IMG/VR virus record: IMGVR_UViG_3300033463_006479
Location: 64,001-128,000 of that record
Strand: one strand, 5' to 3'
Length of the DNA: 64,000 bases
Origin: a virus
Lineage: Duplodnaviria; Caudoviricetes
Below the pieces are notes generated by a model. That model had not been told where the DNA came from and searched no databases. It saw only the letters and a program-made list of their open reading frames with translations. The position numbers and the translations under genes were made by a program. Of this stretch, positions 1 through 64,000 are shown one piece after another. Positions within the stretch are counted from its first letter, which is position 1; the number at the start of each line of letters is the position of its first letter.

Positions 1-63
1 TCCCAGAACTGCATATTGTCAAGTTCGGAAGGCTGGATATGCCATTGTTCCATCAGAAGAACC

Positions 64-1134
64 CTACTCCTCAAGAAGTTCGTCAAATCTATCTGAAATA
101 GTCGGAACAAATAGAGATTTGAATCCTCCTCTGGTTTCAGCTCCGTCATCTGACGTGCTTTGAAACATAACTGGGACTTCCATTTCCCCTCCGCAGGACT
201 CGCAAATAACGTGGATGTTCGGACTCATACCAACGGTTGCGTTCATCTTTTCAACAAAGCGGTAGATGAGCGTGTATTTTGTGGTATCCCAGTTTTCAAA
301 CTCCGTAGCCATATTGAAAATGTCCTTGTCTTTGAATTGTCTCCACTCACGGCGGAAGAACGGAATCATCTGCACGAGCGACTGTTCCCATTGTTTCTGG
401 TTTTGCGCCCTGCTGATAGCCCAATCCCTAACGATTGTTGTAACGCCGATTGTGGGCGGTGCAATCTGGATTGTGCCATAGTGCTTTGTGCGGATGCTGT
501 AACACTTGTTGTCTGGGTCGTAGTATTTTTCCAGTTGCGGGTCACGGTCTGGACGTTCCAGCATATCGGAAGTGAGGCGCACTTCTTTCTGCGGGTGGCA
601 TCCTGGGGTCTTGCAAGAGCCGTCTGGAATGGGGATGTTGATTACGGTTTCCCCGTTCTTGAATGTGAGCTCTTGGATTTTCTTGATGAGGTAGAAACGG
701 TCGTGCTCAAGGATGTCCTTGTACGAGCCTGGCATATTGCCGAACATAACTTTCACGCATTGTGAAAGCATATAGTTCATTTTGTCAATGATGTCATTCG
801 GGTTAGATTCGTCCATCATAGAGTATTCACGGATTTCACCGACACGGCAGGCACGGATATGCACCTCGAAATCGTCACGGTAAAACCTGCCCTCTGAAGG
901 GAAGCCAGCGAGCGGCAGGTGCATATAGTTCACCAGCGAGTTCATTTTCATAATCTGCGGGTCGTTGTTGATTTCCTCACGTGTCATCTGCTTGTTGATG
1001 CCCATAGGGTTGTCAACCTTGCCCAAATCCATAACCACTGGTCTGTCAACTGGGCTTTCCATCATATTGTCTTTTTGCGTTTCGCCGCCAAATTCACGGA
1101 GAAGATTTTCTTCGTATTCTTTATTTTTGTCCAT
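64..1134 (-). CDS. T4 gp26/gp51-like baseplate hub assembly protein
   Basis: 356 aa; LPS-G-FY...IRAC-VGE N-terminal pattern and C-terminal C-x2-C-G (CESCGG) typical of T4-like baseplate hub assembly proteins; downstream of late promoter 2551-2558. Confidence 0.5.
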   Translation of the reverse strand: MDKNKEYEENLLREFGGETQKDNMMESPVDRPVVMDLGKVDNPMGINKQMTREEINNDPQIMKMNSLVNYMHLPLAGFPSEGRFYRDDFEVHIRACRVGEIREYSMMDESNPNDIIDKMNYMLSQCVKVMFGNMPGSYKDILEHDRFYLIKKIQELTFKNGETVINIPIPDGSCKTPGCHPQKEVRLTSDMLERPDRDPQLEKYYDPDNKCYSIRTKHYGTIQIAPPTIGVTTIVRDWAISRAQNQKQWEQSLVQMIPFFRREWRQFKDKDIFNMATEFENWDTTKYTLIYRFVEKMNATVGMSPNIHVICESCGGEMEVPVMFQSTSDDGAETRGGFKSLFVPTISDRFDELLEE

Positions 1135-1154
1135 TATTTTATATTTTTTAAATG

Positions 1155-1364
1155 TTAAACCAATTCAATTTTCTTATAGTTGGTGTCAAGACTCTCCTTC
1201 AGATAACCAGACACATTCTTGCCGCTTTCAAGTATGCTCTCGTACACGGATTTCGGCACGTTCACATATTTCACGACATTGCCGTCATTGTATTTGATGG
1301 TGAGTTCCATTGTCACCTCGGAATAGATTATTCCAGTTATTGTCTTGTTGGTGTCTATGAGCAT
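1155..1364 (-). CDS. KTSC domain protein
   Basis: 69 aa, Y-x5-L-x-I-x-Y-x-DG-x3-Y-x-NVP-x2-VYE pattern. Confidence 0.65.
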   Translation of the reverse strand: MLIDTNKTITGIIYSEVTMELTIKYNDGNVVKYVNVPKSVYESILESGKNVSGYLKESLDTNYKKIELV

Positions 1365-2503
1365 AGCGATAGTTTTATTTTTCTGGCTTCCACATCAACG
1401 GAGTTGATTTTCACTTTGATATGGTCGCCGATTTTAATCTGGTTGTTGAGTGCGAGTGTTCCAATGACATTGTATGTGAGTTGCACCAGCATAAAGTTTT
1501 TCGTGGTGCTGATTGCACATCCGTCAAGAATTGTGTTCTGCTTGAACTCCTTGGCGATTTTCTCTTTCCACAAGTTCTTCGTATACCAGTTCTGTGTGAG
1601 CATAAACTGTCCGTTCTGCTCAAAATCAACAAAGAATTTGATTGGGGTTTTCTCAATCTCAATCTCATTGTTGTTGAACAGTTTTCGCATTTCCTCGTTC
1701 ATATCGGAATAAAGGAGTTTGCCTGCAAGACTGCCGTTGAACACAACGAGAACGTAGTCGTGTTTTTTCAATGTTATGATACCTTCGTATTCGGTGTTTC
1801 TGTCCTCGTCCATAACGGTCTTTATGGCGGCTGGGCGTATAATGTCAAGGAACGCTGTGTGTGAAACGACAACCATATCACGCTTGCTGTTGTACATTGT
1901 CGGTATGACCATAAGTTCCTTGCCGAGTATGGAAGTGTAGTCGCTCAATCGGTAGAAGGATGCGGTTGAGCCTGGGAGGAAGCATTTTACGCCTTGTATG
2001 GAAACATAATAGCCTCCGTTCACGCACTCGTCCACCTTTGCTGAATATGCGTGCGAGCTGTCGTGGGAAAGGGCTGCTGAAATGAGTTCGGATTTGACTG
2101 ACAATTTCAGCGAATCCTTGATTGAGATGTTGATGCCCTTTTTCATATTGGCCGCAACTGAAATCTTGTACTTGACACCTTCCTCAAATGCGCTGACAAC
2201 TTCTTCTGGTTCTTCGGAAGCGTCCATCTGATAGTCGTATTTCTTGTTCAGTTGTATGTTCAACTTGCCGTTGTTCTTCTCAATGAGCGTGTTGTCAATA
2301 AGGCGGCTCTGGCTTGAACTCTCAAAATTGGAGATTGTTTCAATGTCCGAACCACCGAGAGTTGCACGGTACTTGTTGATACATTCTAATACGTAAGGTT
2401 CTTGTGAAATGATTTTTTCGCCGTTTTCGCACGGTACATTAATGATTTGTTCGTCCAGCGGGTTTTCCGTGTTGCGAACTTTTACTTTCTGGATAATCAT
2501 CAA
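1355..2503 (-). CDS. Ribosomal protein S1-like (S1 RNA-binding domain repeats)
   Basis: GGYYVSIQGVKCFLPGS, MVVVSH, IGDHIKVKINSVDVEARKIKLS are S1-domain signatures. Confidence 0.75.
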   Translation of the reverse strand: MMIIQKVKVRNTENPLDEQIINVPCENGEKIISQEPYVLECINKYRATLGGSDIETISNFESSSQSRLIDNTLIEKNNGKLNIQLNKKYDYQMDASEEPEEVVSAFEEGVKYKISVAANMKKGINISIKDSLKLSVKSELISAALSHDSSHAYSAKVDECVNGGYYVSIQGVKCFLPGSTASFYRLSDYTSILGKELMVIPTMYNSKRDMVVVSHTAFLDIIRPAAIKTVMDEDRNTEYEGIITLKKHDYVLVVFNGSLAGKLLYSDMNEEMRKLFNNNEIEIEKTPIKFFVDFEQNGQFMLTQNWYTKNLWKEKIAKEFKQNTILDGCAISTTKNFMLVQLTYNVIGTLALNNQIKIGDHIKVKINSVDVEARKIKLSLCS

Positions 2504-2549
2504 TCTTTGAATTTAAAAGGTTAGTAATAAAATCAGTTTGTTTTTTTAT

Positions 2550-3272
2550 TTATTTATACAAGTTGTTTTTCGGGTTTTTCTTTTTCTTGAATTTCGGCAT
2601 TTTGCTATTGTCTCTGGACATATATATATTTGCGAAATGCTCGCTGTTGTTCACTTTTCCAACATTCCAACCAGACAAGTCTTGGTCAAAAAACAACGCA
2701 CCTCTGAACATAGCTTCCATTGACAGCACATTGGAAACATCCCATTTGGAAATGTCTTGGTTAAAATTTCTGGCGGCAAAAAACATATATTTCATATTGC
2801 AAACATTTGACACATTCCATTTGGAAATGTCTTGGTCAAACAAACTTGTATTTGCAAACATCGCTTCCATATCTTTCACATTGGAAACGTCCCAGTTTGA
2901 AATATCATTATTGAAATTAGAACGACTGAATATAAATGACATATCTATTACATTTGACACATTCCATTTGGAAATGTCGCCGTTGAATTTGCAGTCAGCA
3001 AACATAAGCGACATACTCGTAACATTGGAAACATTCCAGTCCGATATGTCGCCATTGAACTGGTGCATATCATAGAACAGCTTGCTCATATCTGTTATAT
3101 AAGTAACACAGATGTCGTTGAGGTTGCATTCGTCTCCTTCGTTTGCAATCTTGGTTTTAATAATCTGTATGAGTTCATCCTTTGTTTTCGGATAATAACG
3201 GTAGTTCCGTTTCATACCAGACAGCCGTTCCTTTGACACTGGTCTTATGATAAGTCTGTTTGTGTTTTCCAT
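2550..3272 (-). CDS. BspA/DUF285-type LRR protein with N-terminal tag variant (RLIIRPVSKERL)
   Basis: ~24-aa repeats FNxDISxWxVSNVxxMxxMF; cap motif PKTKDEL..CNLNDI. Confidence 0.85.
   Translation of the reverse strand: MENTNRLIIRPVSKERLSGMKRNYRYYPKTKDELIQIIKTKIANEGDECNLNDICVTYITDMSKLFYDMHQFNGDISDWNVSNVTSMSLMFADCKFNGDISKWNVSNVIDMSFIFSRSNFNNDISNWDVSNVKDMEAMFANTSLFDQDISKWNVSNVCNMKYMFFAARNFNQDISKWDVSNVLSMEAMFRGALFFDQDLSGWNVGKVNNSEHFANIYMSRDNSKMPKFKKKKNPKNNLYK
2551..2558 (-). promoter_or_regulatory. T4-type late promoter TATAAATA
   Basis: Exact TATAAATA on minus strand ~50 nt upstream of the S1-like/KTSC/baseplate genes. Confidence 0.5.
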
Positions 3273-3273
3273 A

Positions 3274-3978
3274 CTATTTCATCTTTGGTCTTTTCCATCC
3301 GTTGAAGTCAAAGGAAAGTGGAGATTTTTTGAATATGTCGGTTGTTGCGGCCTTTTCAAGATTCCATTTTGATATGTCTTGGTTGAAACTTGAGTTGTAG
3401 AACATTCTGCTGGCCATTTTTACATTTGACACATTCCATTGGGAAATGTCTCGGTTAAACATTGAATGTGAGAACATATAGTCCATATATTCAACATTGG
3501 AAACATCCCATCTTGACAGACTGCCGTTGAACTGCGCAACGGAGAACATATAGCCCATATCGGTTACGTTGGAAACATCCCAGTCCGATATATCCTTGTT
3601 GAAAGCGGAATGGCAGAACATAGAACGCATATTTCTGACCTTTGACACATTCCATTGTGAGATGTCCCCGTTGAACTCGGACTCTTGGAACATATAGGAC
3701 ATATCTTTCACATTGCTGACATCCCATTGTGAAATGTCGCCGTCAAACATATGCGTTTTGTTTATCTGGTTGAACAGCCTTGACATATTTTTAATGCGAG
3801 AAACGTCTATGTCGTTGAGGTCGCAATGCACGCCCTCGTTCTCTATGCGTTCCGCAATTATCTCAATCAGTTCGTTTTCCCATCTTGGAAAATACTTGTA
3901 TTTCGATACGCCATTTGATTGAACTGGCTGTATGTTTAATTTCTCTGCTATAAAGTCTTTTAATTTAAGTATTATCAT
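3274..3978 (-). CDS. BspA/DUF285-type LRR protein, tagged (DFIAEKLNIQP)
   Basis: DUF285 repeats; tag at N-terminus. Confidence 0.85.
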   Translation of the reverse strand: MIILKLKDFIAEKLNIQPVQSNGVSKYKYFPRWENELIEIIAERIENEGVHCDLNDIDVSRIKNMSRLFNQINKTHMFDGDISQWDVSNVKDMSYMFQESEFNGDISQWNVSKVRNMRSMFCHSAFNKDISDWDVSNVTDMGYMFSVAQFNGSLSRWDVSNVEYMDYMFSHSMFNRDISQWNVSNVKMASRMFYNSSFNQDISKWNLEKAATTDIFKKSPLSFDFNGWKRPKMK

Positions 3979-3981
3979 AGT

Positions 3982-4764
3982 CTATTTGAATAATGGTTGT
4001 TTTTCTGGGTGATTGACAAGTGGAGACTCGTTGAACATATTGATATGTGTTTTTACGCTTCTGACATCCCACCCAGACAAGTCTTGGTCAAATTTATGTG
4101 TCATATTAAACATTTGCATCATATTCACAACACTACGGGTGTTCCATCCAGATATGTCGCTATTAAATTCTTCAGCACCATAGAACATAGATTCCATAGT
4201 TTGCACACTTGACACATTCCATTTGGAAAGATTGCCGTTAAATTCATAAGCATAACAGAACATACCCTTCATACTAATCACATTAGACACATCCCATTCC
4301 GATATGTCCCCGTTGAAACTGGATTCCGAAAACATACCTTCCATACATTTGACGTTGCTCACATTCCATCTGGAAATGTCGCCATTAAAAATGGATTGGC
4401 AAAACATATCGGTCATATCCTCAACATTTTTGACATTCCACATTGATATGTCGCCATTGAAGTCCGAACTTCTGAACATCATTTTCATATTGGTTACATT
4501 GCTGACATCCCATTCGGATATGTTGCCGTTGAAGTCGGAGGTGTAGAACAGTTCTTCCATATTGTCAATGTTGGAAACGTCTATGTCGTTCAAATCGCAT
4601 TCAGCCCCTTCTTTTTCAATTCTGTCTTGTATGATGGAATAAAGGTCTTCCCTTGATGTCGGATGATAATTATGAATACGCCGCATACCATAAAGCCTTG
4701 TCTTTGTGACTGGTTTTATGTTCAGTTTTTCGTTTATATATTTGTCGGACTTCAGTATTCTCAT
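3982..4764 (-). CDS. BspA/DUF285-type LRR protein, tagged (YINEKLNIKPVTKTRL)
   Basis: DUF285 repeats; tag at N-terminus. Confidence 0.85.
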   Translation of the reverse strand: MRILKSDKYINEKLNIKPVTKTRLYGMRRIHNYHPTSREDLYSIIQDRIEKEGAECDLNDIDVSNIDNMEELFYTSDFNGNISEWDVSNVTNMKMMFRSSDFNGDISMWNVKNVEDMTDMFCQSIFNGDISRWNVSNVKCMEGMFSESSFNGDISEWDVSNVISMKGMFCYAYEFNGNLSKWNVSSVQTMESMFYGAEEFNSDISGWNTRSVVNMMQMFNMTHKFDQDLSGWDVRSVKTHINMFNESPLVNHPEKQPLFK

Positions 4765-4767
4765 ATC

Positions 4768-5553
4768 CTATTTGAATATTGGTTGTTTTTCTGGCTGGTT
4801 TTCCAACGGGCAATCTTTGAACATATCCGTATATACCATAATGCTTTTGGTGTTCCATCCAGACAAGTCTTGGTCAAATGAAGATGCCTTTTCAAACATT
4901 TGCGTCATAGTTATGACATTTGACACATCCCATTTTGATATGTCACTGTTAAACTTTCTTGCCCCGTAGAACATATATGTCATAGTTTGCGACCTTGACA
5001 CATTCCATTTGGACAAATCCCCGTTGAACTTTTCGGCATAGCAGAACATACCAGTCATATCAAACACTTTTGACACATCCCATTTGGACAAGTCCCCGTT
5101 GAATTGTGATGTGTGGAACATTCCAGACATATATTTCACATTTGACACATTCCAATCGGATATGTCATTGTCAAACAAGGACAGCTTGAACATATCGGTC
5201 ATATTCTTCACTTTGCAGACATTCCATTTTGAAATGTCCCCTTTGAAAGATGAGCGGCTGAACATACATTCCATAGTCGTAACATTATGCACGTTCCATT
5301 GGGATATGTTTCCGTTGAAAGTTGATTCATAAAAAAGATGCGACATATCGTCAATGGCAGAAACATCTATATCGTTCAAATCGCATAAATCTCCTTCTGC
5401 TGCTATGCGGTCATCTATAATGCTTTTCAACTCAAACTTTGACTGCGGATAATACTTGTACTTATGCACACGCATACCAGCAAGCCTCGTTCTTGTAACT
5501 GGCTTGATGTTGAGTTTCTCGTTTATATATCGGTCGGCATTGAGTATTTTCAT
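4768..5553 (-). CDS. BspA/DUF285-type LRR protein, tagged
   Basis: DUF285 repeats; YINEKLNIKPVTRTRL. Confidence 0.85.
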   Translation of the reverse strand: MKILNADRYINEKLNIKPVTRTRLAGMRVHKYKYYPQSKFELKSIIDDRIAAEGDLCDLNDIDVSAIDDMSHLFYESTFNGNISQWNVHNVTTMECMFSRSSFKGDISKWNVCKVKNMTDMFKLSLFDNDISDWNVSNVKYMSGMFHTSQFNGDLSKWDVSKVFDMTGMFCYAEKFNGDLSKWNVSRSQTMTYMFYGARKFNSDISKWDVSNVITMTQMFEKASSFDQDLSGWNTKSIMVYTDMFKDCPLENQPEKQPIFK

Positions 5554-5559
5554 AATTTT

Positions 5560-6198
5560 CTAATATCTGAAATTTGGTTGCAGCTCTTCCTCATATTGCA
5601 TTGGGCAGTTTTTGAATATGTCGTGGCGATGCCACACATTTCCAACCGACCATCTGGATAGGTCGCCTTTAAATATTGAATCGCAAAACATATACGACAT
5701 TTTCGTAACATTGCTCACATTCCAGTTGGAAATGTCGCCGTTGAAATCCGAATTTTGGAACATATTCTCCATATTTAAAACTTTTCCGACATTCCATTTT
5801 GATATGTCGCCATCAAAGTATGAATTGTAAAACATATATGACATATTTGTAACATTGCCAACATTCCAGTTGGAAATGTCGCCGTTGAATTTTGAGCTTT
5901 GGAACATACCAGTCATATTTTTCGCATTTCTGACATTCCATTCAGATATGTTTCCATCAAAATCCTTTAATGTGGAAATGGAAAACAAATATGAGAAGTT
6001 CGTTATGCAAGAAACATCAATGTCGTTCAAGTTGCAAAAAAAGCCATATTCTTCAATGTGGTTTTCTATGCAAACAATCAGTTCGCCTTTTGTTTTTGGA
6101 TGGTGTTTGTGTGGACGCAGTTCGGCCAGCCTTGTTTTTGAAACTGGCTTGATGCCAAGTTTTTCGTTTATATATCGGTCGGCATTAAGTATTCCCAT
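5560..6198 (-). CDS. BspA/DUF285-type LRR protein, tagged
   Basis: DUF285 repeats; YINEKLGIKPVSKTRL. Confidence 0.85.
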   Translation of the reverse strand: MGILNADRYINEKLGIKPVSKTRLAELRPHKHHPKTKGELIVCIENHIEEYGFFCNLNDIDVSCITNFSYLFSISTLKDFDGNISEWNVRNAKNMTGMFQSSKFNGDISNWNVGNVTNMSYMFYNSYFDGDISKWNVGKVLNMENMFQNSDFNGDISNWNVSNVTKMSYMFCDSIFKGDLSRWSVGNVWHRHDIFKNCPMQYEEELQPNFRY

Positions 6199-6223
6199 AG
6201 ACTAATATATTGTTTATTCATTC

Positions 6224-6235
6224 TATTTATAAATA
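6224..6235. promoter_or_regulatory. Overlapping bidirectional late promoter (palindrome TATTTATAAATA)
   Basis: TATAAATA on both strands between divergent tagged genes starting at 6198(-) and 6252(+). Confidence 0.6.
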
Positions 6236-6251
6236 TAGAAATTATTTTTGT

Positions 6252-6401
6252 ATGGAAATACTGAAATCAGAACAATATCTAAACAAGAAACTGAACATTA
6301 CTCCAGTAACAAAAACAAGGCTTGACGGATTTGCCAAACCTACTGTTGATGAACATACAAAAAAGTTTATAACAAGCAATGGGTTGGTAACAGTTTATTG
6401 A
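6252..6401 (+). pseudogene. Truncated tagged gene (MEILKSEQYLNKKLNITPVTKTRL...), ending at the tnpB element left end
   Basis: Tag present, no payload domain; stop lies just inside the element. Confidence 0.55.
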
Positions 6402-7861
6402 AAATCTAATGAAAACTACGAAAAACGTATAAAAACAAACCCGTATAAATATATTATAGTTTAATGCTATTTATATAATGAAACGAAAGTGGAGAGTCGT
6501 TTCAAAATAGAATAAGATATATACAGAGGTTTTATCCTTGTCGGTACTCTCCACATTACTACCACAAGTTTAATGCCTCTTTTTTATTGATATGTTGCGA
6601 GGAATCAAGGTAAGGTTATATCCGAACAAGGAACAGCAGGCAAGACTGAATCAAGTTCTTGGTTGTTACCGTTTTGTGTATAACAAGACGCTCGAACTCA
6701 AACGCAATGCTTATGATGAAGACAAAACAACTCTTGGATTAACTGACATTTCAAAATGGTTTCACGGAACATTATTGAAAGACGAGAACTACACTTGGTT
6801 GCAGGAGCAGAACACAAAGGTGATGAAGCAGTCAATCAGACAAATGCTTGACGCTTATTCAAAGTTTTTCAAACAACACAACGGATTTCCGAAGTTCAAA
6901 TCCAAGAAAGACAAGCAGTCAGCACTGTTTCCGTCAGAAGCGATTTCCAAACGCAACACGTTCAATGAAAGAAAAATAACGCTGACTCAAGACTTAAAGG
7001 ACATAAGATTCAGATGTTCGGACTTGTATTACAAGAGACTTCAAGACCACAAGGACAAGATAAGAAGTGCGACCGTTTCGAGAACCAAGAGCGGCAACTA
7101 CTTCTTATCCATCCTTGTTGACATCCCGCAGAATGAACTTATCAAGTTCAAGCATACCAAGCAATGCGTTGGCATTGACCTCGGAGTCAAGGATTTTGTA
7201 ATCACAAGTGACGGTGAGGTCTTTGAAAACAAACACTTTTTCAAGAAGCAAGAAAGAAAAGTCAAAAGATTACAGAGGCAGCAGTCAAGAAAACAGAAAG
7301 GTTCGCACAACCAAGAGAAACAACGTGTCAGAATCGCAAAGGCGTTTGAAAGACTGACCAATCAGAAAGACGCTTACATCCATTCGGTTGTAAATGCTTT
7401 GCTATCCTTGTATGACTTGGTTTGTATGGAGGACTTGAATGTTCAAGGAATGCTGAAGAACCACAAACTTGCAAAGGCAATCCAAGAAGTTGGTTTCTAC
7501 AAGTTCAAGCAGATTTTACTTGACAAGGCAAATGTAAATGACAAGCAAGTCGTGTTGGTTGACCGTTTCTATCCGAGCAGTAAGACCTGCCACACGTGTG
7601 GTTACATCAAGAAAGACTTGACTTTGAGCGACCGTGAATGGGTCTGCCCTATTTGTGGTGAACACCACGACAGAGATGTGAATGCAGCGATTAACATCTT
7701 GTGTGAAGGTTTAAGAATAATAGGTGTCCGTAGCACCGAATTTACGCTTGCGGACTGCCCAACTATGGATGACCGTCTGGCAACAGACCTAAAAAGTAGT
7801 GGCAGGTTGAAACAAGAAAGAAGGACTAATAATTCCAGTTTTATTAGATTTTTCTATACGG
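6392..7861 (+). mobile_element. Non-autonomous TnpB-only element (IS607/IS200-605-like)
   Basis: Left end after AACAG is homologous to the left end of the element at 59813; imperfect inverted ends (gaaaatctaatgaaaact / agttttattagattttt); no tnpA; right boundary approximate. Confidence 0.6.
6479..6586 (+). ncRNA. Conserved structured RNA (two hairpins with complementary loops, then U-tract) upstream of tnpB
   Basis: Near-identical copy at 59620-59726(-) with compensatory changes in paired regions. Confidence 0.6.
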
Positions 7862-7893
7862 TTCGTTTGAATTTGACAGATAATATTGTTTAA
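6592..7893 (+). CDS. tnpB: TnpB RNA-guided endonuclease (IS605 OrfB type)
   Basis: HTH start (KVRLYPNKEQ..GCYRFVYN), RuvC-I GIDLGVKD, RuvC-II EDL, Zn ribbon CHTCG..CPICG, RuvC-III DRDVNAAINI. Confidence 0.92.
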   Translation: MLRGIKVRLYPNKEQQARLNQVLGCYRFVYNKTLELKRNAYDEDKTTLGLTDISKWFHGTLLKDENYTWLQEQNTKVMKQSIRQMLDAYSKFFKQHNGFPKFKSKKDKQSALFPSEAISKRNTFNERKITLTQDLKDIRFRCSDLYYKRLQDHKDKIRSATVSRTKSGNYFLSILVDIPQNELIKFKHTKQCVGIDLGVKDFVITSDGEVFENKHFFKKQERKVKRLQRQQSRKQKGSHNQEKQRVRIAKAFERLTNQKDAYIHSVVNALLSLYDLVCMEDLNVQGMLKNHKLAKAIQEVGFYKFKQILLDKANVNDKQVVLVDRFYPSSKTCHTCGYIKKDLTLSDREWVCPICGEHHDRDVNAAINILCEGLRIIGVRSTEFTLADCPTMDDRLATDLKSSGRLKQERRTNNSSFIRFFYTVRLNLTDNIV

Positions 7894-7907
7894 TATAAAA
7901 TTGAAAT

Positions 7908-8645
7908 ATGAGAAGAGAATACGAGCAGTCCGCCCCCCCCCCACAACCGACAGAAGTTTATTTAACTAATGTGTATTGTGAAAACAACACTGTGGTTGAC
8001 CACGCCGTAAATGTTAATTATCCTTGGGGAACAACAACGGATGGTGTATGGTTTACAAATGGAAACGTGACAAATAGAGCTTATTACATATACGCAAACG
8101 GCGGATATAAGTCGGTATATATAAATAGAAGTATAAAATGGAACACATCAACGCCAAATCCTCCAACAAATGGCGTATGCCCAGAATATTTCGGTTTTGG
8201 GCTGCGGTTTAAAACAATGTTTTATTCAACAACACATACAAATGGCAAAGAACCATTAAGCTGCTTATCGCATAATAACACAGCATATCGTGGTTATTGT
8301 TTGATTTGGATGTACAATTCTGGATGGTATTGGGCTTTATGCAAAAACTCGTATGACCCAGCTGCGTCCAATGTTACAAAAATACAAATACCGTATGTTG
8401 AAACCCAAAGCAGTCCTATGATTATACAATGGGATTTCAACGCAACGCAAAATCGTTTTAAGGCGTTTGACAATTTTGGAAATCTTTTGGCAGACAGCGG
8501 CATTGATACTTCCCTGCATAGCAATGAACGTGTACTTCAACTTATGTGTGGTAACTGGAACAGTGGCAATCAATGCAATCCTACTTGTTATTACAAATAC
8601 ATACAATTCATAGATGGAACAAGTGTTGATGATTTTTTGCAATAG
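7908..8645 (+). CDS. Hypothetical beta-rich (N/T/Y/W-rich) protein, possibly virion/receptor-binding domain
   Basis: 245-aa ORF filling gap before tail tube gene; composition only. Confidence 0.45.
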   Translation: MRREYEQSAPPPQPTEVYLTNVYCENNTVVDHAVNVNYPWGTTTDGVWFTNGNVTNRAYYIYANGGYKSVYINRSIKWNTSTPNPPTNGVCPEYFGFGLRFKTMFYSTTHTNGKEPLSCLSHNNTAYRGYCLIWMYNSGWYWALCKNSYDPAASNVTKIQIPYVETQSSPMIIQWDFNATQNRFKAFDNFGNLLADSGIDTSLHSNERVLQLMCGNWNSGNQCNPTCYYKYIQFIDGTSVDDFLQ

Positions 8646-8668
8646 ACAAAATCATCAAAAAGTGTTCG

Positions 8669-8676
8669 TATAAATA
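8669..8676 (+). promoter_or_regulatory. T4-type late promoter TATAAATA
   Basis: Exact match upstream of tail tube gene. Confidence 0.65.
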
Positions 8677-8723
8677 ATATACGGCACAATTTGTTTGTGT
8701 CGGCGAAAAATATATGAAATATT

Positions 8724-9284
8724 ATGGCTTTACCACATTATAGTAATTCTATAGCGAGTACACAGCACTACGAACCCGTCTATAAGGCGTTGTTTGAGGT
8801 CACTATATTCCCGCCAGCCGCAGTCAATTTTGACCAAGCACTGCTTCTGCAACACGTAAAAAGCATCGGCGGTCTTGACGGCCTCAACCCTTCTGTGAGT
8901 ACAACTGAACAGAAGTTCAAACAAGCAACCCGTTCATACGCTGGATTCCCAGAAAAGACCACTCTCGACTTGGCTATGACGTTCACAATGAACCTCAACC
9001 ACTCAAACGAGAACTACATTTACACCGCATTGAGAAAATGGTGCAACATTATCTGGAATCCGCTGAATGGCGCAAGCGGTATGAAGAAGGATTATGTAGG
9101 GAGTATGATAGTGGTCCAATTTAACAGGGACGGCTCAATCTATCGTAAAATCATTTGCAAGGATGCTTTCCCGACTGGTCAGTTGCAGGTTGGCGATACC
9201 TTGGATTACAGCGATGCTGAAGCAGCAGAAGCCCAATTAACGTTTAGATGCGATTATTGGGACGAACAAATCGTTGGCATTTAA
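8724..9284 (+). CDS. Tail tube protein (T4 gp19-like)
   Basis: 186 aa; LRKW..I.NP..G..G.KKDY.G...V.Q..R.G.......DAFPT....LDYS......LTFRCDYW pattern of gp19 family. Confidence 0.8.
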   Translation: MALPHYSNSIASTQHYEPVYKALFEVTIFPPAAVNFDQALLLQHVKSIGGLDGLNPSVSTTEQKFKQATRSYAGFPEKTTLDLAMTFTMNLNHSNENYIYTALRKWCNIIWNPLNGASGMKKDYVGSMIVVQFNRDGSIYRKIICKDAFPTGQLQVGDTLDYSDAEAAEAQLTFRCDYWDEQIVGI

Positions 9285-9306
9285 TTCTAATGTTTTTATG
9301 ACAACC

Positions 9307-9341
9307 AAATCCCCCAAGTATAATGCTTGGGGGATTTTTTT
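9307..9341 (+). terminator. Intrinsic terminator
   Basis: aaatcccccaag-tataatg-cttgggggattt followed by T-tract, abutting TATAAATA at 9341-9348. Confidence 0.7.
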
Positions 9342-9371
9342 ATAAATAATGTATTGTTATTTAATGCTATT

Positions 9372-10727
9372 ATGACATACGATTATTATATAAATTTGTG
9401 CGAAAACGATATATCATTTTATAAAGAAATTACATTTAGAAAGAATTTTGTTGTTGAGTATAATGAGATACAAAAAATGTCATTTCCTTCGGAATTTACA
9501 TTTAATCAAAAACTATATCATTATTTGCATAACGACACAGATTTGAAACTCGGAATTTGTTATTGCGGAAATCGTTGTAAATTTGTAAACTTAAAAACTG
9601 GCTATTTAACTTATTGTTCAAGAAAATGTATGGCCAATTCAAATAATGTTTCTGATAAAAAGAAGCAGACTTTAAATGAGCATTATGACGTTGATAATCC
9701 TATGCAATCTAAAATTATTAAAAACAAGGCCATTGAAACAAATATACAAAAATATGGTAATAAATGTACACTGCATAGTGAATTGATAAGTGAACGTGTT
9801 AATAAAATTTTTGAAGAAAAATATGGCGGGCATCCTTTAAAATCAAAATCTGTTCGTGAAAAACAGAAAACCACTTGTCTTGAACGATATGGCGTTGAGC
9901 ACATTTCACAGTCAGATATTGTGAAAGAAAAGAAAAAGATGACTTCAATGGAACGATATGGTGTTGAATATACATTTCAGTCCAATGCGGTTAAAGAGTC
10001 TATAAAGAAAACAAACAATGAGAAATATGGTGTTGATAATCCGTCACAAGCAAAATGTGTTAAAGATAAAAAACGTCATACATTTCTTGAAAAATATGGA
10101 GTGGAAAATCCATTTCAGTCTGAAGAAATAAAAGATAAATCAAAAAACACTTGTATTGAAAAATATGGTGTAGAACACGCATCAAAGTTAGATGCTGTGA
10201 AATTAAAGATAAAAACGACAACATTAGAACGATATGGTGATGAATCATATATACGAACAGAAGGATATGTCGATAAAGTTAGAATACGATTCAAGGAGCT
10301 TATAGAAACGGCAAACAAAAAACATATGAAAACAACTTCTGGCATATCAAGAATTGAAATACTTTTTTATGATTATCTTGTTGAAAAATTCGGAGAAAAT
10401 GATGTTGTTTACAATTATATGTCAGAATTGTATCCTTACAGATGTGATTTCTATATAAAATCCTATGATTTGTATGTTGAACTAAATGCACATTGGTCGC
10501 ACGGTGGTCATCCGTTTGATGAAAACAGCCAGACTGATATTGAAAGACTTAATTATTGGAAATCAAAAAATTCAAAATACTATAATATCGCAGCAAAAGT
10601 GTGGTGCGAATCTGATGTTAAGAAACGGCAATGTGCTAAAGAAAACAATTTGAATTACATTGAAATTTTTGACAACGACATAAAAACCGTTATAGATACA
10701 TTTGAAAAGAAACTGGTGATGTTTTAA
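9372..10727 (+). CDS. Homing-endonuclease-like protein (C-x-C-G Zn site, tandem T-x2-E(K/R)YGV repeats, C-terminal PD-(D/E)XK/very-short-patch-like nuclease)
   Basis: Repeated EKYGVENPFQSEEIK units; C-terminal YRCDFYI..YVELNAHWSH; AT-rich; own late promoter. Confidence 0.6.
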   Translation: MTYDYYINLCENDISFYKEITFRKNFVVEYNEIQKMSFPSEFTFNQKLYHYLHNDTDLKLGICYCGNRCKFVNLKTGYLTYCSRKCMANSNNVSDKKKQTLNEHYDVDNPMQSKIIKNKAIETNIQKYGNKCTLHSELISERVNKIFEEKYGGHPLKSKSVREKQKTTCLERYGVEHISQSDIVKEKKKMTSMERYGVEYTFQSNAVKESIKKTNNEKYGVDNPSQAKCVKDKKRHTFLEKYGVENPFQSEEIKDKSKNTCIEKYGVEHASKLDAVKLKIKTTTLERYGDESYIRTEGYVDKVRIRFKELIETANKKHMKTTSGISRIEILFYDYLVEKFGENDVVYNYMSELYPYRCDFYIKSYDLYVELNAHWSHGGHPFDENSQTDIERLNYWKSKNSKYYNIAAKVWCESDVKKRQCAKENNLNYIEIFDNDIKTVIDTFEKKLVMF

Positions 10728-10732
10728 ATATA

Positions 10733-10758
10733 AACCCGCAGAAACCTGCTGGTTTTTT
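10733..10758. terminator. Terminator hairpin between convergent genes
   Basis: aacccgcag-aaac-ctgctggtt + T-tract. Confidence 0.45.
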
Positions 10759-10763
10759 GTTTT

Positions 10764-11666
10764 TCAGAATAACGATTTTTGTGAAACGAGTTCCTTTATT
10801 CTTTGCAAAGATGTTTTATGGTATGCCTCATCTTTTTCAATGGCGATATAATCACGTTTCAGACTTATCGCCGAAAGTTGTGTGCTGCCGCAACCAGCAA
10901 ACGGGTCAACCACCAAATCGCCTTCATTGCTGCTTGCCGATATGAGCCGTTTTATAAGTTTGAGCGGTTTCTGTGTCGGATGGTATCGTTTTTCTTCGTA
11001 GAAGTCTATGTCAGTCCAGACATCAGTAAGCCCCATTTGCGGATTGAACGTCTGTGCGATTTTTGAATACGGCAGGTCAAACTCCAGTATTTCCGACAAC
11101 TTGTTCCAAAGTTCTTCTGTCGGGAATTGCTCGCAAACATTCTTGCCAGTATATATGCTCCACATACCTCCGCCGTTTGTCTTTACACCGAGAGCCTCGT
11201 TTATTTGTTTGGAAGTGAGTCCGAGTGCGTTCTGTCGTTCTTTAAGAAACGGCTTTATCTTTTTCTTGTTGTCCTTGATTATGAACAGTATGCTTTCCGT
11301 TACATTGGGGAACAACTTGTAATTCTTTGTAGCCCTTCCAGAAACGGAACGCATACCTTTGTCTATTACAATCTGCTGGCGAAGTTCAAGACCGAGGCTT
11401 TCAAGATGAGGTATTAGATGGGCAAGCGTTCTGAAATATCCGAAACAATAGAACGAGCCGCCATATCGTAGTATTCTTGAAACCTCTTTAATCCAAGCCA
11501 GACACCAGCCGATGTATTCAAGCTCGGTTCTCCATTGGTAATCCCAAGATTCACCGACAACCTTCCAATACGGAGGGTCAGCAACAACGAGGTCTGCGCA
11601 GCCAGAATCAATGTCCTGCATTGTTTCAATGCAGTCCCCAAGTATTGTGGTGTTGCGTTCAATCAT
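10764..11666 (-). CDS. DNA methyltransferase (N6A/N4C, beta class) with inserted HTH-like segment
   Basis: DPPY, HPTQKP, DPFAGCGST motifs. Confidence 0.9.
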   Translation of the reverse strand: MIERNTTILGDCIETMQDIDSGCADLVVADPPYWKVVGESWDYQWRTELEYIGWCLAWIKEVSRILRYGGSFYCFGYFRTLAHLIPHLESLGLELRQQIVIDKGMRSVSGRATKNYKLFPNVTESILFIIKDNKKKIKPFLKERQNALGLTSKQINEALGVKTNGGGMWSIYTGKNVCEQFPTEELWNKLSEILEFDLPYSKIAQTFNPQMGLTDVWTDIDFYEEKRYHPTQKPLKLIKRLISASSNEGDLVVDPFAGCGSTQLSAISLKRDYIAIEKDEAYHKTSLQRIKELVSQKSLF

Positions 11667-11997
11667 AATAATCTACGACAAATTTGGTTTTTCCGATAGT
11701 TTTTGTAAATCCGACATTTTTGTTCTCATTCCGTTTGTTTAGAATAAGAACACTTTTCGGAATGCAGTTTTTGTCTATTGGTGTTCCGTCAAGATTGACC
11801 AGATTTCCGTTATCGTCAAGTTTGAACGGATGAGGTTCGCCGTCATTGTCCTCATACACCGCACCGATTGCATTCGGATGCTTGTCCGACAAAACAACGT
11901 TCTCGTAAATCTTGACCAGTTTTGCGAATTTATCATCAACAAACTTGTTACGCATTGATTTGAGTTGTGTGTTTGTGATTGGTTTTATGTCCAGCAT
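11659..11997 (-). CDS. Hypothetical protein beginning with the mature tag (MLDIKPITNTQL)
   Basis: 112-aa ORF right after the CRISPR trailer, overlapping the MTase start. Confidence 0.6.
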   Translation of the reverse strand: MLDIKPITNTQLKSMRNKFVDDKFAKLVKIYENVVLSDKHPNAIGAVYEDNDGEPHPFKLDDNGNLVNLDGTPIDKNCIPKSVLILNKRNENKNVGFTKTIGKTKFVVDYYD

Positions 11998-12041
11998 ATT
12001 TTGTATAAGTTTTTAAATGACAATATGTAATTGGTTGGTTG

Positions 12042-13784
12042 GTTGTAAATAGCAAACAAGCATAGCCATTCAACATTAATGGGTATAATACTTCAAGGTC
12101 TTTCACAGTTGTAAATAACAAACAAGCATAGCAATTCAACATTCGTCTATCCAAAAATTCACTGTGTCGTACAGTTGTAAATAGCATACAAACATAGCCA
12201 TTCAACATTTGTGTAACCTAAAGACCTTGGACAAGTCTTGTTGTAAATGGCATACAAACATAGCCATTCAACATTACGTTGCCCGTTGAGAAATTGGAGA
12301 CCTGTTGTAAATAGCATATAAACATAGCCATTCAACATTAACATCAAAAGACGCTGTGTCACTCATACGGTTGTAAATAGCATACAAACATAGCCATTCA
12401 ACATTAAGAAATGCCTTGAACTGCTCTACCGTTGGGTTGTAAATAGCATATAAGCATAGCCATTCAACATTTGTGTAACTTAAAGACCTTGGACAAGTCT
12501 TGTTGTAAATGGCATACAAACATAGCCATTCAACAATTGAAATCCACCAACTTAATTCCGTCACGATGTTGTAAATGGCATACAAACATAGCCATTCAAC
12601 ATTGATTTCAACAAAAAGGAAATTAGAAAAATCGTTGTAAATGGCATACAAACATAGCCATTCAACAATCAAAATTCTGACAAATTCTATCATTTGTATG
12701 TTGTAAATAGCACACAAACATAGCCATTCAACAATCTCAAAAGATTGACAAAAGCAAGCAATATCGTTGTAAATAGCATACAAACATAGCCATTCAACAA
12801 TACTTCTGCAAGAAATCCTTGCTCACCATATGTTGTAAATAGCATACAAACATAGCCATTCAACAATCTCATTCCAAGCAGATTTGCCACTTTTAGCTGT
12901 AAATAGCATACAAACATAGCCATTCAACAATCTCATTCCAAGCAGATTTGCCACTTTTAGTTGTAAATAGCATACAAACATAGCCATTCAACAATCAATC
13001 GGTTGTAACAGAAATTCCTCTAAAGTTGTAAATAGCATACAAACATAGCCATTCAACAATTCAATTATATAAGGATGGGATGAGGGCTGCGTTGTAAATA
13101 GCATACAAACATAGCCATTCAACAATCATTGTTGTCGAGTTTGGTAATTTCCTTGTGTTGTAAATAGCACACAAACATAGCCATTCAACAATATTCTCCA
13201 ACTTGTCTCATTCCAATCAGCGTTGTAAATAGCACACAAACATAGCCATTCAACAATATCATTCAGTCGTTCATCTTGTCCTCACAGTTGTAAATAGCAT
13301 ACAAACATAGCCATTCAACAATCTCCCTTCCTCAATCAGTTTGAGTTTCACCGTTGTAAATAGCATACAAACATAGCCATTCAACAATTGCTGTTTACGT
13401 CTCTCATTCTTTGCCATCGTTGTAAATAGCATACAAACATAGCCATTCAACAATGCATTCTTTTTGAATCCGCTTATGTTTTCTGTTGTAAATAGCATAC
13501 AAACATAGCCATTCAACAATCATAAACTTAAACAAAGGAGACATTCGTACGTTGTAAATAGCATACAAACATAGCCATTCAACAATAGGAAGTCGAGGAA
13601 TACAAGGTGCGAGAGAGTTGTAAATAGCATACAAACATAGCCATTCAACAATTACATCAAGGAAGGAGGTGCTTATGAGCTGGTTGTAAATAGCATACAA
13701 ACATAGCCATTCAACAATAACCAACTTGCTGTGTTTCGCAAGATTCTCGTTGTAAATAGCATACAAACATAGCCATTCAACAAT
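12042..13784 (-). CRISPR. CRISPR array, 27 repeats of 36 nt, 26 spacers of 28-30 nt
   Basis: Repeat (minus strand) ATTGTTGAATGGCTATGTTTGTATGCTATTTACAAC; degenerate repeats at the low-coordinate (trailer) end; conserved repeats and AT-rich leader 13785-13898 next to the cas gene. Confidence 0.98.
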
Positions 13785-13898
13785 ATATTCTTTTCATTTC
13801 ATTGTATATCAATAAAATGAAATGGGTTATCTCTTACAAAAATGCTTGTTTGTTATACAATATGTCAAAGAACGCTTTATTTTTCAATCAGTAATAAA

Positions 13899-16229
13899 TT
13901 ATTTTGCTGATTTTGTGAGTTCGTCATATTCTTCTTGGGTCAATACTTTAACATACCCGTTTCTGTTCAATTCACCAAAAACGGTTGCTTGCGGAAGTCT
14001 TTTTTTGAATTTTGTCTGAATCATAAACTCGGCAGAATTGTAGCAGTTTTTGTCGGTTTGCTTTTTCGTGAAAACATCACGCAGATTTTTTGTAATGTCT
14101 CTGATGTTCCGTGCTGCGTTGTTGTCTGCGTTCATTCCGTTGAGATGCTGCTCTTGTATTTTACGAAGCACTCGCTTGTTTATAAACTTGACAACCTTTT
14201 TTGTTTTTCCGTTATCGCACTTTTCAGTATATTCCAAAAGATATAATTTTCGTGTTTTGCTGTCAATCTGTGATGTGAACGATGAAGGTATAAATACCGT
14301 ATTCATTGTGTTATTGTTTGTGAGTTGTGCGAACTTGTCTTTGACATCAGCAAAATGAATTGCTTTGATGAAAGAGTTATAAAACGTGCTTTCTTTGTTG
14401 CGTTTGATTCCTTCATTGGTGATTGTGAAATTCATAATATTGCCAGCATCGTCAAGTTCTGGCCTATAACACATATATACATCATTCCATTCTTTTAAGT
14501 TCCACTCATCTTTCGGTTTTCCGAGTAATTTGCGGTAATTGAGAAGTGATTTGATGCTTGGCAGTCTGCGCTTTTTTTCAAATTGCGATGATGTCAAATA
14601 CTCAACGCCAATGGTGTCGTAGCCATTATTTTTAATGACGTTGAACGCATAGGTTACGATGTTGTTACGGCAACCGATGATTTTCCGTTCAATTCTGTTT
14701 AGTTTGACAAGCATTTCTTTTGCTGACGGCTCGTTGATGAAGTCGCTTTTGTAAACTTCATCAGGATTGTCTGTTTTACCGTGAGCCAAATCATATTCTT
14801 GCTGCTTGCGGTTATACGCTTCTTTTATCTTGAAATAAGATATGTACTGCGCACGTAACTTCTGTGTTGAGCCAAGGTAGAATTTGATTTTGTGGTCATC
14901 TTTGTATCGTTTCTCAAGTTTCTCAAAAACATCCTGCATAGCAAGTTCTCTTTTGCAAAGTATGCTTTTTTCGGTGTCTGTGGCACGGGCAAAAAGCGAG
15001 TCCAATTCTGTGATTCCAAATGTTGCGTATTTGGAGAGTTCTATGTATTGGTTAAGCTCTTCGTCACTCGTTATGGTTTTTCTGAAATTCTTATCGGAAA
15101 GAAATTCCTTATACAGATTAACATAACCTTTGACTTTGCCTTTGTCCTCAATACTGGAATTGAGCATTGAGTGCTTTATGTTGATATCCACGCCAACAAT
15201 GTTTTTCGGCAAATTCGGCTGTTTTTCATAATTGTAATCGGCTGTCAGTGCGACAAAAAGATTTCCGTTTTCAATTTTGAATGTAAAACGCTCACCGTGC
15301 TTGTTGCATATGTCAATATTTTCGTTTTCAGCACGTTCTCCATTGCAAACAGAAACGAGCGCACGATGACCGAAAATGTTTATCATATATTTTCCACCAA
15401 ACAGATTTGTCGTGAGTTTATATGAAGTAAGGCCATCGGCTTCGATTTTTGTTAATTTCTTATTTAAGAGGATAACCATAGACAATCCATCCGCTCTTCT
15501 TTTGCAGCCACCAAAGTCTTTCAAGCATTCAACCCTTTTCTGATTGATATATTGCTCAACATCTTGTTTATGGTCTTTCCAATAATCAAACAATGTTTCC
15601 ATACGGAAGATTAGTGCGGTGTTCGGTTCTGACTTTTGTTTCATATAGTCTATTGACTTTTTCCAGTCATCATCATTTTTGAAGTCATTTTTCGTAACTT
15701 CATAAACGGTTTGTTCAAGAAGAACCTCATCGGTCGGCATATTTTCGGAACTGAACCTTTTGTATTTCGGGTTTATTTTTAGAGTTGTCATTTTTGTGCG
15801 GTAGTTGCTTATGACATTATCAAAATACCCGTTTCTTCTGTATCCAGTTTCAAACAATGACAATAGGTTGCCGTTATAATTCTCTGGATTTATTTTCCTA
15901 ACAGCCTCAAACAGCAAATTGTCTGCGTGAGTTTTCGGACAGTCTGTGAAAAGGGTGTAAAGTGGCAAATCTGTTTTTTGTTCATCAATGAAATATGTGT
16001 AATACCCAACACCCTTGTTTATCTGTTTTTCTCCAACATATTTCAACAAATCACCGATAGTAACACTTGTCAGATTTTTGCAAATCCAGTCGGAAAGTTT
16101 GTTGTAATAGTTTATGTATTCGTCAATCGTTGGTTTCCATACACGTTCAATATCGTGTTTTGACATTTTGGCTTTCATTACGTATGCCTTTACGATTGTT
16201 TGATTGTCTGTTTTTTTGTGTGTTGCCAT
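13899..16229 (-). CDS. cas12L: Type V effector Cas-lambda (Cas12L)-like, ~776 aa
   Basis: Likely start MATHKKTDNQTIVK; motifs EYINYYNKLSDWI, YRRNGYF..VISNY.TK, FGGCKRR, RuvC-I GVDINIKH, RuvC-II EYLTSSQF, IHFADVKD, RuvC-III NADNNAARNI, matching my recollection of Cas-lambda; adjacent array. Confidence 0.88.
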   Translation of the reverse strand: MATHKKTDNQTIVKAYVMKAKMSKHDIERVWKPTIDEYINYYNKLSDWICKNLTSVTIGDLLKYVGEKQINKGVGYYTYFIDEQKTDLPLYTLFTDCPKTHADNLLFEAVRKINPENYNGNLLSLFETGYRRNGYFDNVISNYRTKMTTLKINPKYKRFSSENMPTDEVLLEQTVYEVTKNDFKNDDDWKKSIDYMKQKSEPNTALIFRMETLFDYWKDHKQDVEQYINQKRVECLKDFGGCKRRADGLSMVILLNKKLTKIEADGLTSYKLTTNLFGGKYMINIFGHRALVSVCNGERAENENIDICNKHGERFTFKIENGNLFVALTADYNYEKQPNLPKNIVGVDINIKHSMLNSSIEDKGKVKGYVNLYKEFLSDKNFRKTITSDEELNQYIELSKYATFGITELDSLFARATDTEKSILCKRELAMQDVFEKLEKRYKDDHKIKFYLGSTQKLRAQYISYFKIKEAYNRKQQEYDLAHGKTDNPDEVYKSDFINEPSAKEMLVKLNRIERKIIGCRNNIVTYAFNVIKNNGYDTIGVEYLTSSQFEKKRRLPSIKSLLNYRKLLGKPKDEWNLKEWNDVYMCYRPELDDAGNIMNFTITNEGIKRNKESTFYNSFIKAIHFADVKDKFAQLTNNNTMNTVFIPSSFTSQIDSKTRKLYLLEYTEKCDNGKTKKVVKFINKRVLRKIQEQHLNGMNADNNAARNIRDITKNLRDVFTKKQTDKNCYNSAEFMIQTKFKKRLPQATVFGELNRNGYVKVLTQEEYDELTKSAK

Positions 16230-16278
16230 AAATTGATGGTTTATGTGGTTTATATATGAGTTACTTATTTTTTCTGTA

Positions 16279-17448
16279 TCAAAAATATTGGTTGTTATTT
16301 GATTTTTTTCTGATAAGAATACGTTTATAAACACCTTTACCATTAATCATAAATTGCCCACCAGCAACACCATCTCCGCCGTTTCCGTTAAGGTCGTGCT
16401 CGTGTCCAATAATTTCAATTTGATTTGGATTATAATGCTCTAAAATTGTAATAGGAACACCCATTACTCCGTTGTAATCAATAGGAATAAAATCAAGTTT
16501 ATCCACATTTATTGCATCATAGTTATCATATTTGGGGTAGTCTACAAGATTATATTTTTTTTGTTCTTGCGGATAAAATAGTTCTTTTCGTTTGTTGTGT
16601 TCGACATTTGTGAACCAATTGCACAATCCTAATTTCTGATGCACGATACCATCTACCATATATTGACTTTTTTCATCAACAATTTTATTCAACGGAGTTA
16701 TGAAATCCGTTGGTGTCGTGTATCCAAGCCAAAGTTTGTTATCTTTTATATATTGAAAAATTTCTTTATACGTTATGGCGTTTTTGTTACCGATAATAAT
16801 GAATTTTTTTTCCAATTTTATAATTTGATTGACAAATTGGCGAAATAAACTAAATGGTGGGTTTGTGACGACAACATCACATTCTTTCATTATCTCAATA
16901 CACTCTTTACTCGAAAAAGAGCCGTCACCATTTAATTTGGTTACAACAAATTCACTCTCATCAACAAACATTGAATCATCGCATTCCCCGTTATATTCAA
17001 AAGCCAACCCGTTTATGCCAAGTTCTTTTTTTATACCATTACCATTTTTTATATATTGTGTGATTACAAGTTTTTTTATGCCCCATTCCTTAAAGTGGTA
17101 TGTGAAAAAATTAACAAATTCGCTTCTGCCTATATTTAAAACTTTGTCACAAGGCATATACACAATTTTTCCTTTGAAAAAATTTTTGTAATGATAAAGC
17201 TCTTTATCAATATCTTCAAATGTCGTATAGAACTCATCGTATTTGTTTTTTTTCGCCTCTCGCAAATTGCTGTTTTTTTGTTTTGACGGTTTTCCAAGAA
17301 ATTCTGAAAAATCAGCATTGAGCGAAACTTTTGTCGGTGCAATGATTTTATTTTCCAGATATGTTTTAGAAAAACCTTTTTTTAAGTGAATGACGTATTT
17401 TCCAAGTATTGGATTATATATTTCTTCAAAATGTTCAGATTTTTCCAT
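16279..17448 (-). CDS. Adenine-specific methyltransferase, EcoRI family
   Basis: AKKNKYDEFYT, GDGSF.S.EC, VVTNPPFSLFR, YPKYDNYDAINV, GVMGVPIT motifs. Confidence 0.85.
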   Translation of the reverse strand: MEKSEHFEEIYNPILGKYVIHLKKGFSKTYLENKIIAPTKVSLNADFSEFLGKPSKQKNSNLREAKKNKYDEFYTTFEDIDKELYHYKNFFKGKIVYMPCDKVLNIGRSEFVNFFTYHFKEWGIKKLVITQYIKNGNGIKKELGINGLAFEYNGECDDSMFVDESEFVVTKLNGDGSFSSKECIEIMKECDVVVTNPPFSLFRQFVNQIIKLEKKFIIIGNKNAITYKEIFQYIKDNKLWLGYTTPTDFITPLNKIVDEKSQYMVDGIVHQKLGLCNWFTNVEHNKRKELFYPQEQKKYNLVDYPKYDNYDAINVDKLDFIPIDYNGVMGVPITILEHYNPNQIEIIGHEHDLNGNGGDGVAGGQFMINGKGVYKRILIRKKSNNNQYF

Positions 17449-17480
17449 AAGTTTAGAATTATATTTAGCGAATTTATAAA

Positions 17481-17516
17481 GTCACAGATGACCTAAATTA
17501 TTAAGTCATCTGTGAC
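17481..17516. repeat. Perfect 12-bp inverted repeat (gtcacagatgac-N12-gtcatctgtgac) between nuclease and MTase genes
   Basis: Seen directly; operator or RNA hairpin. Confidence 0.7.
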
Positions 17517-17528
17517 ATAACCTATTTA

Positions 17529-19064
17529 TTATTTACTCTTTTTAATGAGTGGTACATATTTTTCTGGAGTTCCTTTTTTGACACATTCGATTAGGCGTTT
17601 TTTCGCATCCTTAATGTCAGATTCTGTGAACTTGTTTCCGTGCAAAAGTTTCTCGTGATTTTCTTTTGTTGTAATCAAAAGATTTTCGGGTGCTGTTTTT
17701 CCACCCAACGACCACATTACAATATGATGACAACAAAAATCTCTTGGGCTATCGTGTTTCTTACCGTCAACGGGGTCAATGCCGCCAAATTCCTTAAATA
17801 AAGCATCTTTTTGGCTGATTGTGAAGTTCCGTATGCTTAACATTTTTTCATCATCTTTTCTCTCTCCACGCAATACATATTCAACAATTCGTGATAATGC
17901 GACAACATCGGGGTCTTGCATAAGTCTATCAACACTTTTGTTGATTTCCTTTTTTTCTTTAATTGTTAATTGTTTACGGCCATATAAAGCGTAAATCCTT
18001 CCCCAATCAGTGAGTCTCGTTATTTTTGAATTTATTGTACTTTCGTCAAAAATAGAACGCACCCAATCAATCACTGTTGTGTATGACTTAACCAAATGTT
18101 CGGCATCTGGATAATTATGAAATTCTTCCATATATGCTAAAATTCGTTTAGCCTTTATTTTTGGTGTTTCTTTTAAATATGTTTCACCAACCAACTCACC
18201 TTCACCGTGTTCTATAAACCATTTGTTTTCACCACTTTCAACAGCCCATATCGCACTTGCCCAATCCAATGCCGTTTCCAAAACAAGTTGTCTTTCAGCA
18301 GCCCTATTATACATAAATGTGTCATAATAGTATCGTCCGTCTTTGTCTTTCTTGTTAAACACAAAACCGTTAATTTTATTTGGTTTTGATGTTTTTGAAT
18401 TTTTTGAAAAATGCCGTTTTGCATCCTCACACCATTCTCCAGTGAATGCGCAGTTTCTTAACTCTTGGTCGTTAAGCAATGACGTATCTTGGTTAATAAT
18501 GGTAAACCAGTTCATCAAATCTCGTTCATTGCCTTTACATTTGTTAATTGTTGGCTTGTATTTTAAAAATTTTTCTTGGACTTCTTTTGGCAATTGTCTA
18601 AACAACACAAGGTTTCCACTTGGGTTATTAAGCCAATTTTCATATTTGAATTTAATCTTTCCTTCAAGAAAGTTAAACAATGTCAACAATCTTTGCTGTC
18701 CGTCAACAACACAATAATCATTTGTTGCTGTATTGTGGCCAAAATACATATGTCCAATCGGATAGCCCAAACTCACACTTTCCAACAACTTTGATTGCCA
18801 TCTTTTGTTTTCTTTTACAACATAACCTCTTTGGAATTTCGGGCGAATAATAAGTTTTCCATCCAACGCAACCACACTACCGCCGTCATCATCGGATGTG
18901 TCGGAAAAACCTTTATATAATTGTTCCAATGTCGGTTCTTCTCCATCGATTTGAAACTTATCTACGGAAAAATCTTGTTGGAAACCCAATCCGTAAGTTT
19001 CAGTTTCAGTTTCAGTTAACACTTGGCTGTTTTTCTTGCTGTTTACATTTTTGCTGTTCTTCAT
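17529..19064 (-). CDS. DUF262 (GmrSD/ParB-like) domain + C-terminal HNH nuclease
   Basis: IRPKFQRGYV, VVDGQQRLLT, F..IN....L..QELRN; C-terminal HHIVMWSLGGKT..ENL...H. Confidence 0.8.
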   Translation of the reverse strand: MKNSKNVNSKKNSQVLTETETETYGLGFQQDFSVDKFQIDGEEPTLEQLYKGFSDTSDDDGGSVVALDGKLIIRPKFQRGYVVKENKRWQSKLLESVSLGYPIGHMYFGHNTATNDYCVVDGQQRLLTLFNFLEGKIKFKYENWLNNPSGNLVLFRQLPKEVQEKFLKYKPTINKCKGNERDLMNWFTIINQDTSLLNDQELRNCAFTGEWCEDAKRHFSKNSKTSKPNKINGFVFNKKDKDGRYYYDTFMYNRAAERQLVLETALDWASAIWAVESGENKWFIEHGEGELVGETYLKETPKIKAKRILAYMEEFHNYPDAEHLVKSYTTVIDWVRSIFDESTINSKITRLTDWGRIYALYGRKQLTIKEKKEINKSVDRLMQDPDVVALSRIVEYVLRGERKDDEKMLSIRNFTISQKDALFKEFGGIDPVDGKKHDSPRDFCCHHIVMWSLGGKTAPENLLITTKENHEKLLHGNKFTESDIKDAKKRLIECVKKGTPEKYVPLIKKSK

Positions 19065-19110
19065 AACTTTTAATTTTTAATGATTAATGATTATTGTTTG
19101 TTATTTGTTA

Positions 19111-19917
19111 TTATCCGATATTGATTCCGTGAATTTTGGCGAAGTCTTCAATTTCGCAAAGTGTTTTTTTGCCGACATTTCTGTATTTTAAAATGTCGCT
19201 TTTCTTTGATGCGGCAAGTTTCTCCACCGTGTCAATGCCCATACCGATAAGGCAGTTGATTGTTCTGACGGAAAAGTCGCAGTCAATAATTCGCTCGTCA
19301 AGGATTGGGTTTCGTTCAGTGCTCTTTGGCGGAACGATACCGTTTCTCAAATTGTTGTTCTCCCGTTCAAGTTCGGAAAGTCTTTTTTTGAGGTGATAGT
19401 TTTCTTCAACAATCTTGCCGCATTTTGCGTGTCTGATTCTCCTGCAAGCCTTATTCGCAATTTGTACCGTGCGTTCTTCAGAAAGCCCGTGATTGTCTGC
19501 AACATAAGCAACATCACCGCTTTCAACAATGCCGATGAGAACGTCACACTCTTTTTCTGGTAAAACATCCCCAAGTGATTTCAAAAACGAAGCAATCGCA
19601 TCTCTGGTGATTCTGCTGGCAGTACCGCCTCTGTAAAGTCCGAGTGCCGCACGCTTGTCATCAATCTCGTTTTGGAGTTTGCTGGCTGTTGCATTTGACT
19701 TGTCAAGTAATTCGTTCACCTTTCTTTTGGATTCCTCAAGTTCGGCAATGCTGTCGGTAAGTGCGTGCAGCGTGTCGGAATCAACGAAAAGCCTACCATT
19801 AATCATATGTCCTTTCAAGACACCGTTTTTCACCCAGTTAGAAACCGTCTGTTGAGTGCATCTCAAAAATTCAGCGGCATCCTCTCTGGACACCAGTCTT
19901 TTTTCATTCTTTTCCAT
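19111..19917 (-). CDS. Excisionase/MerR-like HTH fused to RNA polymerase alpha-CTD-like domain
   Basis: N-term SREDAAEFLRCTQQTVSNWVKNG; C-term I.DCDFSVRTINCL..MGI.TV..L.......IL.YRNVGKKTL.EI. Confidence 0.75.
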   Translation of the reverse strand: MEKNEKRLVSREDAAEFLRCTQQTVSNWVKNGVLKGHMINGRLFVDSDTLHALTDSIAELEESKRKVNELLDKSNATASKLQNEIDDKRAALGLYRGGTASRITRDAIASFLKSLGDVLPEKECDVLIGIVESGDVAYVADNHGLSEERTVQIANKACRRIRHAKCGKIVEENYHLKKRLSELERENNNLRNGIVPPKSTERNPILDERIIDCDFSVRTINCLIGMGIDTVEKLAASKKSDILKYRNVGKKTLCEIEDFAKIHGINIG

Positions 19918-19965
19918 AATCTCTGTTCTTTTGTTACTCATTAAACTTGTTGTTTGAACACGATG

Positions 19966-20033
19966 CAAAAATACAACTAAATTTCATATAATCTACAAAA
20001 AATTTCAAAAAGTTATCAACAAAGTTATCAACA
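19966..20033 (-). promoter_or_regulatory. Early promoter (TAnnTTTG -7 box + tandem TGTTGATAA boxes), copy 1 of 8
   Basis: caaaaata at 19966; ttatcaaca at 20013 and 20025. Confidence 0.7.
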
Positions 20034-20057
20034 AAAACTATGTCATTATAATGGCGT

Positions 20058-20065
20058 TATAAATA
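20058..20065 (+). promoter_or_regulatory. T4-type late promoter TATAAATA
   Basis: Upstream of portal gene. Confidence 0.65.
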
Positions 20066-20093
20066 TATGGAATCATCTTTTAATCATTAGACT

Positions 20094-21788
20094 ATGGCAG
20101 GTTTTATTACCACAAGGAAAGACCCAAGGACATACGCAACAACTAACAGAGTGTCGAAGATGCTGCGAAAAATCAGCAACCTCGGTATGGACTTTGACGG
20201 AAAAGTGTTCAAAAATTCAAGGGCAATCGGTCTTTATGATGTTGACCCTACAACACCGAACACCCAAATATTCCAATATGAAGATTCTATATATGACATA
20301 TTCCAAGGGTTCTCGTACACAGACCCGTCAATGCACAAGAACGTGTCAATCTATGACCAGCGTTACGATGACAGAAAGCGCAACGAACTGCGCAGGCTCG
20401 CTATGCAGGACGAGATTGAGGACATTCTTGACATTTTGACAGACGAAACAATATGTTATAACAAGAATGGATTGTTCTGCGAATTGCTTTATGACAAAAC
20501 CCTATTGACCGATGAACTGAACACGGAGGTTGTTGATATATTCAACAGCATATATTCCTATTTCGGTTTCTGGGACCAAAATATGGCTTGGGGTTATTTC
20601 CGCAAATTCCTCATTGAAGGCTTCCTCGCATTTGAAATCATATATGACGGAGAGCCGACAAAACCAGAAACACAGAAGAATATCATAAACTTCAAGGAAC
20701 TTGACATCCTTTCGTTAATTCCAGCAGTTTCGCAGCAGACTGGAGAGAAAATCTGGATTCAATATCCGAATGACCCAGCCAAGCAGCGTGTGCTTTACGA
20801 CTCACAAATCATATATATAAGTTATGCGCAGTTTGACAGCGCAAGCCGTGTTTCCTATGTGGAACGTTTGTCAAGGAGTTTCAACCTTCTCCGTATTATG
20901 GAGAGCACGAGGATTATGTGGGCTGTAACAAATTCAAGTTACAAGACATTGTTCACCATACCAGTTGAAAGTTACAGAAACCGTGGTCAGCAGACACTTG
21001 CGCAGATGATGCACAACTACAAGGAGATTATTGATTTCAACGAGGAAAGCGGTGAACTGCACGTGAACGGAAGGCCGATGATGCCGTTCAGCAAGGAATA
21101 CTGGTTTCCAAGTGTAGGAGGAGAAAGCCCGCAGATACAGACCTTGGGCGGTGACGGACCAGACCTCTCCGACACCGAGGCACTCAACTACTTCAAGCAG
21201 AAACTCTGGCAGACCAGCAAGATTCCGTTCACCCGTTTTGACAACACGCAAGGCCGTGGAAGTTATGCGTTGAACACCGAATCTATGATGCGTGAGGAGG
21301 TGAAGTTCAACAACTTTGTAAACCGCCTGCGAAGCATATTCAAGGAAATACTCATAAAACCCGTATATATACAACTCTGTCTTAAACATAAGGAGTTCTC
21401 AACAGATGTTTCATTCAGAAACTCTCTTACGCTTGACTTTGTTTCTGATAACGTGTTTACTGAAATGCGTGAAACCGAGGTGTTGCAGAAGAAATCTGAA
21501 TTTATTTCCGCTATGATGCAGAACCTCGTTACACAAGACAGCGAGGGTAATGATGTTCCGTATTTTGACCTCGACTTCCTTGTTATGCGTTTCAGTGGTA
21601 TGACACAAGAGGACTTGGACACCAACAAAAAGTTCAAGGAAAGAAAGGAACTCCAAAAAGAAGGCTATAAGGATGAGGATATAGAGAAGATACTTGACGG
21701 TGCTGACAAAGCCGACTTCAAAGCGGAAAAGAAAGAGGAAAAGAAAGAGGACGAGGATGAAGAAGGCGGCGGAGGGTTCTCATTGTAA
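20094..21788 (+). CDS. Portal vertex protein (T4 gp20-like)
   Basis: SYVERL.RSFN.LRIME, EYWFP..GGE..QI.TL.G, LNYFKQKL...SKIP..R, REEVKFNNFVNRLR..F motifs. Confidence 0.9.
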   Translation: MAGFITTRKDPRTYATTNRVSKMLRKISNLGMDFDGKVFKNSRAIGLYDVDPTTPNTQIFQYEDSIYDIFQGFSYTDPSMHKNVSIYDQRYDDRKRNELRRLAMQDEIEDILDILTDETICYNKNGLFCELLYDKTLLTDELNTEVVDIFNSIYSYFGFWDQNMAWGYFRKFLIEGFLAFEIIYDGEPTKPETQKNIINFKELDILSLIPAVSQQTGEKIWIQYPNDPAKQRVLYDSQIIYISYAQFDSASRVSYVERLSRSFNLLRIMESTRIMWAVTNSSYKTLFTIPVESYRNRGQQTLAQMMHNYKEIIDFNEESGELHVNGRPMMPFSKEYWFPSVGGESPQIQTLGGDGPDLSDTEALNYFKQKLWQTSKIPFTRFDNTQGRGSYALNTESMMREEVKFNNFVNRLRSIFKEILIKPVYIQLCLKHKEFSTDVSFRNSLTLDFVSDNVFTEMRETEVLQKKSEFISAMMQNLVTQDSEGNDVPYFDLDFLVMRFSGMTQEDLDTNKKFKERKELQKEGYKDEDIEKILDGADKADFKAEKKEEKKEDEDEEGGGGFSL

Positions 21789-21802
21789 AAGATTTGAATA
21801 AT

Positions 21803-22333
21803 ATGAGAATACTTGACACCAGCAGATACATAAACGAGAAACTTGTCATCAAGCCAATATCAAAATCAAGGCTTGGTGAATTTCTAAAATGCACGGAATT
21901 TCCAAAAACAAAGGATGAGCTTCGGGAAATCATAGAGGAACGAATGAAAAAATACGGGAACAACTGCAATCTGAATGACATTGACGTTTCCGAAATAACC
22001 GATATGAGCTGGCTGTTCTCAATCAATTTTGGATTGTCAAGGTTTTCTGGAAACATATCCAGATGGAACACAAGCAATGTGAAGAATATGTCGCATATGT
22101 TCTACTGGGCAAAAGATTTCAATTGCGACATATCAAAATGGGATGTCAGTAATGTATATAATATGGAATCTATGTTTGAACAAGCAGAATCGTTCAATCA
22201 AGATTTGTCCAACTGGAATACACAGAATGTTGGTTTCCGCATATTTGACGGAGGATATAAAAAAATATTCTATGGCTGTCCGTTGAAATCCCAACCAGAA
22301 AAACAACCTATTTTCAAAGATGCGAATACTTGA
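21803..22333 (+). CDS. BspA/DUF285-type LRR protein, tagged
   Basis: YINEKLVIKPISKSRL + DUF285 repeats. Confidence 0.85.
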   Translation: MRILDTSRYINEKLVIKPISKSRLGEFLKCTEFPKTKDELREIIEERMKKYGNNCNLNDIDVSEITDMSWLFSINFGLSRFSGNISRWNTSNVKNMSHMFYWAKDFNCDISKWDVSNVYNMESMFEQAESFNQDLSNWNTQNVGFRIFDGGYKKIFYGCPLKSQPEKQPIFKDANT

Positions 22334-23390
22334 TACTGACGAATACATAAACGAAAAACTTATCATACAACCGTTCACAAAAACGCAGCTTGCGAATAAA
22401 GGTCGTGGTAAGCACAAATGGTTTCCAAAAAGCAACGAGGAACTGAAGGCCATTGTGCGTTCAAGGATAGAAAAAGAAGGTGACGGCTGCAATCTCAACG
22501 ACATTGATGTTTCTTGCATCACTGATTTTTCAAAGGTGTTTTATGGCATAGTGGTAAATGTGGACATTTCCGAATGGAATGTGTCAAACGCATCCAATAT
22601 GACAAGTATGTTTGAATACTCAAACTTTAACGGGGATATCTCAAAATGGGATGTTTCAAAAGTGGTTACTATGTCGCATATGTTCTATGGCTCGGCGTTC
22701 AACCAAAACATATCAAATTGGGATGTGAGCAATGTTGAAGATATGGAATGCTTGTTTGGACACACGGTCTTTAACCAAGACATATCAAAATGGAATGTCG
22801 GAAAAGTTCGGACATTCGTAAAAATGTTCTTCCGTAACCATTGTTTCAATGGCGACATTTCTGGTTGGAATGTCAGCAGTGCCTACAATATGTGTGGAAT
22901 GTTTGAAGAAAGCAGATTCAACGGTGATATTTCCAAATGGGATGTTTCTGGGGTTATGTTTATGTCCTTTATGTTTTGTGGAAGCAAATTTGACGGAGAT
23001 ATATCCAGATGGGATGTTCATAATGTGAACTATATGGATAATATGTTCAAAGACAGCGAGTTCAACGGAGACATATCAGACTGGAACACCAGCAGTGTGT
23101 CGTTTATGGAGTTTATGTTTAAAAATTCCAAATTCGACAGCAATATTTCCAAATGGGATGTATCAAGTGTGCAAACTATGGAATGTATGTTCTATGGCTC
23201 TAATTTCAATGATGACATATCAAATTGGAATACAAAAAATGTTACGAATATGAAAGGTATGTTCGCATATTCAAAATTTGATGGCGACATTTCAAACTGG
23301 GATGTTTCTGGAGTTACCGACCATACGAGTATGTTCACATATTCACCGCTCGCAAGGTTTAAACGGAAACAGCCAAAGTTCAAGATATGA
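22320..23390 (+). CDS. BspA/DUF285-type LRR protein, tagged
   Basis: YINEKLIIQPFTKTQL + ~11 repeats. Confidence 0.85.
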   Translation: MRILDTDEYINEKLIIQPFTKTQLANKGRGKHKWFPKSNEELKAIVRSRIEKEGDGCNLNDIDVSCITDFSKVFYGIVVNVDISEWNVSNASNMTSMFEYSNFNGDISKWDVSKVVTMSHMFYGSAFNQNISNWDVSNVEDMECLFGHTVFNQDISKWNVGKVRTFVKMFFRNHCFNGDISGWNVSSAYNMCGMFEESRFNGDISKWDVSGVMFMSFMFCGSKFDGDISRWDVHNVNYMDNMFKDSEFNGDISDWNTSSVSFMEFMFKNSKFDSNISKWDVSSVQTMECMFYGSNFNDDISNWNTKNVTNMKGMFAYSKFDGDISNWDVSGVTDHTSMFTYSPLARFKRKQPKFKI

Positions 23391-23430
23391 TATTCGGCCA
23401 GTCTTTAACGACTGACCTTTTTGTTGTTCT

Positions 23431-23438
23431 TATAAATA
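23431..23438 (+). promoter_or_regulatory. T4-type late promoter TATAAATA
   Basis: Upstream of tagged gene run 23454-28070. Confidence 0.6.
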
Positions 23439-23453
23439 TAGAAAATGTGTGCT

Positions 23454-24455
23454 ATGCGAATACTTGACTCCAACAGATTCATAAACGAAAAACTTGACAT
23501 TAAGCCAGTTTCAAAAACAAGGCTGGCCGAACTGCGTCCGCACAAACACCACCCGAAAACAAAAGATGAACTTGTCGATTGCATATTAAACCACATTTAC
23601 GATAATGGAATTAAATGTGATTTGAACGACATTGATGTTTCGGAAATAACTGATATGTACGGCTTGTTTTCCGACAACTACGGGTTTGACAAATTCAATG
23701 GAGATATTTCCAAATGGGATGTTTCAAATGTGAGGGATATGGAAGGTATGTTCGCTGGTTCACAATTCAACGGGGATATATCAGAATGGAATGTTTCAAA
23801 CGTGGATAATATGGAATCTATGTTTCAAAGGAACAAGGCTTTTGACGGGGATATTTCCAAATGGAATGTGTCAAGCGTAAAGGAAATGGATTTTATGTTC
23901 AAAAATTCATCATTCAACGGGAACATATCAAACTGGAATGTCGGCAATGTTCTTTCTATGAAAGAAATGTTTATGTATTCACAATTTAATAGCGACATTT
24001 CAAAGTGGAATGTCAGCAATGTGAAAAGTATGGAATCTATGTTCAGTGATTCCATATTTGACAAGGACATATCGGGTTGGGATGTGTCAAGTGTAACCAA
24101 TATGAGTTATATGTTCTGTTCATCAAAATTTGACAAAGATATTTCAAAATGGAATGTGTCAAATGTGAAAACTATGGCATCTATGTTCAGTGATTCCATA
24201 TTTGACAAGGACATATCGGGTTGGGATGTGTCAAGTGTAACCAATATGAGTTATATGTTCTGTTCATCAAAATTTGACAAAGATATTTCAAAATGGAATG
24301 TGTCAAGCGTAACCACTATGGAAAGTATGTTTGAAGATTCAGTGTTCAACGGAGATTTGTCTGGATGGAACGTTGTCAATGTAACAAATGACAAACATAT
24401 GTTCCGTAGATGCCCCATTGAGAATGACACCAAGAAACAACCATTGTTTTTTTAA
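23454..24455 (+). CDS. BspA/DUF285-type LRR protein, tagged, with recent internal 144-nt-period duplication
   Basis: FINEKLDIKPVSKTRL; 24035-24162 identical to 24179-24306. Confidence 0.85.
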   Translation: MRILDSNRFINEKLDIKPVSKTRLAELRPHKHHPKTKDELVDCILNHIYDNGIKCDLNDIDVSEITDMYGLFSDNYGFDKFNGDISKWDVSNVRDMEGMFAGSQFNGDISEWNVSNVDNMESMFQRNKAFDGDISKWNVSSVKEMDFMFKNSSFNGNISNWNVGNVLSMKEMFMYSQFNSDISKWNVSNVKSMESMFSDSIFDKDISGWDVSSVTNMSYMFCSSKFDKDISKWNVSNVKTMASMFSDSIFDKDISGWDVSSVTNMSYMFCSSKFDKDISKWNVSSVTTMESMFEDSVFNGDLSGWNVVNVTNDKHMFRRCPIENDTKKQPLFF

Positions 24456-24457
24456 GT

Positions 24458-25486
24458 ATGCGTATTTACAGAACTGACATATTCAATGAGAAACTTTCCA
24501 TACAGCCAGTAACAAAAACAAGGCTTAATGATATGGGTGTTGCTTTTAGCAAAGACCCAAAAAAACTTTTGCAAGCTGGCGACAGTGTTGTGATTAAAGA
24601 CAGCGCATATCCAAAAGGGATAAATGGTATGTTTATGCTATATGTGCCAGATGAGGATATGCGCAAATACGAATATGCCAAAAAATTTAATTTGTCTGGG
24701 TATTACAAATATAGTGATGCCGAGCGTAATGAGGGTGCATTTATCGGCCATAGTCCAAGCGGTTTCATTTTTGCACTGTTGAACAACTTTGATTGTTTAT
24801 TGAATTGTTGGACACGCCCAAACGGTGAACTGAAAGTCATTGAAATACGTAGATATGACAATATACAGAAGCAGCCATTTGACGAATATATTGTGAAGCG
24901 TGGCGGTACTGTCTTTGATGGAACATACGAAACGATATGGAAATGCGATGACAAATTAAATGAGAAACTTTCCATACAGCCAGTAACAAAAACAAGGCTT
25001 AATGATATGCATCCGTACAATTATAGGCCGACAACAAAAGCCGAACTTATAAGAATAATGGACAAACGCATATTGGATGAAGGCTTGCATTGCAACCTCA
25101 ACGACATAAATGTTTCAGCAATAAAAGATATGTCTGGGCTGTTTATGACTGATTTCAACAGATTTGACGGCGACATATCTGAATGGAATGTTTCCAATGT
25201 CGTTGATATGAGCCGTATGTTTTATGATTCGGATTTCAATGGCGACATATCAAAGTGGAATGTCGGTAAAGTTGAGAATATGTATCAGATGTTCGCATAT
25301 TCAAAGTTTAATGGAAAAATATCAAACTGGGATTTGTCAAGTGTGAATGATATGTTCCAGATGTTCGCAAATTCATATTATTCAAGGGATTTGTCCTGCT
25401 GGGATATTTCACACGTTAGGGATACTGGAAATATGTTCAGCGGTTGTCCGCTTGAATCAAAAAAAGAAAAGCAACCTCAATATTAA
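24458..25486 (+). CDS. Two-module tagged protein: tag-domain X-tag-BspA/DUF285 LRR
   Basis: NEKLSIQPVTKTRL present twice (N-terminus and domain junction). Confidence 0.8.
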   Translation: MRIYRTDIFNEKLSIQPVTKTRLNDMGVAFSKDPKKLLQAGDSVVIKDSAYPKGINGMFMLYVPDEDMRKYEYAKKFNLSGYYKYSDAERNEGAFIGHSPSGFIFALLNNFDCLLNCWTRPNGELKVIEIRRYDNIQKQPFDEYIVKRGGTVFDGTYETIWKCDDKLNEKLSIQPVTKTRLNDMHPYNYRPTTKAELIRIMDKRILDEGLHCNLNDINVSAIKDMSGLFMTDFNRFDGDISEWNVSNVVDMSRMFYDSDFNGDISKWNVGKVENMYQMFAYSKFNGKISNWDLSSVNDMFQMFANSYYSRDLSCWDISHVRDTGNMFSGCPLESKKEKQPQY

Positions 25487-25490
25487 GATT

Positions 25491-26516
25491 ATGGAAATAA
25501 TGGATACCAAAAAATACAATGAGAAATTGGATATAAAGCCAATGTCAAGGACACAGCTTATGTCAAGAAGCTGGGATATTTTCGGGCAACTGAAAGACGG
25601 CGATGTTGTAATCGTGCATTGCGATACAATGAACGGTATAGAAGATGTGAGGTTTGTGTTTGTTTCCGAAGAAAGTATGAGGAAGTACGCATATGCGAAA
25701 ACCTACAATTTCACTTTATACACATCCAATTTATATAGCGATAGGCAGCACGGCACGCTTATAGCATATTACTCAAACAAGTTTTCATATACATTGTTCA
25801 GCAAGTTTAGAAGAAATGGGGAATATAAAGCGGATAGAAGTGGTTACAGATATATAATAAAGGAGATAAGAAGATACGACAAACCTCCGTATCAGCCGTT
25901 CTCTGATTTGTATTTCCAACAGATAGGCAATTATGGAAACTATACCATATTGTATAGCAATTCGATAACGACAAAAATCAGCGAGAAACTGAACATAAGA
26001 CCTATTTCAAAAAGTCAGCTCGGATTGTATAAGACGAAAACTGTTACAATAAACGGACAGATTTGGACAGCCGAAAACGCATCAACCACAAGAGCGAATG
26101 ACGGCACTCGTCTTGTTGAGGGTGTTGATTATTTCGTGCATAACGGTGAATACTTCTATACGGAAATGAGTGCACAAAAAATTATTCCTTATGGTTGGCG
26201 ATTGCCATATACAAATGATTGGTATCATTTGTTTTCATCTGTAAATGGTAATGTTTTATCACTTGTATCAAAAGAATATGGCGGAACTGATGACTATGGG
26301 TTTGGTATAAAATTTCTTGGGATATATGGAAAGAGCAGGATGATAGGAGAAAACCAATATGCAAATTTCATTATCGGTGATAAAAAAGAAACGGATGGCA
26401 GCACAAATACTATGAAGTTGCTTAACGGAGACCAATATAATGAAAACGGAACTATGTGGGAGGAAACGCTGCCTGGTGTGTATGGTGTATCGTTGAGATT
26501 TATAAAAAACACATAA
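25491..26516 (+). CDS. Two-module tagged protein: tag-domain X-tag-FISUMP (Fibrobacter major paralogous domain)-like
   Basis: YNEKLDIKPMSRTQL, internal ISEKLNIRPISKSQL, then TVTINGQIWTAEN..P.GWRLP...DW..L..GTDDYGF..SLRFIK. Confidence 0.75.
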   Translation: MEIMDTKKYNEKLDIKPMSRTQLMSRSWDIFGQLKDGDVVIVHCDTMNGIEDVRFVFVSEESMRKYAYAKTYNFTLYTSNLYSDRQHGTLIAYYSNKFSYTLFSKFRRNGEYKADRSGYRYIIKEIRRYDKPPYQPFSDLYFQQIGNYGNYTILYSNSITTKISEKLNIRPISKSQLGLYKTKTVTINGQIWTAENASTTRANDGTRLVEGVDYFVHNGEYFYTEMSAQKIIPYGWRLPYTNDWYHLFSSVNGNVLSLVSKEYGGTDDYGFGIKFLGIYGKSRMIGENQYANFIIGDKKETDGSTNTMKLLNGDQYNENGTMWEETLPGVYGVSLRFIKNT

Positions 26517-26520
26517 AACA

Positions 26521-26988
26521 ATGGAACGCATACACGAGAAACTTGGTATAAAACCGATAACAAGGGAACGGCTGAAGAACATCAAACTGGACGGATTAAA
26601 AGGTCTGCTCAAAACTGGTGATGTTGTTACAATAATAATGACATATACGAGCGGAAGAACAGAGGAAAGACGATATGTTTTTATTTCGGAAACCGATATG
26701 CCGAAATACGAAAGACTGTTCGGATTTGAAACTTGGGGAAGAAACAAGGCATATTCCATTGACGGATTTTTCGTTCATTATGATATTGTGCGGTACAAAT
26801 ATCTGGCTGTTTCAAATTTTGACAAAAACCTTGTATATAACGACAACTATGGTACGATACGAGAAGTTGTGCAGATAAAGAGAATGTCAAATCCGCAGCC
26901 GTTGGACGAAAGATATTTTTTGAGAATCAAAAGCGTCATTTTTGATGAACTGGATGAATTTGACATCATCGTTTTTGAAAAGAAATAG
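26521..26988 (+). CDS. Tagged protein with domain X only
   Basis: IHEKLGIKPITRERL; LKTGDVVTI..YVFISE.DM.KY..QP.DE.Y shared with 24458 and 25491. Confidence 0.75.
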   Translation: MERIHEKLGIKPITRERLKNIKLDGLKGLLKTGDVVTIIMTYTSGRTEERRYVFISETDMPKYERLFGFETWGRNKAYSIDGFFVHYDIVRYKYLAVSNFDKNLVYNDNYGTIREVVQIKRMSNPQPLDERYFLRIKSVIFDELDEFDIIVFEKK

Positions 26989-26992
26989 TATT

Positions 26993-27556
26993 ATGAAAAT
27001 ATTTGACATCGAACAATTAAATGAGAAACTTGACATAAAGCCCGTTACGAAAAGCGGACTTAATGACATATTGTTTTCAAGTCGTGTCAAGATTGGTAAA
27101 AATATATGGACTTCAAAGAACTACAACATTACTGTTTGCGCAGACGGAAGCCAGCTTGAAGAAGGTCAAGATTATGTAAAGAACGGCGATGATGTATATT
27201 ACGCATACAAAGCGGCTGAACGGGTAGTTCCGAATGGATGGCATCTTCCGACATATAAAGATGTAGAAGCGTTGTTTATTTCGGCGGCTGGAAGCAGGGA
27301 TTGGCTATTGTCAAAAAGTTTGGGCGGAAAAGACATTTTCGGTTTCAACGCACTTTATACTGGATATGTTGGAACAACTGGTGCTGTAAACGGCAAGGTT
27401 TGCGGTTTTGGCGATAGGTCTTTCTTTTGGTGTGATGACTTTGTTGATTCTGAAGGATATGGATATGTCGCATTAAAATCAAATTACAACAAACTTATAT
27501 ACGACCGTACAAAATCATATATAAAACTACCGATAAGACTTGTGAAAAACATATAA
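26993..27556 (+). CDS. Tagged FISUMP-like domain protein
   Basis: LNEKLDIKPVTKSGL; VKIGKNIWTSKN..VPNGWHLPT..GFNAL..G..FFW..PIRLVK. Confidence 0.75.
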   Translation: MKIFDIEQLNEKLDIKPVTKSGLNDILFSSRVKIGKNIWTSKNYNITVCADGSQLEEGQDYVKNGDDVYYAYKAAERVVPNGWHLPTYKDVEALFISAAGSRDWLLSKSLGGKDIFGFNALYTGYVGTTGAVNGKVCGFGDRSFFWCDDFVDSEGYGYVALKSNYNKLIYDRTKSYIKLPIRLVKNI

Positions 27557-27566
27557 CGCCATTATA

Positions 27567-28070
27567 ATGAGAATATTGAAATGCGGAGATTTCATAAACG
27601 AAAAACTTGACATAAAGCCAGTTTCAAAAGAAAGGCTGTCCGATATGGGTGCGGAGTTTAACAACGAAATTACGCAACTGTTAAACAAATGGAGCACTAT
27701 GGAACTTGCTGAACACATAGACATACAAAACAATTTGCTTAAACACGGAATACGAGATACAAGAGGTCGTTTTATTGAAACTTTTACTCATATACGATTT
27801 AAGGTTGAAGACAAGTTTGACAGCTTTTGGCGAGATTACCGATATGGCAGCTATAAAAACGATAAAGCACATTTCTACAAAAAACACAAGAAATATGCTA
27901 ACAACAAACAATTAAGGCCACAGACTATAATTATGTCGCTGCTTGTTATGCTTGAAAAGAATCTGAAAGACAAATTCTATTATCCAATAATTGAACTATA
28001 TCTTGAACGTTTCAAGGAGCAATACATTATTGGAAACGATGAAATTGAGCATATATTTTTCAAGCAATAA
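27567..28070 (+). CDS. Tagged hypothetical helical protein
   Basis: DFINEKLDIKPVSKERL + unknown domain. Confidence 0.75.
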   Translation: MRILKCGDFINEKLDIKPVSKERLSDMGAEFNNEITQLLNKWSTMELAEHIDIQNNLLKHGIRDTRGRFIETFTHIRFKVEDKFDSFWRDYRYGSYKNDKAHFYKKHKKYANNKQLRPQTIIMSLLVMLEKNLKDKFYYPIIELYLERFKEQYIIGNDEIEHIFFKQ

Positions 28071-28527
28071 TTTTGCTGAATAAAATGTCGCATAATGCTT
28101 TTTCTCCAATAGGAAACTTTATGCAGAAATCACGAACATACAATTTCACGATTTCAATGTAGTCTTTTTTCATATCAAATTCGTGATTGCAATATATGTC
28201 AAAAATAGCATATAGACGAAGCAACTCTGAATTTCTTGATAGGTTTCCAATACTTTTGAGTATTATTGAACTGTGAAGTATATGATTATCTTTGATACAA
28301 GCGATTTCAGCCCATTTCAGATATGTTTTGACACTTTGCTTGACTTGTGCCTCAACATCAATATAATCAAATTCGATACGCATTTTTAAACGCAGGTTTT
28401 CGATATATATTGGCAGCAAAACCAGTTTCTTGTGTATGGAAAGTGCATACTCAACATCACCCATACCTTTCATTGATTTGAGCCGTTTGGCTGTTATAGG
28501 TGTTATGTCAAGTTTCTTGTGTTCCAT
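28060..28527 (-). CDS. Hypothetical protein with tag variant (KKLDITPITAKRL); C-terminus resembles 27567 protein
   Basis: Y.EIV.LY...F...F.IG.....ILF similar to YYPIIELYLERFKEQYIIG..IFF. Confidence 0.65.
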   Translation of the reverse strand: MEHKKLDITPITAKRLKSMKGMGDVEYALSIHKKLVLLPIYIENLRLKMRIEFDYIDVEAQVKQSVKTYLKWAEIACIKDNHILHSSIILKSIGNLSRNSELLRLYAIFDIYCNHEFDMKKDYIEIVKLYVRDFCIKFPIGEKALCDILFSKIIA

Positions 28528-28529
28528 AA

Positions 28530-29033
28530 TTAATATAAATCTTCTGAAAAAAGTTCGCCGTCAAGCCCGCCATTTTCATCAATCTGACCAGCGGTCTTGG
28601 CTATATCAAACGCTTCCTTGCGACTGACAAACCTTCCGTTACTTGTTATGAATCCTTGCACGGCCTTGCACCTTGTCAAGTCTTTTTCGTGCCATCCGTA
28701 TTTGACACGCAGTTCGTCATACTTCTGTATTTCCTCTGGCGTTGCGTGCCCGAACACATTTAGCAGGAAATTCGGGTTTGTCGGCAGGATATCTCCGATA
28801 TGCGGATGTCTGTAACCGCCGAGGACAAACCCAGTTTCAATCCCATAGTGTTTCTGAAACGGATATTCGATTCCGTTGTCATACCATATAGCAGCGCACA
28901 CGACATATTCAATGGGTTCATAACAAACCTCAACGTCTTCGTTTTCCGCAAACCAAGCGAGTGCTTCCTTTTCGGATACGAAGTCGGATATGCCGTGGCC
29001 GTCTTTTCTGATATGAACTTTCATTATTTGCAA
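28530..29033 (-). CDS. Conserved phage hypothetical protein
   Basis: VVCAAI..GYRH..QGF.TS.GRFVSR.EA..IA..AGQ..LFSEDLY pattern familiar from phage proteins. Confidence 0.65.
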   Translation of the reverse strand: MQIMKVHIRKDGHGISDFVSEKEALAWFAENEDVEVCYEPIEYVVCAAIWYDNGIEYPFQKHYGIETGFVLGGYRHPHIGDILPTNPNFLLNVFGHATPEEIQKYDELRVKYGWHEKDLTRCKAVQGFITSNGRFVSRKEAFDIAKTAGQIDENGGLDGELFSEDLY

Positions 29034-29746
29034 TAGATTTTGAAATCACCACCAACCCATCCAGTGCTGCACGACAGAATGGTGTCTTTTGGAAAATTCA
29101 TTTTGCGAACCCACCTCATAAGTGATTTCATAGTTTTGGCTCTAACACTGGCATCACTTGAACCCCATTTATATTTCGGGATATGTATGTCAAAAACATC
29201 AAGTGTGTGCCATCCTACCTCCTTGTCGTTATCATCGCAATCAAACCACAAGGTAGTTCCATATTCGCTTGTGTTTTCCTTTCCGAAATAACTTGCACTG
29301 ACATCAACATAGCCACGGGCAAGGCAAAGTTTGTTGTTGTTCTTGTCGTTGAACTTGTAATTTTTGAAATCAAGGACAAACTTTTTTGCTGGAACATAAT
29401 GCCAGCGTTCAAAGTCGTATTTGCCGCCTTTGCCTTTTGCCTCACGAACCATATCAATCCACTCGTCACTATAACACCAGCGCAGACCTTCAATTATCGG
29501 TTGCGGGAGATTGTCCATCTGTGCAATGCAGACATCAATCGCAAGAGGAAAGTTTGTTACGGGATGTTCCTTTGACGGGTTGTAATCCTCACTGGTTTCA
29601 TCCCAATCATTCCAATCTTGCGAATAAACACACCGCATTGGGTCTAACGTACAGCGTGCCATAATTTCGTCACGATGTTCTTTCAAGAATGCCACGATTG
29701 TTTCGGCATCCGCTTTGTTTGCATAAATCTTGTCTATTGCTGCCAT
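29024..29746 (-). CDS. Hypothetical protein
   Basis: 240-aa ORF in tightly packed minus-strand operon. Confidence 0.65.
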   Translation of the reverse strand: MAAIDKIYANKADAETIVAFLKEHRDEIMARCTLDPMRCVYSQDWNDWDETSEDYNPSKEHPVTNFPLAIDVCIAQMDNLPQPIIEGLRWCYSDEWIDMVREAKGKGGKYDFERWHYVPAKKFVLDFKNYKFNDKNNNKLCLARGYVDVSASYFGKENTSEYGTTLWFDCDDNDKEVGWHTLDVFDIHIPKYKWGSSDASVRAKTMKSLMRWVRKMNFPKDTILSCSTGWVGGDFKIYCK

Positions 29747-29749
29747 AAT

Positions 29750-30244
29750 TTATAAGTATATTCCAAATAAAGGTTCTTCACAATCTTTTAGTGAGCTTAC
29801 ATATTCAGCGTAAAGCTCTCGTTGTTTGTCATAATTGTTATTTAATATGTCTGATATTTTTGTTCCCAAATCGTCCAATCCACACATTGCATAATCAGCA
29901 TATAGTGTGATGGTTTCATCGCTTGTTCCCGTAATTCTATCATATTTGGAAATCATTGCATTATGTAATGTAACGGAATTATCAACACCAGCGGATATTC
30001 CGCAAGTGAATGTGCCTTCTTTCTTGCGCCAAATGCCGCTTGGTACTATGTTATTTTGTATAAGTGCATTGAAGTATTTGGAAATGTTTTTTCCACGAAA
30101 ACGCACTGATATTGACGGGTCATCATAACTGCCGACAACACCTATTTCAAAACCAGACACTGGAACATCAAGACGTTTGGGTGTATTGCCGTTTTTATGC
30201 TCAATGACAAGCACAACGTCATCTGAAAACTTATGGTATCTCAT
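29750..30244 (-). CDS. Hypothetical protein (similar N-terminus to 31280-31867)
   Basis: KRLDVPVSGF..RGKNISKY vs KTIDIPVSNF..SGRNIDKY. Confidence 0.6.
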   Translation of the reverse strand: MRYHKFSDDVVLVIEHKNGNTPKRLDVPVSGFEIGVVGSYDDPSISVRFRGKNISKYFNALIQNNIVPSGIWRKKEGTFTCGISAGVDNSVTLHNAMISKYDRITGTSDETITLYADYAMCGLDDLGTKISDILNNNYDKQRELYAEYVSSLKDCEEPLFGIYL

Positions 30245-30245
30245 A

Positions 30246-30764
30246 TTAAATCAGTTTTGAAAGAACATCACGGAGTTTCTGTTCCTTAACGCCTTCGCTT
30301 TTCTTTTTCATATCCTCACGATTCATAATGCAGAGCGGTGTGAACAATCCTTTTTTGCAAAGCAAATTGGCCAGTTTTTTGTCTTCAACTGACATACTAT
30401 GGAGAATATTGAAGTTGATTGCATCTGCAATTTCGCAATGTGATGGATAGTAACCATAATTTTTCTTGTATTCAAATCCCTTGATTTCAAGATAGCGTTT
30501 TTCCATCTTCTCATATTCAATCTCTTCATCGCACATAGGCACAAACCCGTCATACAATTTTTTGAAAACATCATACGATTTCAAAATGGCATACAATGCA
30601 CAAAGCTCTTTGCTTGTGTATGCGTCCAGCCATTTTCTGACAATGCAGTATCCCCCTTTTAGCTCGTCAAAGCCAACCAGTTTTTTCGGAAGCAGGCTTT
30701 CCATACGATAATCAACAGAAATTGAACAGATAGCGTCCTTAAATAATTCTTTTGTGTCAATCAT
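30246..30764 (-). CDS. Hypothetical protein
   Basis: First gene after early promoter copy 2. Confidence 0.6.
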   Translation of the reverse strand: MIDTKELFKDAICSISVDYRMESLLPKKLVGFDELKGGYCIVRKWLDAYTSKELCALYAILKSYDVFKKLYDGFVPMCDEEIEYEKMEKRYLEIKGFEYKKNYGYYPSHCEIADAINFNILHSMSVEDKKLANLLCKKGLFTPLCIMNREDMKKKSEGVKEQKLRDVLSKLI

Positions 30765-30784
30765 AATTCCATATTTTTACGCTG

Positions 30785-30852
30785 CAAAAATACGACAATG
30801 TTTTGATATGACAATAGGAAAAATGAAAAAGTTATCAACAAACTTATCAACA
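30785..30852 (-). promoter_or_regulatory. Early promoter copy 2
   Basis: caaaaata 30785; ttatcaaca 30832 and 30844. Confidence 0.7.
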
Positions 30853-31272
30853 GCAAGGATGCGATTCAAGAAAATTGATGATTTCATCCCAATCTGTTTC
30901 TGGCTCAAATCCGAACTTGTCATCAATACCGACATTGAAATATATTTTTTCTTTTGAATATATGTCGGTGTCGCCAACTTCTGGGTTGCTGTTCATATAG
31001 TCAAACACTATTCCGTTTTTCACCATATACGCCCAGTATTTTGTAAGTTTGTCGGAATGTGTGCCACTCCATAGTATAAGGCATATATCGTTTCTGTCGC
31101 TCATCATTTGCAACGCCTCTTTTGCGTTGCCGAGCCAGTTGTAGTTGCAGTCGGATGAATAGTCCGATTCAAATATAGTTCCGTGAATGTCAATGAGGAC
31201 ATATATGTATTCCCATCTCTGTTCACGCATACGCTCAAATGCGTTTTCAAATGCTTTTGTGATTCCGCCCAT
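30847..31272 (-). CDS. HAD-superfamily-like hydrolase
   Basis: YVLIDIHGTI, ILWS, N.NPE, K.YFNVGIDDK. Confidence 0.6.
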   Translation of the reverse strand: MGGITKAFENAFERMREQRWEYIYVLIDIHGTIFESDYSSDCNYNWLGNAKEALQMMSDRNDICLILWSGTHSDKLTKYWAYMVKNGIVFDYMNSNPEVGDTDIYSKEKIYFNVGIDDKFGFEPETDWDEIINFLESHPCC

Positions 31273-31279
31273 AATGATA

Positions 31280-31867
31280 TTATTGAAAATCTGATGATAT
31301 TGCGGCAAGTGTCTTGTATAAGGCATCTTGGCCAGTTGAAGCTATCTGTGCGGCCATTTGCTGTATTTCTCTTTCGTCTTGGATTTTCCAGATAAAAGAT
31401 GAATTTTGTGCAGCACGACAACTTGTGTTAATTATGTCTGGTGTCATACGATAGTTTTCAATCTCGTGTGCGTTTTCCAAGAATTGTTTTTCAAACAAGT
31501 CAGCGGATTGACAACTATTTTTAAAACCAGATTTACGGCCACGAAGCAATGCGTTGCTTGCAGCCATTCTGATATAATGCTTATCCGAAGAAACAACTGC
31601 CCTTTGTATGGCAGCAACGCATTTGTTATCGCTGTCAAATATCACACAATCACATATAGAATCGTATATACTTATTATACCGTTGTGTGAATGCATCCAT
31701 TCAACATACTTGTCTATATTCCTGCCAGACAATAGCAAATCAACCTCGCTTGACAATCCATATTTAGCACCGCAATATACAAAATTGGATACTGGAATGT
31801 CAATAGTCTTTTTGCGTTTTGTCAATTTGAACACAAAGTTTCCGTATATTGTTACATTTTCTACCAT
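31280..31867 (-). CDS. Hypothetical protein
   Basis: Start MVENV abuts MTase stop. Confidence 0.55.
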   Translation of the reverse strand: MVENVTIYGNFVFKLTKRKKTIDIPVSNFVYCGAKYGLSSEVDLLLSGRNIDKYVEWMHSHNGIISIYDSICDCVIFDSDNKCVAAIQRAVVSSDKHYIRMAASNALLRGRKSGFKNSCQSADLFEKQFLENAHEIENYRMTPDIINTSCRAAQNSSFIWKIQDEREIQQMAAQIASTGQDALYKTLAAISSDFQ

Positions 31868-32694
31868 TAGAACAATGCTTTTGATTTTATTCTTGATGCT
31901 ATATAGTTTTCGGCTTCCTCGTAATTGATGTTGTTTATCCAGTTCTCTGCCTTTTTGAACATATCGCCGTCTTTTTCGCAACCTATGAAATTGCGGCCTA
32001 TGAGTTTGCAGGCAACCGCACAACTGCCACTGCCCATAAACGGGTCTAACACAGTATCGCCTTTGTTTGATGAAAGTGTTATCAGTTCAACATTCAGAAG
32101 GACTGGTTTTTGTGTTGAGTGGATTTGTTTTTCAAACTTGGAATTGTATGTCGGTGAGGTGAACGCAAGTACATTTCCAACTCCACTCCAACGGACACGC
32201 ATACCAGTGTTTTGGTCAAGAAACCATCCCCTCGGTTTTCCGTCTTTGACATATGGTGCTACAACTTCACGAAGATACTCAACTTTGTTAAACGTCCATT
32301 TAGCACCAATTTTTGTTATATGCAGGATTTCCTCCGCTTGCGATTTTAGTTTCAGCGAACTTCCCCTACCCTTTTGTCTTGCGTAAGTCAGCCAGTTTTC
32401 AAGATTGCATTGTAGTCCAGCAAGTTTGACGGCCTCATATACCGTTGGAAACATTGTCCTTGCACAGCACATCCATATTGTTCCGTTATCTGTAAGAACA
32501 CGTTTCGCTTCACGCAGAAATTCAACTATGAACACTTGATAATCCATAATGTCATCCCAACTCGTGTCTGAAGTAACGCCCGCAAACCCTATTCCGTATG
32601 GTGGGTCGGTCACAATAAGCGGTATGCTCTTGTCTGGAAGAGTCCGCATATACTTGTAATAATCCTCGTTGAAAATTTTAATATCACTGTCCAT
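31867..32694 (-). CDS. DNA methyltransferase (beta class)
   Basis: DPPY, HSTQKP, DPFMGSGS. Confidence 0.9.
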   Translation of the reverse strand: MDSDIKIFNEDYYKYMRTLPDKSIPLIVTDPPYGIGFAGVTSDTSWDDIMDYQVFIVEFLREAKRVLTDNGTIWMCCARTMFPTVYEAVKLAGLQCNLENWLTYARQKGRGSSLKLKSQAEEILHITKIGAKWTFNKVEYLREVVAPYVKDGKPRGWFLDQNTGMRVRWSGVGNVLAFTSPTYNSKFEKQIHSTQKPVLLNVELITLSSNKGDTVLDPFMGSGSCAVACKLIGRNFIGCEKDGDMFKKAENWINNINYEEAENYIASRIKSKALF

Positions 32695-32911
32695 TTGAAA
32701 CCTCCCGTATTGAAATAATGCTATTCATATCAAGATTGGTTAAAATCTGCTCTCTGGCAAAAGGTTCAATGCTATACCATATTGCTTCTGTCGGTTTGTT
32801 CATATCAATATCTTTATCAACAGAAACAATATCGTGTTCCACTTCAATTCCGCCGCTCACATAACCGCCGCTGGTTACATATGTGCTAATATATGTTATT
32901 TCCAGTTCCAT
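32684..32911 (-). CDS. Hypothetical protein
   Basis: Fills gap in operon. Confidence 0.5.
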   Translation of the reverse strand: MELEITYISTYVTSGGYVSGGIEVEHDIVSVDKDIDMNKPTEAIWYSIEPFAREQILTNLDMNSIISIREVSNGQ

Positions 32912-32921
32912 AAATTTGTAA

Positions 32922-33593
32922 TTATATAAGTTGTGCCCTTTTCCAATGTTTAGTCCAATGTTTGTCAGTCTGAACGTGGTTTGCACGCACATACTTGCAC
33001 ACATATTTCGGAAATTCGTCCACGCTGAACTCATCTGCTATACGCATAACAACACCCTCCTTCGTGTCGCCGTATGCTGACGGCTGCTGCATAATCTCGT
33101 CAATCTTTTGCTTAACCTCATCTTCGCTATGGAACACGCCACGCCAAAGGATTGGAACTGTTGGAAGTTCCATAATGCTTGCCGTGAGTTCAACATCATC
33201 CCAAGAGTAGAATATAGGAAAATGAAACATATCGTTTGACAATCCGACAACAGCGAATATATGGAAGTATTCTGGAAGTCTGTCATAATGTATGGAATGC
33301 TCTCCGTACAAGTTCTCCCCAAACACCTCCTCATACTCTCCGATTTTGCCTTTCACTTTCCAATAAAGCCCGTCATTGCCCCACAAGTTCCTTGACCAAG
33401 GGCTTCTTGTTTCTGTTGCGTGAGAACGGGCGAACACGCCATCACAGCTCAAGCAAGAATTTTCTCCGTCAAGTTTTTCAGTTATGACAACTTCCCTGCC
33501 CTTGTAATTCTCAAACCATCCACTCTCTAAACGCTTATCGTCAGAGGTAGCTCCTTGTGAGAACGGGAGATGATATGTTCTTGGATATTTCAT
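32922..33593 (-). CDS. RNA ligase family protein
   Basis: KYPRTYHLPFS.G...DD, motif I TEKLDGEN, GEN, EGVVMR, KYVR. Confidence 0.8.
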   Translation of the reverse strand: MKYPRTYHLPFSQGATSDDKRLESGWFENYKGREVVITEKLDGENSCLSCDGVFARSHATETRSPWSRNLWGNDGLYWKVKGKIGEYEEVFGENLYGEHSIHYDRLPEYFHIFAVVGLSNDMFHFPIFYSWDDVELTASIMELPTVPILWRGVFHSEDEVKQKIDEIMQQPSAYGDTKEGVVMRIADEFSVDEFPKYVCKYVRANHVQTDKHWTKHWKRAQLI

Positions 33594-33614
33594 CGCTTTA
33601 TGTTTTTGACGATA

Positions 33615-33682
33615 CAAAAATAAAACATATTTTCAAATCGTTGATATGAAAATGCGAAAAATTATCAACAGAGTTTTTAACA
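33615..33682 (-). promoter_or_regulatory. Early promoter copy 3
   Basis: caaaaata 33615; ttatcaaca 33662, variant tttttaaca 33674. Confidence 0.65.
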
Positions 33683-34039
33683 CTATTTGAACGAGTATCT
33701 GTTCATTGTGGTGTATTCAACCGTTGTGATTCTGGAAAGCAGGTCAATGCCAGTTTCATCTTTCACGCTCTTTGAGAACTTGTCAAGAAACAATCTGATT
33801 TCAAGTTTCTTGTCAGCGTCAAAAATGAAATTTTCATCAGCATAAGACCAGACCTTAACCTTGTCATATCTGCGTTTGTATTCGCCAGAATATGACAATG
33901 ACATTCCGATTCCGTGTTTCTGGTTCAGCGTGAAACTCACGTTTCCTCTGGTTGTTGTTACGCCTTTGATGTTGTGCGATTTGAGGTAGGCGCATAGGCG
34001 TTCAGCCTTCCGTAATCTTTTAACTCTTATGTCTTCCAT
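33683..34039 (-). CDS. Hypothetical protein
   Basis: Packed operon ORF. Confidence 0.55.
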   Translation of the reverse strand: MEDIRVKRLRKAERLCAYLKSHNIKGVTTTRGNVSFTLNQKHGIGMSLSYSGEYKRRYDKVKVWSYADENFIFDADKKLEIRLFLDKFSKSVKDETGIDLLSRITTVEYTTMNRYSFK

Positions 34040-34049
34040 TATAATGTTG

Positions 34050-34424
34050 TTATAATAGCGAATCCGCTATTGGTTTAATCATCTGGTAATAATATGTTTC
34101 TTCAAACTTGCACTTGCTGTGTGTCCTTACATATTTGTCGCACCACTCGTACAAATCAGCACCGACAGCACCAGTATAAATGACTCCGTTGCTGGCCATA
34201 GCACACAAGTTTTCAAAAAGCGTTCTTTTTTCCAAAGGCCATTCCGCAACAACAGAATACGGCACATTAAACAACGGGCAATAAATGCCAACTGAAGAAT
34301 GAGTCCCACGTCTTGAACGTTCAGCTATGATATTGGCCGCATTGGTTACACGTTTCATCAATTCATCTTTGCTTGATTGCGTGTAAACTGGTTGTTCGGA
34401 TGTTGCGTTTTTGTTTTCTGTCAT
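34050..34424 (-). CDS. Hypothetical protein
   Basis: Packed operon ORF. Confidence 0.55.
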   Translation of the reverse strand: MTENKNATSEQPVYTQSSKDELMKRVTNAANIIAERSRRGTHSSVGIYCPLFNVPYSVVAEWPLEKRTLFENLCAMASNGVIYTGAVGADLYEWCDKYVRTHSKCKFEETYYYQMIKPIADSLL

Positions 34425-34912
34425 AACCTTATGTCAAATATCTGGTTGTTGTATTTTTCAAATATTTTTCTGACTATCTCCCTATTTTCTTCCGTGTCAA
34501 AACTTCTGTCATAGTCGCCGCCGCATTGAACAAGACTTTCAATCGCTATGATATAAAAAGTGTTTGTTTTATTTTTTGCAATAGTCTTGTCAAGTTCAAC
34601 AATGTCAATCTCGTTCAAGCGTGTTTTTGTAATAGGCTTTATTTCCAGTTTTCCACCATTTCTTTTAGGTTCTTTATAGTCTGGATTTTTGGCAAGAACT
34701 GTTATGGTAGAAAAAGGTGAGCCTTCACCGCTTTTCCATTTTAGTATATTATACGCTTGTTCAAGCGTGAGCGGTTTTTTTGGAAGTCCGCCAAATATAT
34801 CTTCAGTTCTGAATGATACTTCAAATCTATCATCTCTGACCGATGTTGATGGCGCATTATTGTATTGTTGCAATATTTTCAAATAGTCTTTAAAGTAATC
34901 TTTAGGTGGCAT
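34421..34912 (-). CDS. Hypothetical protein with internal tag (KLEIKPITKTRL)
   Basis: Motif at mid-protein, not preceded by E. Confidence 0.6.
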   Translation of the reverse strand: MPPKDYFKDYLKILQQYNNAPSTSVRDDRFEVSFRTEDIFGGLPKKPLTLEQAYNILKWKSGEGSPFSTITVLAKNPDYKEPKRNGGKLEIKPITKTRLNEIDIVELDKTIAKNKTNTFYIIAIESLVQCGGDYDRSFDTEENREIVRKIFEKYNNQIFDIRL

Positions 34913-35240
34913 CGTTTTCTTTGTTTTTGTTTGTTATGTAATTCAAAACATACAGCAATCCGTCAAACCCGATAAGTTTCAACGCTTCACTTATATGCAA
35001 GTCAGCATCACCTTTGACTATATGGCTTGCGTATTCATCATCACAGCCGAGCGTATTCTTTATATATTCTCTTGCGTTATCCCCGCCGTTTTGCCGTTCA
35101 AGTATTTTGACGGCAATCATACCAGATACACGAAGCCACTGGCGATTGTTGACACGCCATTCGGCCATTTCACGCCAGTTGGATGGTGTTGGTGAACTTA
35201 TGGCTTCAAGTTTCTTAATTATATCATCATTGGTTGTCAT
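34902..35240 (-). CDS. Possible HTH transcription regulator/antitoxin-like protein
   Basis: PSNWREMAEWR..N.QWL..S..IA.KI...LG....Y.S.I.KG...L pattern. Confidence 0.45.
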   Translation of the reverse strand: MTTNDDIIKKLEAISSPTPSNWREMAEWRVNNRQWLRVSGMIAVKILERQNGGDNAREYIKNTLGCDDEYASHIVKGDADLHISEALKLIGFDGLLYVLNYITNKNKENDAT

Positions 35241-35607
35241 CGTTTTTCTTATGTTCGTCAATATACTCATCCATAACAACATTGAGAAATTCAACGGTTT
35301 TATCTGGAAGATTTTTTGCATCTGGGTTTTCTTTCAAATAGTCAAGGGTTTTTCCGACACCATAAATGACATACATATCCTCTTTTGAAGGGACGAATAT
35401 CACGAATAACGATGTTACGCAAAGTGCGGCAAACATTTTGAATGTCATTTTGCCGATTTTTGTCCTAATAGAATCATTTTCGTTTTCAGCAACCATAACA
35501 ATATATGTTATGAGAAGCACAACAACTGTTACTATAAGAATAATCATAGCAGTAATGGAGACACATTTGAAACCGTCCAATACGCTAAACCAATACAAGT
35601 TTTTCAT
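35227..35607 (-). CDS. Membrane protein
   Basis: Two hydrophobic segments then PSKEDMY.IYG.G. Confidence 0.6.
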   Translation of the reverse strand: MKNLYWFSVLDGFKCVSITAMIILIVTVVVLLITYIVMVAENENDSIRTKIGKMTFKMFAALCVTSLFVIFVPSKEDMYVIYGVGKTLDYLKENPDAKNLPDKTVEFLNVVMDEYIDEHKKNDDNQ

Positions 35608-35834
35608 TTCTTTGATTTTTTGATGATGTTCAATATTTTGAATATGTGATAAAATGCCAAGCCGACAAAAATATAAAGCGGAAGCTCAAAGCATAGGAAC
35701 ATAGTCCAGTTAAAACCAACTGTACCATAATGTCCTACTATAGCCATTATGATTCCAACTATGCCAATTCCAAGAATAAAGTTTAGGTTATTCTCTACGG
35801 CCTTTTTTATGAACTTTCCGATTTTGTCAAACAT
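35604..35834 (-). CDS. Small membrane protein
   Basis: Two TM segments. Confidence 0.55.
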   Translation of the reverse strand: MFDKIGKFIKKAVENNLNFILGIGIVGIIMAIVGHYGTVGFNWTMFLCFELPLYIFVGLAFYHIFKILNIIKKSKK

Positions 35835-35840
35835 ATCCGT

Positions 35841-36395
35841 TTATTTTTCAACAACAGTATATCCGAATGGAACTACGCCGTTTGCTATGGATTCCCAATG
35901 CTTGGCCACATTATTGCCAGCAGGGAACGCATATTTGTCACCAGCCTCTTTTCTGCGGATTTCCTCATTGTTTTTTTCAACGAGTTCTTTTGCTTTTTTT
36001 TGCAATGCCGTCCAAGTGTCCTTGCTGATTGTTTTTTCAAACTTGTCATCGTATTGCGGATATAGCATATGGTTGTAGTTCACAAGACGCATTCCGCAAT
36101 CGTGGTCATCAAGCATAAGTTTGTCAATGATACTCCACAGCACACAACCTATTTGAAAGCCAGTCATACCATATTGACAAGAACACATTTCTATTGCCGC
36201 ATACGCAAGTGCAGATGCGGAATCAACGGTCTGCTCGTAAAAGTCAGTGCCGTCTTTTAACGCAAAACAATGCGAAACGAGTTCATCGGCAAACGCTTTA
36301 AGCTGTTCCGTGTTGCGGATTTCGGTTTTCGCACGATTGTGCCATTTTTCCTTATCGGCCTTCCACCGTTCTCTTTGTTCTTCTGTAATTTCCAT
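35841..36395 (-). CDS. Conserved phage hypothetical protein
   Basis: GMTGFQ.GC..W, MLYPQY..KF, HW.SI..G.VPFGY. Confidence 0.6.
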   Translation of the reverse strand: MEITEEQRERWKADKEKWHNRAKTEIRNTEQLKAFADELVSHCFALKDGTDFYEQTVDSASALAYAAIEMCSCQYGMTGFQIGCVLWSIIDKLMLDDHDCGMRLVNYNHMLYPQYDDKFEKTISKDTWTALQKKAKELVEKNNEEIRRKEAGDKYAFPAGNNVAKHWESIANGVVPFGYTVVEK

Positions 36396-36427
36396 AATTT
36401 TATTTTCTATAATATAATAAAAATTTT

Positions 36428-36676
36428 TTATTTGTACAAATATCTTGTGGTGCTCCAATCGTTTTCGGAAGATAAGCGTTTGTGATGCTCAATCATCTCA
36501 TTGGCTTCTTCAAGCGTTGTTTTTGCCAGATACGGGCTGTAATCCTCAACAATGGATTCGGTGTTCACTCTGTCTGGGAATATGATATATTTCCAAAACA
36601 GAACACTCTTTACCTGCGGGTAATAAAACAACTTCCCTTTGTGCGATACAATCTTTATTCTGTATCTGTTTGCCAT
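36428..36676 (-). CDS. Hypothetical protein
   Basis: YRI..YYPQ.K..LFW pattern common in Bacteroidetes phages. Confidence 0.5.
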   Translation of the reverse strand: MANRYRIKIVSHKGKLFYYPQVKSVLFWKYIIFPDRVNTESIVEDYSPYLAKTTLEEANEMIEHHKRLSSENDWSTTRYLYK

Positions 36677-36683
36677 ATTTCTG

Positions 36684-37016
36684 TTATATTTCAAATTTGT
36701 AAACCGCAACAAGTTTGTCATCGTGATAGACTTCAAGTTTGTCATCATACACGCCGAGTTGCATTAAGGAATCGTATGAGGTATGGCCGTCACTCCATTC
36801 AAGTTTCAAGGATTCACCTTTGGTGTCAAGAACTGTGCATTTTCCAATTTCCTCATAATCGTCAAAATCATTGTTCTTGCAAACATAGAAAATAAGTTTT
36901 GCGCCTTTGCAAAAAATATCCCGCTTTTCCTTCGTTGCCTTTTTTTCGTTGATAACAGAAAGTACAAGAAGAAAAGCAACAATAGCCAATGTTAAGAAAA
37001 ATATCAATCCGTTCAT
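36684..37016 (-). CDS. N-terminally membrane-anchored small protein
   Basis: Single N-terminal TM. Confidence 0.55.
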   Translation of the reverse strand: MNGLIFFLTLAIVAFLLVLSVINEKKATKEKRDIFCKGAKLIFYVCKNNDFDDYEEIGKCTVLDTKGESLKLEWSDGHTSYDSLMQLGVYDDKLEVYHDDKLVAVYKFEI

Positions 37017-37026
37017 AGTGGTTATG

Positions 37027-37779
37027 CTATAATATGTTTATTTTCTTTTCGGCAATCAAATCGTATTCATAATTGGTGTCATACCAGATTGTTTTGAATT
37101 GGTCGCTGCCAGTAATTCTACTTATGTATGGTTGTAACATATCGCAAAACTGGTGCATCCATCCTTTCAAATCATCAATGCTGGTTGAGCATCTGTACAA
37201 ATATGGCTTGAGTGTCGGGTAATATGCGGCCAATCCGCCTTTTGTATAGATTTCAACATCGTCAAGAAGTGCGGAGCATTGTCCTATCTGGAACGCTATG
37301 ACCTTTTTTATGTCATCGCCGCTCATATTTTTATTCAATGTGTCAAAATCAATCGTATCAAGATTGTCCGCAAGAAGTTCCAATGTTTCAAGCCTTTCGT
37401 TCCAGCATCCGTGTAATGCTTCTTTTATTTGTGTGCGGAATTGTGACCGAGACAAGTGTGATAGTATGATTCTTGATGAACGCATACATTTGACTGGAAT
37501 GTCCCTGCATCTTCTGAATTTTACCAGTAACGGGTCGGTCTGTTCGTGCAAATCATACGTGTCAATAAGCGAATTGTTTATTTCATCAATGCTGCCTTTG
37601 TAGCAAGCCATCACAACGCCCTTTCGCTCATCAACGGTTATCAGATTTCTGTTCTCCGATTTGTCAGCACTACAAAACGCTTTCGCTTCCTGCAATGATG
37701 GTATTTCATCAACAACATAGACAACATCAGTGTCCGTGCTGTCTTCAGAGCCGTGTATATATCTTGCAAACAACTTCAT
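37027..37779 (-). CDS. Putative nucleotidyltransferase (Pol-beta-like GS-x3-D-x-D)
   Basis: YIHGSEDSTDTDVVYV. Confidence 0.5.
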   Translation of the reverse strand: MKLFARYIHGSEDSTDTDVVYVVDEIPSLQEAKAFCSADKSENRNLITVDERKGVVMACYKGSIDEINNSLIDTYDLHEQTDPLLVKFRRCRDIPVKCMRSSRIILSHLSRSQFRTQIKEALHGCWNERLETLELLADNLDTIDFDTLNKNMSGDDIKKVIAFQIGQCSALLDDVEIYTKGGLAAYYPTLKPYLYRCSTSIDDLKGWMHQFCDMLQPYISRITGSDQFKTIWYDTNYEYDLIAEKKINIL

Positions 37780-38006
37780 TTTTTATGATTTTTTAAGATT
37801 ATATTGTATGCGTTTTTTGATTGATTTAACATTTTTTGTGAACAGATAAGGTGTGAAAACAAACAGCATTTCGTTGATTTTGTCATAGATTTCGCACCTC
37901 TCATTGCGTTCTGTAAAGATGCATTGTATTGGGAATACGATTATTGCGACCAAATCTATAAAGATAACCTTTGCGAGAATTAGCAGATTCCGTTTCATTG
38001 TATTCC

Positions 38007-38342
38007 TTATTTTTTCCTTTTCAGTTTTGGAAGAATTTTTCTAATGATGAACTCTTTGTAAGAAACTGGGTCATTTTCACTGTTTACAATTCTGTCCGCA
38101 TCTTTCTTATCCAAGATAAATGTTCCGTCTGACGGCTCTGCCCAGTCATCACGCTTTGGAGGTCTGTATTCTTGAACGTGGTCATCAATGTCCTCTGGAT
38201 TGTAGTGTGCTACAGCATCTCTGACAATCTGCTTGTTTTTGTTGGATGTTTTCCGTCTGCGGTTTTTGTAAAATCCAGTGTTTTGATTGCCAAAACCGCC
38301 GCACATTCCGAGTTTTACAAATTTTCTATATGACCTGCTCAT
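38007..38342 (-). CDS. Basic hypothetical protein (MSRSYRK...)
   Basis: Packed operon ORF. Confidence 0.55.
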   Translation of the reverse strand: MSRSYRKFVKLGMCGGFGNQNTGFYKNRRRKTSNKNKQIVRDAVAHYNPEDIDDHVQEYRPPKRDDWAEPSDGTFILDKKDADRIVNSENDPVSYKEFIIRKILPKLKRKK

Positions 38343-38811
38343 TATAGTTTCTTTTTTGGATTTTCTTTATTTCGGTTTCAATGCCGTCTATCGCTTGCTT
38401 GTGATATGCGATTTCTTTGTCAAGCTGTTCGATACGGGTGTGCTTGCAAGATTCCAGAAAATTGTTCTTTTCCTTGACGAGTTCTTCGCCATCACAAAGC
38501 AACCATTTGATTGGGATTTTAGGAAATTCTGCGGCTTTGCATTTGCCACCAACTTCATAATCATAAGCAAGAGAATGGCCGTGAAAGTGTAAGAACGAAT
38601 CATCAACACTGCTAACTCTTGTCAATGTTGTGCGTGCGCTGTCCTTGAATATCTTTTTCTCAATCTTGTGAAAATCGTCAAGCGCAAGTTGTGAAATTTT
38701 GAGAAGGTCTATTTCCTTCTTTGACGGTTTTTCAGAAAGACGCTTACAACCAGCGTCATAAGTTTCCTTTTGAAAATGCTTGATTAGTTTCTGTGTTTTT
38801 TCCTTTTCCAT
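38326..38811 (-). CDS. Hypothetical protein
   Basis: First gene after early promoter copy 4. Confidence 0.6.
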   Translation of the reverse strand: MEKEKTQKLIKHFQKETYDAGCKRLSEKPSKKEIDLLKISQLALDDFHKIEKKIFKDSARTTLTRVSSVDDSFLHFHGHSLAYDYEVGGKCKAAEFPKIPIKWLLCDGEELVKEKNNFLESCKHTRIEQLDKEIAYHKQAIDGIETEIKKIQKRNYNEQVI

Positions 38812-38834
38812 AACTGTTTATTTTTGTTATGCTG

Positions 38835-38901
38835 CAAAAATACAATTTTTTATAAAAGGTATAGCATATTTCAAAAAAACTTATCAACAGAGTTATCAAC
38901 A
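38835..38901 (-). promoter_or_regulatory. Early promoter copy 4
   Basis: caaaaata 38835; ttatcaaca 38881 and 38893. Confidence 0.7.
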
Positions 38902-38909
38902 GATTTCGG

Positions 38910-39326
38910 TCAGTCAATATTCAGTTCCAAATTGAATTTGTTGCAAAAATCCGTAAGGGTTTTCTTCAGTTCAACAAGCCATTCTTTTGTTGCTGGATTA
39001 AAATCTTCCAATGTGTATGCGTTGTCTTTCTGCTTGTCATACAGCCACGAATCCAGTCTGCTTATAAATGAGCAATCATCAATGAAGTCGCCGCCGTTTT
39101 CAAGCAGGTACATTCTGTCACGCACAAACAAAAGTATGTTCTCAACAAAAGGAGATACTTTGATTTTCTTGCGCCACAGTGTTATCGCCATTTTATTTCC
39201 GAACATTTTTCTTTCGTCATCTCCAGCATTGGTTCTCAATCGTGTGATGTTGTCATCATAATATTCTATGTCAAACAGAATGTTACGAGAATTGTCTTGG
39301 CTTGTTTCATAAATTTGGAATACCAT
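38910..39326 (-). CDS. Hypothetical protein
   Basis: Packed operon ORF. Confidence 0.55.
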   Translation of the reverse strand: MVFQIYETSQDNSRNILFDIEYYDDNITRLRTNAGDDERKMFGNKMAITLWRKKIKVSPFVENILLFVRDRMYLLENGGDFIDDCSFISRLDSWLYDKQKDNAYTLEDFNPATKEWLVELKKTLTDFCNKFNLELNID

Positions 39327-39330
39327 ATCT

Positions 39331-40020
39331 TTATTGTTTAATGTTTGATGCGTTTCCTGCAATATTTGTTTTGAACATTTGCAGGAGTTTTCTTTGTATG
39401 TTGTCAAGACTGATTTCGGAATGTCTTATTCCGCTTTTGTCAGCCCGATAAATGACAGACTCGTTTCCGTTTGGAAACCATTTTTCAGCGTCTTCCTTTC
39501 CGATATCAAGGATGATGTTATCGCTTTCGTATTTGAACTTATATGGAATGGGTGTTATGCCGCATAACCTCATCATACAGTCAAATGTTTCCCAAAAATG
39601 GTCAATGGTGAATGTGAAGTCGTTTGTTTTCTTTTTACGAAACAGATTCCACCTTTTGGTTTTCTTTGGCTCATTTGTTATGCCGAACATTATCATAAGA
39701 TTGATAATGTTAATATGCATATCGTTCCACTTGTTTTTATTGACATAATAACGAAACACAACATCATTGGTGATGTTATATTCGGATATTTCTATGCTTG
39801 CGTATAGGTTTGGGTATTTTCTGCTTGCAACAAAGCATTTCACGCCATACGTTAACGGCTCAAATGTAACTATGTTGAAATCGTTTTTGTCAAATGCTTC
39901 CACGAATTTCTTTTCAAGTGATTTCAGCCATTTCTCATTGGCTTCCTTGGCTTTCATATTACCGTATTTGAACATATTTTCGGCAATGTCACCAAACATA
40001 ACTGGTATCGGAACAATCAT
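39331..40020 (-). CDS. Hypothetical protein
   Basis: 229-aa ORF. Confidence 0.6.
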   Translation of the reverse strand: MIVPIPVMFGDIAENMFKYGNMKAKEANEKWLKSLEKKFVEAFDKNDFNIVTFEPLTYGVKCFVASRKYPNLYASIEISEYNITNDVVFRYYVNKNKWNDMHINIINLMIMFGITNEPKKTKRWNLFRKKKTNDFTFTIDHFWETFDCMMRLCGITPIPYKFKYESDNIILDIGKEDAEKWFPNGNESVIYRADKSGIRHSEISLDNIQRKLLQMFKTNIAGNASNIKQ

Positions 40021-40418
40021 ACGTTCTTTGTTTTTTGGTTGTTATACATATCGGTTGGTGCTTCCAACGCAAGACCTTTCTCGATGAGGTGTCTGTAATC
40101 AAAATGTCGGGCATTAAGCCAGTCAAGTGCTACATAGGCGTTATGTGAGAACGTCCATTCTTCCGAGCCGTTGTGCGTGATTTCGTGCAACTCGTTTCTT
40201 TCGTCATCCGTCATACTTGACATAGGCCGCAAGAATGGTTTTATTTCATTGACACACCAAGTGTGGAAATAACGTCTGTCTATGTTTTCCCTGCTTAATT
40301 CCGTATCTTTGAGGACAAATCTGTCGCCAAGATAAGTTTCACATATAACGCCATACGGAAGTCTGGCGCACAAGTCGCACTTTACGAGTTCCTTTTCTTC
40401 TAATGTCATCACTCTCAT
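40017..40418 (-). CDS. Conserved Bacteroidetes-phage hypothetical protein
   Basis: DLCARLPYGV..IKPFLRPMSSMT..DWLN..HFDYR.LIEKGLALEAP. Confidence 0.65.
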   Translation of the reverse strand: MRVMTLEEKELVKCDLCARLPYGVICETYLGDRFVLKDTELSRENIDRRYFHTWCVNEIKPFLRPMSSMTDDERNELHEITHNGSEEWTFSHNAYVALDWLNARHFDYRHLIEKGLALEAPTDMYNNQKTKNV

Positions 40419-40440
40419 AACGATGGTATTATTATTATTA

Positions 40441-40860
40441 TTATTTGTTCTGATGTTTTCCGAGAACTGCGCTTATTGAACAGATGCCGTCAATGATTGT
40501 TTCGACTTCTCCAGTTTCTGAATTGTGCTCATTATGGTAATATCCGTTTAACTCAAATTCAATGCTGTTCGGATTTTTTTCTATGATAGATTCCAATACC
40601 TTTCCGTTAAATGTTCCAACTGGTGTCACATTGGCCATCATATCTCCGTTATCATCAACCCACATATCATTTACTTTGCAAGCCATTGCCGATAGCGGAA
40701 CATAACCAGCTGGAATTGATACTGGATGTTCAAGTGTGCCTATGGCTTTGCCATCTTTAAGAAATTTCTCTATGGCGTTTTTCAAAACGTCTTTTGGAAT
40801 TTTGGTGTTGCCACTATTGACATTGCACCAGACTTTTGCCGTGTAGGTTTTATTCTCCAT
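40441..40860 (-). CDS. T4 gp21 prohead-protease-like protein, apparently lacking the catalytic Ser motif
   Basis: N..N...P..VL..AI..F...KAIGTLEHP.....VPL.....V..MW......MA......T..GKVL; no GVSSRG. Confidence 0.5.
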   Translation of the reverse strand: MENKTYTAKVWCNVNSGNTKIPKDVLKNAIEKFLKDGKAIGTLEHPVSIPAGYVPLSAMACKVNDMWVDDNGDMMANVTPVGTFNGKVLESIIEKNPNSIEFELNGYYHNEHNSETGEVETIIDGICSISAVLGKHQNK

Positions 40861-42184
40861 CGTTCCAAGTTTTGTATTTTCCGTCATATTCATCGCAAGT
40901 TCCGAGAAGGTTTTTCGTGTCGTTGCTGTATGGCACGCATTGTGTGAATGCGCCAGTGACACACATATAGTATTTTATGTCACCAACGTCCTCGCAATAC
41001 ATAAAGAAATCACAAACCCATACATCATCAAAATAATTTCGGACAAGAACCTTGTCATACGGACGCAGTTCTTCAGACGAAAACGGCATAGGCGTTATTG
41101 GTGCGTTGAAACCTATTGCTGAACACTCGCCTTCCCCAAGGCTCAACACATTATACCCGAATTGGTCAACTGATGAAACCAAGTATAAATCGCCATTATA
41201 TTGGATTCTGTCGCCCTTTTTGTATTTTGGAATGCCGCAGTTGCTTCTCCAAACAATATGCTCGTTGGCATCCCATATCCAGTCGTTTTTCTCAAGCATA
41301 GAAAGAATCTCCTTTTTCGTATCAATGGATGCGTATTCAAAAGAGCATTCGTTCTTTTTGCGATGAACATTGTGTTTTTCCCAATCGGTCACAACATCAA
41401 GTCTGTGGTTTGTAACTCCGTATCTTGCATAAAAATGAATATATCCGCATTTGTCAATTTCCTTGAATATGAAAATTGTGTCATTGTCGCAAAGAATGTC
41501 GCCGTCCCTTGCATCGTCAATAGTCCATAGGCGGAATAGGTTTGACGGAAGATTGAACTCACGTCCGAACTCGTCAATCAGATTCAGCTCAGTCAATGCG
41601 GTCTGCGACTTTATGTAAAGCGGTGTTCCTTTTTTAAGAAACGCCTTTTCGCCGCTGCGTGTCCTTTCGGTGTCAATGTCTTTGACACACACAACACATT
41701 TGTTTGCTTTAGCACCGACAAAATCGCAAAGGTCTGCGTTCCAGTAGAATCCGTATGCAGCGGCCTTTTCAAAAAACTCGGCACGCTCCACATTGTTGGC
41801 GTATCTGGAATTTTTGAAATTAAACTTGCCTTTCGGCACATCATTTCCAACAAGTGTCGGATATGCTGCAAGCACGCAGTCTTTTGAAATTGCGTATGTC
41901 TTGCCATCACCAGCAACGATTACAGAGCCTACGCTTTTTGGCATAACAATACTCTGCCAGTCGCCTTCCCAATACTTGATGTCTTTTGCTGGAAACAGCA
42001 CGCATTCCCCGCTGTAATCAATCTGTCCGAAAACATTGACGGAAAACATTTCGCCGTTGCTCATTTTTTTAAATTCAAGGTTTCCGTCATCGAGCGTTTT
42101 TTGGTAGCGCACATTGCCGAAGCAAGTTGAATACAATTCAACTCCAGATGCCGCACCCATCAATAAATCTCTAATGCTTGTCAT
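40850..42184 (-). CDS. Multi-domain Bacteroidetes-phage hypothetical protein
   Basis: LYST.FG, GECVLFPAK, WTIDDARDGDIL, L.PYDKVLVR..W..DFF, QCVPY...K.LLGT modules. Confidence 0.65.
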   Translation of the reverse strand: MTSIRDLLMGAASGVELYSTCFGNVRYQKTLDDGNLEFKKMSNGEMFSVNVFGQIDYSGECVLFPAKDIKYWEGDWQSIVMPKSVGSVIVAGDGKTYAISKDCVLAAYPTLVGNDVPKGKFNFKNSRYANNVERAEFFEKAAAYGFYWNADLCDFVGAKANKCVVCVKDIDTERTRSGEKAFLKKGTPLYIKSQTALTELNLIDEFGREFNLPSNLFRLWTIDDARDGDILCDNDTIFIFKEIDKCGYIHFYARYGVTNHRLDVVTDWEKHNVHRKKNECSFEYASIDTKKEILSMLEKNDWIWDANEHIVWRSNCGIPKYKKGDRIQYNGDLYLVSSVDQFGYNVLSLGEGECSAIGFNAPITPMPFSSEELRPYDKVLVRNYFDDVWVCDFFMYCEDVGDIKYYMCVTGAFTQCVPYSNDTKNLLGTCDEYDGKYKTWNDGE

Positions 42185-42539
42185 ATGTTATGTTATTTTT
42201 AGTTTTTGCATAATAATTGATGATTTTATCAAGTGTTGTCCCGCAAACACCACGAGAGGCGAGCCAATGTCCCCACACAAGCGTATGGGAAAGGTTTTCC
42301 TCAATGAATGTTGGGGCAAAACAAGAAATGAGCTGATGTTGGCTCATAATGAATGACTTGCCAGAATATTGTCCGTCTTTGACCTTGTATTCGTCAAACC
42401 CAAGATATTCAAACTGGTATTTCTTGCCGATTTCAAGCCAAGACAAGAAATTGGACACACATCTGAAACTCTTTCCATTTATGAAATTGACGAGTGCATT
42501 CTCGTTTTTAAAAATGTTTTTCGCCATTGTCGTGTTCAT
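42171..42539 (-). CDS. Hypothetical protein
   Basis: Packed operon ORF. Confidence 0.55.
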   Translation of the reverse strand: MNTTMAKNIFKNENALVNFINGKSFRCVSNFLSWLEIGKKYQFEYLGFDEYKVKDGQYSGKSFIMSQHQLISCFAPTFIEENLSHTLVWGHWLASRGVCGTTLDKIINYYAKTKNNITYDKH

Positions 42540-42554
42540 TATAATGCAGTTATA

Positions 42555-43403
42555 TCAGTCAATAATAAGATATCGCCCGTTGTCCTTTTTGCTGCCTTTG
42601 AGTTCGTCAAGCATATCCTTATAATAAAAAGCCCCGCCGTGTTTGACGATTTCACTCACACGCTTGATTTCGTCTTTTACCTCGGAGCGTTTAAGCAGAT
42701 ATTTCAGTTTTGCCTTGCCGTCAATTACAACAGCCGTATAGGTAACAAATGCGTTGCTGTCCCATAATTTGACTTTAAAAGGATAATTGCCACGTTCAAT
42801 CTCACCGACAAACTCACAGATATTTTTGAACTCGGTGGTTACAATATTCTTGTATTTAATCAAAGTGTCTTGGCCTTTATGTTCTTTGTTATATTGCAAA
42901 CGTAAAGCACCGTACAAACTGCTGTTTGAATAAAAATGGTGGCTGAATATGCTCAAAATCTTGATGGTGATTAGCATTTTTTCTTTTAAGCCTTCATCTT
43001 TACACCTCAAATATCTATACCAGAGGTCTTGCTGTTCAAACTTGCTGCACTTTGACAAGACTTCGTTTACAGCGTCATCGTTGATTTTAGGGAACGTCAT
43101 ATATGTATTTTCAAACGGGGTGCATTCCTTTTTGACAACAAACTTGTCAAATGCCCCAAGATTGGCGTATGCCTCAAAATCCCTTACGTGGAATTTGAAT
43201 CTGTCGCCGCATTTCTTGCAAGTGAAACAAATCATCTGGCCAGCAGTTCCGTCATAAATGCCATCGCATTCCCAATGCTGTAACGCATCGTAGAACGATT
43301 CATTGGTAGAGCACTCACAAGAAAGCTCCCCAGCATATCGGTAATCATCAGCCTGCGGTACTGACGGGATTGAATATGTTTTTCCGTTCAAATCAATTTG
43401 CAT
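42555..43403 (-). CDS. Hypothetical protein with N-terminal Cys motifs
   Basis: CEC..CKKCG; first gene after promoter copy 5. Confidence 0.6.
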   Translation of the reverse strand: MQIDLNGKTYSIPSVPQADDYRYAGELSCECSTNESFYDALQHWECDGIYDGTAGQMICFTCKKCGDRFKFHVRDFEAYANLGAFDKFVVKKECTPFENTYMTFPKINDDAVNEVLSKCSKFEQQDLWYRYLRCKDEGLKEKMLITIKILSIFSHHFYSNSSLYGALRLQYNKEHKGQDTLIKYKNIVTTEFKNICEFVGEIERGNYPFKVKLWDSNAFVTYTAVVIDGKAKLKYLLKRSEVKDEIKRVSEIVKHGGAFYYKDMLDELKGSKKDNGRYLIID

Positions 43404-43424
43404 AGTATTATTATTTTAACGCTG

Positions 43425-43492
43425 CAAAAATAAAACAATGTTTGTTATGTTCAGCTTGTCTTTCCAAAAAGTTATCAACAAAGTTATTAACA
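43425..43492 (-). promoter_or_regulatory. Early promoter copy 5
   Basis: caaaaata 43425; ttatcaaca 43472, ttattaaca 43484. Confidence 0.7.
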
Positions 43493-43780
43493 ACTTGTTT
43501 CTTTTTCGTAAAAAGCAAGAAATCCTTTAAGTTCCAAAACATTTGGCTTTTTATCATCGCCAATGGTATAACTGATTATGCGTATTCTATGGTGGTATTC
43601 GTTCTTTTCAGTAACCACGCACTTTTCGGATTTGTCAATTTTGCTGATAAACGTATCACCGACATTTATATCGTCATACGCTTTTTTCATTTTTCTTTCC
43701 TCACGCATTTCACTAATTGGAGAAATTGCAAGAAGCATTGCAAAAATGAAGAACAATATAATTATGATTGCCTTACTCAT
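43487..43780 (-). CDS. Membrane-anchored small protein (paralog family)
   Basis: N-terminal TM then I.VGD.F. Confidence 0.55.
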   Translation of the reverse strand: MSKAIIIILFFIFAMLLAISPISEMREERKMKKAYDDINVGDTFISKIDKSEKCVVTEKNEYHHRIRIISYTIGDDKKPNVLELKGFLAFYEKETSC

Positions 43781-44114
43781 TTACGGATTTTTTATATATA
43801 TTATTGAAGTCATACAACGACATAGCGTTCTCGCCACCGCCATAGCTGTTGTATTTGTAACGCACATAAACGCACTTTCCGTCATCTGTTGTTTTTGTAT
43901 CAACGACTGTAACCGTTCTGATGAACTGCTTGTAAGGATTGTCAAAGTCATCCGCATCAACATAAATATCGCCATTTTTAGGAATATCCTCATCTTTGAC
44001 TTTCAGCCTTTTTGATTTGGAATTAAGTTCTTTCAACATAAATCCAGCGAGAATGATTACGCCAACGCACAATACAATCACGATAATGTGCAATAAAATA
44101 AAAGTGGTTTTCAT
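43773..44114 (-). CDS. Membrane-anchored small protein (paralog family)
   Basis: N-terminal TM, GDIY..TVTVVD..YVRYKY. Confidence 0.6.
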   Translation of the reverse strand: MKTTFILLHIIVIVLCVGVIILAGFMLKELNSKSKRLKVKDEDIPKNGDIYVDADDFDNPYKQFIRTVTVVDTKTTDDGKCVYVRYKYNSYGGGENAMSLYDFNNIYKKSVNE

Positions 44115-44124
44115 ATTTCTGGTT

Positions 44125-44430
44125 TTAATTTGTTTTTAATCTGAATATCCACAAAAAATCATCCATTTCTTTAATGTGTGTGTCGCCGTCACCATACATA
44201 TATTTGACAAACATTCTGCCGTGCTCTCCAAAGTATTTGTCGATAACAGTAACCGTGTCTATCGCATACACGTCTGGGTGGTCAAGGTCATCAATCCTTT
44301 CATATTTGTCTCCGATATGGATTTTGTCAAAACGATGCAGTTTTTCTTGCCGTCCGACCAGATGAAAAATGATGGCCATAGGAACGACAATCACGATAAG
44401 TATGCAAATGTTTGTCAGAAAGTACATCAT
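44125..44430 (-). CDS. Membrane-anchored small protein (paralog family)
   Basis: N-terminal TM, IGDKY..TVTVID..FVKYMY. Confidence 0.6.
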   Translation of the reverse strand: MMYFLTNICILIVIVVPMAIIFHLVGRQEKLHRFDKIHIGDKYERIDDLDHPDVYAIDTVTVIDKYFGEHGRMFVKYMYGDGDTHIKEMDDFLWIFRLKTN

Positions 44431-45278
44431 TATAGTTGTTCTTTACATTCCTCAACTTTGTCATTCATATCTTTGATGATTTGTTCGATTGCAACTGGTC
44501 GGCAATCGTGAGCATCAACGGCCACGTTATAGATATACGGAATGTCATTGTAGAATTTGCTTTTGCTGTGCGTATGGCCAGACAAGTTAAGTGTCATCTG
44601 TTTCAACGACTCCTTTTCAAGATTTCCAGTCATAGACGGGAAGTGCGTGAGATAGAACTTGTAACCTTCGTATCGTACCTTTGCCGCATAGGTGATGCTT
44701 TTGACATTTGGCAAAGTTCTGTAAAGACTTATTCGGTTGTCTGTGTCGTGGTTTCCGATGACAATGTGCAGGTTGCCGTTAAGCCTTTTCAGTATGTCCA
44801 TACCCTTGTTTGAAGCACCTCCGAGCATAAGGTCGCCGAGAATATAAACGTGGTCATCCTCGCCAATCAAGGCATTCCAGCGTTTTTCAATCTCAACATT
44901 CATTTCGTTCACATCCTTAAACCCCCTTGGCTTCCAGATAAACTCCCTATCGTGGAAAAAATGTAGGTCTGAAGTGAAATACACGCCAGCACCCTTTTCA
45001 TAAGAATCGGATTCTTGGCAGAACAGAGGCACATTCACGATAGTCTTACTTGTGTTGAAGTTCATTCCGTTGTCGGAAATCGGAAGGAATATGATATTCT
45101 TTCCGTCCTTGCGCTCCATACAAGAGCACTCTCCGTATGTCTTTCTGACATCATCACGGCTTTCGGTTTTGCACTTGTAAATGAAAAAGCAACCGTCACA
45201 GTTGCGGTGCTCACACACGGACAATCTGATGTTATGCCGTGCGTCAATGGTGATTTCTTGTCCAATCTGATATTCCAT
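44430..45278 (-). CDS. Calcineurin-like metallophosphoesterase with N-terminal Cys-rich domain
   Basis: TSDLHFFH, LGD, GNHD, THFP, GHTH motifs. Confidence 0.85.
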   Translation of the reverse strand: MEYQIGQEITIDARHNIRLSVCEHRNCDGCFFIYKCKTESRDDVRKTYGECSCMERKDGKNIIFLPISDNGMNFNTSKTIVNVPLFCQESDSYEKGAGVYFTSDLHFFHDREFIWKPRGFKDVNEMNVEIEKRWNALIGEDDHVYILGDLMLGGASNKGMDILKRLNGNLHIVIGNHDTDNRISLYRTLPNVKSITYAAKVRYEGYKFYLTHFPSMTGNLEKESLKQMTLNLSGHTHSKSKFYNDIPYIYNVAVDAHDCRPVAIEQIIKDMNDKVEECKEQL

Positions 45279-45312
45279 AATAAAACTCTATTTTAACAAT
45301 ATAATAAAAACG

Positions 45313-45579
45313 TTAAAAAAGTCGTTTGCTTTTAATTGAGTTCAGAAGTTCGTTCACCTCTGGGTGCTTTCTGACATAGGTTTTCCAACTTGTGTTGTTC
45401 GTTCCGCAAGCAAGTTTACCGAATGAACAGTTGTCGCTTATGCTGATTCCGATAAGCGGGTTTCCGAAAGCATCGGAAACGACAAACTCTCCGACACCGC
45501 TTTTAAGCATAGCGTAGGCTATGTTGCAGATTTTTCCGTTGTCACGTTTTCCCTTGTAACTTGTAGATACTGTTTCCAT
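45313..45579 (-). CDS. Hypothetical protein (tandem paralog 2)
   Basis: Clearly similar to 45579-45842 (Y.G..D..K.C..AY..LK.G.GEF..D..G..L.G.S.SDN.S.G.L). Confidence 0.7.
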   Translation of the reverse strand: METVSTSYKGKRDNGKICNIAYAMLKSGVGEFVVSDAFGNPLIGISISDNCSFGKLACGTNNTSWKTYVRKHPEVNELLNSIKSKRLF

Positions 45580-45842
45580 TATTTTTTGTTTTTTGATTTG
45601 ATTTCGTTGATTTTGTCAAGCACCTCGGTATGCTTTCTCATATATGACTGCCACACGGAATCTTTTCCGAAACCGAGCAGTCCGTAACTTGTGTTGTCGC
45701 TTACGCTGACACCGAGCAGAAGTCTCCCCTTCCAGTCGGTTATTTCAAACTCGCCCTTGCCGTATTTGAGAAGCGTGTATGCAGTCCCACAGACTTTCTG
45801 TGTATCGCCGATTCCGTTGTAATTTATTCTAAATCTTTTCAT
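45579..45842 (-). CDS. Hypothetical protein (tandem paralog 1)
   Basis: See paralog; first gene after promoter copy 6. Confidence 0.7.
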   Translation of the reverse strand: MKRFRINYNGIGDTQKVCGTAYTLLKYGKGEFEITDWKGRLLLGVSVSDNTSYGLLGFGKDSVWQSYMRKHTEVLDKINEIKSKNKK

Positions 45843-45885
45843 TGCTTTTTATTTTTGTTATTGTACGTTGCTCTTTTTCACACCG

Positions 45886-45953
45886 CAAAAATAATACATT
45901 ATTTGTTATAGTCAACAACTTTTTTCAAAAAGTTATTAACAAAGTTATCAACA
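45886..45953 (-). promoter_or_regulatory. Early promoter copy 6
   Basis: caaaaata 45886; ttattaaca 45933, ttatcaaca 45945. Confidence 0.7.
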
Positions 45954-45997
45954 GAAACCATAAACCATTGATTTGAAAATAGTTGAAATTTTATGGT

Positions 45998-46005
45998 TAT
46001 AAATA
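45998..46005 (+). promoter_or_regulatory. T4-type late promoter TATAAATA
   Basis: Upstream of terminase. Confidence 0.65.
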
Positions 46006-46024
46006 TATGTAACATAATTATATT

Positions 46025-47956
46025 ATGGCTAAACAACAAGGACAAGACGCATCACATACCACAGTATGGAGCACGAGAGCCATACAACAATTTACAGATG
46101 ATTTGGACAATGGAATAGAAAGGAAGGATAATCCTTATTATTTCGGTGATGTGCATTTAAGAAAGCCAAATCTTATGTTTGAATATACGCAACACGAAAT
46201 AGATGAACTTGTAAAATGCAAGGCCGATGTGAAGTTTTTTTCAAACTCTTACGCCTATACAATGTCGCCGACAAACGGAGCACTTGAACAGATAACGTTG
46301 CGTGATTATCAAGAAGAATTGCTTGATACAATAGATGAAAATAGATTTACAATAATTTTGTCAAGCAGACAAAGCGGAAAAACCGTTTCATCATCAATAT
46401 ATCTTGCTTGGTTTTTGTTGTTTAACTATGACAAAACGGTTTTTGTGTGTGCAAACAAGGAGAAAACAGCAAGGGATGTCATAAAAAAAGTGCAGGACGT
46501 TATTATGAATGTGCCGTTTTTTATGAAGCCAGGCATAACCAAATGGGGAAGTCTTGAATGCACATTTGATAATGGTTGCCGTCTTATTGGTGAATCAACA
46601 ACCGAGAGAAGCGGTATCGGTTTTACCATACATTGCTTATATCTTGATGAGTTTGCTCACGTTGATAAAAATATAATTGAACCTTTTTACAGCAATATAT
46701 ATCCGACAGTTTCATCATTGTCAGATAGCAAAATAATTATAACATCAACACCAAATGGTATGAATTTGTTTTATCAATTATATGATGCTGCAACAAAAGG
46801 TATAAATTCATATAAACCATATCGTATTGACTGGTGGCAAGTACCGAATTGGGATAAGAAAAACAAGTGCTGGGTGAAACGTGACCAGAAATGGATGGAT
46901 ATGATGATAAAGGACTTGGGCGGTGCTGACGAGGAACTTGGCAGGGAAAGGTTTGGTGCTCAATACGGAAACTCGTTCTTGAGCACTGGTAATTTGCTGC
47001 TCGGACCAAACGCTTTGAAGATACTTGAAGAATCCCTTGAAGTTTTCAACAAGTCCGATGACCTATGGGTGTTTGATGATTACGATATAGAGGAAGCCCG
47101 TGATATTGTATGGAAACCAGACTTTGACCCATCACGTGCGAAATACACAAACGACCAGTTCCTTTTCAGCATAGATATTGCGGAGGGCAACGGCGGTGAT
47201 GATTCTGTCATAAACATTTTCAGAATGCGTATAATGGACGAGGACAAATGGAACAATGTCATTTCTCCAGATTCAATCTATGATTTTATCGGACTGGAAC
47301 AAGTCGGCATATTCGCATCAAACAAAATGCACTTGCAGAAATTCGCAAAAATGCTTTACATTCTTTCCCATATTGTGTTCAATCCAGATAATGTGAAAAT
47401 GCTTCTTGAGTGGAATGCGTTTGGCGGTGAGGTGTATAATCATTTGAGCAACGTGTTCGGTGAGAAGAATGATTTTGACCCATCTGTTGTTTTGAAATTC
47501 AAGCGTGCTGCGGATAGAAAAACAGCAGAACCAGGACTTAAACTGAACAAGGACAACAAACTTATATATTGCCAGAATACGAGAAAACATATAACTTCTG
47601 GCCGTATGATTCTGCACGAGCCAGAAACGATAGGCCAGTTCAATCTTTTCGGTCGTGTCGGTTCTTCATACGCAGCCATAACAGACCACGATGACCGTGC
47701 TATGAGTTGTGTTGATGCGAATGCGTTTTTTGACAATAGGGATTTCAAATGGATTGCCGACATTATACTTGAGGACAATCCAGAACTTGAAAACAAACTT
47801 TACAAGCATTTGTACGGGGATGATTATGAGCCAGTGCAGGAAGTCAAACCAATGTTCGGATACGAGCATATCGGAAACAACAGTCCGATAATACCGAATG
47901 ACACAAGTGCGGTAAGCCCGTATTCCCAGTTGAAAGGTATGCCGTTGCATTATTAG
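46025..47956 (+). CDS. Terminase large subunit (T4 gp17-like)
   Basis: LRDYQ, Walker A SRQSGKT, Walker B LYLDEFAH, ITSTPNG, nuclease DIAEG.GGD.S, HDD.AM. Confidence 0.93.
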   Translation: MAKQQGQDASHTTVWSTRAIQQFTDDLDNGIERKDNPYYFGDVHLRKPNLMFEYTQHEIDELVKCKADVKFFSNSYAYTMSPTNGALEQITLRDYQEELLDTIDENRFTIILSSRQSGKTVSSSIYLAWFLLFNYDKTVFVCANKEKTARDVIKKVQDVIMNVPFFMKPGITKWGSLECTFDNGCRLIGESTTERSGIGFTIHCLYLDEFAHVDKNIIEPFYSNIYPTVSSLSDSKIIITSTPNGMNLFYQLYDAATKGINSYKPYRIDWWQVPNWDKKNKCWVKRDQKWMDMMIKDLGGADEELGRERFGAQYGNSFLSTGNLLLGPNALKILEESLEVFNKSDDLWVFDDYDIEEARDIVWKPDFDPSRAKYTNDQFLFSIDIAEGNGGDDSVINIFRMRIMDEDKWNNVISPDSIYDFIGLEQVGIFASNKMHLQKFAKMLYILSHIVFNPDNVKMLLEWNAFGGEVYNHLSNVFGEKNDFDPSVVLKFKRAADRKTAEPGLKLNKDNKLIYCQNTRKHITSGRMILHEPETIGQFNLFGRVGSSYAAITDHDDRAMSCVDANAFFDNRDFKWIADIILEDNPELENKLYKHLYGDDYEPVQEVKPMFGYEHIGNNSPIIPNDTSAVSPYSQLKGMPLHY

Positions 47957-47967
47957 TGTTTTTCTTT

Positions 47968-47975
47968 TATAAATA
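47968..47975 (+). promoter_or_regulatory. T4-type late promoter TATAAATA
   Basis: Upstream of tagged genes 47997 and 48668. Confidence 0.6.
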
Positions 47976-47996
47976 TAATGGCATTATAATGAAGCA

Positions 47997-48662
47997 ATGA
48001 ATATACTTAAAACGGATAGGTTTATAAGCGAGAAACTTTTAATAGCACCGATGTCAAAAACAAGGCTTGCTGATGTCGGTGCGAAAACACGTGAAGAAAA
48101 GAGATTGCTTGAAGCAACGTTTGATGTGATATTCATTGATGGATTGAATTATATGGAACTTGGTGTGCTTGCGCTTGGATTGCTGGACTATTCATATAAG
48201 ACAAATGTAACAAAATACGGTGACACGCATATTTGCATTTCCGTAAAAAATGATGACTGCGATGTTTATGGTGAAGAATGGAGTCCGTTTACACACCCAA
48301 GCGGATTGCCAGTTGCCTTAAATGATGAGCAGATGCAGATACTTTCCGAATACGGATTGAGATATGAATATGACAAAGGGACTGCTTGGATGGGTGTATC
48401 AGATGGCGTGAAATTGACAAGTCTGCTTGCATCTTATATTAGAACAAATTTGAAAAAGCATTTGCATTTGATAAATCCGAATGAAGTCAATGTTGTATGC
48501 AGCACAAACAACGGCGGTTCAATTTGTATATCAACAAACAAGCAGTCGGACAAAAACAGAAAAATAGAAGATGATTCGTTTTATGTTGATTTTATGTATA
48601 GTCTGATATGCATACAAGATTTTTTCAAGGAAATGTCCGATAAAATTATGGAAAACAAATAA
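47997..48662 (+). CDS. Tagged hypothetical protein
   Basis: MNILKTDRFISEKLLIAPMSKTRL + unknown domain. Confidence 0.75.
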   Translation: MNILKTDRFISEKLLIAPMSKTRLADVGAKTREEKRLLEATFDVIFIDGLNYMELGVLALGLLDYSYKTNVTKYGDTHICISVKNDDCDVYGEEWSPFTHPSGLPVALNDEQMQILSEYGLRYEYDKGTAWMGVSDGVKLTSLLASYIRTNLKKHLHLINPNEVNVVCSTNNGGSICISTNKQSDKNRKIEDDSFYVDFMYSLICIQDFFKEMSDKIMENK

Positions 48663-48667
48663 TGATT

Positions 48668-49060
48668 ATGAACATATTGAAAGCCGACAATTACATTTCG
48701 GAGAAACTCGAAATTAAACCTATGACTGCAACAGCATTGAACAAAATAGGTGGAATTAACTATTCAGTTATTGCTTGGTGTGATGATGATGCTGGTTTTG
48801 ATGAAATAAATTTTGACGGAACGTGTCTTGTTTTAAATGAATTTGTATCAATTTTACAAAAAGTTGCCAATGAATTAAACGCACAAGTTATATTATCTGT
48901 ACCAGATGTTGGCAGTACGAATTGCACGTATGAAATTATTGGCAGTGATAAAAAAGAAATTACATACGGCGTGTTTACCGTTATGAACAACAAAGATGCG
49001 GAAAAAATATTGCACGATATATCAGACACCATACAAGGCAGCAGGATAACCGTGCAGTAA
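48668..49060 (+). CDS. Tagged hypothetical protein
   Basis: MNILKADNYISEKLEIKPMTATAL + unknown domain. Confidence 0.75.
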   Translation: MNILKADNYISEKLEIKPMTATALNKIGGINYSVIAWCDDDAGFDEINFDGTCLVLNEFVSILQKVANELNAQVILSVPDVGSTNCTYEIIGSDKKEITYGVFTVMNNKDAEKILHDISDTIQGSRITVQ

Positions 49061-49069
49061 TTCACGAAA

Positions 49070-49711
49070 CTATCTGAATGTTGGCTGGTATTCTGGATGG
49101 TCTGCAAGCGGGCAGTCAATACACAATGCATCAATGCTTGTAACGCTTGACACATCCCATCCAGATATGTCTTGCAAGAAACTTTTAGCACCTTTGAATA
49201 TGCCGTCCATACTTTTTACACTTGACACATCCCATCCAGATATGTCTTGGTTGAAACTTTCTGCGTGGCAAAACATACCTTCCATATGCTCAACTCCAGA
49301 CACATCCCATTTGGATATGTCGCAGTTGAAATCAAGGGCATAGTCAAACATATAACACATATTTTTAACTTTTGAAACATTCCATTTTGAAATGTCTCCG
49401 TTAAAATGTGTTGTGGAAAACATACAATACATATTAGCAACATTGCTGACATCCCACTTGGAAATGTCGCCATTGAACTTTATACAATGAAAAAGATAGG
49501 ACATATCATTTATATCAGAAACGTCTATATCGTTCAAATCGCAATTTTCGCCTTCATTTTCAATTCTATATGATATAAGTTCTTCAAGTTCCTTTGTTGT
49601 TTTCGGAAAATACTTGTACAAAAGACTTTTTTTGTTGGAAAGTCTTGCTTTTGTAATCGGTTTTATTGAAAGTTTCTCGCTTATATAGTTTTGCGAATCA
49701 AGTATTCTCAT
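49070..49711 (-). CDS. BspA/DUF285-type LRR protein, tagged
   Basis: YISEKLSIKPITKARL + DUF285 repeats; late promoter 49727-49734(-). Confidence 0.85.
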   Translation of the reverse strand: MRILDSQNYISEKLSIKPITKARLSNKKSLLYKYFPKTTKELEELISYRIENEGENCDLNDIDVSDINDMSYLFHCIKFNGDISKWDVSNVANMYCMFSTTHFNGDISKWNVSKVKNMCYMFDYALDFNCDISKWDVSGVEHMEGMFCHAESFNQDISGWDVSSVKSMDGIFKGAKSFLQDISGWDVSSVTSIDALCIDCPLADHPEYQPTFR

Positions 49712-49734
49712 AAATGTTTATTTCTATATTTATA

Positions 49735-49765
49735 AAAAACGCACCGACATTTCTGCGGTGCGTTT
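49735..49765 (-). terminator. Intrinsic terminator
   Basis: aaaaacgcaccg..cggtgcgttt hairpin downstream of NUDIX gene. Confidence 0.55.
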
Positions 49766-49792
49766 CATAGATAAACAATAAACTATAATATA

Positions 49793-50236
49793 TCAGTTGT
49801 TGAAACTGTCAATGATTTCAAACTTGTTCCACAATACTTTATTGAATTTGTTCCGTTCATTCTTCGTTATCACGGCATATCCGTTCACTTCTGGAAGTTG
49901 TTTGCCGTTGCAATCAAAGAACGATTTGCATTTGAAAACCGACAAATCTGGAAACTGATTTATGCGGCATAAGAATATATGTATATTCTTTTCCTTGTTG
50001 TGATTGTGTGTTCCGCAGTCAATTATATACGGCTCACCATTTGAGAACAATGTTTCGATTTTAACGCCAGTTTCTTCAGAGAACTCACGTTTGGCTGCAT
50101 CAATATCGGATTCGTCATCCTCAACAAGACCTTTTGGAAAATCATATCCACAGTTGTCTGGCCGTCCAGTTGCGTGGCAGGCCAATATGCTTCCGTTTCC
50201 GTCAATAAGTACAAGTGCCGCTGTTACTTTTTTCAT
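49793..50236 (-). CDS. NUDIX hydrolase (T4 NudE-like)
   Basis: DFPKG.VE..ESDIDAAKREFSEETG Nudix box. Confidence 0.85.
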   Translation of the reverse strand: MKKVTAALVLIDGNGSILACHATGRPDNCGYDFPKGLVEDDESDIDAAKREFSEETGVKIETLFSNGEPYIIDCGTHNHNKEKNIHIFLCRINQFPDLSVFKCKSFFDCNGKQLPEVNGYAVITKNERNKFNKVLWNKFEIIDSFNN

Positions 50237-50278
50237 AATGATTCAAATTATATATTTTAATTTTACGCATTAACATAT

Positions 50279-50524
50279 CTAAACCGATGCTTTTTGTGTC
50301 TTGAGCAAATACTTGTTCAATCCTTTGCGAAGTTCTTCGGTGAAATAATAGTTTGTCGTATAACCTTCTCGTGTAGCCCATTTGTCAAATATCTTTTTGA
50401 ACTCCTTGCCATCAACATCTTCTGGTATGTCCATACCGAATGTGTCCACAAGATTGAGTATTCCAGTCTTGTTATGCAAGATATCGAAAAGTGTTATTCG
50501 TTTTGGTAATTGTTTGATTAGCAT
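50279..50524 (-). CDS. Hypothetical protein
   Basis: Packed operon ORF. Confidence 0.5.
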   Translation of the reverse strand: MLIKQLPKRITLFDILHNKTGILNLVDTFGMDIPEDVDGKEFKKIFDKWATREGYTTNYYFTEELRKGLNKYLLKTQKASV

Positions 50525-50535
50525 ATCAATATTTT

Positions 50536-50778
50536 TTAATCAAAATACGTGTAACCTTTCCAAGATGTATCAACCGCTTTCGGCTCTGGTTCAAGTCCGA
50601 TTAAGGATTTCAAGTGAACACGCATAACGGTGTTCGGTCTTGCTCCGTTTTTCCCATATTCAAGCAGCCGTATCTTTGCTGTCTTGTTTGTTTTTGACAA
50701 AACTTCGCAGCGTGTTTTGTGCCACACATCGGCAAAAGCCTCACGCCATCTGTAAAAAATAGTTTTTCCGTTTTCCAT
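50536..50778 (-). CDS. Hypothetical protein
   Basis: First gene after promoter copy 7. Confidence 0.55.
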   Translation of the reverse strand: MENGKTIFYRWREAFADVWHKTRCEVLSKTNKTAKIRLLEYGKNGARPNTVMRVHLKSLIGLEPEPKAVDTSWKGYTYFD

Positions 50779-50797
50779 ATCTGATGTTTTTGTGACG

Positions 50798-50865
50798 CAA
50801 AAATACAAAAACATCCAATACAATGTAATGTGTTTTTGAAAAAGTTTTCAACAAAGTTATCAACA
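50798..50865 (-). promoter_or_regulatory. Early promoter copy 7
   Basis: caaaaata 50798; ttttcaaca 50845, ttatcaaca 50857. Confidence 0.7.
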
Positions 50866-51405
50866 CTAAAACAATGCCGTTTTCTTTTCTGTCTTTGGTT
50901 TAGGCTCGTATAAGTATTTGATGAAATCCCCAAGATGTCGGTCGTTCAAATCAATTCTTCTCACATTGTCCGCATTCTGCATTTTCCGCATAAGTGTTTT
51001 TTCAATATAATTGTTCTGTTCAAACCTTGTTGTTGTCGGGCAGCTTCGCTTCAATTCACTCCATCCTTGGTCGTTTGTTATAAAAAGCGTGTTGTCTTTG
51101 AAAAACTGTGCATAAAGAATTTTGGTGTTTTCGCCATTTTGTTTTTTCGCCCATTCCAACGCCTCAAAATCTGCCTTGTCCATAACAAGGTCTCCGTATT
51201 TGGTGCTGTTGAAATCACGTTGTTTCAGATTAAACAAATAGTTGCATCCGTTTTTCAATCCTTTCACATCATATCCGCAACCTTTATGTCCTTTCACAAC
51301 ACCTTCAAAATTGTCGTATGCTATCATAAGCATCATAAATAATTTGATGCTGTCATTGTCGCCACTAACATTGTGGTCTTCCTTGTTCTGCGTTTTTGTA
51401 TTCAT
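50866..51405 (-). CDS. Hypothetical protein, possible PD-(D/E)XK fold, ends in ALF
   Basis: GYDV....Y.F.LKQR...S..Y.D...K pattern; weak. Confidence 0.5.
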   Translation of the reverse strand: MNTKTQNKEDHNVSGDNDSIKLFMMLMIAYDNFEGVVKGHKGCGYDVKGLKNGCNYLFNLKQRDFNSTKYGDLVMDKADFEALEWAKKQNGENTKILYAQFFKDNTLFITNDQGWSELKRSCPTTTRFEQNNYIEKTLMRKMQNADNVRRIDLNDRHLGDFIKYLYEPKPKTEKKTALF

Positions 51406-51464
51406 ATTCAAATAATATCGTATATACCAATATAATAAAAAACTTGAAAATATGCAACAGCACT

Positions 51465-51472
51465 TATAAATA
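51465..51472 (+). promoter_or_regulatory. T4-type late promoter TATAAATA
   Basis: Upstream of 51497. Confidence 0.6.
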
Positions 51473-51496
51473 ATATCGGAACAAATATAGAATAAT

Positions 51497-52495
51497 ATGA
51501 GGATATTAAGGTCAAGCCAGTTTATAGCCGAGGGTGCTGGTGCTGGATATAAAGTTAAATTTGAAGGTTTGAAATTTGATTTAGCCACAGCTGAATTTAC
51601 TGGGGAACGCATAATGATTGACGATGAGGAATATTGGAAAATCAAAATAGGCATTAAGCACGATTTTGTTGATAGATGGGAAACTGAAAGTTACTATGAA
51701 TGTATGACATCAGACGGAGATGATAATTTCTTCTTTTATGACGGTGACAATGACCGTTTGATTGATGGCGGTGTATCGTTTTGGGTTGTGTCAAAAACGG
51801 AATTTCTTGAGTATGTGTCAAGAAATTATGAGTTTCAAGTGGATGAAAAACTTGATATAAAACCAATAACTGGGAGCTGGTTGAGGTCAACGGCACAAGC
51901 ATCAGCCGAAATGAGAAAGAAGATAATAAACTATACACAATATTTAAGAGAATTTTTTGATGACGAATGCGGCGATTCCAGAGACCTTGAATTTAATTAT
52001 GGATGTGGTTGGGGACACGTAAATCTTCCAAATCCGATTGTGCTTGGAGGCGATGTGAAAGACAAGGAATATCCATTTATTGAGTATTCTGATGGTTATG
52101 GAAATCTTTATATAAACTGTTATGAATTGCAAATAAACTGCGAGCAAATTGTTAATGACATAAATTATTTTTATGAATATGTTGATTATGCCAATGGAGA
52201 ATATGACACATATCACGATGATAATGATGGTATGGATTATTTAAAGGTTTCAGATGATAGTATTTTATCAGAAATAGATTCAGAATTTGATGAAAACGAA
52301 TATGAAAAATTGTGCAAGGATGCTATTGAAAGACTGAAAAACAAATATGGCATCCCATTTTATATGTTTGATATAAACGGAAGGCACGTGTATATTGAAG
52401 ACCAATTAGAAAACAGAAAAAACTTTAACAGTATAGAATTTGATGTCAAGAATGAGCAAGAAGATATTATAAAGAAACTAAACGGAAATTCATAA
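51497..52495 (+). CDS. Acidic protein with CTS-like start (MRILRSSQFIAE) and internal tag (VDEKLDIKPIT)
   Basis: Sequence motifs; late promoter. Confidence 0.75.
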   Translation: MRILRSSQFIAEGAGAGYKVKFEGLKFDLATAEFTGERIMIDDEEYWKIKIGIKHDFVDRWETESYYECMTSDGDDNFFFYDGDNDRLIDGGVSFWVVSKTEFLEYVSRNYEFQVDEKLDIKPITGSWLRSTAQASAEMRKKIINYTQYLREFFDDECGDSRDLEFNYGCGWGHVNLPNPIVLGGDVKDKEYPFIEYSDGYGNLYINCYELQINCEQIVNDINYFYEYVDYANGEYDTYHDDNDGMDYLKVSDDSILSEIDSEFDENEYEKLCKDAIERLKNKYGIPFYMFDINGRHVYIEDQLENRKNFNSIEFDVKNEQEDIIKKLNGNS

Positions 52496-52503
52496 TTGAA
52501 CTT

Positions 52504-53253
52504 TTAAAACAATGGTTTTGCCGACCGTTCATCCTCTATGCGTTTTGTTGCTATGTCAAAATAGTCCTTGTTGCTTTCAAAACCTATATAATGTCGGTTT
52601 TCCTTTATGCAGGCGACTGCGGTTGTCCCGCTGCCTATGCAGTTGTCGAGAATCACATCGCCTTCATTTGAATATGTGCGTACAAGGTATCTGAAAAGTT
52701 CCAGAGGTTTCTGTGTCGGGTGCAGTCCGACCTCAACATTGAACTTCTGCCAAGATGAAGGAACTCTCATATCTGAACATTTGTTTGTTTCACGCACACC
52801 GAAATCCCTATAATTTGATGACTGGCTGTCAAACTTCACGTTGTACTGGACACGGGCAAGCCCGCTTCCGCTGCGTTCCTGCATCTGTTTGTTGTAAGTC
52901 CATTTGCCTTTGCTGAACACAAGGATTTCCTCGTGTTCCTTGAACGGCTCTCTGACCGTATTTGCGAAATTAGAGCCACGGTTTTTAATCCATATCCATT
53001 CGTGTCTGAAGTCCTTTATGTTACTCATAACAAGCATAGACGTGAACGGCTGGCTTGCTGTAAGGACAATGGCCGCAGTAGGTTTGCATATTCTGTCGTA
53101 TGCAGCCCATAATTTGTCAAAAGGTATAACGACATCCCATTTGTTCTTTGTAGTGCCGTAAGGCAAATCGCATATAACGCAATCAATGCTTTTGTCTGGT
53201 ATCCGCCTCATTCCTTCAAGGCAGTCCTCATTGTAAATGACATCAAGTTCCAT
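52504..53253 (-). CDS. DNA methyltransferase (beta class)
   Basis: CDLPYG, HPTQKP, DNCIGSGTT. Confidence 0.9.
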   Translation of the reverse strand: MELDVIYNEDCLEGMRRIPDKSIDCVICDLPYGTTKNKWDVVIPFDKLWAAYDRICKPTAAIVLTASQPFTSMLVMSNIKDFRHEWIWIKNRGSNFANTVREPFKEHEEILVFSKGKWTYNKQMQERSGSGLARVQYNVKFDSQSSNYRDFGVRETNKCSDMRVPSSWQKFNVEVGLHPTQKPLELFRYLVRTYSNEGDVILDNCIGSGTTAVACIKENRHYIGFESNKDYFDIATKRIEDERSAKPLF

Positions 53254-53516
53254 CAAATGATGTTTTTGGTTCAACAATAATCATTCTCTCCAGTTATGGA
53301 ATGACAGCACCAAGTTCTGTCATCGCAATCCCAGCAGCAGCCGTCACAATGGTCGCTGTATTCGTTATACGCTTGAACTGGTTCGGTTTCTTCTGGCATT
53401 TGTCTGGTTTTCATTATTTATATAAACAAAAAAGCCGCACCAGATAACTGATGCGGCCTAAACATAGGTGAAAGACACGAAACCGAATATCAAGTCGGTT
53501 TCAATAAGGAAATGCA

Positions 53517-53900
53517 TTATGCCATAGAACCTTTTCGGTCATTGGCATATTTTTCAAAGAACATATTGAGCAACTGGTTAATCATTGTGCTGACCAATGC
53601 GGAAACAGTATCAACACCGACAAGTTTTCCTTTGTCAATATCTTCATATCCGATTGCGCCATTGACAAAAACTTTCGTTATGCCGTCATAAGCGATACCG
53701 ATACTGACATTGGCGGTTTTGTCCGTATCAATGACAGATTTTAGAATGTCAGACACAAGTTTAAACATTGCCTGCGTTGTGATTGCAGTAGTTCCATAAA
53801 TGGTTTTTACTGGTGTGTTCACCTCAACATAAACAGACGGGTTTCCGAACATCGCTGCTTTTTCCACGACTTCGGTTTTTGTTTCAGATTTGAAAAACAT
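53517..53900 (-). CDS. Hypothetical protein
   Basis: 127-aa ORF downstream of tRNAs, followed by hairpin 53431-53458. Confidence 0.55.
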   Translation of the reverse strand: MFFKSETKTEVVEKAAMFGNPSVYVEVNTPVKTIYGTTAITTQAMFKLVSDILKSVIDTDKTANVSIGIAYDGITKVFVNGAIGYEDIDKGKLVGVDTVSALVSTMINQLLNMFFEKYANDRKGSMA

Positions 53901-53925
53901 AATTTTTGGTTTGGTTAATAATATG

Positions 53926-54000
53926 TGGTCAAGGCAGGACTCGAACCTGCGACCTCTTGTGTATCAGACAAGCTATCTAATCCAGCTGATATACTTGACC
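53926..54000 (-). tRNA. tRNA-Ile(GAT)
   Basis: Cloverleaf; cttgt-ctGATac-acaag; GTTCGAGTCC T-arm. Confidence 0.9.
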
Positions 54001-54006
54001 ATTTTG

Positions 54007-54077
54007 AGTTCTTGGTTGGATTTGAACCAACGTTGACGGTTTTGCAGACCGCCTCCTAACCGCTCGGACACAAGAAC
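54007..54077 (-). tRNA. tRNA-Cys(GCA)
   Basis: gcggt-ctGCAaa-accgt. Confidence 0.9.
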
Positions 54078-54277
54078 ATATAAAGCGGCACACATAGCAT
54101 TGTGCGTTCCGCATAAGCAACCTTCAGCACAAGAAAACTTTTAAAGAGGCAGTTGCTCTCAAGGGATAGAGTTTGCCTTACATCCGATACAACCATTTTG
54201 AATGCTTGGCTATTCTTTTCTTATTTGAGTCGGAGACATAATACAATTTTTGCCGCATAATGTTTGCCGCATTTTGT

Positions 54278-54527
54278 TGGCACGGAGGGAATCGAACCCC
54301 CACTGAAAACCGTGTTCCTGCTTTTTCGGTTTACCGCTGCTTTATTTCCAATTTATTGCCAGCGGTCTCTTCTTTTGCAATGGCGTTCCGTATAATCGTC
54401 TTTTGGAATTGCCAGATAATACTTTCCGCTATGCCGACTGCTTTACTTTCGGCGAAGTCCAGTTGAGCCAAGCCCCGCACCCGCAAACGCTTTCGCTTAA
54501 TTGCGGATGGTTCTGTACCACAGTGCC
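54278..54527 (-). ncRNA. 250-nt RNA with tRNA-like acceptor stem and T-arm but large central insert
   Basis: 5' GGCAC pairs with 3' GUGCCA; GGGGG-UUCGAUU-CCCUC T-arm. Confidence 0.5.
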
Positions 54528-54631
54528 AATATATACGAGAAGCGAAGAATGTTCCAAGTTAAATTGATAGGATTTAATTGTAATTCAAGTTTGCTGTATG
54601 CTTCTCTTTTGTGTTGTTTTATGTCAAAGAA

Positions 54632-55078
54632 CTACCACTTTTCTGGAAACTTAACCGTGAACGGCTGGTTTCTGTAAAGGTATTTGTCATATTGCATTTT
54701 ATGCTTGCGCATATTGTCAAGTTCGGTGAAATCAACCTCAATGGGACATTTTCCGCCAAGTCGGAACAATTTATATTCATATTTTCCTTTGTCCTCGGAA
54801 AACAGATTTCCATTACGAAGTGCATAAAGTGTTTCACGAAGTTCCAACCAGAGTTTCTGGTTTGGCGAGTTTGCGTTTTGTACGGATTTTGGATAAGACT
54901 TCTTGTTTTTCTGCAAATACCCATAACAACGATTCGCATAAGCCTCTCCCAATTTGATTACGCCATAAACTTTGACACGTTTGGGTTCAAACGACATAGA
55001 GAACGAGTTTTCGCAATAGCCGCAGATTTCGCCAGTAGTCAAATCCTTTCTCAATATGACATATCTTCTGTCTTTCAT
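54632..55078 (-). CDS. Hypothetical basic protein
   Basis: First gene after promoter copy 8. Confidence 0.6.
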   Translation of the reverse strand: MKDRRYVILRKDLTTGEICGYCENSFSMSFEPKRVKVYGVIKLGEAYANRCYGYLQKNKKSYPKSVQNANSPNQKLWLELRETLYALRNGNLFSEDKGKYEYKLFRLGGKCPIEVDFTELDNMRKHKMQYDKYLYRNQPFTVKFPEKW

Positions 55079-55098
55079 ATCCGTTTTTGTTTACGCCG

Positions 55099-55165
55099 CA
55101 AAAATACAACAATTATTTCAAATGTCAATACTTTTTCAAAAAAGTTATCAACAGAGTTATCAACA
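55099..55165 (-). promoter_or_regulatory. Early promoter copy 8
   Basis: caaaaata 55099; ttatcaaca 55145 and 55157. Confidence 0.7.
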
Positions 55166-55531
55166 AGAGGAATCAACAAGACATCCTTCAGAAAACGGCT
55201 TGTCTTCTGGCTTTATGTTATATGGAAAGTCAATAAAGCACAATATACTTGTCTGCGGAACTTTCAATTCATATTCACAAATGACATCTTTCAAAAAGAA
55301 ATTAATCTCAATCTCTGTTTCAAAGTCATATCCAAATCTATCGGAAATCACTTTTCCAAACCAGAGCCTTCCGTCACTTGAAGCATCAAGCGCAGTCCTT
55401 TGTGCTGCCTTTACAGCAACGCCATCCTTAAATCTGATATACTTTTGTAATTGTATGCACCAATAATACTTGTCTTTCAGCTTGTAATATTTGTCAAATT
55501 CTATCATAACATATAATTTAAAGTTGTTCAA
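55160..55531 (-). CDS. Hypothetical protein
   Basis: Packed operon ORF; start uncertain. Confidence 0.5.
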   Translation of the reverse strand: MNNFKLYVMIEFDKYYKLKDKYYWCIQLQKYIRFKDGVAVKAAQRTALDASSDGRLWFGKVISDRFGYDFETEIEINFFLKDVICEYELKVPQTSILCFIDFPYNIKPEDKPFSEGCLVDSSC

Positions 55532-55759
55532 CGATTTTTATGAATTTGCCGTTTTTTCTGAAACACATCATATCATCAATGCGGAATTTCCATTTTTTAG
55601 ACCATATAGAAACAACAATAGTGTTATTATTAGGCATACTTATCACTTTACCTTTAAGCCATTGCAACGGCTTTTTTGAAGGAACTTCACAATATGATGT
55701 CGGCAATGCCATTTTAATCCGCATACCGACATACGGCTCGGTTATGTCTTTTTTATTTT

Positions 55760-56782
55760 TCATTGTTCTGAAATTATTGGTTTGATTACACGCATACAAT
55801 CTCTTGTAAAATTATATCGGTCAAGATAGTTTCCAGCAACAACAGCATCATAGACTTTTCCAACTTCTGTCGTGCTTTCAACAACATTGGTTGTCGCCGA
55901 TGCGAACTGGTTGTTATCATCAATCATAGAGCATACCATCAAAAGTGGCTGTTTTATATAAACTGGGTTTTTAAATCTGTGAGGCATAATGTAATATACA
56001 TTGTCCTCGCAAGCACAAGACGTACAATACCCACCAATTTTTTCAAGAAATGCTTTTTTCTTGAATGCCAAAGGTTGTGATGATGAAGATAAAAACGACC
56101 AAGAATAGTCAGTATCAGATGTAACAAATGAACTTTTCAAAACCAAAGAGATGTATGGTATTCTTATTGTGTCATTTCTATAAATTATTTGTTTCAATTT
56201 TATTTCACCTTTTAAGTATTTGTCTTTGTATTCCGAATATCCAACGCCATCAAAACCCATATTGTCAAGTATTTCTATAGGTCTTGTGTCATCTGGCATT
56301 TTTGATAATCCGATTTCTGTATTATGGTTATAAAACGCACCGCTTACCAGATTTTGACTAATACACCAAGAACGCATACCCGTAAAAAATTCGCTGTCCT
56401 TATATGTATTCACAGCATTTTGTATCTTTGACAAAGTGCCTTCATAAATGAAATCATCACTATCAAGAGTGAATATCACATCGGAATCACCGTCATAAGA
56501 AGCCAAGTCTATGCACTTGTTACGCATAATGCCATACCTACCATTCTCAACAGAAATACCATCAAGCGGGTCGTGATAGACTTTTATTTTCTCTTTGCAA
56601 TGTTTAAACGAAACGCCTTGCATTTCTACGAAGAATCGTTCAACATATTCTTTGACACAGCCATCTTTTGAATTGTCAAGAATAATCCATTCCCAATCAT
56701 CAAAATCTTGCGAACAAACATTTATAAGACGAGCGTTCTGCCAAGGAACTATTTTATTGCACGGCGTAATTATACTAATCAT
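55760..56782 (-). CDS. Glycosyltransferase family 2
   Basis: MISIITP, Q.F.DWEWIILDN.S, RN, LDSDD, ED motifs. Confidence 0.8.
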   Translation of the reverse strand: MISIITPCNKIVPWQNARLINVCSQDFDDWEWIILDNSKDGCVKEYVERFFVEMQGVSFKHCKEKIKVYHDPLDGISVENGRYGIMRNKCIDLASYDGDSDVIFTLDSDDFIYEGTLSKIQNAVNTYKDSEFFTGMRSWCISQNLVSGAFYNHNTEIGLSKMPDDTRPIEILDNMGFDGVGYSEYKDKYLKGEIKLKQIIYRNDTIRIPYISLVLKSSFVTSDTDYSWSFLSSSSQPLAFKKKAFLEKIGGYCTSCACEDNVYYIMPHRFKNPVYIKQPLLMVCSMIDDNNQFASATTNVVESTTEVGKVYDAVVAGNYLDRYNFTRDCMRVIKPIISEQ

Positions 56783-57051
56783 TGCATATTGTCAAAAAAT
56801 GTTATGATAATGGGTGAATTTTGAATATACGGAAGTGAGCGTATGGTGTTGTATGATATAAAGTCAGCGGCTTCGTCCGCATCCATACCATCAACTTCCA
56901 TAAGATGCTCAATCATCTTGTCGTAGTCATACACAGCCCTGCCGTCATCAGTAAGGCCGACACAAGCAGTGTCATAAGACGGGTCTTCAAAAACAACGGT
57001 TTCCTCATAACCGAAGTTTGACAAAAATTCTTTAAGTTCCTCTTGTTTCAT
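56779..57051 (-). CDS. Conserved phage hypothetical protein
   Basis: YD.A.VG....R.VYDY.KM...L...DGM..EA.DFI.YN. Confidence 0.65.
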   Translation of the reverse strand: MKQEELKEFLSNFGYEETVVFEDPSYDTACVGLTDDGRAVYDYDKMIEHLMEVDGMDADEAADFISYNTIRSLPYIQNSPIIITFFDNMQ

Positions 57052-57071
57052 ATTATAAATGGTTTAATTTG

Positions 57072-57157
57072 CGGAGGCGGTAGGATTCGAACCTACGGGG
57101 GTTATTAGCCCCAACGGTTTTCAAGACCGCCGCCATAAACCACTCGGCCACGCCTCC
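57072..57157 (-). tRNA. tRNA-Ser(TGA)
   Basis: gcggt-ctTGAaa-accgt, long variable arm. Confidence 0.9.
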
Positions 57158-57192
57158 ATACATATATAATAAAAAATAAATGGAAATGTTTG

Positions 57193-57263
57193 CAGGCAGT
57201 CAAGGACTCGAACCTCAATCTCTGGTTTTGGAGACCAGCATTCTACCATTGAACTAACCACCT
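57193..57263 (-). tRNA. tRNA-Trp(CCA)
   Basis: ctggt-ctCCAaa-accag. Confidence 0.9.
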
Positions 57264-57401
57264 ATAAGGCGGATATATTACCGACAGCCCGCCACTGTCC
57301 GCCGACACATACGATTCGGTGTTGAATGCGGCAACCTATCGGTTGGCTTCAAGAATGGTACGTTCCAGACTACTTGAGCTCATTTCATCTGACTTTTATT
57401 G

Positions 57402-57484
57402 CGGAGAGCAGTGTACTCGAAACACACTCCATAGGAGCAGCACGTTTAGCAGACGGCTACAGCAGCCTCACTGTTTTACTCTCC
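57402..57484 (-). tRNA. tRNA-Ser(GCT), atypical D/T arms
   Basis: cgt-ctGCTaa-acg; ggagagt/gctctcc acceptor; long variable arm. Confidence 0.65.
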
Positions 57485-57492
57485 ATAAAATT

Positions 57493-57640
57493 GCTTCCAC
57501 GACTGGACTCGAACCAGCAGTACCGCCGCTAATCGTGTTGTCGGCGGGCAACCTTTACGTCTCACTCCCAAGACTACTATCTAACAGACCACGACATCTG
57601 TATCAAGCGTAGGTATACCAAATTCCCTATCACGCAGAAG
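57493..57640 (-). ncRNA. tRNA-like RNA with ~95-nt insert replacing the anticodon arm
   Basis: Acceptor cttctgcg/cgtggaag, D-arm tagg-gaatttggtata-ccta, T-arm gctgg-ttcgagt-ccagt. Confidence 0.55.
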
Positions 57641-57643
57641 TTG

Positions 57644-57718
57644 TGCGAGGTGAGGGATTTGAACCCCCGACTCCCTGCTTGTAGGGCAGGTGTTCTGAAC
57701 CAACTGAACTAACCTCGC
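57644..57718 (-). tRNA. tRNA-Val(TAC)
   Basis: cctgc-ccTACaa-gcagg (C33 atypical). Confidence 0.85.
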
Positions 57719-57855
57719 AAAAAACACGCCAAACCAGTCTTGTATCGTCAAATTAAACTAACCGCTGGCACAAACCATATGGCATTTTATGGTTGCTTTT
57801 CAAAGGCCAGCAATGTGCCCACAACGAAGGGACACAAACTTTGGCGTTTGTTTTG

Positions 57856-57929
57856 TGCCGCTGGGTGGATTCGAACCACCGTCTCCTCCTTATGAGAGAG
57901 GCGCAAGAAACCACCTCCGCTACAGCGAC
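57856..57929 (-). tRNA. tRNA-Met/Ile2(CAT)
   Basis: cctct-ctCATaa-ggagg. Confidence 0.75.
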
Positions 57930-57970
57930 AGAATTAGTCGCACTATCGCAGGACTATAAGCTCCGAAGAA

Positions 57971-59611
57971 CTAAACATAGTCAAAAGTGGTCACACCACT
58001 TTCACTACGTTCACCATCTGATTTGTTCATCAGACTTCTTCGGAACGACAACAGCACATCTTTAACTTTCTCACGTTTGAGTTTTCTCGGTTCGTATGCG
58101 CCGTTGCCAAGTCGTTTTAAGAGCGAATCACGCAACACGGTTACGGTCACTCTGTTCTTTATATTGACAGATGCGTTGTGGTCTGCATTGTCCTTATGCC
58201 CGCATTCAACGCATTCAAAGGTCTCTTGGCTCGGTCTGTTTTCATCTGCGATGCAACCACAAATCGGACACATCTTTGAGGTGTAACTCGCCTGCACTGT
58301 TGACAATGCGATACCATATTTCCTTGCAATGTGTTCAACCTCATCTTTTAGACTGCTCAATCCGAGGAACTTGACCTTTCTATTGTAGTTTATATCCTCG
58401 TTGTCTTTATCCTTGATGTAACACCTTCCAAAACCATTGTCAAGGTCTTCCATAACGATGTGGTCAACACCATCCAACATCAACGACTTGCACATCTTTG
58501 AAATGAGTTCTTGTTCGGATTTCTGCATCTTCATCTTGAGTGTGTCAAGTTTCTGCTGTTTGCGCTTGCCGATGGTGTAGTTCTTGTCTTTCTTCAGTTC
58601 GTCCACTTTCAATGACAGTTTGCAGAAGTCATTGACTAACTTACGGTTGTAGTCATAGGCAGTTTCGTTTGACAGACTGAAGAGATTGTGCTTGCAGTTC
58701 ACGTCAATTCCTACCACGTTGTCTCCTGCTTCTGGTATGTATCTCTGACCATCCTTGCACAAGTTGATATTGACTTGATGGTATTTTTCGTTGAATGTAA
58801 GCACATATTCGTAGTCGGGATTGGATTTGCGGTAGTCATTCATACTTCCGTGCCAATCCTTGTTGAACCTCACTGGGATGTCAAACGACTTTCTTTCGAT
58901 TCCAGACAGACTGACAAAGGAGTTGATTACCGAACCAAACTTCTTGTTGTAGTCAATGATTCTCGTCTTCCTGCACCTGCCTCCGAATGACAATGACTTG
59001 AACTCAATCGGATGCTCGGAATAACAATCGATGATTCTGTTTCGTTTCCGCAAGGCAAGTTCCATAAGTCTGTCAAAACCGAACTTGTTACAGCAACGTA
59101 TGATGTTGTTGTAGAAGTCTCGCTTCTTGTCATCGCAGGTCTCCAACTGCTTGATGATATATTCCAATGTGTTATCGTTTCCGTATCTTGCAAGATAAGT
59201 CAGACAGATTGACAATGGTGTTTTGCTATTCTCCGTTACGACATTCTTCAAGTCGCCTTTCTTGTTCTTCTTGGTGTCACGCTTGTAGAACTCAAATCCG
59301 ACAAATCTTATAACTTCAAAGTCAAGGTGTTTTCGGATTGCTTCAAACTTGTTCTGGTAGCAGTTGAACACTTGTGTATATAGTTGCATATCAAACGAAC
59401 TCGGAATGGCATCCTTGTATCTCGCCCTCATCCCCTTCAAGAAGTCGAATTTTGAATATTCAAGGTACTTTTCAAGATTGGAGTTCACATATTCGGAAAC
59501 AAGGTTCTTATGGTCACGCAGCATAACAGCAAACGAATGTAAATCGTCATACTTCTGACGTGTTAAGTCGTTTGACTTGAATGTTTTTGTGTATTTGCTG
59601 TCTATGACCAT
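57971..59611 (-). CDS. Large divergent TnpB-like RuvC nuclease (~546 aa)
   Basis: RuvC-I VVGIDVNCKH, RuvC-II VMEDL, YTSKMCPICG..F.CVECG Zn ribbon, RuvC-III NADHNASVNI. Confidence 0.85.
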   Translation of the reverse strand: MVIDSKYTKTFKSNDLTRQKYDDLHSFAVMLRDHKNLVSEYVNSNLEKYLEYSKFDFLKGMRARYKDAIPSSFDMQLYTQVFNCYQNKFEAIRKHLDFEVIRFVGFEFYKRDTKKNKKGDLKNVVTENSKTPLSICLTYLARYGNDNTLEYIIKQLETCDDKKRDFYNNIIRCCNKFGFDRLMELALRKRNRIIDCYSEHPIEFKSLSFGGRCRKTRIIDYNKKFGSVINSFVSLSGIERKSFDIPVRFNKDWHGSMNDYRKSNPDYEYVLTFNEKYHQVNINLCKDGQRYIPEAGDNVVGIDVNCKHNLFSLSNETAYDYNRKLVNDFCKLSLKVDELKKDKNYTIGKRKQQKLDTLKMKMQKSEQELISKMCKSLMLDGVDHIVMEDLDNGFGRCYIKDKDNEDINYNRKVKFLGLSSLKDEVEHIARKYGIALSTVQASYTSKMCPICGCIADENRPSQETFECVECGHKDNADHNASVNIKNRVTVTVLRDSLLKRLGNGAYEPRKLKREKVKDVLLSFRRSLMNKSDGERSESGVTTFDYV

Positions 59612-59619
59612 ATTACAAT

Positions 59620-59726
59620 AAAAAAGAGGCATTAAACTTGCGGCAGTAATGCGAGGAGTGCCATCAAGGATAAAACCTCTGTATATCTTTATTGTTATTT
59701 TGAAACGACTCCTCGCTTTCGTTTCA
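59620..59726 (-). ncRNA. Second copy of the conserved kissing-loop RNA upstream of tnpB-like gene
   Basis: gcgaggagt/actcctcgc replaces gtggagagt/actctccac of copy 1. Confidence 0.6.
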
Positions 59727-59897
59727 TTATATAAATAGTCTTAAACTATAATATATTTATACGAGTTACTTTTGAACATTTTTGACTACTTTTGAATAGG
59801 TTTATCAACTTCTGTTGCTATCCCAAAGCGTCCGACTTCACGGAAGGAATCCTCACGTGCTGAACTCCTATAATATCATTAAAAATATGAAAAACTT

Positions 59898-59981
59898 GGG
59901 CGTAGGGTGGGATTCGAACCCACATATAGAATAAATCCACAGAGCCACAATCTGTTGCATAGCCATTCTGCCACCTACGCC
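59898..59981 (-). tRNA. tRNA-His(GTG) with unusually long variable region
   Basis: acaga-ttGTGgc-tctgt; G-1; ~15-nt variable region. Confidence 0.75.
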
Positions 59982-59986
59982 ATATA

Positions 59987-60341
59987 TTAAAATTTTATTT
60001 TTCTACCATTACCATTTTTATCTTTAACAGAAACTGTATTTTTCATAGATTTCCAACCATAATCACCTCCAGTTTTCATATTATAACACATTATATCTTT
60101 GACTAAAAAATCGGTTACAATTTCTGATTCATACGCAAATGCTTCTTCGGCAGAATCAAAAAAAACAAACAATTTCTTTTTTAAAGTTTTCAATACCATA
60201 TTTTTTATAAGCATATCGCAAACGCCGCCCACTGCCCATATATCCATCATCTAAATTGTTTGTGTTATGAACACCATAATAAAAATGATTATTTATGCAA
60301 TTTGTTATTTTATAAAAATAATGATATTTGTATGTTTTCAT
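59987..60341 (-). pseudogene. Frameshifted/truncated GIY-YIG (Seg-like) homing endonuclease
   Basis: YFYKITN.IN..FYYGVH...DGYMGSG..L..A.KKYG.ENF.KEI continues in another frame as [17 protein letters not shown]; break at A-run near 60160; late promoter 60363-60370. Confidence 0.75.
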
Positions 60342-60421
60342 TATCGAACTTTATTGTTATATTATTTATAATGTCAAAAGTTCGACAATTCCCATTATAA
60401 TGTCGTTATAACAAAAAAATC

Positions 60422-60510
60422 CGTGCGGGTGAGACTCGAACTCACAATGTGCGTTTGCGGGACTTTTCTTTTTCAAGAAAGTTGCGGATACCGTTCCGCA
60501 TACCCGCACA
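60422..60510 (-). ncRNA. Aberrant tRNA-like gene (anticodon ambiguous)
   Basis: Acceptor, D-arm and gtgag-ttcgagt-ctcac T-arm; anticodon arm non-canonical. Confidence 0.45.
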
Positions 60511-60722
60511 GATTATGGTTTGCCGTTCTTTCACGGCAGTCATCGGATATTTTGGTGAGGGCGGTTATCCGTAACCGCAATATTATGGAAAATTAACAAC
60601 GTCAAACAAATTATGCGCCATATAACTCATATTTTAAATTATGTATCATATAACGCATAATCTTCGTCTCTCCGAAATGTCGCCACGCATTCTTTATACT
60701 CGTTGGTGTGGTTGAACGAGTT

Positions 60723-60794
60723 GTAGCCACAGCAGGACTCGAACCTGCGGCCTGCTGGTTGTCCAGCTTATCTACCACTGATATATGCGGCTAC
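60723..60794 (-). ncRNA. tRNA-like RNA with a 4-nt anticodon loop
   Basis: gctgg-acaa-ccagc; D and T arms nearly identical to tRNA-Ile at 53926. Confidence 0.6.
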
Positions 60795-60856
60795 GGGAGC
60801 AGTGTGCGTTGCTCCCAACAGCAGGCTATCGCACACGACCTGCTGTTTGTCAAAAA

Positions 60857-60960
60857 GTCTGCAAGGAGGGTAAAAGAGTCGAACTTTTTAATAACCATTA
60901 TGAAAGGTTGCTGTAGTTTTCTATGATACAAGAAAAACAATCATAACCTCCGTTGCAGAC
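60857..60960 (-). ncRNA. tRNA-mimic-like RNA with extended terminal stem
   Basis: gtctgcaa.ggagg/cctcc.ttgcagac stem; aaaag-ttcgact-ctttt T-arm; TACAGCAA motif. Confidence 0.45.
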
Positions 60961-60965
60961 TATTG

Positions 60966-61038
<73 letters not shown>

Positions 61039-61047
61039 TAACACAAG

Positions 61048-61119
61048 AGCGGTGTATGAGAATCGAACTCACATCTCTGGCTTGGCAAGCCAGCGCACTA
61101 ACCGTTGTGCTAACACCGC
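61048..61119 (-). tRNA. tRNA-Gly(GCC)
   Basis: ctggc-ttGCCaa-gccag. Confidence 0.9.
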
Positions 61120-61136
61120 ATTTGAAGCCAATGGCA

Positions 61137-61421
61137 TTATCGTATAATTATGTCATTGATTTCTTCAAACGGAACGAAAACGTCATAGCCGTCATCGTCC
61201 TCAAAATGGTTAATTTCTTCTTTGAACCAAAATCCGAATTTGTATCTGTCATATACGAATGTTTCGCCATTCCATTCAGCCATATTAGCATTGCGGCAAA
61301 CACCGTTATATCTACGACCGACCTTCAATTCGGATTTCGGTATGGGTTTTATAGAATTAATGTCCTTTTTGTTTATGCCAGCATAAATTCTGGCTTTTCT
61401 GTCAAGTTCGTTTTTATCCAT
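61137..61421 (-). CDS. Conserved phage hypothetical protein
   Basis: IPK.EL..G..Y.G.CRNA..A.WNG..F.Y.R.KFG....E.I.H.EDDDGYDVFVP. Confidence 0.65.
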   Translation of the reverse strand: MDKNELDRKARIYAGINKKDINSIKPIPKSELKVGRRYNGVCRNANMAEWNGETFVYDRYKFGFWFKEEINHFEDDDGYDVFVPFEEINDIIIR

Positions 61422-61432
61422 TTGGATTGTTT

Positions 61433-62338
61433 TTAGTCACTGACATTCGGTTTGTTGCCGATTGCACCAGTGAATTTGTTAGTAAGTTCAAGAAGTTCAT
61501 TCTTATTCATATTGATAACACAGCATTTCATTTTGCTGTTCGGGTCAACCAGATATGCGCCAAGCCATCTGTGATGTCCGTCAAGAATGAAATTGTCTTT
61601 TGACACGATTGTGATGGGGCTTTTGTCATTTGGTTTAAGCAACCAGTCCATACCTTCTTTCGTGGGTTCTTCCTTGCCACCGAGAGGGATTGCCATATAG
61701 ATACTCTTTATGAAGAAAATCTGTTCTTGGATTGGTTTCAGTTTGCTGACTGGAATATCAACGACAGCACCACTGACTTGTTCCTTTTTATCTCCGTCAC
61801 CAGCTGTGAGCCATTTTTTACTCAATTCTTCGTCTTTGTCCAAATCAGCCTGCACCTTTTTTGCAAGTTCTTTATCCTCGCCGATAACATCAATGAAACC
61901 GTGTTGCAATAAGAACTTCAATGTAAGAACTTGGTTTGCCATAACCGTTTTTCTTTTGTTGTGGTCTTCAACACCACCATCTTCCAAAGCATCATCCATC
62001 ATTTCTGTTCTCGGTGCGCTTTCCTCATCTTCTTTTCCCTTACCAACACCTTTGAAGTTTGAATTGTTGATTACTGGCATTTCGCCACGTTTGTAAACAC
62101 CGAATTTGTCGGCAAATTTTTTTGCTGAATCATAATTGGCTTTAAAAGTTTCCTCATTATCGTATATTTCGGAAAACTTGTCATCAAGCATTTCTTTTGC
62201 AACCTCAACTGCTTTGTCAGCGTTTGTTTTGCGAAGTTCCAGTTTCGCATATTTTTTTCTCACCTCATTGGCTTTTGCGTAAGTATATTCTTCGTTGATG
62301 TGTCTACTTCTAAATTCGTTAAATTTCAATATCTTCAT
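61433..62338 (-). CDS. ParB/Srx-like domain protein with CTS-like N-terminus (MKILKFNEF..HINE)
   Basis: IPVSKLKPIQ..I.VSKDNFILDGHHRW; late promoter 62359-62366(-). Confidence 0.7.
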   Translation of the reverse strand: MKILKFNEFRSRHINEEYTYAKANEVRKKYAKLELRKTNADKAVEVAKEMLDDKFSEIYDNEETFKANYDSAKKFADKFGVYKRGEMPVINNSNFKGVGKGKEDEESAPRTEMMDDALEDGGVEDHNKRKTVMANQVLTLKFLLQHGFIDVIGEDKELAKKVQADLDKDEELSKKWLTAGDGDKKEQVSGAVVDIPVSKLKPIQEQIFFIKSIYMAIPLGGKEEPTKEGMDWLLKPNDKSPITIVSKDNFILDGHHRWLGAYLVDPNSKMKCCVINMNKNELLELTNKFTGAIGNKPNVSD

Positions 62339-62376
62339 AACAGTAATTTTTTATGATATATTTATACGACATAAAA

Positions 62377-63355
62377 TCACAATAAATCCACATCAACTTC
62401 TTTGTGCTCCAATATCAAATGCGGTTTATATCCAAGTCTTTCATACTCTAAAAACTTATCTTTCATATTTTGCAAGTTCAATGTCCAATTGGATTTTATT
62501 TCAAATATCTCATTAGTTGTCGGTATGAAAAAATCTGGTATGGCGCATTTATATTTGTTTGTCAATGTATCAAAATACTTAATTCGTAAACATTCTACGT
62601 CATAATCAATTTTTTGCAAATCTAATATTTTTGCAAAATCTAATTCATACGAAGACCTCAAATAAACACGTTTTGCCATTCCAAGTAGTATGCCAACAAT
62701 TTTTATAAGGGCACGAGTCTTTTTCTGATTTGACATTTATTTTACCAAGTATATATGCTTCAGATAAAGATTTGCTGTGATTTCTTGTTTGTATATCCAA
62801 TGATTTCAATATTTTATGAAAATTGGAAATACCAGAATTATATCCATATTTATCTGATAATGTTTTATCATCAATATGATTTGCATATTCTTGTTTTATC
62901 AAGCAAACAGTTTTATCATATTCATAAAAAATATCAGTTGTTCCAATTTTACTTTTATCAAAACCAAATATGGCTAATGTATTAAAAATCCTATATTTAT
63001 TGCAAATGTCTGGTCTTTCACAATGACCTTTTTCTGCGCCGCACCATTTACATTTTTTTATTTTCGTATTTTTTGATTTATTTGTGTGTAATGTGTTTAA
63101 TAATGTGGCCTTTTGTTTTTCCCTACTTTCTTTTGTTCTTATTTTATTGTTATATTTAGCAGCGCAATTTGTCGAACAAAATTTATTGCTCTTTTTATCA
63201 TAAGGTAATAACTTTCCACAACAACTACAACAATTTGGGTTTTTATAATAGTCGGATATGCGTTTATCTTTTTGTTCGTTTCTTGTTTTTAATGACGCTA
63301 AAAATCCAAGTTTTCCAGCTTCAGATTCACTTAATCCATTTCTTTGTTTTGGCAT
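62377..63355 (-). pseudogene. Frameshifted homing-endonuclease-like gene (Zn fingers + TnsA-like PD-(D/E)XK)
   Basis: CSCCGK..FCS..CA and CKWCG in one frame; VYLRSSYE..IPDF..EIK in another; junction near 62670; late promoter 63373-63380. Confidence 0.6.
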
Positions 63356-63391
63356 ACAAATATATATTATATTATTTATATGTCAAATTTG

Positions 63392-63464
63392 AGCCAGTAG
63401 AGGGATTCGAACCCCCGATTTCATCGTTACAAAGGATGCTCCGTAACCACTTGGATATACTGGC
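63392..63464 (-). tRNA. tRNA-Thr(TGT)
   Basis: catcc-ttTGTaa-cgatg. Confidence 0.85.
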
Positions 63465-63668
63465 AACAAAGGTGATAGCAGATGTGTCTCGGATTCGCAC
63501 CTTTTACTGATTGTCTGTACACAACAATGCAGTTATCATTTAGCATTGTACGGCTTGCGCAAACCGAACAACGGCGATTTTATACCCGACCATACTCGTT
63601 GTCACTATCCGCATTACTGGGTGCGTTCCATCCACGGAACGGTGACCATTTCTTGCGTTTTAACCTTG

Positions 63669-63753
63669 TCGGACTGGGGGACTCGAACCCCCAACACGGA
63701 TTTTCCAGTTTTCTCTGGCGTGCTACCACGATACGCAGTTAACGTATAGTCCG
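63669..63753 (-). ncRNA. Aberrant tRNA-like gene
   Basis: cggact/agtccg acceptor, ggggg-ttcgagt-ccccc T-arm, ccag-agaaaa-ctgg arm with 6-nt loop. Confidence 0.45.
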
Positions 63754-63763
63754 TTATGTTAGG

Positions 63764-63837
63764 TCAGCAGGATAGGACTCGAACCTATAACCCGTTGATT
63801 AGAAGTCAACCGTTCTAATCCATTGAACTACCTGCCG
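63764..63837 (-). tRNA. tRNA-Arg(TCT)
   Basis: gttga-ctTCTaa-tcaac. Confidence 0.85.
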
Positions 63838-64000
63838 ATTTTTAGCACGCACAGACAGCGTACTTTTTTGCTGTATGGGATGTTCATTCTTTACTTTCCG
63901 TGAACTCACCTCCGTCCGCTCTCCCGACTTTTTAACCGTATAGTTTCGCTGGCGACATCACTTCCAGCATAGCCATTCCTCTGTTATACTCATCTTGGCT

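Follow-up and report, generated by a model that had tools for sequence, protein, structure and literature searches.

The window, the whole 64,000-nucleotide stretch of DNA analysed here, belongs to a 192-kb record of an uncultivated huge phage in which about one quarter of the genes start with the same 24-residue tag. The tag consists of two halves, a T4-like leader and a 12-residue segment (12-mer), KLxIKPVTKxRL. A scan of the whole record found 81 copies of the 12-mer, carried by ~70 of ~265 ORFs, and a loose pattern was matched 20 times in the window, whereas triplet-shuffled windows gave 0.17 matches on average. The first-pass annotation had listed 21 ORFs with the motif, and a recognisable 12-mer is present in all of them (21/21). 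It is exact in 3982, 5560, 21803, 23454, 24458 (two copies), 27567, 34421 and 49070 (genes are named by their lower coordinate), carries one to three substitutions in 2550, 4768, 6252, 11659, 22320, 25491, 26521, 26993, 28060, 47997 and 48668, and is degenerate in its C-terminal half in 3274; in 34421 and 51497 it is internal. Two internal 12-mers beyond that list start at nucleotides 24965 and 25986. The net charge of the 12-mer is about +2.5, and the tag is hydrophilic, its longest uncharged hydrophobic run being two residues.

The left end of the window contains a putative late operon on the minus strand. Its first gene after a TATAAATA box encodes a full tag followed by DUF285 repeats (5560–6198), as do 4768–5553, assigned by the tag scan and the DUF285 cluster, and 3982–4764 (PF03382, E = 2e-61). 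Next is a tagged DUF285-type protein (3274–3978) with a leader ending in F-I-A-E, and the last gene (2550–3272) encodes a DUF285 repeat protein that groups with the same cluster, has lost the leader and contains an R-L-I-I-R-P variant of the 12-mer at residue 6. At positions 6224–6235, two TATAAATA boxes overlap in divergent orientation (6228 on the plus strand, 6224–6231 on the minus strand), together reading TATTTATAAATA. They are followed by a plus-strand remnant of a tagged gene (6252–6401; 49 residues), in which Lys replaces the cut-site Glu and which adjoins a transposase gene. The product of 11659–11997 (minus strand) is an orphan that begins directly at the 12-mer, with neither leader, Glu nor TATAAATA.

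A plus-strand operon opens with TATAAATA at 20058 and a T4-type portal gene (20094–21788; Portal_T4, E = 6.8e-66; phrog_213), and runs on into tagged genes. Immediately 3′ of the portal gene lies a full-tag DUF285 gene (21803–22333), followed by a full tag joined to a long DUF285 array (22320–23390; PF03382, E = 1e-120) and, after TATAAATA at 23431, by another full-tag DUF285 gene (23454–24455) located by the tag and promoter scans. The next two genes encode two-module proteins: in 24458–25486 the tag is followed by a module of ~135 residues, an internal L-N-E directly before a 12-mer at residue 170 (nucleotides 24965–25000), and DUF285; in 25491–26516 it is followed by a module, an internal I-S-E before a 12-mer at residue 166 (nucleotides 25986–26021), and a FISUMP domain. 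Then come a six-residue short leader ending in I-H-E with the 12-mer and a ~135-residue module (26521–26988; weak DUF7663 match), an 11-residue leader variant with the 12-mer and a FISUMP domain (26993–27556), and a full tag on an orphan payload (27567–28070) that matches nothing in Pfam or PHROG and has a tagged homologue of 56% identity in G001, a complete relative. Two minus-strand orphans lie in TATAAATA-free blocks: 28060–28527, with the 12-mer at residue 5 and neither leader nor cut-site Glu, and 34421–34912, whose 12-mer is internal (residue 88) and follows G-G, not Glu.

Further to the right, TATAAATA at 45998 precedes the large terminase gene (46025–47956, plus strand; profile match and promoter scan), and TATAAATA at 47968 precedes a full-tag orphan (47997–48662, plus strand; tag and promoter scans), which is followed on the same strand by a full tag with another orphan payload (48668–49060; tag scan, Pfam/PHROG searches). 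On the minus strand, a full-tag DUF285 gene (49070–49711; tag and promoter scans) is located after TATAAATA at 49727–49734. The tag of 51497–52495 (plus strand, after TATAAATA at 51465) is split: a leader ending in F-I-A-E is followed by G-A-G-A-G, module A, an internal V-D-E before a 12-mer at residue 118 (nucleotides 51848–51883), and module B, a layout that is invariant in seven homologues, down to 51% identity. Finally, the minus-strand gene at 61433–62366, with TATAAATA at 62359–62366, has a 16-residue leader variant that ends in H-I-N-E and lacks the 12-mer. The likeness of this last leader, the verbatim FIAE of 3274 and 51497, and the portal and terminase neighbours had all been pointed out in the first-pass annotation and were found as described.

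All six TATAAATA sites that it had named (6224, 20058, 23431, 47968, 49727 and 51465) are present, along with those at 45998 and 62359–62366, and the proposed link between the full leader, this motif and head genes was borne out: in the 192-kb record, 55 of the 58 full-leader genes lie downstream of TATAAATA, versus 63 of the 192 untagged genes (p = 2e-18). The motif is intergenic in 52 of 59 cases, and the TATAAATA operons with full-tag genes also hold head genes, namely those of the T4-type portal, the capsid protein and the terminase. Late co-expression of the tagged genes with these head genes is predicted, with the promoter motif as its sole basis. Copies 11659, 28060 and 34421 do keep the second half only, without the cut-site Glu, as had been claimed, but their description as ‘early-type’ amounts to the absence of TATAAATA and nothing more.

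The head genes of this record are of the T4 type, with a gp23-family capsid protein (PF07068, 96.7 bits) and a gp20-family portal (PF07230, 218 bits). The N-terminus of the capsid protein contains I-N-E, I-K-E and L-N-E sites, each followed by S, and then 50 Glu-free residues up to the conserved core. Neither an S77 (gp21) prohead protease above the cut-off nor a gp55-type late sigma factor was found in the 192-kb record, which is ~70% complete or less; the ‘phage gp21 homolog’ assumed earlier is absent from the window and from the record. The ORF at 40441–40893 (minus strand; 150 residues) encodes an S77-like paralogue with a sub-threshold score (PF03420, 19.5 bits, cut-off 27; phrog_207, E = 2e-4) and a 40% ortholog in G001. 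It contains the G-x-L-x-H-P histidine motif, as G-T-L-E-H-P, and was ruled out as the main prohead protease because the S-S-R serine motif is missing from the stretch aligned to I-S-S-R-A-A-G of the G001 enzyme. The 413-kb genome of G001, which has a 90% identical capsid protein and 79 tag matches, encodes both a gp55-type late sigma factor and a true S77 protease over the Pfam cut-off (48–49.5 bits), with TATAAATA upstream of the protease gene. Fused to the enzyme are twelve repeats of 14 residues, each with a Y-L-A-E end followed by K/Q-L.

The leader was compared with the T4 capsid-targeting sequence (CTS), MKTYQEFIAE (PMC8442874), in which genetics assigned residues 4 and 7 to targeting and residues 8 and 10 to processing (PMC9026906). 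The first-pass annotation had likened the two, and the 53 N-terminal copies agree with the CTS at P4 (Y/F in 53/53), P3 (Ile in 49/53) and P1 (Glu in 52/53), supporting by sequence a match at the residues marked by T4 genetics. These are the features of T4-type propeptides, which are 10–20 residues long with an aromatic P4, Ile or Leu at P3 and Glu at P1. In relatives, the 10-residue leaders MKTYEEYIEE and MLNYQEYINE stand directly before the same 12-mer, and some leaders are identical to the T4 10-mer at 6–7 of 10 positions. The ~12 internal copies keep the hydrophobic P3 and the P1 Glu and have lost M-x-I-L and the P4 aromatic. Outside this phage, 197 instances in 150 proteins have Glu at P1 in 192 cases and I/V/L/F/M at P3 in 181 (92%). 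Together with the whole module that lies between the halves in 51497, these patterns support the earlier view of a bipartite tag with separable halves.

Regarding the payloads, the tag is portable, as had been proposed: by BLAST, its carriers form no fewer than four mutually unrelated groups, with ~12 singletons besides, and include two kinds of LRR, FISUMP domains and orphans. DUF285 scores 139–397 bits in 3982, 22320 and 24458 (PF03382, cut-off 25), and FISUMP 38.9 bits in 25491 and 53.1 bits in 26993 (PF09603, cut-off 33.9). Both families, DUF285/BspA-like LRR and FISUMP, usually belong to the bacterial surface, where a secretion or lipoprotein signal is expected at the N-terminus; the phage copies carry the hydrophilic tag at that place instead. 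The median pI of the payloads is 5.2. In the AF2 model of 24458, residues 1–32 and 153–174 have pLDDT below 50, whereas the DUF285 part reaches 96–98; in that of 51497, residues 1–18 and 114–143 are below 50. Both N-terminal and internal tag copies are thereby predicted to be unstructured, with a short helix predicted at the 12-mer end.

The 12-mer is limited to a narrow clade: of 1.84 billion cluster representatives, 178 carry it, and these come from diverged phages of differing GC content. The leader, by contrast, is widespread. Leader-only families occur in the nearest huge phages, the sister phages LR756500.1 (32 ORFs) and Sphingomonas phage PAU (19 ORFs, two of which the depositors called ‘internal capsid protein’). 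In PAU, the members are clustered around the genes for portal, protease, scaffold and capsid; a tag-profile search gave no 12-mer match in either genome. These phages belong to the same broad group, with portals 50% and 32% identical, respectively, and share the leader type with its hydrophobic-x-Glu end, but their families are smaller and the payloads mostly small orphans (pI of leader-only proteins, 4.3–6.1). A literature search found no paper on these families, which, with the narrow 12-mer clade and the G001 protease-repeat fusion, are described here as new.

The closest known counterpart is the CTS of T4 IPI–III (and Alt), a short propeptide with the same P4, P3 and P1 residues that is borne by unrelated cargo and removed by gp21. 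The resemblance extends to the gp20-type portal and gp23-type capsid protein, to late expression, predicted here from the promoter motif, and to the S77 protease and gp55-type sigma factor, present in G001. The differences are that ~70 genes are tagged here versus a handful in T4, that a strictly conserved 12-residue half follows the predicted cut site, that internal copies join the modules of multi-module proteins, and that the cargo, as read from sequence alone, consists of acidic binder-type repeat domains, not of small basic proteins. The term ‘effector’ used for the payloads is a guess, because acidic binder-type domains are unlike the basic internal proteins of T4. The processed inner-body and ejection proteins of phages phiKZ, 201phi2-1 and SPN3US offer another parallel: as predicted here, a gp21-related protease cleaves dozens of head-internal proteins after Glu, paralogue families have N-termini in common, and propeptides contain multiple sites of cleavage. 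That group also has a diverged paralogue of the protease, and the phiKZ/SPN3US-type cleavage motif is S/A/G-x-E (PMC5694885), unlike the hydrophobic P3 found here. Their lineage is different, and their propeptides often exceed 100 residues and lack a common portable 24-residue tag.

Because the first half of the tag resembles the T4 capsid-loading signal and stands on about a quarter of the genes, the head of this phage probably contains dozens of binding proteins. On balance we favour, by a modest degree, a two-part address made of a T4-type capsid-targeting propeptide and a 12-mer handle that would act after maturation. The first 10–12 residues would direct proteins made late in infection into the core of the prohead during assembly, and an S77 (gp21-type) protease would remove them by cutting after the Glu of aromatic-(I/V/L)-x-E, before K. 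Since this cut site recurs at the internal junctions, where the targeting residues are missing, the multi-module proteins would be split into pieces inside the head. Each released cargo, mostly acidic binder-type domains, would keep the 12-mer as its new N-terminus, and this handle may serve to retain the cargo on DNA, to guide its exit through the tail or to dock it to a common partner once a new cell is infected. Docking would agree with the 12-mer on leaderless products of non-late genes. Several points count against packaged cargo: the absence of the S77 protease and late sigma factor from the 192-kb record, the acidic payloads with usually surface-type domains, as opposed to basic T4 internal proteins, and the lack of any depletion of (I/L)-x-E sites in the payloads. 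A plain cut site, moreover, needs no 12 strictly conserved residues downstream of it. The ~70 cargo species would also exceed the roughly 50 head proteins given for SPN3US in one account (PMC7411985).

Other explanations were weighed against this one. Recombination or gene conversion between paralogues might keep the tag copies similar, the shared 72 bases serving as a site where cassettes are shuffled and encoding a functionless peptide; tandem paralogues are indeed numerous and some codons near-uniform (ATA at both Ile, AAA at Lys). However, the conserved Leu, Tyr, Glu, Ile, Val and Arg use varying synonymous codons, copies compared in pairs are 77% identical at the first and second codon positions and 56% identical at the third, and the peptide persists in the 178 diverged representatives. 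Judged from the codons, selection on the tag is at the protein level, which leaves this explanation highly improbable. The first-pass annotation had itself named the possibility of a structural strand integral to one domain family, such as a cap strand, to which the many DUF285 carriers and the short predicted helix could be credited. With unrelated payloads, pLDDT below 50 in four of four modelled copies and the module separating the halves in 51497, that idea is close to refuted.

The tag could instead be an anchor that fixes a library of binders to the virion exterior, at the capsid, neck or fibres; its 24 residues would bind one structural partner, and the phage would display many adhesins that recognise a host or a substrate. 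The surface-type payload families and the predicted late expression alongside structural genes suit such an anchor, as does the usual build of phage receptor-binding proteins, a conserved N-terminal anchor with a variable C-terminal binding part. We nevertheless consider it unlikely, as the leader resembles an internal targeting sequence of T4 and no known anchor, the hydrophobic-x-Glu positions are exactly those kept in internal copies, the Y-L-x-E context before K-L recurs in the extension of the G001 protease itself, the sister phages put the leader alone on small proteins beside protease and scaffold genes, and one docking site would have to serve ~70 different species. Slightly less likely again is that the 12-mer docks proteins to a hub of the infected cell and has no virion role, the leader acting separately, as a cap that can be removed or as a stabilising element. 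The leaderless, Glu-less copies of 11659, 28060 and 34421 and the wider spread of the leader would agree with this, but it leaves unexplained both the T4 CTS resemblance and the internal cut-site pattern, and late operons with head genes hold 55 of the 58 full tags; docking is, besides, compatible with the two-part address as the role of its second half.

A more specific form of the two-part address, offered tentatively and as a possibility we rather doubt, is a two-step code. The leader would load ~70 binders and multi-module proteins, and cleavage would expose the common basic-hydrophobic 12-mer, which would then serve as a signal for exit or for capture. It might, for instance, be seized by a chaperone of the host or a hub of the phage as the N-terminus leaves the tail, and the same hub might also collect the leaderless proteins made early in infection. 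If this were true, a large, fast-changing arsenal of binders would enter the cell before gene expression.

The 12-residue motif KLxIKPVTKxRL, which the first-pass annotation had reported on 21 ORFs of the window, is present in some version in all 21. Its usual place is residue 13, directly after a 12-residue leader of the form M-(R/K)-I-L-x-(S/T)-x-x-(Y/F)-I-(N/S)-E, the two halves making up a 24-residue tag. Leader and 12-mer are contiguous, as had been described, in most of the listed ORFs, but in 51497 (ORFs are named by their start in the window) they lie 105 residues apart, and 34421 carries the 12-mer only internally, with no Glu before it. ORFs 24458 and 25491 each contain a second, internal copy of the 12-mer. 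A loose tag pattern finds 20 matches in the window, against a mean of 0.17 in shuffled windows, and 81 across the whole IMG/VR virus record of 192,463 bases, which CheckV rates as ~70% complete and of which the window covers bases 64001-128000. By gene, 66 of 265 ORFs match the tag and 4-5 more have degenerate forms, counts that rest on the crude calls of a simple ORF caller. In 53 copies of identical spacing, numbered with the Glu as 0, Met, Lys+1, Leu+2, and Pro+6 are invariant, and Ile-9, Leu-8, an aromatic residue at -3, Ile-2, Glu0, Ile+4, and Leu+12 are each at least 92% conserved. The feature is real and striking. Its conservation acts on the peptide: several synonymous codons are used at conserved Leu, Tyr, Glu, Ile, Val, and Arg positions, and identity between pairs of copies falls from 77% at codon positions 1+2 to 56% at position 3, which contradicts the alternative that homogenisation at the DNA level keeps the tags alike. 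A secretion signal of the Sec or lipoprotein type was ruled out, as the tag is hydrophilic and has no hydrophobic run.

The proteins behind the tag are diverse. When they were cut at their tags and compared all against all, several separate groups were obtained, in agreement with the claim that the payloads are unrelated. The largest group (by single linkage) joins DUF285 repeats with a module of ~135 residues, the second is LRR-like (n = 23), and the remainder comprises a FISUMP trio, one other trio, and ~12 singletons. The DUF285 (PF03382) and FISUMP (PF09603) payloads score above the Pfam threshold; for several window payloads no match was found in Pfam or PHROG, nor was one found for an 814-residue ORF on the minus strand (13899-16343). 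In the AlphaFold2 model of the two-module protein 24458-25486, both tags (residues 1-32 and 153-174) have pLDDT below 50, the DUF285 part reaching 96-98. The model of 51497 is unstructured at residues 1-18 and 114-143, the latter between two folded modules, and a Foldseek search with it gave no match in the PDB at E <0.001. We also examined whether the tag might be an integral structural strand of one domain family, a reading that is contradicted by the varied payloads and by the predicted absence of structure in the tag regions of both models. Directly after one tagged gene, truncated to 49 residues (6252-6401), there is an IS-type transposase gene on the plus strand (6592-7893; phrog_506, E 7e-116), and the truncation may be the work of a mobile element. 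A longer transposase-like ORF is found on the minus strand at 57971-59632 (E 1e-25).

The putative late promoter box TATAAATA occurs 59 times in the record, 52 of them in the ~8% of sequence outside called ORFs, and mostly 20-36 bases 5' of a same-strand start codon. Among the genes behind it are those for the portal, the large terminase, and the capsid protein, those of the tagged operons, and all leader-only genes. The location of full-leader clusters behind this box, proposed from the window, was borne out across the record, with 55 of 58 full-leader genes downstream of a box in the same-strand run versus 63 of 192 untagged genes (Fisher p 2e-18). Among the three exceptions, two may have a variant promoter in front of them, and the third is an artefact of wrong ORF choices around 24458-25486. 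The same link is seen in a relative rated complete (G001, IMGVR_UViG_3300031994_000001; 413,021 bases), at 41/53 versus 208/507; its capsid protein is 90% identical and it has 79 tag matches. A PHROG profile of the gp55-type late sigma factor (phrog_234) finds this protein in G001 and in the sister huge phages LR756500.1 and Sphingomonas phage PAU, and not in the ~70% complete 192,463-base record; tblastn with T4 gp55 gave no match in four genomes. Overlapping divergent putative late promoters form a 12-base palindrome-like element, TATTTATAAATA (window 6224-6235; genome 40151-40161 and 148588-148598), which would serve operons on both strands. A homing endonuclease-like gene on the plus strand (9327-10727; phrog_3339, E 3e-35) lies near a TATAAATA box among the late genes. 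Genome-wide, the 30 bases 5' of 53 tagged genes are rich in A and lack a Shine-Dalgarno motif. Such starts are usual in Bacteroidota hosts, and they suggest a host of that type, which is consistent with PAU and Lak as relatives.

The capsid-targeting sequence of T4 is MKTYQEFIAE (PMC8442874). Amber-suppressor work assigned targeting to residues 4 and 7 and processing to residues 8 and 10, with Asp at position 10 blocking cutting while targeting was kept (PMC9026906); in cut-site numbering, these residues correspond to P7, P4, P3, and P1. The leader described here resembles the T4 sequence at three of the positions, with an invariant aromatic residue (P4), Ile (P3), and Glu (P1). Closer still, two metagenome proteins with the same 12-mer start with MKTYEEYIEE, identical to the T4 10-mer at 7/10 positions, and a gene of another relative, G003, starts with MLNYQEYINE (6/10). 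For the contig of one of these proteins (P0016), viral and metagenome scans gave only distant or 1-kb relatives. In about 12 copies that are truly internal, the Met-x-Ile-Leu start and the aromatic P4 are gone; with the exception of 34421, they all retain the hydrophobic P3 and the P1 Glu. Processing positions appear to survive where targeting would no longer be needed. In 150 outside proteins there are 197 instances, of which 192 have Glu at P1 and 181 a hydrophobic P3. Payloads exposed to the protease would be expected to avoid (I/L)-x-E sites; they show no specific depletion of them (z -1.0, a control motif behaving the same), a result that is uninformative rather than contrary. The tag is best regarded as a variant form of T4-type capsid targeting, and the mechanism proposed for it is plausible.

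Head genes of the record include those for a Gp23-family capsid protein and a T4-type portal. Within the first 51 residues of the capsid protein are found I-N-E|S, I-K-E|S, and L-N-E|S, the next Glu coming only well past the point that aligns with residue 94 of T4 gp23, a pattern that fits a removable N-terminal domain with the same kind of cut site. The sole S77-like match in the record, ORF 40441-40893 on the minus strand, scores 19.5 bits, the cut-off being 27. The ORF retains the histidine motif and lacks the serine motif, and G001 has a 40% identical ortholog of it beside a real protease; it was therefore rejected as the working prohead protease and represents a diverged, serine-less paralogue, like the protease paralogue described in SPN3US and its relatives (PMC5694885). 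PDB sequence searches with this ORF and with the capsid protein returned nothing usable. The G001 protease is a 647-residue ORF (L023:6917-8860, minus strand, corresponding to G001 290916-292859) with a Peptidase_S77 score of 48-49.5 bits, the motifs G-E-L-D-H-P and I-S-S-R, and a TATAAATA box 41 bases upstream. No homologue of it was found in the ~70% complete 192,463-base record; since the record is incomplete and the G001 gene lies far from the blocks common to both genomes, we expect the record's own S77 protease in the missing part. Fused to the G001 protease are twelve tandem 14-residue repeats; every one of them ends in D-Y-L-A-E, with K-L or Q-L next, so that their context, Y-(I/L)-x-E|K-L, matches that of the tag. 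The run ends in N-A-G-A-G-A-G, reminiscent of the G-A-G-A-G that follows the 51497 leader, and a long helical-looking tail comes next. The ORF may be a fusion of the protease with a scaffold that bears many sites for the enzyme itself.

When 1.84 billion cluster representatives were searched with a tag profile built from 52 N-termini, 178 proteins matched at E <=0.001 and 53 at 1e-10, nearly all of them matching from residue 1 and all of them metagenome proteins, on contigs of up to 223 kb. Three IMG/VR records gave 79, 23, and 19 matches; LR756500.1, PAU, Lak-A1, LR756504.1, and T4 gave none. Among 50,697 GenBank phages, neither megablast with the portal-to-DUF285 stretch nor tblastn with a 34-residue tag found anything. 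LR756500.1, the nearest deposited huge phage (portal 50% identical), has a leader-only family, 32 of its 622 ORFs starting with M-K-Y-I-(K/L)-E-Y-E-E-F-(I/L/V)-x-E, and in PAU 19 ORFs start with M-K-T-(L/I)-x-x-L-Y-E, often followed by K-L-N-E. The PAU family surrounds the portal (gp147), the protease (gp151), the scaffold (gp152, itself a member), and the capsid protein (gp156), and its members gp142 and gp154 were annotated "internal capsid protein" by the depositors. No published description of either family was found in the literature searched. When T4, PAU, LR756500.1, and this clade are compared, the leader appears to be an old and widespread device of the phage group, and the 12-mer, which neither family has, looks like a recent, clade-specific addition.

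The halves of the tag are separable, as the proposed bipartite signal implied, in the split or leader-only cases (51497, 61433, and genome ORF 186702) and in the leaderless copies (2550, 11659, 26521, and 28060). The claim that copies outside late operons keep only the second half also held: three products of TATAAATA-free gene blocks ("early" meaning here only the absence of this box) carry the 12-mer without the Glu. The 12-mer comes after every presumed cut and would therefore be the N-terminus of each released piece. With a mean charge of +2.5 it is basic, and the cargo that carries it is acidic (median pI 5.2). The candidate cut sites of the capsid protein have no 12-mer, so it would not be required for cutting if those sites are used. 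We favor a role of the 12-mer as a handle that would act after maturation. A partner that is already in the cell early in infection is suggested by the occurrence of the 12-mer on non-late proteins. Hsp70-binding peptides generally have a hydrophobic core flanked by basic residues, a pattern that the 12-mer would fit.

Two other readings of the whole system were weighed against capsid packaging. Surface display of a library of binders would suit the types of payload, but leaves unaccounted for the T4-like leader, the cut-site pattern of the internal copies, and the protease repeats. If the tag served only for docking inside the cell, the leaderless copies would be accounted for and the bias toward late operons would not; docking may nevertheless be what the 12-mer does within the packaging model. 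Capsid-borne protein delivery has so far been known from a few T4 proteins and the phiKZ group. If packaging of the tagged proteins is correct, such delivery can fill a quarter of the genes of a huge phage and would rest on a simple, portable code, which would help to account for the many orphan genes and large capsids of these phages. Virion cargo could then be predicted from metagenomes by a sequence rule, a compact tag would be at hand to load foreign proteins into phage heads, and the partner of the 12-mer can be searched for.

What the first reader, a model, noticed from the sequence alone, without database searches (positions are those of the whole stretch)
6444..6591. Covarying kissing-loop RNA shared upstream of two very different tnpB genes
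The ~200 nt before tnpB (6592+) and before the divergent tnpB-like gene (59611-) are homologous although the proteins are not alike at their N-termini. Both have TATAAATA, then hairpin 1 (tgaaacga/tcgtttca), then hairpin 2 (agagg..cttg../..caag..cctct) and a U-tract just before the ATG. The differences are compensatory. Loop 1 gtggagagt (6489-6497) complements loop 2 actctccac (6546-6554); in copy 2 these become gcgaggagt/actcctcgc. The stem cttgtcggta/taccacaag becomes cttgatggca/tgccgcaag. Known: TnpB omega-RNAs are encoded at the 3' end, so a conserved 5' pseudoknotted RNA is not explained by the standard model. It may be an attenuator/riboregulator coupling TnpB to late transcription, a trans-acting scaffold, or an ssDNA end structure.
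Basis: partly seen in the sequence, partly recalled or inferred. Interest (0 to 1): 0.8.

Follow-up and report, generated by a model that had tools for sequence, protein, structure and literature searches.

The report
Kissing-loop leader RNA before phage tnpB
Two unrelated RNA-guided nuclease (TnpB) genes in this huge rumen phage are each preceded by the same uncatalogued folded RNA of about 110 bases, in which two hairpin tips always pair with each other and which ends in a terminator-like hairpin; it probably limits how much nuclease is made.

Summary
The block 6444-6591(+) recurs at 59761-59616(-) and a third time in the same phage, outside the window.

I found 21 distinct versions in related megaphage contigs. 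Every one lies directly upstream of a TnpB gene of one of two unrelated types.

The layout is always the same:
- a T4-type late promoter box;
- hairpin P1;
- an A-rich linker, usually 19-21 nt;
- a long three-part hairpin P2;
- a run of 5-8 U;
- the ATG 5-23 nt later.

The loop of P1 and the loop of P2 are complementary over 8-9 bases in every copy, with about 12 different sequences. In 20 sequences, 95.6% of cells in this helix pair and 7 of 9 pairs change on both sides. Shuffled and slid controls pair far less.

The RNA matches no Rfam 15 family, and I found no paper describing it. It is not the guide RNA: both TnpB types keep their own conserved guide-RNA scaffold at the 3' end. In autonomous IS607 relatives, tnpA sits upstream of tnpB, where the module sits here.

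My best reading (about 0.5) is a cis-acting attenuating leader that keeps the selfish nuclease weakly expressed. No transcript data could be obtained.

This scan had already reported the same leader on other, related phage DNA.

The parts
6380..6443 (+). Left-end segment of the tnpA-less type-1 element (TGGGTTGGTAACAG...). Its GAAAATCTAATGAAAAC is an inverted repeat of the right end at 7843-7855.
   Evidence: Homologous among type-1 loci but only about 66% identical to type 2. The inverted repeat is read.
6444..6451 (+). TATAAATA, a T4-type late promoter box. With its inverted partner TATTTATA (6468-6475) it forms a weak upstream hairpin, P0.
   Evidence: TATAAATA occurs 21 times in the window against 4.3 expected. 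Several homologues carry a TATAAATA box 3-5 nt before P1.
6468..6479 (+). Promoter-proximal box TATTTATATAAT directly before P1. It is the most conserved upstream element of the module.
   Evidence: Alignments. In L018-L024 the equivalent box abuts the ATG with no module in between.
6480..6503 (+). Hairpin P1 (GAAACG/CGTTTC) with a 12-nt loop, AAA + GTGGAGAGT.
   Evidence: 5 of 6 pairs change on both sides and 98.3% of cells pair.
6489..6497 (+). Kissing strand 1 (GTGGAGAGT), in the P1 loop.
   Evidence: Pairs with 6546-6554. 7 of 9 pairs change on both sides and 95.6% of cells pair. Duplex energy -14.2 kcal/mol.
6504..6524 (+). A-rich single-stranded linker: 21 nt, 61% A.
   Evidence: Length is 19-21 nt in 18 of 20 homologues and A content is 47-66%.
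6525..6580 (+). Long three-part hairpin P2: P2a AGAGGT/GCCTCT, P2b CTTGT/ACAAG, P2c GGT/ACC, with a 13-nt apical loop.
   Evidence: MFE fold. The upper helix has 5 of 8 pairs with changes on both sides. With its U-tract it is the fifth strongest hairpin+T6 site in the 64-kb window.
6546..6554 (+). Kissing strand 2 (ACTCTCCAC), in the P2 loop.
6580..6585 (+). U-tract (T6) directly after P2, 6 nt before the ATG.
   Evidence: Five to eight T directly after P2 in all aligned members (one divergent copy has a 2-nt spacer), including the most divergent ones.
6592..7893 (+). Type-1 tnpB (433 aa), with an intact RuvC D-E-D triad.
   Evidence: Pfam HTH_OrfB_IS605, OrfB_IS605 and TNB. NCBIfam guided_TnpB at 315 bits. 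Motifs GIDLG, MEDL and DRDVNAA are read.
7722..7861 (+). Canonical 3' guide-RNA (omega RNA) scaffold of the type-1 element. The hairpin GGTGT-CCGTA-GCACC has a loop that pairs with TACGG at 7857-7861; the guide starts after it.
   Evidence: Twelve loci align up to TACGG(T) and diverge immediately after. The hairpin changes are compensatory: GGTGT/GCACC, GGCAG/CTGCC, GGGTC/GACCC.
59616..59761 (-). Copy 2 of the module. TATAAATA 59761-59754; P1 59725-59702; kissing strand 1 GCGAGGAGT 59716-59708; P2 59680-59625; kissing strand 2 ACTCCTCGC 59659-59651; U-tract 59625-59620.
   Evidence: R1 hit at 132.5 bits. Third strongest hairpin+T6 site in the window.
57971..59611 (-). Type-2 tnpB-like gene (546 aa) with a divergent N-terminal half and RuvC motifs present.
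   Evidence: Pfam TNB plus a weak OrfB_IS605 match. guided_TnpB scores 94.9 bits, just under the cut-off of 100. Sequence.
57962..58050 (-). Conserved 3' block of the type-2 element, a putative guide-RNA scaffold. TCCGAAGA (58044-58037) is complementary to the terminal TCTTCGGA (57969-57962), where homology ends.
   Evidence: Seven loci align up to TTCTTCGGA and diverge right after. The inner hairpins change compensatorily.

Best explanation
The block is a cis-acting 5' leader RNA of about 105-120 nt that belongs to tnpA-less, IS607-derived tnpB elements of T4-type rumen megaphages.

It is transcribed from the element's own late promoter (TATAAATA / TATTTATATAAT) in the sense direction. It folds into a 5'-proximal hairpin P1 and a long imperfect hairpin P2. 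The two apical loops pair over 8-9 bp.

In each loop the pairing strand runs straight into one arm of its stem. The loop-loop helix can therefore stack between P1 and P2 as one rod, with the A-rich linker of fairly constant length running back along it.

P2 ends in a G+C-rich base followed directly by U5-U8, which is an intrinsic-terminator signature, 5-23 nt before the tnpB AUG.

Inferred mechanism:
- Most transcripts stop here, both those from the element's own promoter and those reading in from upstream phage genes.
- Only read-through molecules carry tnpB and its 3' guide RNA, so the selfish nuclease is made late and in small amounts.
- The kiss clamps the weak apical part of P2 (3-4 bp closing a 13-nt loop), so that the long hairpin forms quickly and reliably.

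Shown: the fold, its strand, its exclusive position before tnpB, and its independence from the guide RNA. Inferred: transcription, termination and the direction of the effect on expression.
For: Structure:
- On 20 distinct sequences 95.1% of cells pair, against 81.4% shuffled (0/500) and 39-51% when slid.
- The kissing helix has 7 of 9 pairs changed on both sides, P1 has 5 of 6 and upper P2 has 5 of 8.
- About 12 different loop words are each matched by their exact complement.

Strand: 31 G.U cells against 8 A.C cells.

Terminator signature:
- A U5-8 run follows P2 in all members, directly in nearly all.
- The two window copies rank third and fifth among all hairpin+T6 sites in 64 kb, beside classical terminators.
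- P2a plus the U-tract resembles a plain terminator of a sister phage, AGAGGG...CCCTCTTTTTTT.

Position:
- Every covariance-model hit at E <= 0.01 in 10 related phage records, and every hit of a protein-independent metagenome pattern scan, lies directly before a type-1 or type-2 tnpB.
- Sister copies place the same promoter box directly against the ATG, so the module is an insertion of about 120 nt between promoter and start codon.

Generic cassette:
- The module is 88% identical between two elements whose coding sequences are unrelated and whose guide-RNA scaffolds differ.
- In autonomous relatives of both types, an IS607 transposase gene sits upstream of tnpB, where the module sits here.

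Late promoter: TATAAATA is about 5-fold enriched in the window, and the module-less type-3 tnpB genes of the same genome also sit behind it.

Precedent: IS200 limits tnpA through a left-end terminator and a 5'UTR hairpin (PMC4513863).
Against:
- The terminator lies downstream of the element's own promoter, and no conserved alternative (anti-terminator) fold was found. How much read-through occurs, and what would modulate it, is therefore unknown.
- A 5'-terminal hairpin could raise mRNA stability instead, so the sign of the effect on TnpB is not established.
- Pairing of the linker with the U-tract/pre-AUG region, which would add translational occlusion, beat shuffles in only 4 of 20 members.
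- One member (L070) has a linker of only about 13 nt. That is short for a straight intramolecular stack.
Confidence: 0.5

Rival explanations
1. The terminated ~110-nt product is itself the functional molecule: a stable small RNA. That would give copy-specific feedback comparable to plasmid antisense copy-number control.
For: - It has the full anatomy of an sRNA gene: promoter, 5' hairpin, terminator.
- Covariation cannot tell intra- from intermolecular loop pairing.
- The three copies in this genome are effectively orthogonal: cognate duplexes are -14 to -16 kcal/mol, cross-copy duplexes -1.5 to -6.6.
- L070's short linker strains an intramolecular stack.
Against: - Orthogonality is not general. 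Two co-resident copies in G004 differ by a single pair, and two in G009 carry the same word.
- The fairly constant, A-rich linker (19-21 nt in 18 of 20) fits an intramolecular fold.
- No third copy of any loop word, and so no target, was found within the loci.
- It never occurs apart from a tnpB start codon.
Confidence: 0.2
2. It is a non-terminating 5' UTR that tunes mRNA stability and translation. P1 at the 5' end protects against 5'-end-dependent decay. The rod ending a few bases before the AUG limits, or positions, ribosome loading on an SD-less Bacteroidota-type mRNA.
For: - P1 begins about where a late-promoter transcript would start.
- Other type-1 relatives carry a simpler single 5' hairpin leader in the same place.
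- There is no Shine-Dalgarno before the ATG.
- In some members the linker can pair with the pre-AUG stretch.
Against: - The invariant U-tract directly after a G+C-rich stem base is what a terminator needs; a stabiliser does not need it.
- Linker/pre-AUG pairing is not better than shuffles in most members.
Confidence: 0.2
3. It is a second RNA partner of TnpB, such as a cofactor, decoy or autoregulatory operator bound by the nuclease.
For: - The association with tnpB genes is exclusive.
- TnpB-family proteins bind pseudoknotted RNAs (established knowledge).
Against: - The same module (88% identical) serves two TnpB types that share only 41 alignable residues and have different guide scaffolds.
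- Many close TnpB relatives lack it.
- Only the architecture is conserved across the family, not a sequence that could be read by a protein.
Confidence: 0.05
4. It is a single-stranded DNA structure used in transposition, an IS200/IS605-style end hairpin.
For: - G.T pairs are tolerated in DNA hairpins.
- It lies near the left end of a mobile element.
Against: - It lies about 65 nt inside the end and is absent from sister copies.
- The genome has no Y1 transposase.
- Autonomous relatives carry an IS607 serine recombinase.
- There is no matching structure at the right end.
- The U-tract and promoter context point to RNA.
Confidence: 0.03

Closest known systems
IS200 left-end control region (terminator at nt 12-34 plus a 5'UTR hairpin that occludes the tnpA ribosome site; PMC4513863)
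   Same: A mobile element of the same IS200/IS605/IS607 world uses RNA hairpins at its left end, one of them an intrinsic terminator, to keep its own gene weakly expressed and shielded from outside transcription.
   Different: - In IS200 the terminator lies upstream of the promoter; here it lies downstream.
- IS200 has no loop-loop pairing.
- IS200 controls tnpA, not tnpB.
- There is no sequence similarity.
- No antisense RNA like art200 is evident here.
Late-promoter/hairpin control of homing endonuclease genes in T-even phages (I-TevI and seg genes; recalled from established knowledge, not re-read here)
   Same: A selfish nuclease gene in a T4-type phage has its own TATAAATA late promoter and a structured leader, so the nuclease is made late and sparingly.
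   Different: - In T4 the late promoter lies inside the inhibitory hairpin, so late transcripts escape it.
- Here both hairpins lie downstream of the promoter boxes.
- There is no Shine-Dalgarno to sequester.
- The last hairpin looks like a terminator.
TnpB omega RNA / reRNA (3' guide-RNA scaffold with a pseudoknot)
   Same: It is a pseudoknotted RNA encoded by a tnpB element.
   Different: - It lies 5' of the gene rather than overlapping its 3' end.
- It is followed by the start codon, not by a guide at the element boundary.
- It is shared by two TnpB types that each keep their own different 3' scaffold.
   Same: Complementary hairpin loops covary. As for pRNA, comparative data alone cannot say whether the pairing is within or between molecules.
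   Different: - Both loops are on one sense transcript, next to a terminator and a start codon.
- The helix is 8-9 bp rather than 4-7.
- There is no link to replication control or packaging.

Membership tests
TnpB omega RNA / reRNA | Encoded at or overlapping the 3' end of tnpB and ending at the element's right end, directly followed by the guide | tested here: not met
   The module lies 5' of the ATG. The real 3' scaffolds are at 7722-7861 and about 58050-57962, and homology ends right after them.
TnpB omega RNA / reRNA | Scaffold co-varies with, and is specific to, its TnpB lineage | tested here: not met
   The module is 88% identical between two TnpB types with unrelated coding sequences.
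Any Rfam 15 family (including IS605-orfB motifs, HEARO, RAGATH motifs, self-cleaving ribozymes) | Covariance-model score at or near the gathering threshold | tested here: not met
   Only tRNAs reach gathering level in the window. Over 6380-6660 the best hits are E 8.5 and 9.1, far below threshold. Nothing was found for 7600-8200 either.
Intrinsic (Rho-independent) terminator | Stable hairpin with a G+C-rich base immediately followed by a U-run | tested here: met
   AGAGGT/GCCTCT plus T6. Energies are -15.9 and -17.5 kcal/mol, ranking fifth and third in the window. The U5-8 run is conserved in all members.
Intrinsic (Rho-independent) terminator | Transcripts actually end in the U-run | not testable with these tools
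T-even homing-endonuclease leader (late promoter inside an RBS-sequestering hairpin) | Late promoter lies within the inhibitory hairpin, so late transcripts lack its 5' arm | tested here: not met
   The TATAAATA / TATTTATATAAT boxes lie upstream of P1 and P2. No such box is found inside P2.
T-even homing-endonuclease leader (late promoter inside an RBS-sequestering hairpin) | Hairpin sequesters a Shine-Dalgarno or the start codon | tested here: inconclusive
   There is no SD before the ATG. P2 ends 6-24 nt before the start codon. Linker/pre-AUG pairing beats shuffles in only 4 of 20 members.
IS200/IS605 single-strand DNA end hairpins | Subterminal hairpins at both ends, recognised by a Y1 transposase | tested here: not met
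   The genome has no Y1 transposase. The module is about 65 nt internal and optional. Relatives carry an IS607 serine recombinase.

The most novel reading that the evidence does not exclude
The kiss is an address code. The terminated leader accumulates as a small RNA whose loops pair in trans with nascent leaders, or with other copies, of the same code. Each tnpB element would then sense its own transcript or copy level and feed back on read-through, and new codes would arise by paired loop changes much as plasmid incompatibility groups do. This would be an RNA-only dosage sensor for an RNA-guided nuclease in a phage.
Probability: 0.12. Interest if true: 0.8.

Novelty: new variant of a known kind. 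Interest (0 to 1): 0.6.

Why it matters
TnpB is the ancestor of Cas12 and a genome-editing tool, yet almost nothing is known about how its expression is controlled in nature, least of all in phages, where it probably acts as a homing nuclease.

This is a compact RNA with very clean covariation. It replaces tnpA in IS607-derived elements and is traded between unrelated tnpB lineages.

That gives a directly testable handle on the control of TnpB: termination assays, loop-swap mutants and reporters.

It also adds an uncatalogued RNA family with an unusually long loop-loop helix joined to a terminator. That is useful both for RNA structural biology and for annotating megaphage genomes.

Tried and rejected
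- Rfam, at gathering level on the whole window and at E <= 10 on both the 5' and 3' regions: no family found.
- A third partner for the loop words, such as a guide, target or right end, within each locus: none found.
- Guide-RNA identity: rejected, because both elements have separate 3' scaffolds.
- The small upstream ORF ATG-CCT-CTT-TTT-TAT-TGA in P2: its ATG is not conserved (ATA or ACG in L040, L050, L048), so it is not a leader peptide.
- Linker pairing with the U-tract/pre-AUG stretch as translational occlusion: better than shuffles in only 4 of 20, so inconclusive.
- A Bacteroidota-type promoter (TAnnTTTG-like TATCCTTG) inside P2 that would let transcripts escape the terminator: not conserved in divergent members, so dropped (read).
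- General orthogonality of loop codes between co-resident copies: holds in this genome but not in G004 or G009.
- A broader covariance model at E <= 1 on five genomes: only two extra marginal hits, one a plain terminator and one inside coding sequence.
- A search for type-2 TnpB in bacterial and archaeal genomes: only one short, probably mis-binned contig and one weak hit.
- Literature searches for a 5' kissing-loop RNA of tnpB: nothing found.

Full report
**What is there.** The window is bases 64001-128000 of a 192-kb IMG/VR virus record, about 70% complete. It is an AT-rich, tRNA-rich rumen megaphage with distant DNA similarity to the Prevotella Lak phages.

The flagged block 6444-6591(+) and its partner 59761-59616(-) align without trouble. 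Identity starts abruptly at CGTATAAATA and ends at TTATTG, just before the two start codons.

The genes behind them are a standard TnpB (433 aa; HTH_OrfB_IS605, OrfB_IS605 and TNB domains; guided_TnpB 315 bits) and a divergent 546-aa TnpB-like protein (TNB; guided_TnpB 94.9 bits). The two share only a 41-residue zinc-ribbon/RuvC-III stretch. Both keep the RuvC motifs.

The module is 88% identical between the two elements, while the coding sequences are at background level, about 52%.

**Is it more than chance?** A covariance model built from ten copies found a third copy in the same phage, outside the window, in front of a type-2 paralogue. It also found further copies in nine related phage records.

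A protein-independent pattern scan of metagenome contigs gave eight more distinct versions. In all I have 21 distinct sequences.

Each has:
- P1 of 5-7 bp;
- a purine-rich spacer of 2-3 nt, then an 8-9-nt word in the P1 loop;
- an A-rich linker;
- a three-part P2 whose loop begins with the exact complement of that word, followed by 4-7 A/U-rich bases;
- a U5-U8 run;
- the ATG 5-23 nt later.

About a dozen different words occur, among them GTGGAGAGT, GCGAGGAGT, GTGGCACG, GTGGACAG, GTAGGAAGT, GTGAGGAGT, GGAGAGAG, GCAGAGAG, GCAGCAAGA, AAGTGCAGA and GTGGAAGC. Each is matched by its complement.

Pair counts on 20 distinct sequences:

| Measure | Value |
|---|---|
| Cells paired, whole structure | 95.1% |
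| Cells paired, shuffled partners | 81.4% (0/500 shuffles reach the observed value) |
| Cells paired, partners slid 1-3 columns | 39-51% |
| Kissing helix, cells paired | 95.6% |
| Kissing helix, pairs changed on both sides | 7 of 9 |
| P1, pairs changed on both sides | 5 of 6 |
| Upper P2, pairs changed on both sides | 5 of 8 |

These figures are; the 13-sequence count agrees. G.U cells outnumber A.C cells 31 to 8, so the folded strand is the sense strand of tnpB.

**What it is not.** It matches no Rfam 15 family.

It is not the TnpB guide RNA. Twelve type-1 loci share a 3' scaffold: the hairpin GGTGT-CCGTA-GCACC, with compensatory variants, whose loop pairs with a terminal TACGG. Their homology stops right after that TACGG, at 7861 in the window.

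Seven type-2 loci share a different 3' scaffold that ends at TTCTTCGGA, at 57962 in the window. So each element has the standard 3' guide RNA, and the 5' RNA is an extra part.

It is also not a DNA end structure:
- It lies about 65 nt inside the left end.
- Sister copies of the same element place the promoter box directly against the ATG and lack it.
- The genome has no Y1 transposase.
- Autonomous relatives of both TnpB types carry an IS607 serine transposase, at 200 and 190 bits, directly upstream of tnpB, where the promoter-plus-leader module sits here.

**Context.** TATAAATA, the T4 late-promoter word, occurs 21 times in the window against 4.3 expected. The phage has six full tnpB genes. 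Three carry the module. Three are of a third type with TATAAATA 17-20 nt before the ATG and no leader.

Other type-1 relatives have a simpler one-hairpin leader. So late-promoter-driven tnpB is the rule in these phages, and the kissing-loop leader is an add-on between promoter and start codon.

All model hits at E <= 0.01 in ten related records are directly before tnpB. Five other tnpB-bearing megaphage records have none.

**How it most likely works.** P2 has a G+C-rich base (AGAGGT/GCCTCT, or GGAGG/CCTCC in divergent members) followed directly by the U-run. The window's two copies are the third and fifth most stable hairpin+T6 sites in all 64 kb, beside textbook terminators. They also resemble a plain terminator of a sister phage.

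The U-run is kept even where the rest of the sequence has diverged. I therefore read the module as an attenuating leader. Transcripts from the element's own late promoter, and from upstream phage genes, mostly stop a few bases before the tnpB AUG. Only read-through molecules make TnpB and its guide RNA.

The geometry of the loops fits a true loop-loop helix stacked between P1 and P2:
- Each pairing strand is contiguous with one stem arm.
- There is a 2-3-nt spacer on the 5' side of loop 1.
- There is a 4-7-nt spacer on the 3' side of loop 2.
- The A-rich linker is 19-21 nt in 18 of 20 sequences.

The loop-loop duplexes are strong, at -12 to -16 kcal/mol. They would clamp the weak top of P2.

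This mechanism is an inference. I could obtain no transcript data, I found no conserved alternative fold, and the sign of the effect on expression is not established.

**Rivals.**
- The terminated product could be a small RNA that works in trans. In this genome the three loop codes are orthogonal: cognate -14 to -16 kcal/mol, cross -1.5 to -6.6. That does not hold in two other genomes, and no target was found.
- It could be a non-terminating stabiliser or translation tuner. Linker pairing with the pre-AUG stretch beats shuffles in only 4 of 20.
- A TnpB-binding role is unlikely, because two unrelated TnpB types share the same module.

**Known comparators and novelty.**
- The nearest functional precedent is the IS200 left end, with a terminator plus a 5'UTR hairpin limiting tnpA (PMC4513863).
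- From established knowledge, the late-promoter/hairpin leaders of T-even homing endonuclease genes are also close. The defining arrangement of those leaders, a promoter inside the inhibitory hairpin, is not met here.
- Full-text searches found no description of a 5' kissing-loop RNA of tnpB.
- Earlier notes of this scan report the same kind of leader on related phage DNA, and a shorter kissing-loop tnpB leader in Poribacteria. I treated these as leads only. My counts are on my own alignments.

I rate it a new variant of a known kind, namely leader RNAs that restrain mobile-element genes. The new elements are the long covarying kiss joined to a terminator and the exchange of the module between tnpB lineages.

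Noticed in passing
window 7933-7942: A C10 homopolymer sits in codons 9-12 of ORF 7908-8645, about 70 nt past the right end of the type-1 tnpB element. This is striking in a phage of about 32-35% GC and could be a slippage-prone tract.
   Followed up: no
L085, L086, L087 (G000:C1 about 154.5 kb, 11.2 kb and 62.2 kb); truncated copy in L091: A third TnpB type (about 410 aa, MERVYTYKF...) has perfect terminal inverted repeats CGGAATTATCCC(T/A)TTTAGTCTTGTAA and TATAAATA 17-20 nt before the ATG. It has no leader module.
   Followed up: partly
L043 874-1494; L051 874-1497: Related phages hold autonomous IS607 forms of both TnpB types. The IS607 transposase gene ends a few bases before the tnpB ATG.
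   Followed up: yes
L030, L035-L039, about 60 nt before the ATG at about 1495-1501: These loci have a simpler leader variant: a TATTTATATAAT box, one hairpin AATGGGTnnnnACCCATT and a U-rich run before tnpB.
   Followed up: no
window 57856-59980 (-): The type-2 element is wedged into the phage tRNA array. One tRNA (59899-59980) lies about 70 nt upstream of its left end, and another (57856-57929) starts about 33 nt after its right end. In L042 the type-1 element abuts a tRNA 3' end.
   Followed up: partly
window 6224-6235: A palindromic double late-promoter word, TATTTATAAATA, lies between the divergent genes 5560-6198(-) and 6252(+). The same composite word precedes P1 in L009, L040 and L042.
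   Followed up: no
window 5560-6198 (-): A DUF285 (BspA-type repeat) protein gene lies next to the element. Earlier scan notes describe a large family of such tagged cargo genes in this phage.
   Followed up: no

Follow-up and report, generated by a model that had tools for sequence, protein, structure and literature searches.

This locus raises two questions: what kind of gene encodes a 546-residue TnpB-like protein in a huge phage that also carries a Cas-lambda nuclease, and how the two proteins are related. The stretch of DNA analysed here, 64,000 nucleotides in length, is referred to as the window. It is part of a 192-kb IMG/VR record, 70% complete, of a huge T4-like phage with portal and terminase genes; the phage is a huge rumen or gut phage. 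The original prediction proposed that the protein is a transposon-encoded candidate for a compact RNA-guided nuclease, and that it may belong to the clade from which Cas-lambda arose. The analysis presented here identifies the ORF, with high confidence, as the TnpB nuclease of a tnpA-less, non-autonomous element of the IS607 family living in huge T4-like phages. All features of the element are on the minus strand, and coordinates are those of the window.

The tnpB gene and its protein

The tnpB-like ORF occupies positions 57971..59611, as defined by the ORF listing, domain matches and alignment. The longest form of the ORF (57971..59632) would encode 553 residues; the upstream ATG of this form was not found in other copies. 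The ATG at 59611 is kept across the copies, where it opens the sequence M-V/I-I-x-S-K-Y-T-K, and this conservation bears out the size of 546 residues. All 11 motifs that had been quoted from this protein, from Cas-lambda and from the canonical TnpB of the window (6592-7893, plus strand) were found at their positions.

In an alignment of 58 diverse relatives, reaching down to 25% identity, residues D303, N305, E388 and D477 and the cysteines C448, C451, C467 and C470 are invariant (numbering of the 546-residue protein). The three catalytic acidic residues of the RuvC domain are therefore present, as had been claimed: D303 is encoded at 58703-58705, E388 at 58448-58450 and D477 at 58181-58183, with the four invariant cysteines forming a CCCC zinc finger at 58202-58270. 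The combination of catalytic triad and zinc-ribbon TNB domain that characterizes TnpB is seen also in the match to Pfam PF07282 (Cas12f1-like_TNB), with 61.1 bits against a cut-off of 26.3. A nuclease-dead regulator of the TldR type was considered and ruled out because the catalytic triad is invariant.

The curated NCBIfam models all score below their cut-offs: guided_TnpB gives 94.9 bits (cut-off 100), IS607_TnpB 33.6 (350), IS200_TnpB 43.3 (425) and Cas12f2 68.5 (450). The relative that represents the nearest 50%-identity cluster (P0124, 62% identity) passes guided_TnpB with 102.5 bits. The AF2 model of the 546-residue protein has a mean pLDDT of 92.5.

A tnpA-less element of the IS607 family

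The limits of homology between copies define an element of 1863 bp (57962..59824), a tnpA-less derivative of the IS607 family. Homology begins at GGGATAGCAACAG (59824) and stops at ...TTTGACTATGTTTAGTTCTTCGGA (57962), with unrelated flanks in the two copies of this genome and in at least five IMG/VR copies; since GGA is common to both junctions, the two boundaries can be placed only to within 3 nt. The second copy in the 192-kb record has 89% amino acid identity and unrelated flanks. A search with the right-end motif returned 18 distinct copies, the right flank being different in each, so that at least 18 insertion contexts in related huge phages share one common right end.

The left-end terminus GGGATAGCAACAG (59812..59824), which contains AACAG, is kept in copies A, B, L003, L004 and L006, all of them without tnpA. 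The flanking base that precedes it is T or C, corresponding to the Y of a YGGGA junction motif. Two direct TTCAAAAGTA boxes (59767..59796) lie within the outermost ~85 nt of the left end, a stretch that hardly varies, and may be TnpA-binding or regulatory repeats.

The affiliation with IS607 is revealed by the relatives. The tnpB of P0124 lies 12 bp downstream of the gene for a 206-residue protein with a MerR-type HTH and a resolvase domain, which matches the NCBIfam model transpos_IS607 (NF033518) with 186.5 bits against a cut-off of 110. TnpA also adjoins relatives at 74-81% identity (P0122, found on 24 contigs, P0042 and P0041), and the same arrangement of tnpA and tnpB is found in two further loci (L058 and L061). 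The presence of an IS607 TnpA beside relatives at 62-81% identity substantiates the proposal that the protein is transposon-encoded. Copies that are at least 84% identical, including both copies in this genome, have no tnpA and carry a leader of ~190 nt in its place. No IS607 TnpA was found in the 1863-bp element or in the 192-kb record (70% complete), whose sole resolvase-domain protein is invertase-like. Since tnpA is absent here and present beside relatives, the element is a non-autonomous derivative and not a complete IS607.

The family comprises 1986 matches, with 144 50%-clusters at E below 1e-30. Among 185,579 species genomes there were only three full-length relatives, of which one lies on a 360-kb contig assigned to a Bacilli MAG; the 50,697 GenBank phage records contained none. 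Against the GenBank phages, megablast of the locus gave no match, and tblastn gave C-terminal matches to ordinary TnpBs only. The family is thus nearly confined to huge-phage contigs.

Insertion site, predicted guide and TAM

The insertion lies within a tRNA cluster, with tRNA-His (59898-59980) and tRNA-Met (57855-57929) on either side and 32 nt of right flank between the element and the 5' end of tRNA-Met at 57929. A search with the right flank identified three other phage contigs (L079-L081), in each of which the site lies in a tRNA cluster and is uninterrupted. The empty site reads ...CGCT(C/T)GGGA-GCT(T/G)ATAGTCCTGCGATAGTGCGACTAA, that is, the left flank, one GGA and the right flank of the present copy, to within 1 nt in a T-run; in all three phages YGGGA is followed by a stretch matching the right flank at 27-28 of 28 positions. 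As these empty sites show no duplication and GGA is shared by both junctions, the element has inserted at a GG-containing core without target duplication, in the manner of IS607, a family that also has no terminal inverted repeats. The same comparison indicates that the insertion interrupted a small motif of the cluster that is conserved and resembles a structured RNA; its left half (59825..59895) and its right half (57930-57961) align with the intact motif in L079, L080 and L081. The split motif matches no family in an Rfam search, in which the window itself yields tRNAs only.

The predicted guide consists of the first 20 nt of the right flank (GCTTATAGTCCTGCGATAGT, 57942..57961), a flank that varies by copy and of which 28 nt are found uninterrupted elsewhere. 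It had previously been placed at TTCTTCGGAG; this start is wrong, since TTCTTCGGA belongs to the element as its conserved right end in 22 copies. The guide would therefore begin after TTCTTCGGA, at 57961 reading downward. The TAM proposed originally, ending in AACAG, has likewise to be abandoned because AACAG lies within the conserved left end. The junctions and the three empty sites point instead to YGGGA with a shared GGA: this is the sequence 5' of the target both in the empty sites and in the reconstructed donor joints, a prediction drawn from no more than five types of junction and three empty sites. Judged from these sequences, the YGGGA junctions agree with what has been published for IS607, namely a GG core and a G-rich TAM, TGGG (doi 10.1101/2023.11.20.567912). 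Counting against the preferred interpretation, besides the small number of junctions, are the lack of a TnpA in the 192-kb record, the NCBIfam scores below cut-off and the likeness of the two sites: the occupied site has CGGA where the empty site has GGGA, a difference of a single base, which bears on how the element's own site would be spared. No further match to the guide of either copy was found in the 192-kb genome.

Predicted scaffold RNA, leader and promoter

Alignment of 22 copies with RNAalifold predicts an omega-RNA-like scaffold (57962..58161) into which the 3' end of the ORF extends. The consensus structure of these last ~200 nt contains 57 pairs, 17 of which show compensatory changes. 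The terminal TTCTTCGGA (57962-57970) pairs with TTCCGAAGA (58037-58045), ~80 nt upstream, and the right end is invariant in the 22 copies. In silico, this 3' architecture, with the scaffold in the element and the guide in the flank, appears to be that expected of an omega-RNA. The intact catalytic residues, together with a covarying scaffold that ends at the right end of the element, uphold the description of the protein as a candidate compact RNA-guided nuclease. Its size of 546 residues, its defined scaffold and the predictions made here for the guide position and for a G-rich TAM make it a candidate compact editor.

At the other end of the element, a TATAAATA box (59754..59761) with the consensus of T4-type late promoters lies 143 nt upstream of the start codon and is conserved in the tnpA-less copies. 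This sequence is five-fold enriched in the window (21 occurrences, 4.3 expected; none of 100 shuffles reaches 21), and many of its copies lie just upstream of gene starts, for example those of portal and terminase. The box is followed by a 5' leader (59612..59748) that is structured according to both covariation and folding, with a fold z-score of -3.6. Its predicted elements are a hairpin (59700-59725), a long-range stem between GCGAGGAGT and ACTCCTCGC (59708-59716 and 59651-59659) and, 9 nt ahead of the ATG, a stem AGAGG/CCUCU that leads into a U-run (59620-59630). The 9-bp long-range stem shows covariation in nine sequences, with seven of its nine pairs changing on both sides. Its covariation score of 0.397 was attained by none of 500 shuffles, which give 0.177, and the proportion of paired cells, 90.5%, falls to 47-56% when the partner is slid. 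The role of the leader is a matter of guesswork; attenuation or translational control would be conceivable.

The element thus shares its main features with IS607 elements such as CboIStron (doi 10.1101/2023.11.20.567912). In the relatives, tnpB directly follows a serine-recombinase TnpA with MerR-HTH and resolvase domains; the junctions contain GG and lack a target duplication; the junction motif is G-rich, YGGGA here and TGGG in the published elements; and the 3' end of tnpB and the right end both lie within the predicted omega-RNA scaffold, the right flank serving as the source of the guide. There are also clear differences. In the present element tnpA is replaced by the 190-nt leader, which carries the phage late-type promoter and a covarying, pseudoknot-like RNA; the protein scores poorly with IS607_TnpB; and the family is almost confined to huge-phage contigs, as noted above. 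In addition, the protein is about 140 residues longer than typical TnpBs, owing to an enlarged REC lobe. The other closest known kind of element is the tnpB-only, IS1341-type derivative.

Relationship to Cas-lambda and Cas12f

The window protein that had been called Cas-lambda is genuine: its gene (13899-16343, minus strand) matches 8DC2 with an E-value of 8e-126. The motifs said to link it to the 546-residue protein are of unequal value. The RuvC-I parallel is sound, D-x-N-x-K-H being invariant or nearly so in both the TnpB family and Cas-lambda, and the RuvC-I motif is also the sole pairwise BLASTP match between the two proteins (24 residues, E 0.001). The parallels SFGGRCRK and RKQQKLD look like chance, since these columns are not conserved in the TnpB family. 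YTSQ and NAD.NA are present as quoted, but are common to TnpB and Cas12f generally.

The fold of the 546-residue protein, as modelled, is the most Cas-lambda-like among the transposon nucleases compared. The top four Foldseek matches are Cas-lambda entries (E 5e-17 to 2e-15), with AsCas12f at about 1e-12. VIA-align superposes 471 residues of the model on 8DC2 (Z 20.3, 17% identity) and 360 on AsCas12f (Z 16.2, 14% identity); ISDra2 TnpB gives a Z of 15.5. When the N-terminal WED/REC half is folded alone (pLDDT 95), the preference persists, with Z 14.1 and 250 aligned residues for Cas-lambda and Z 12.7 and 169 for Cas12f, a margin in Z of only 1.4.

Profile comparison places the family between Cas-lambda and the ordinary TnpBs. 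With hhalign, the TnpB family matches Cas-lambda at E 1.7e-17 and ordinary TnpB at E 1.7e-18 to 4e-32, while Cas-lambda matches ordinary TnpB directly at only 0.0034-0.044. The TnpB-family HMM matches all 11 Cas-lambdas, and the Cas-lambda HMM matches 117 of 271 members of the family but not one of the 37 canonical phage TnpBs or the 43 ordinary TnpBs of bacteria. The curated TnpB models recognise no Cas-lambda; the Pfam TNB model recognises four of the 11, at E 0.0016 or weaker. The TnpB family therefore bridges Cas-lambda and ordinary TnpB, sharing the enlarged REC lobe. Searches of IMG/VR with Cas-lambda sequence patterns found no relatives, and a profile search with the Cas-lambda alignment returned the same 10 Cas-lambdas only, at whole-database E-values.

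In trees built without Cas12f, Cas-phi or V-U sequences, the TnpB family and Cas-lambda are split together from the ordinary TnpBs, with SH-aLRT 99 in a tree of 60 rows and UFBoot/SH-aLRT 100/98 in one of 32 rows. Cas-lambda is sister to the whole TnpB family and is not nested inside it. The length of the Cas-lambda branch (1.8) means that long-branch attraction is possible.

By sequence profile, however, the TnpB family is nearer to Cas12f than to Cas-lambda: among PDB sequences, the family HMM gives 101, 86 and 81 bits for Cas12f-type proteins and 37 and 18 bits for Cas-lambda. The Cas-lambda HMM itself weakly matches Al3Cas12f (19 bits). The likeness to Cas12f and Cas12f-like TnpBs (OsCas12f, 9NZQ; AsCas12f, 8J12; RhCas12f, 9NZP; Un1Cas12f, 7L48) comprises these top profile scores, of 101-60 bits, in the RuvC/TNB half, the same zinc finger and the match to Cas12f1-like_TNB. 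In contrast to Cas-lambda, however, these proteins give a lower structural Z (15-16), with about 110 fewer residues aligned. They also differ from the present protein in RuvC-I, which is GIDVN here and not GxDxG, and in their association with CRISPR. With no array and a Cas12f2 score far below the cut-off, the protein was not assigned to Cas12f, a CRISPR/tracrRNA system.

Cas-lambda (8DC2; Cas-lambda2, 9IZM-9IZS) remains the best structural match over both halves of the protein. The region preceding RuvC-I is of comparable length (303 residues here, 348 in Cas-lambda), and the two nucleases occur in the same phage lineage and, in this case, in the same genome. Unlike Cas-lambda, the 546-residue protein is found in a transposon context with no adjacent CRISPR array. 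It keeps the CCCC zinc finger that is missing in Cas-lambda, and lacks an insertion of ~110 residues between RuvC-I and RuvC-II (the spacing from D to E is 85 residues here and 195 in Cas-lambda). It is also smaller than Cas-lambda (about 750-780 residues), with a structural-alignment identity of 13-19%, and a phmmer search with it found no Cas-lambda chain at E up to 10. By its hhalign E-value it is a homologue of Cas-lambda but, by the phmmer result and the spacing, not a member.

These observations bear on the proposal that the family is a specific transposon sister or ancestor lineage of Cas-lambda, which would add to the identification as an IS607-family TnpB and not replace it. Along this route, a huge-phage IS607 TnpB with an enlarged REC lobe would have gained the RuvC insertion and a CRISPR array and lost the zinc finger. 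The fold, the hhalign and reciprocal HMM matches, the tree grouping, the shared D-x-N-x-K-H and the occurrence in one phage genome argue for it. The far higher family-HMM scores of Cas12f, the match of the Cas-lambda HMM to Al3Cas12f, the composition of the trees, the long branch and the small N-terminal margin argue against it. We consider the proposal plausible, its probability falling slightly short of even. The suggested link to Cas-lambda is accordingly borne out in part, the family being no more than a candidate for the exclusive source clade: the comparisons of phylogeny, profile and structure by which it was to be checked grouped the family with Cas-lambda and apart from ordinary TnpBs, but the sequence scores favour Cas12f, and the tree held no Cas12f or other Cas12 types. 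If the ancestry is real, an ancestor-type nuclease and its descendant still coexist in one phage genome.

The RuvC domain of Cas-lambda has been described as too divergent to be recognised readily in the primary sequence (bioRxiv 10.64898/2026.03.27.714800), and phage type V effectors have been proposed to arise from TnpB independently of bacterial and archaeal ones (PMC12141684). Our literature search found no paper naming a source clade of Cas-lambda. The profile link to ordinary TnpB, the enlarged REC lobe and the occurrence in the same phages make the origin of Cas-lambda testable by phylogeny, structure and RNA comparison. In this connection, the Cas-lambda repeat agrees with the 3' end of the omega-RNA scaffold at 10 of 11 nt (p about 0.017); the shared stretch, TG[A/G]CTATGTTT, lies at a similar distance from the guide in both. 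A wider proposal, which we put forward tentatively and regard as possible but doubtful, is that the huge-phage IS607 TnpB clade is the extant lineage from which Cas-lambda evolved, that the repeat descends from the 3' end of the omega-RNA, and that the element acts in phages as a homing endonuclease directed by RNA, with guides aimed at sites that are conserved in competing phages.

Proposed mechanism and alternative interpretations

A mechanism can be envisaged in which the late-type phage promoter in the left end drives a transcript containing the structured leader, tnpB and the scaffold of the last ~200 nt, and running on into the right flank. TnpB would bind its own 3' scaffold, with the first ~16-20 nucleotides of the flank serving as guide; self-processing of the RNA is known for ISDra2 TnpB (PMC10278001). 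The complex would then cut at a YGGGA-type motif abutting the flank sequence, as present in the allele that lacks the element. Other phages carry such alleles (L079-L081), and these empty-site matches suggest that huge phages infecting the same cell pass the element to one another by RNA-guided homing. Repair by recombination with the occupied allele would copy the element in, resulting in homing or retention. Transposition proper would need an IS607 serine recombinase in trans; as the genome record has no TnpA, the element could spread only by this homing route or with the help of such a recombinase.

Alternatively, the phage could have domesticated the gene, for example to turn the RNA-guided nuclease on co-infecting relatives or to employ it as a regulator, with mobility a matter of history. 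The late-type TATAAATA promoter of its own, the conserved structured leader, the lack of TnpA in the genome record and the match of the guide to a motif that other phages conserve in their tRNA clusters would all suit such a role. A comparable case is the homing endonuclease SegB of T4, which is located in the tRNA region and has that region of related phages as its target. Nevertheless, the flank, and hence the guide, differs in every copy, which fits a guide set passively by the insertion site; the ends are sharp and of IS607 type, autonomous relatives exist, and the catalytic residues are intact, unlike those of TldR-type regulators. Domestication is therefore improbable, and the TnpB of a non-autonomous IS607-family element remains the preferred interpretation.

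It is very improbable that the protein is a stand-alone CRISPR effector, Cas12f-like or a mini Cas-lambda, using the Cas-lambda array or a hidden one: the Cas12f2 match, the 27-repeat array in the window and the resemblance between repeat and scaffold would speak for it, but this reading was rejected because no array lies within 40 kb of either tnpB copy, and furthermore the protein's own scaffold ends at the transposon end and its relatives have an adjacent TnpA. The only array, at 12042-13788, abuts the Cas-lambda gene, the start of which is probably at M39.

Relatives of the TnpB-like nucleases

A family member 47% identical to the 546-aa TnpB-like nuclease lies on another contig (L012:641-2260), with a distant IS607 TnpA upstream. 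Translation of its gene requires TAG to code for Q, which marks the contig as that of a stop-codon-recoded phage. A closer copy, 76% identical, is found on a 360-kb contig (JBGVNW010000068.1) that was binned as a 'Bacilli bacterium' MAG and is probably a mis-binned huge-phage contig. The window also encodes a canonical IS200/IS605-type TnpB of 433 aa (6592-7893, plus strand; NCBIfam IS200_TnpB, 352 bits), to which 39 loci in IMG/VR huge phages are related, some contigs holding several copies.

The Cas-lambda locus and the omega-RNA scaffold

The Cas-lambda locus is complete (12042-16343), and consists of an effector gene on the minus strand (13899-16343), whose true start is probably M39 (16229), and an adjacent CRISPR array of 27 repeats of about 36 nt with a period of 66 bp. 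The repeats degenerate towards 12046, which probably puts the leader on the side of the array nearer the effector gene. The repeat (12042-13788) and the 3' end of the predicted omega-RNA scaffold (57962-58000) have TG[A/G]CTATGTTT in common on the minus strand, with 10 of 11 nt matching; the scaffold end that bears this motif is invariant, and the spacing from motif to spacer in the repeat is similar to that from motif to guide in the scaffold. A match as good as this was reached in 50 of 3000 shuffles (p about 0.017), and the likeness is suggestive only.

A structured-RNA-like motif split by the element

The element parts two halves of a motif of about 110 nt (59825-59895 and 57930-57961), which is conserved among several huge phages, where it lies in tRNA clusters, and is intact on three phage contigs with an uninterrupted target site (L079:~500-625, L080:~1440-1565 and L081:~1940-2065). 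The motif comprises two hairpins followed by CGCTYGGGAGCTKATAGTCCTGCGATAGTGCGACTAA, and matched no Rfam family. Between tRNA-Trp and tRNA-Val (57264-57642) there are T-arm-like sequences, GGTTCGAGTCC, called as tRNA by neither tool, and an additional tRNA at 60724-60792 was called by Rfam, not by ARAGORN.

Promoter-like and intergenic motifs

Across the whole window there are 21 copies of TATAAATA, where 4.3 would be expected (for example at 20058, 23431, 45998, 47968, 49727, 62359 and 63373). Most copies are correctly oriented and 15-35 nt upstream of gene starts, a placement and orientation that fit T4-type late promoters. A short tandem motif, AAAGTTATCAAC / TCAACAAAGTTA, which may be a regulatory site, is found repeatedly in intergenic gaps (20005, 30828, 38881, 43468, 45925, 50841 and 55143).
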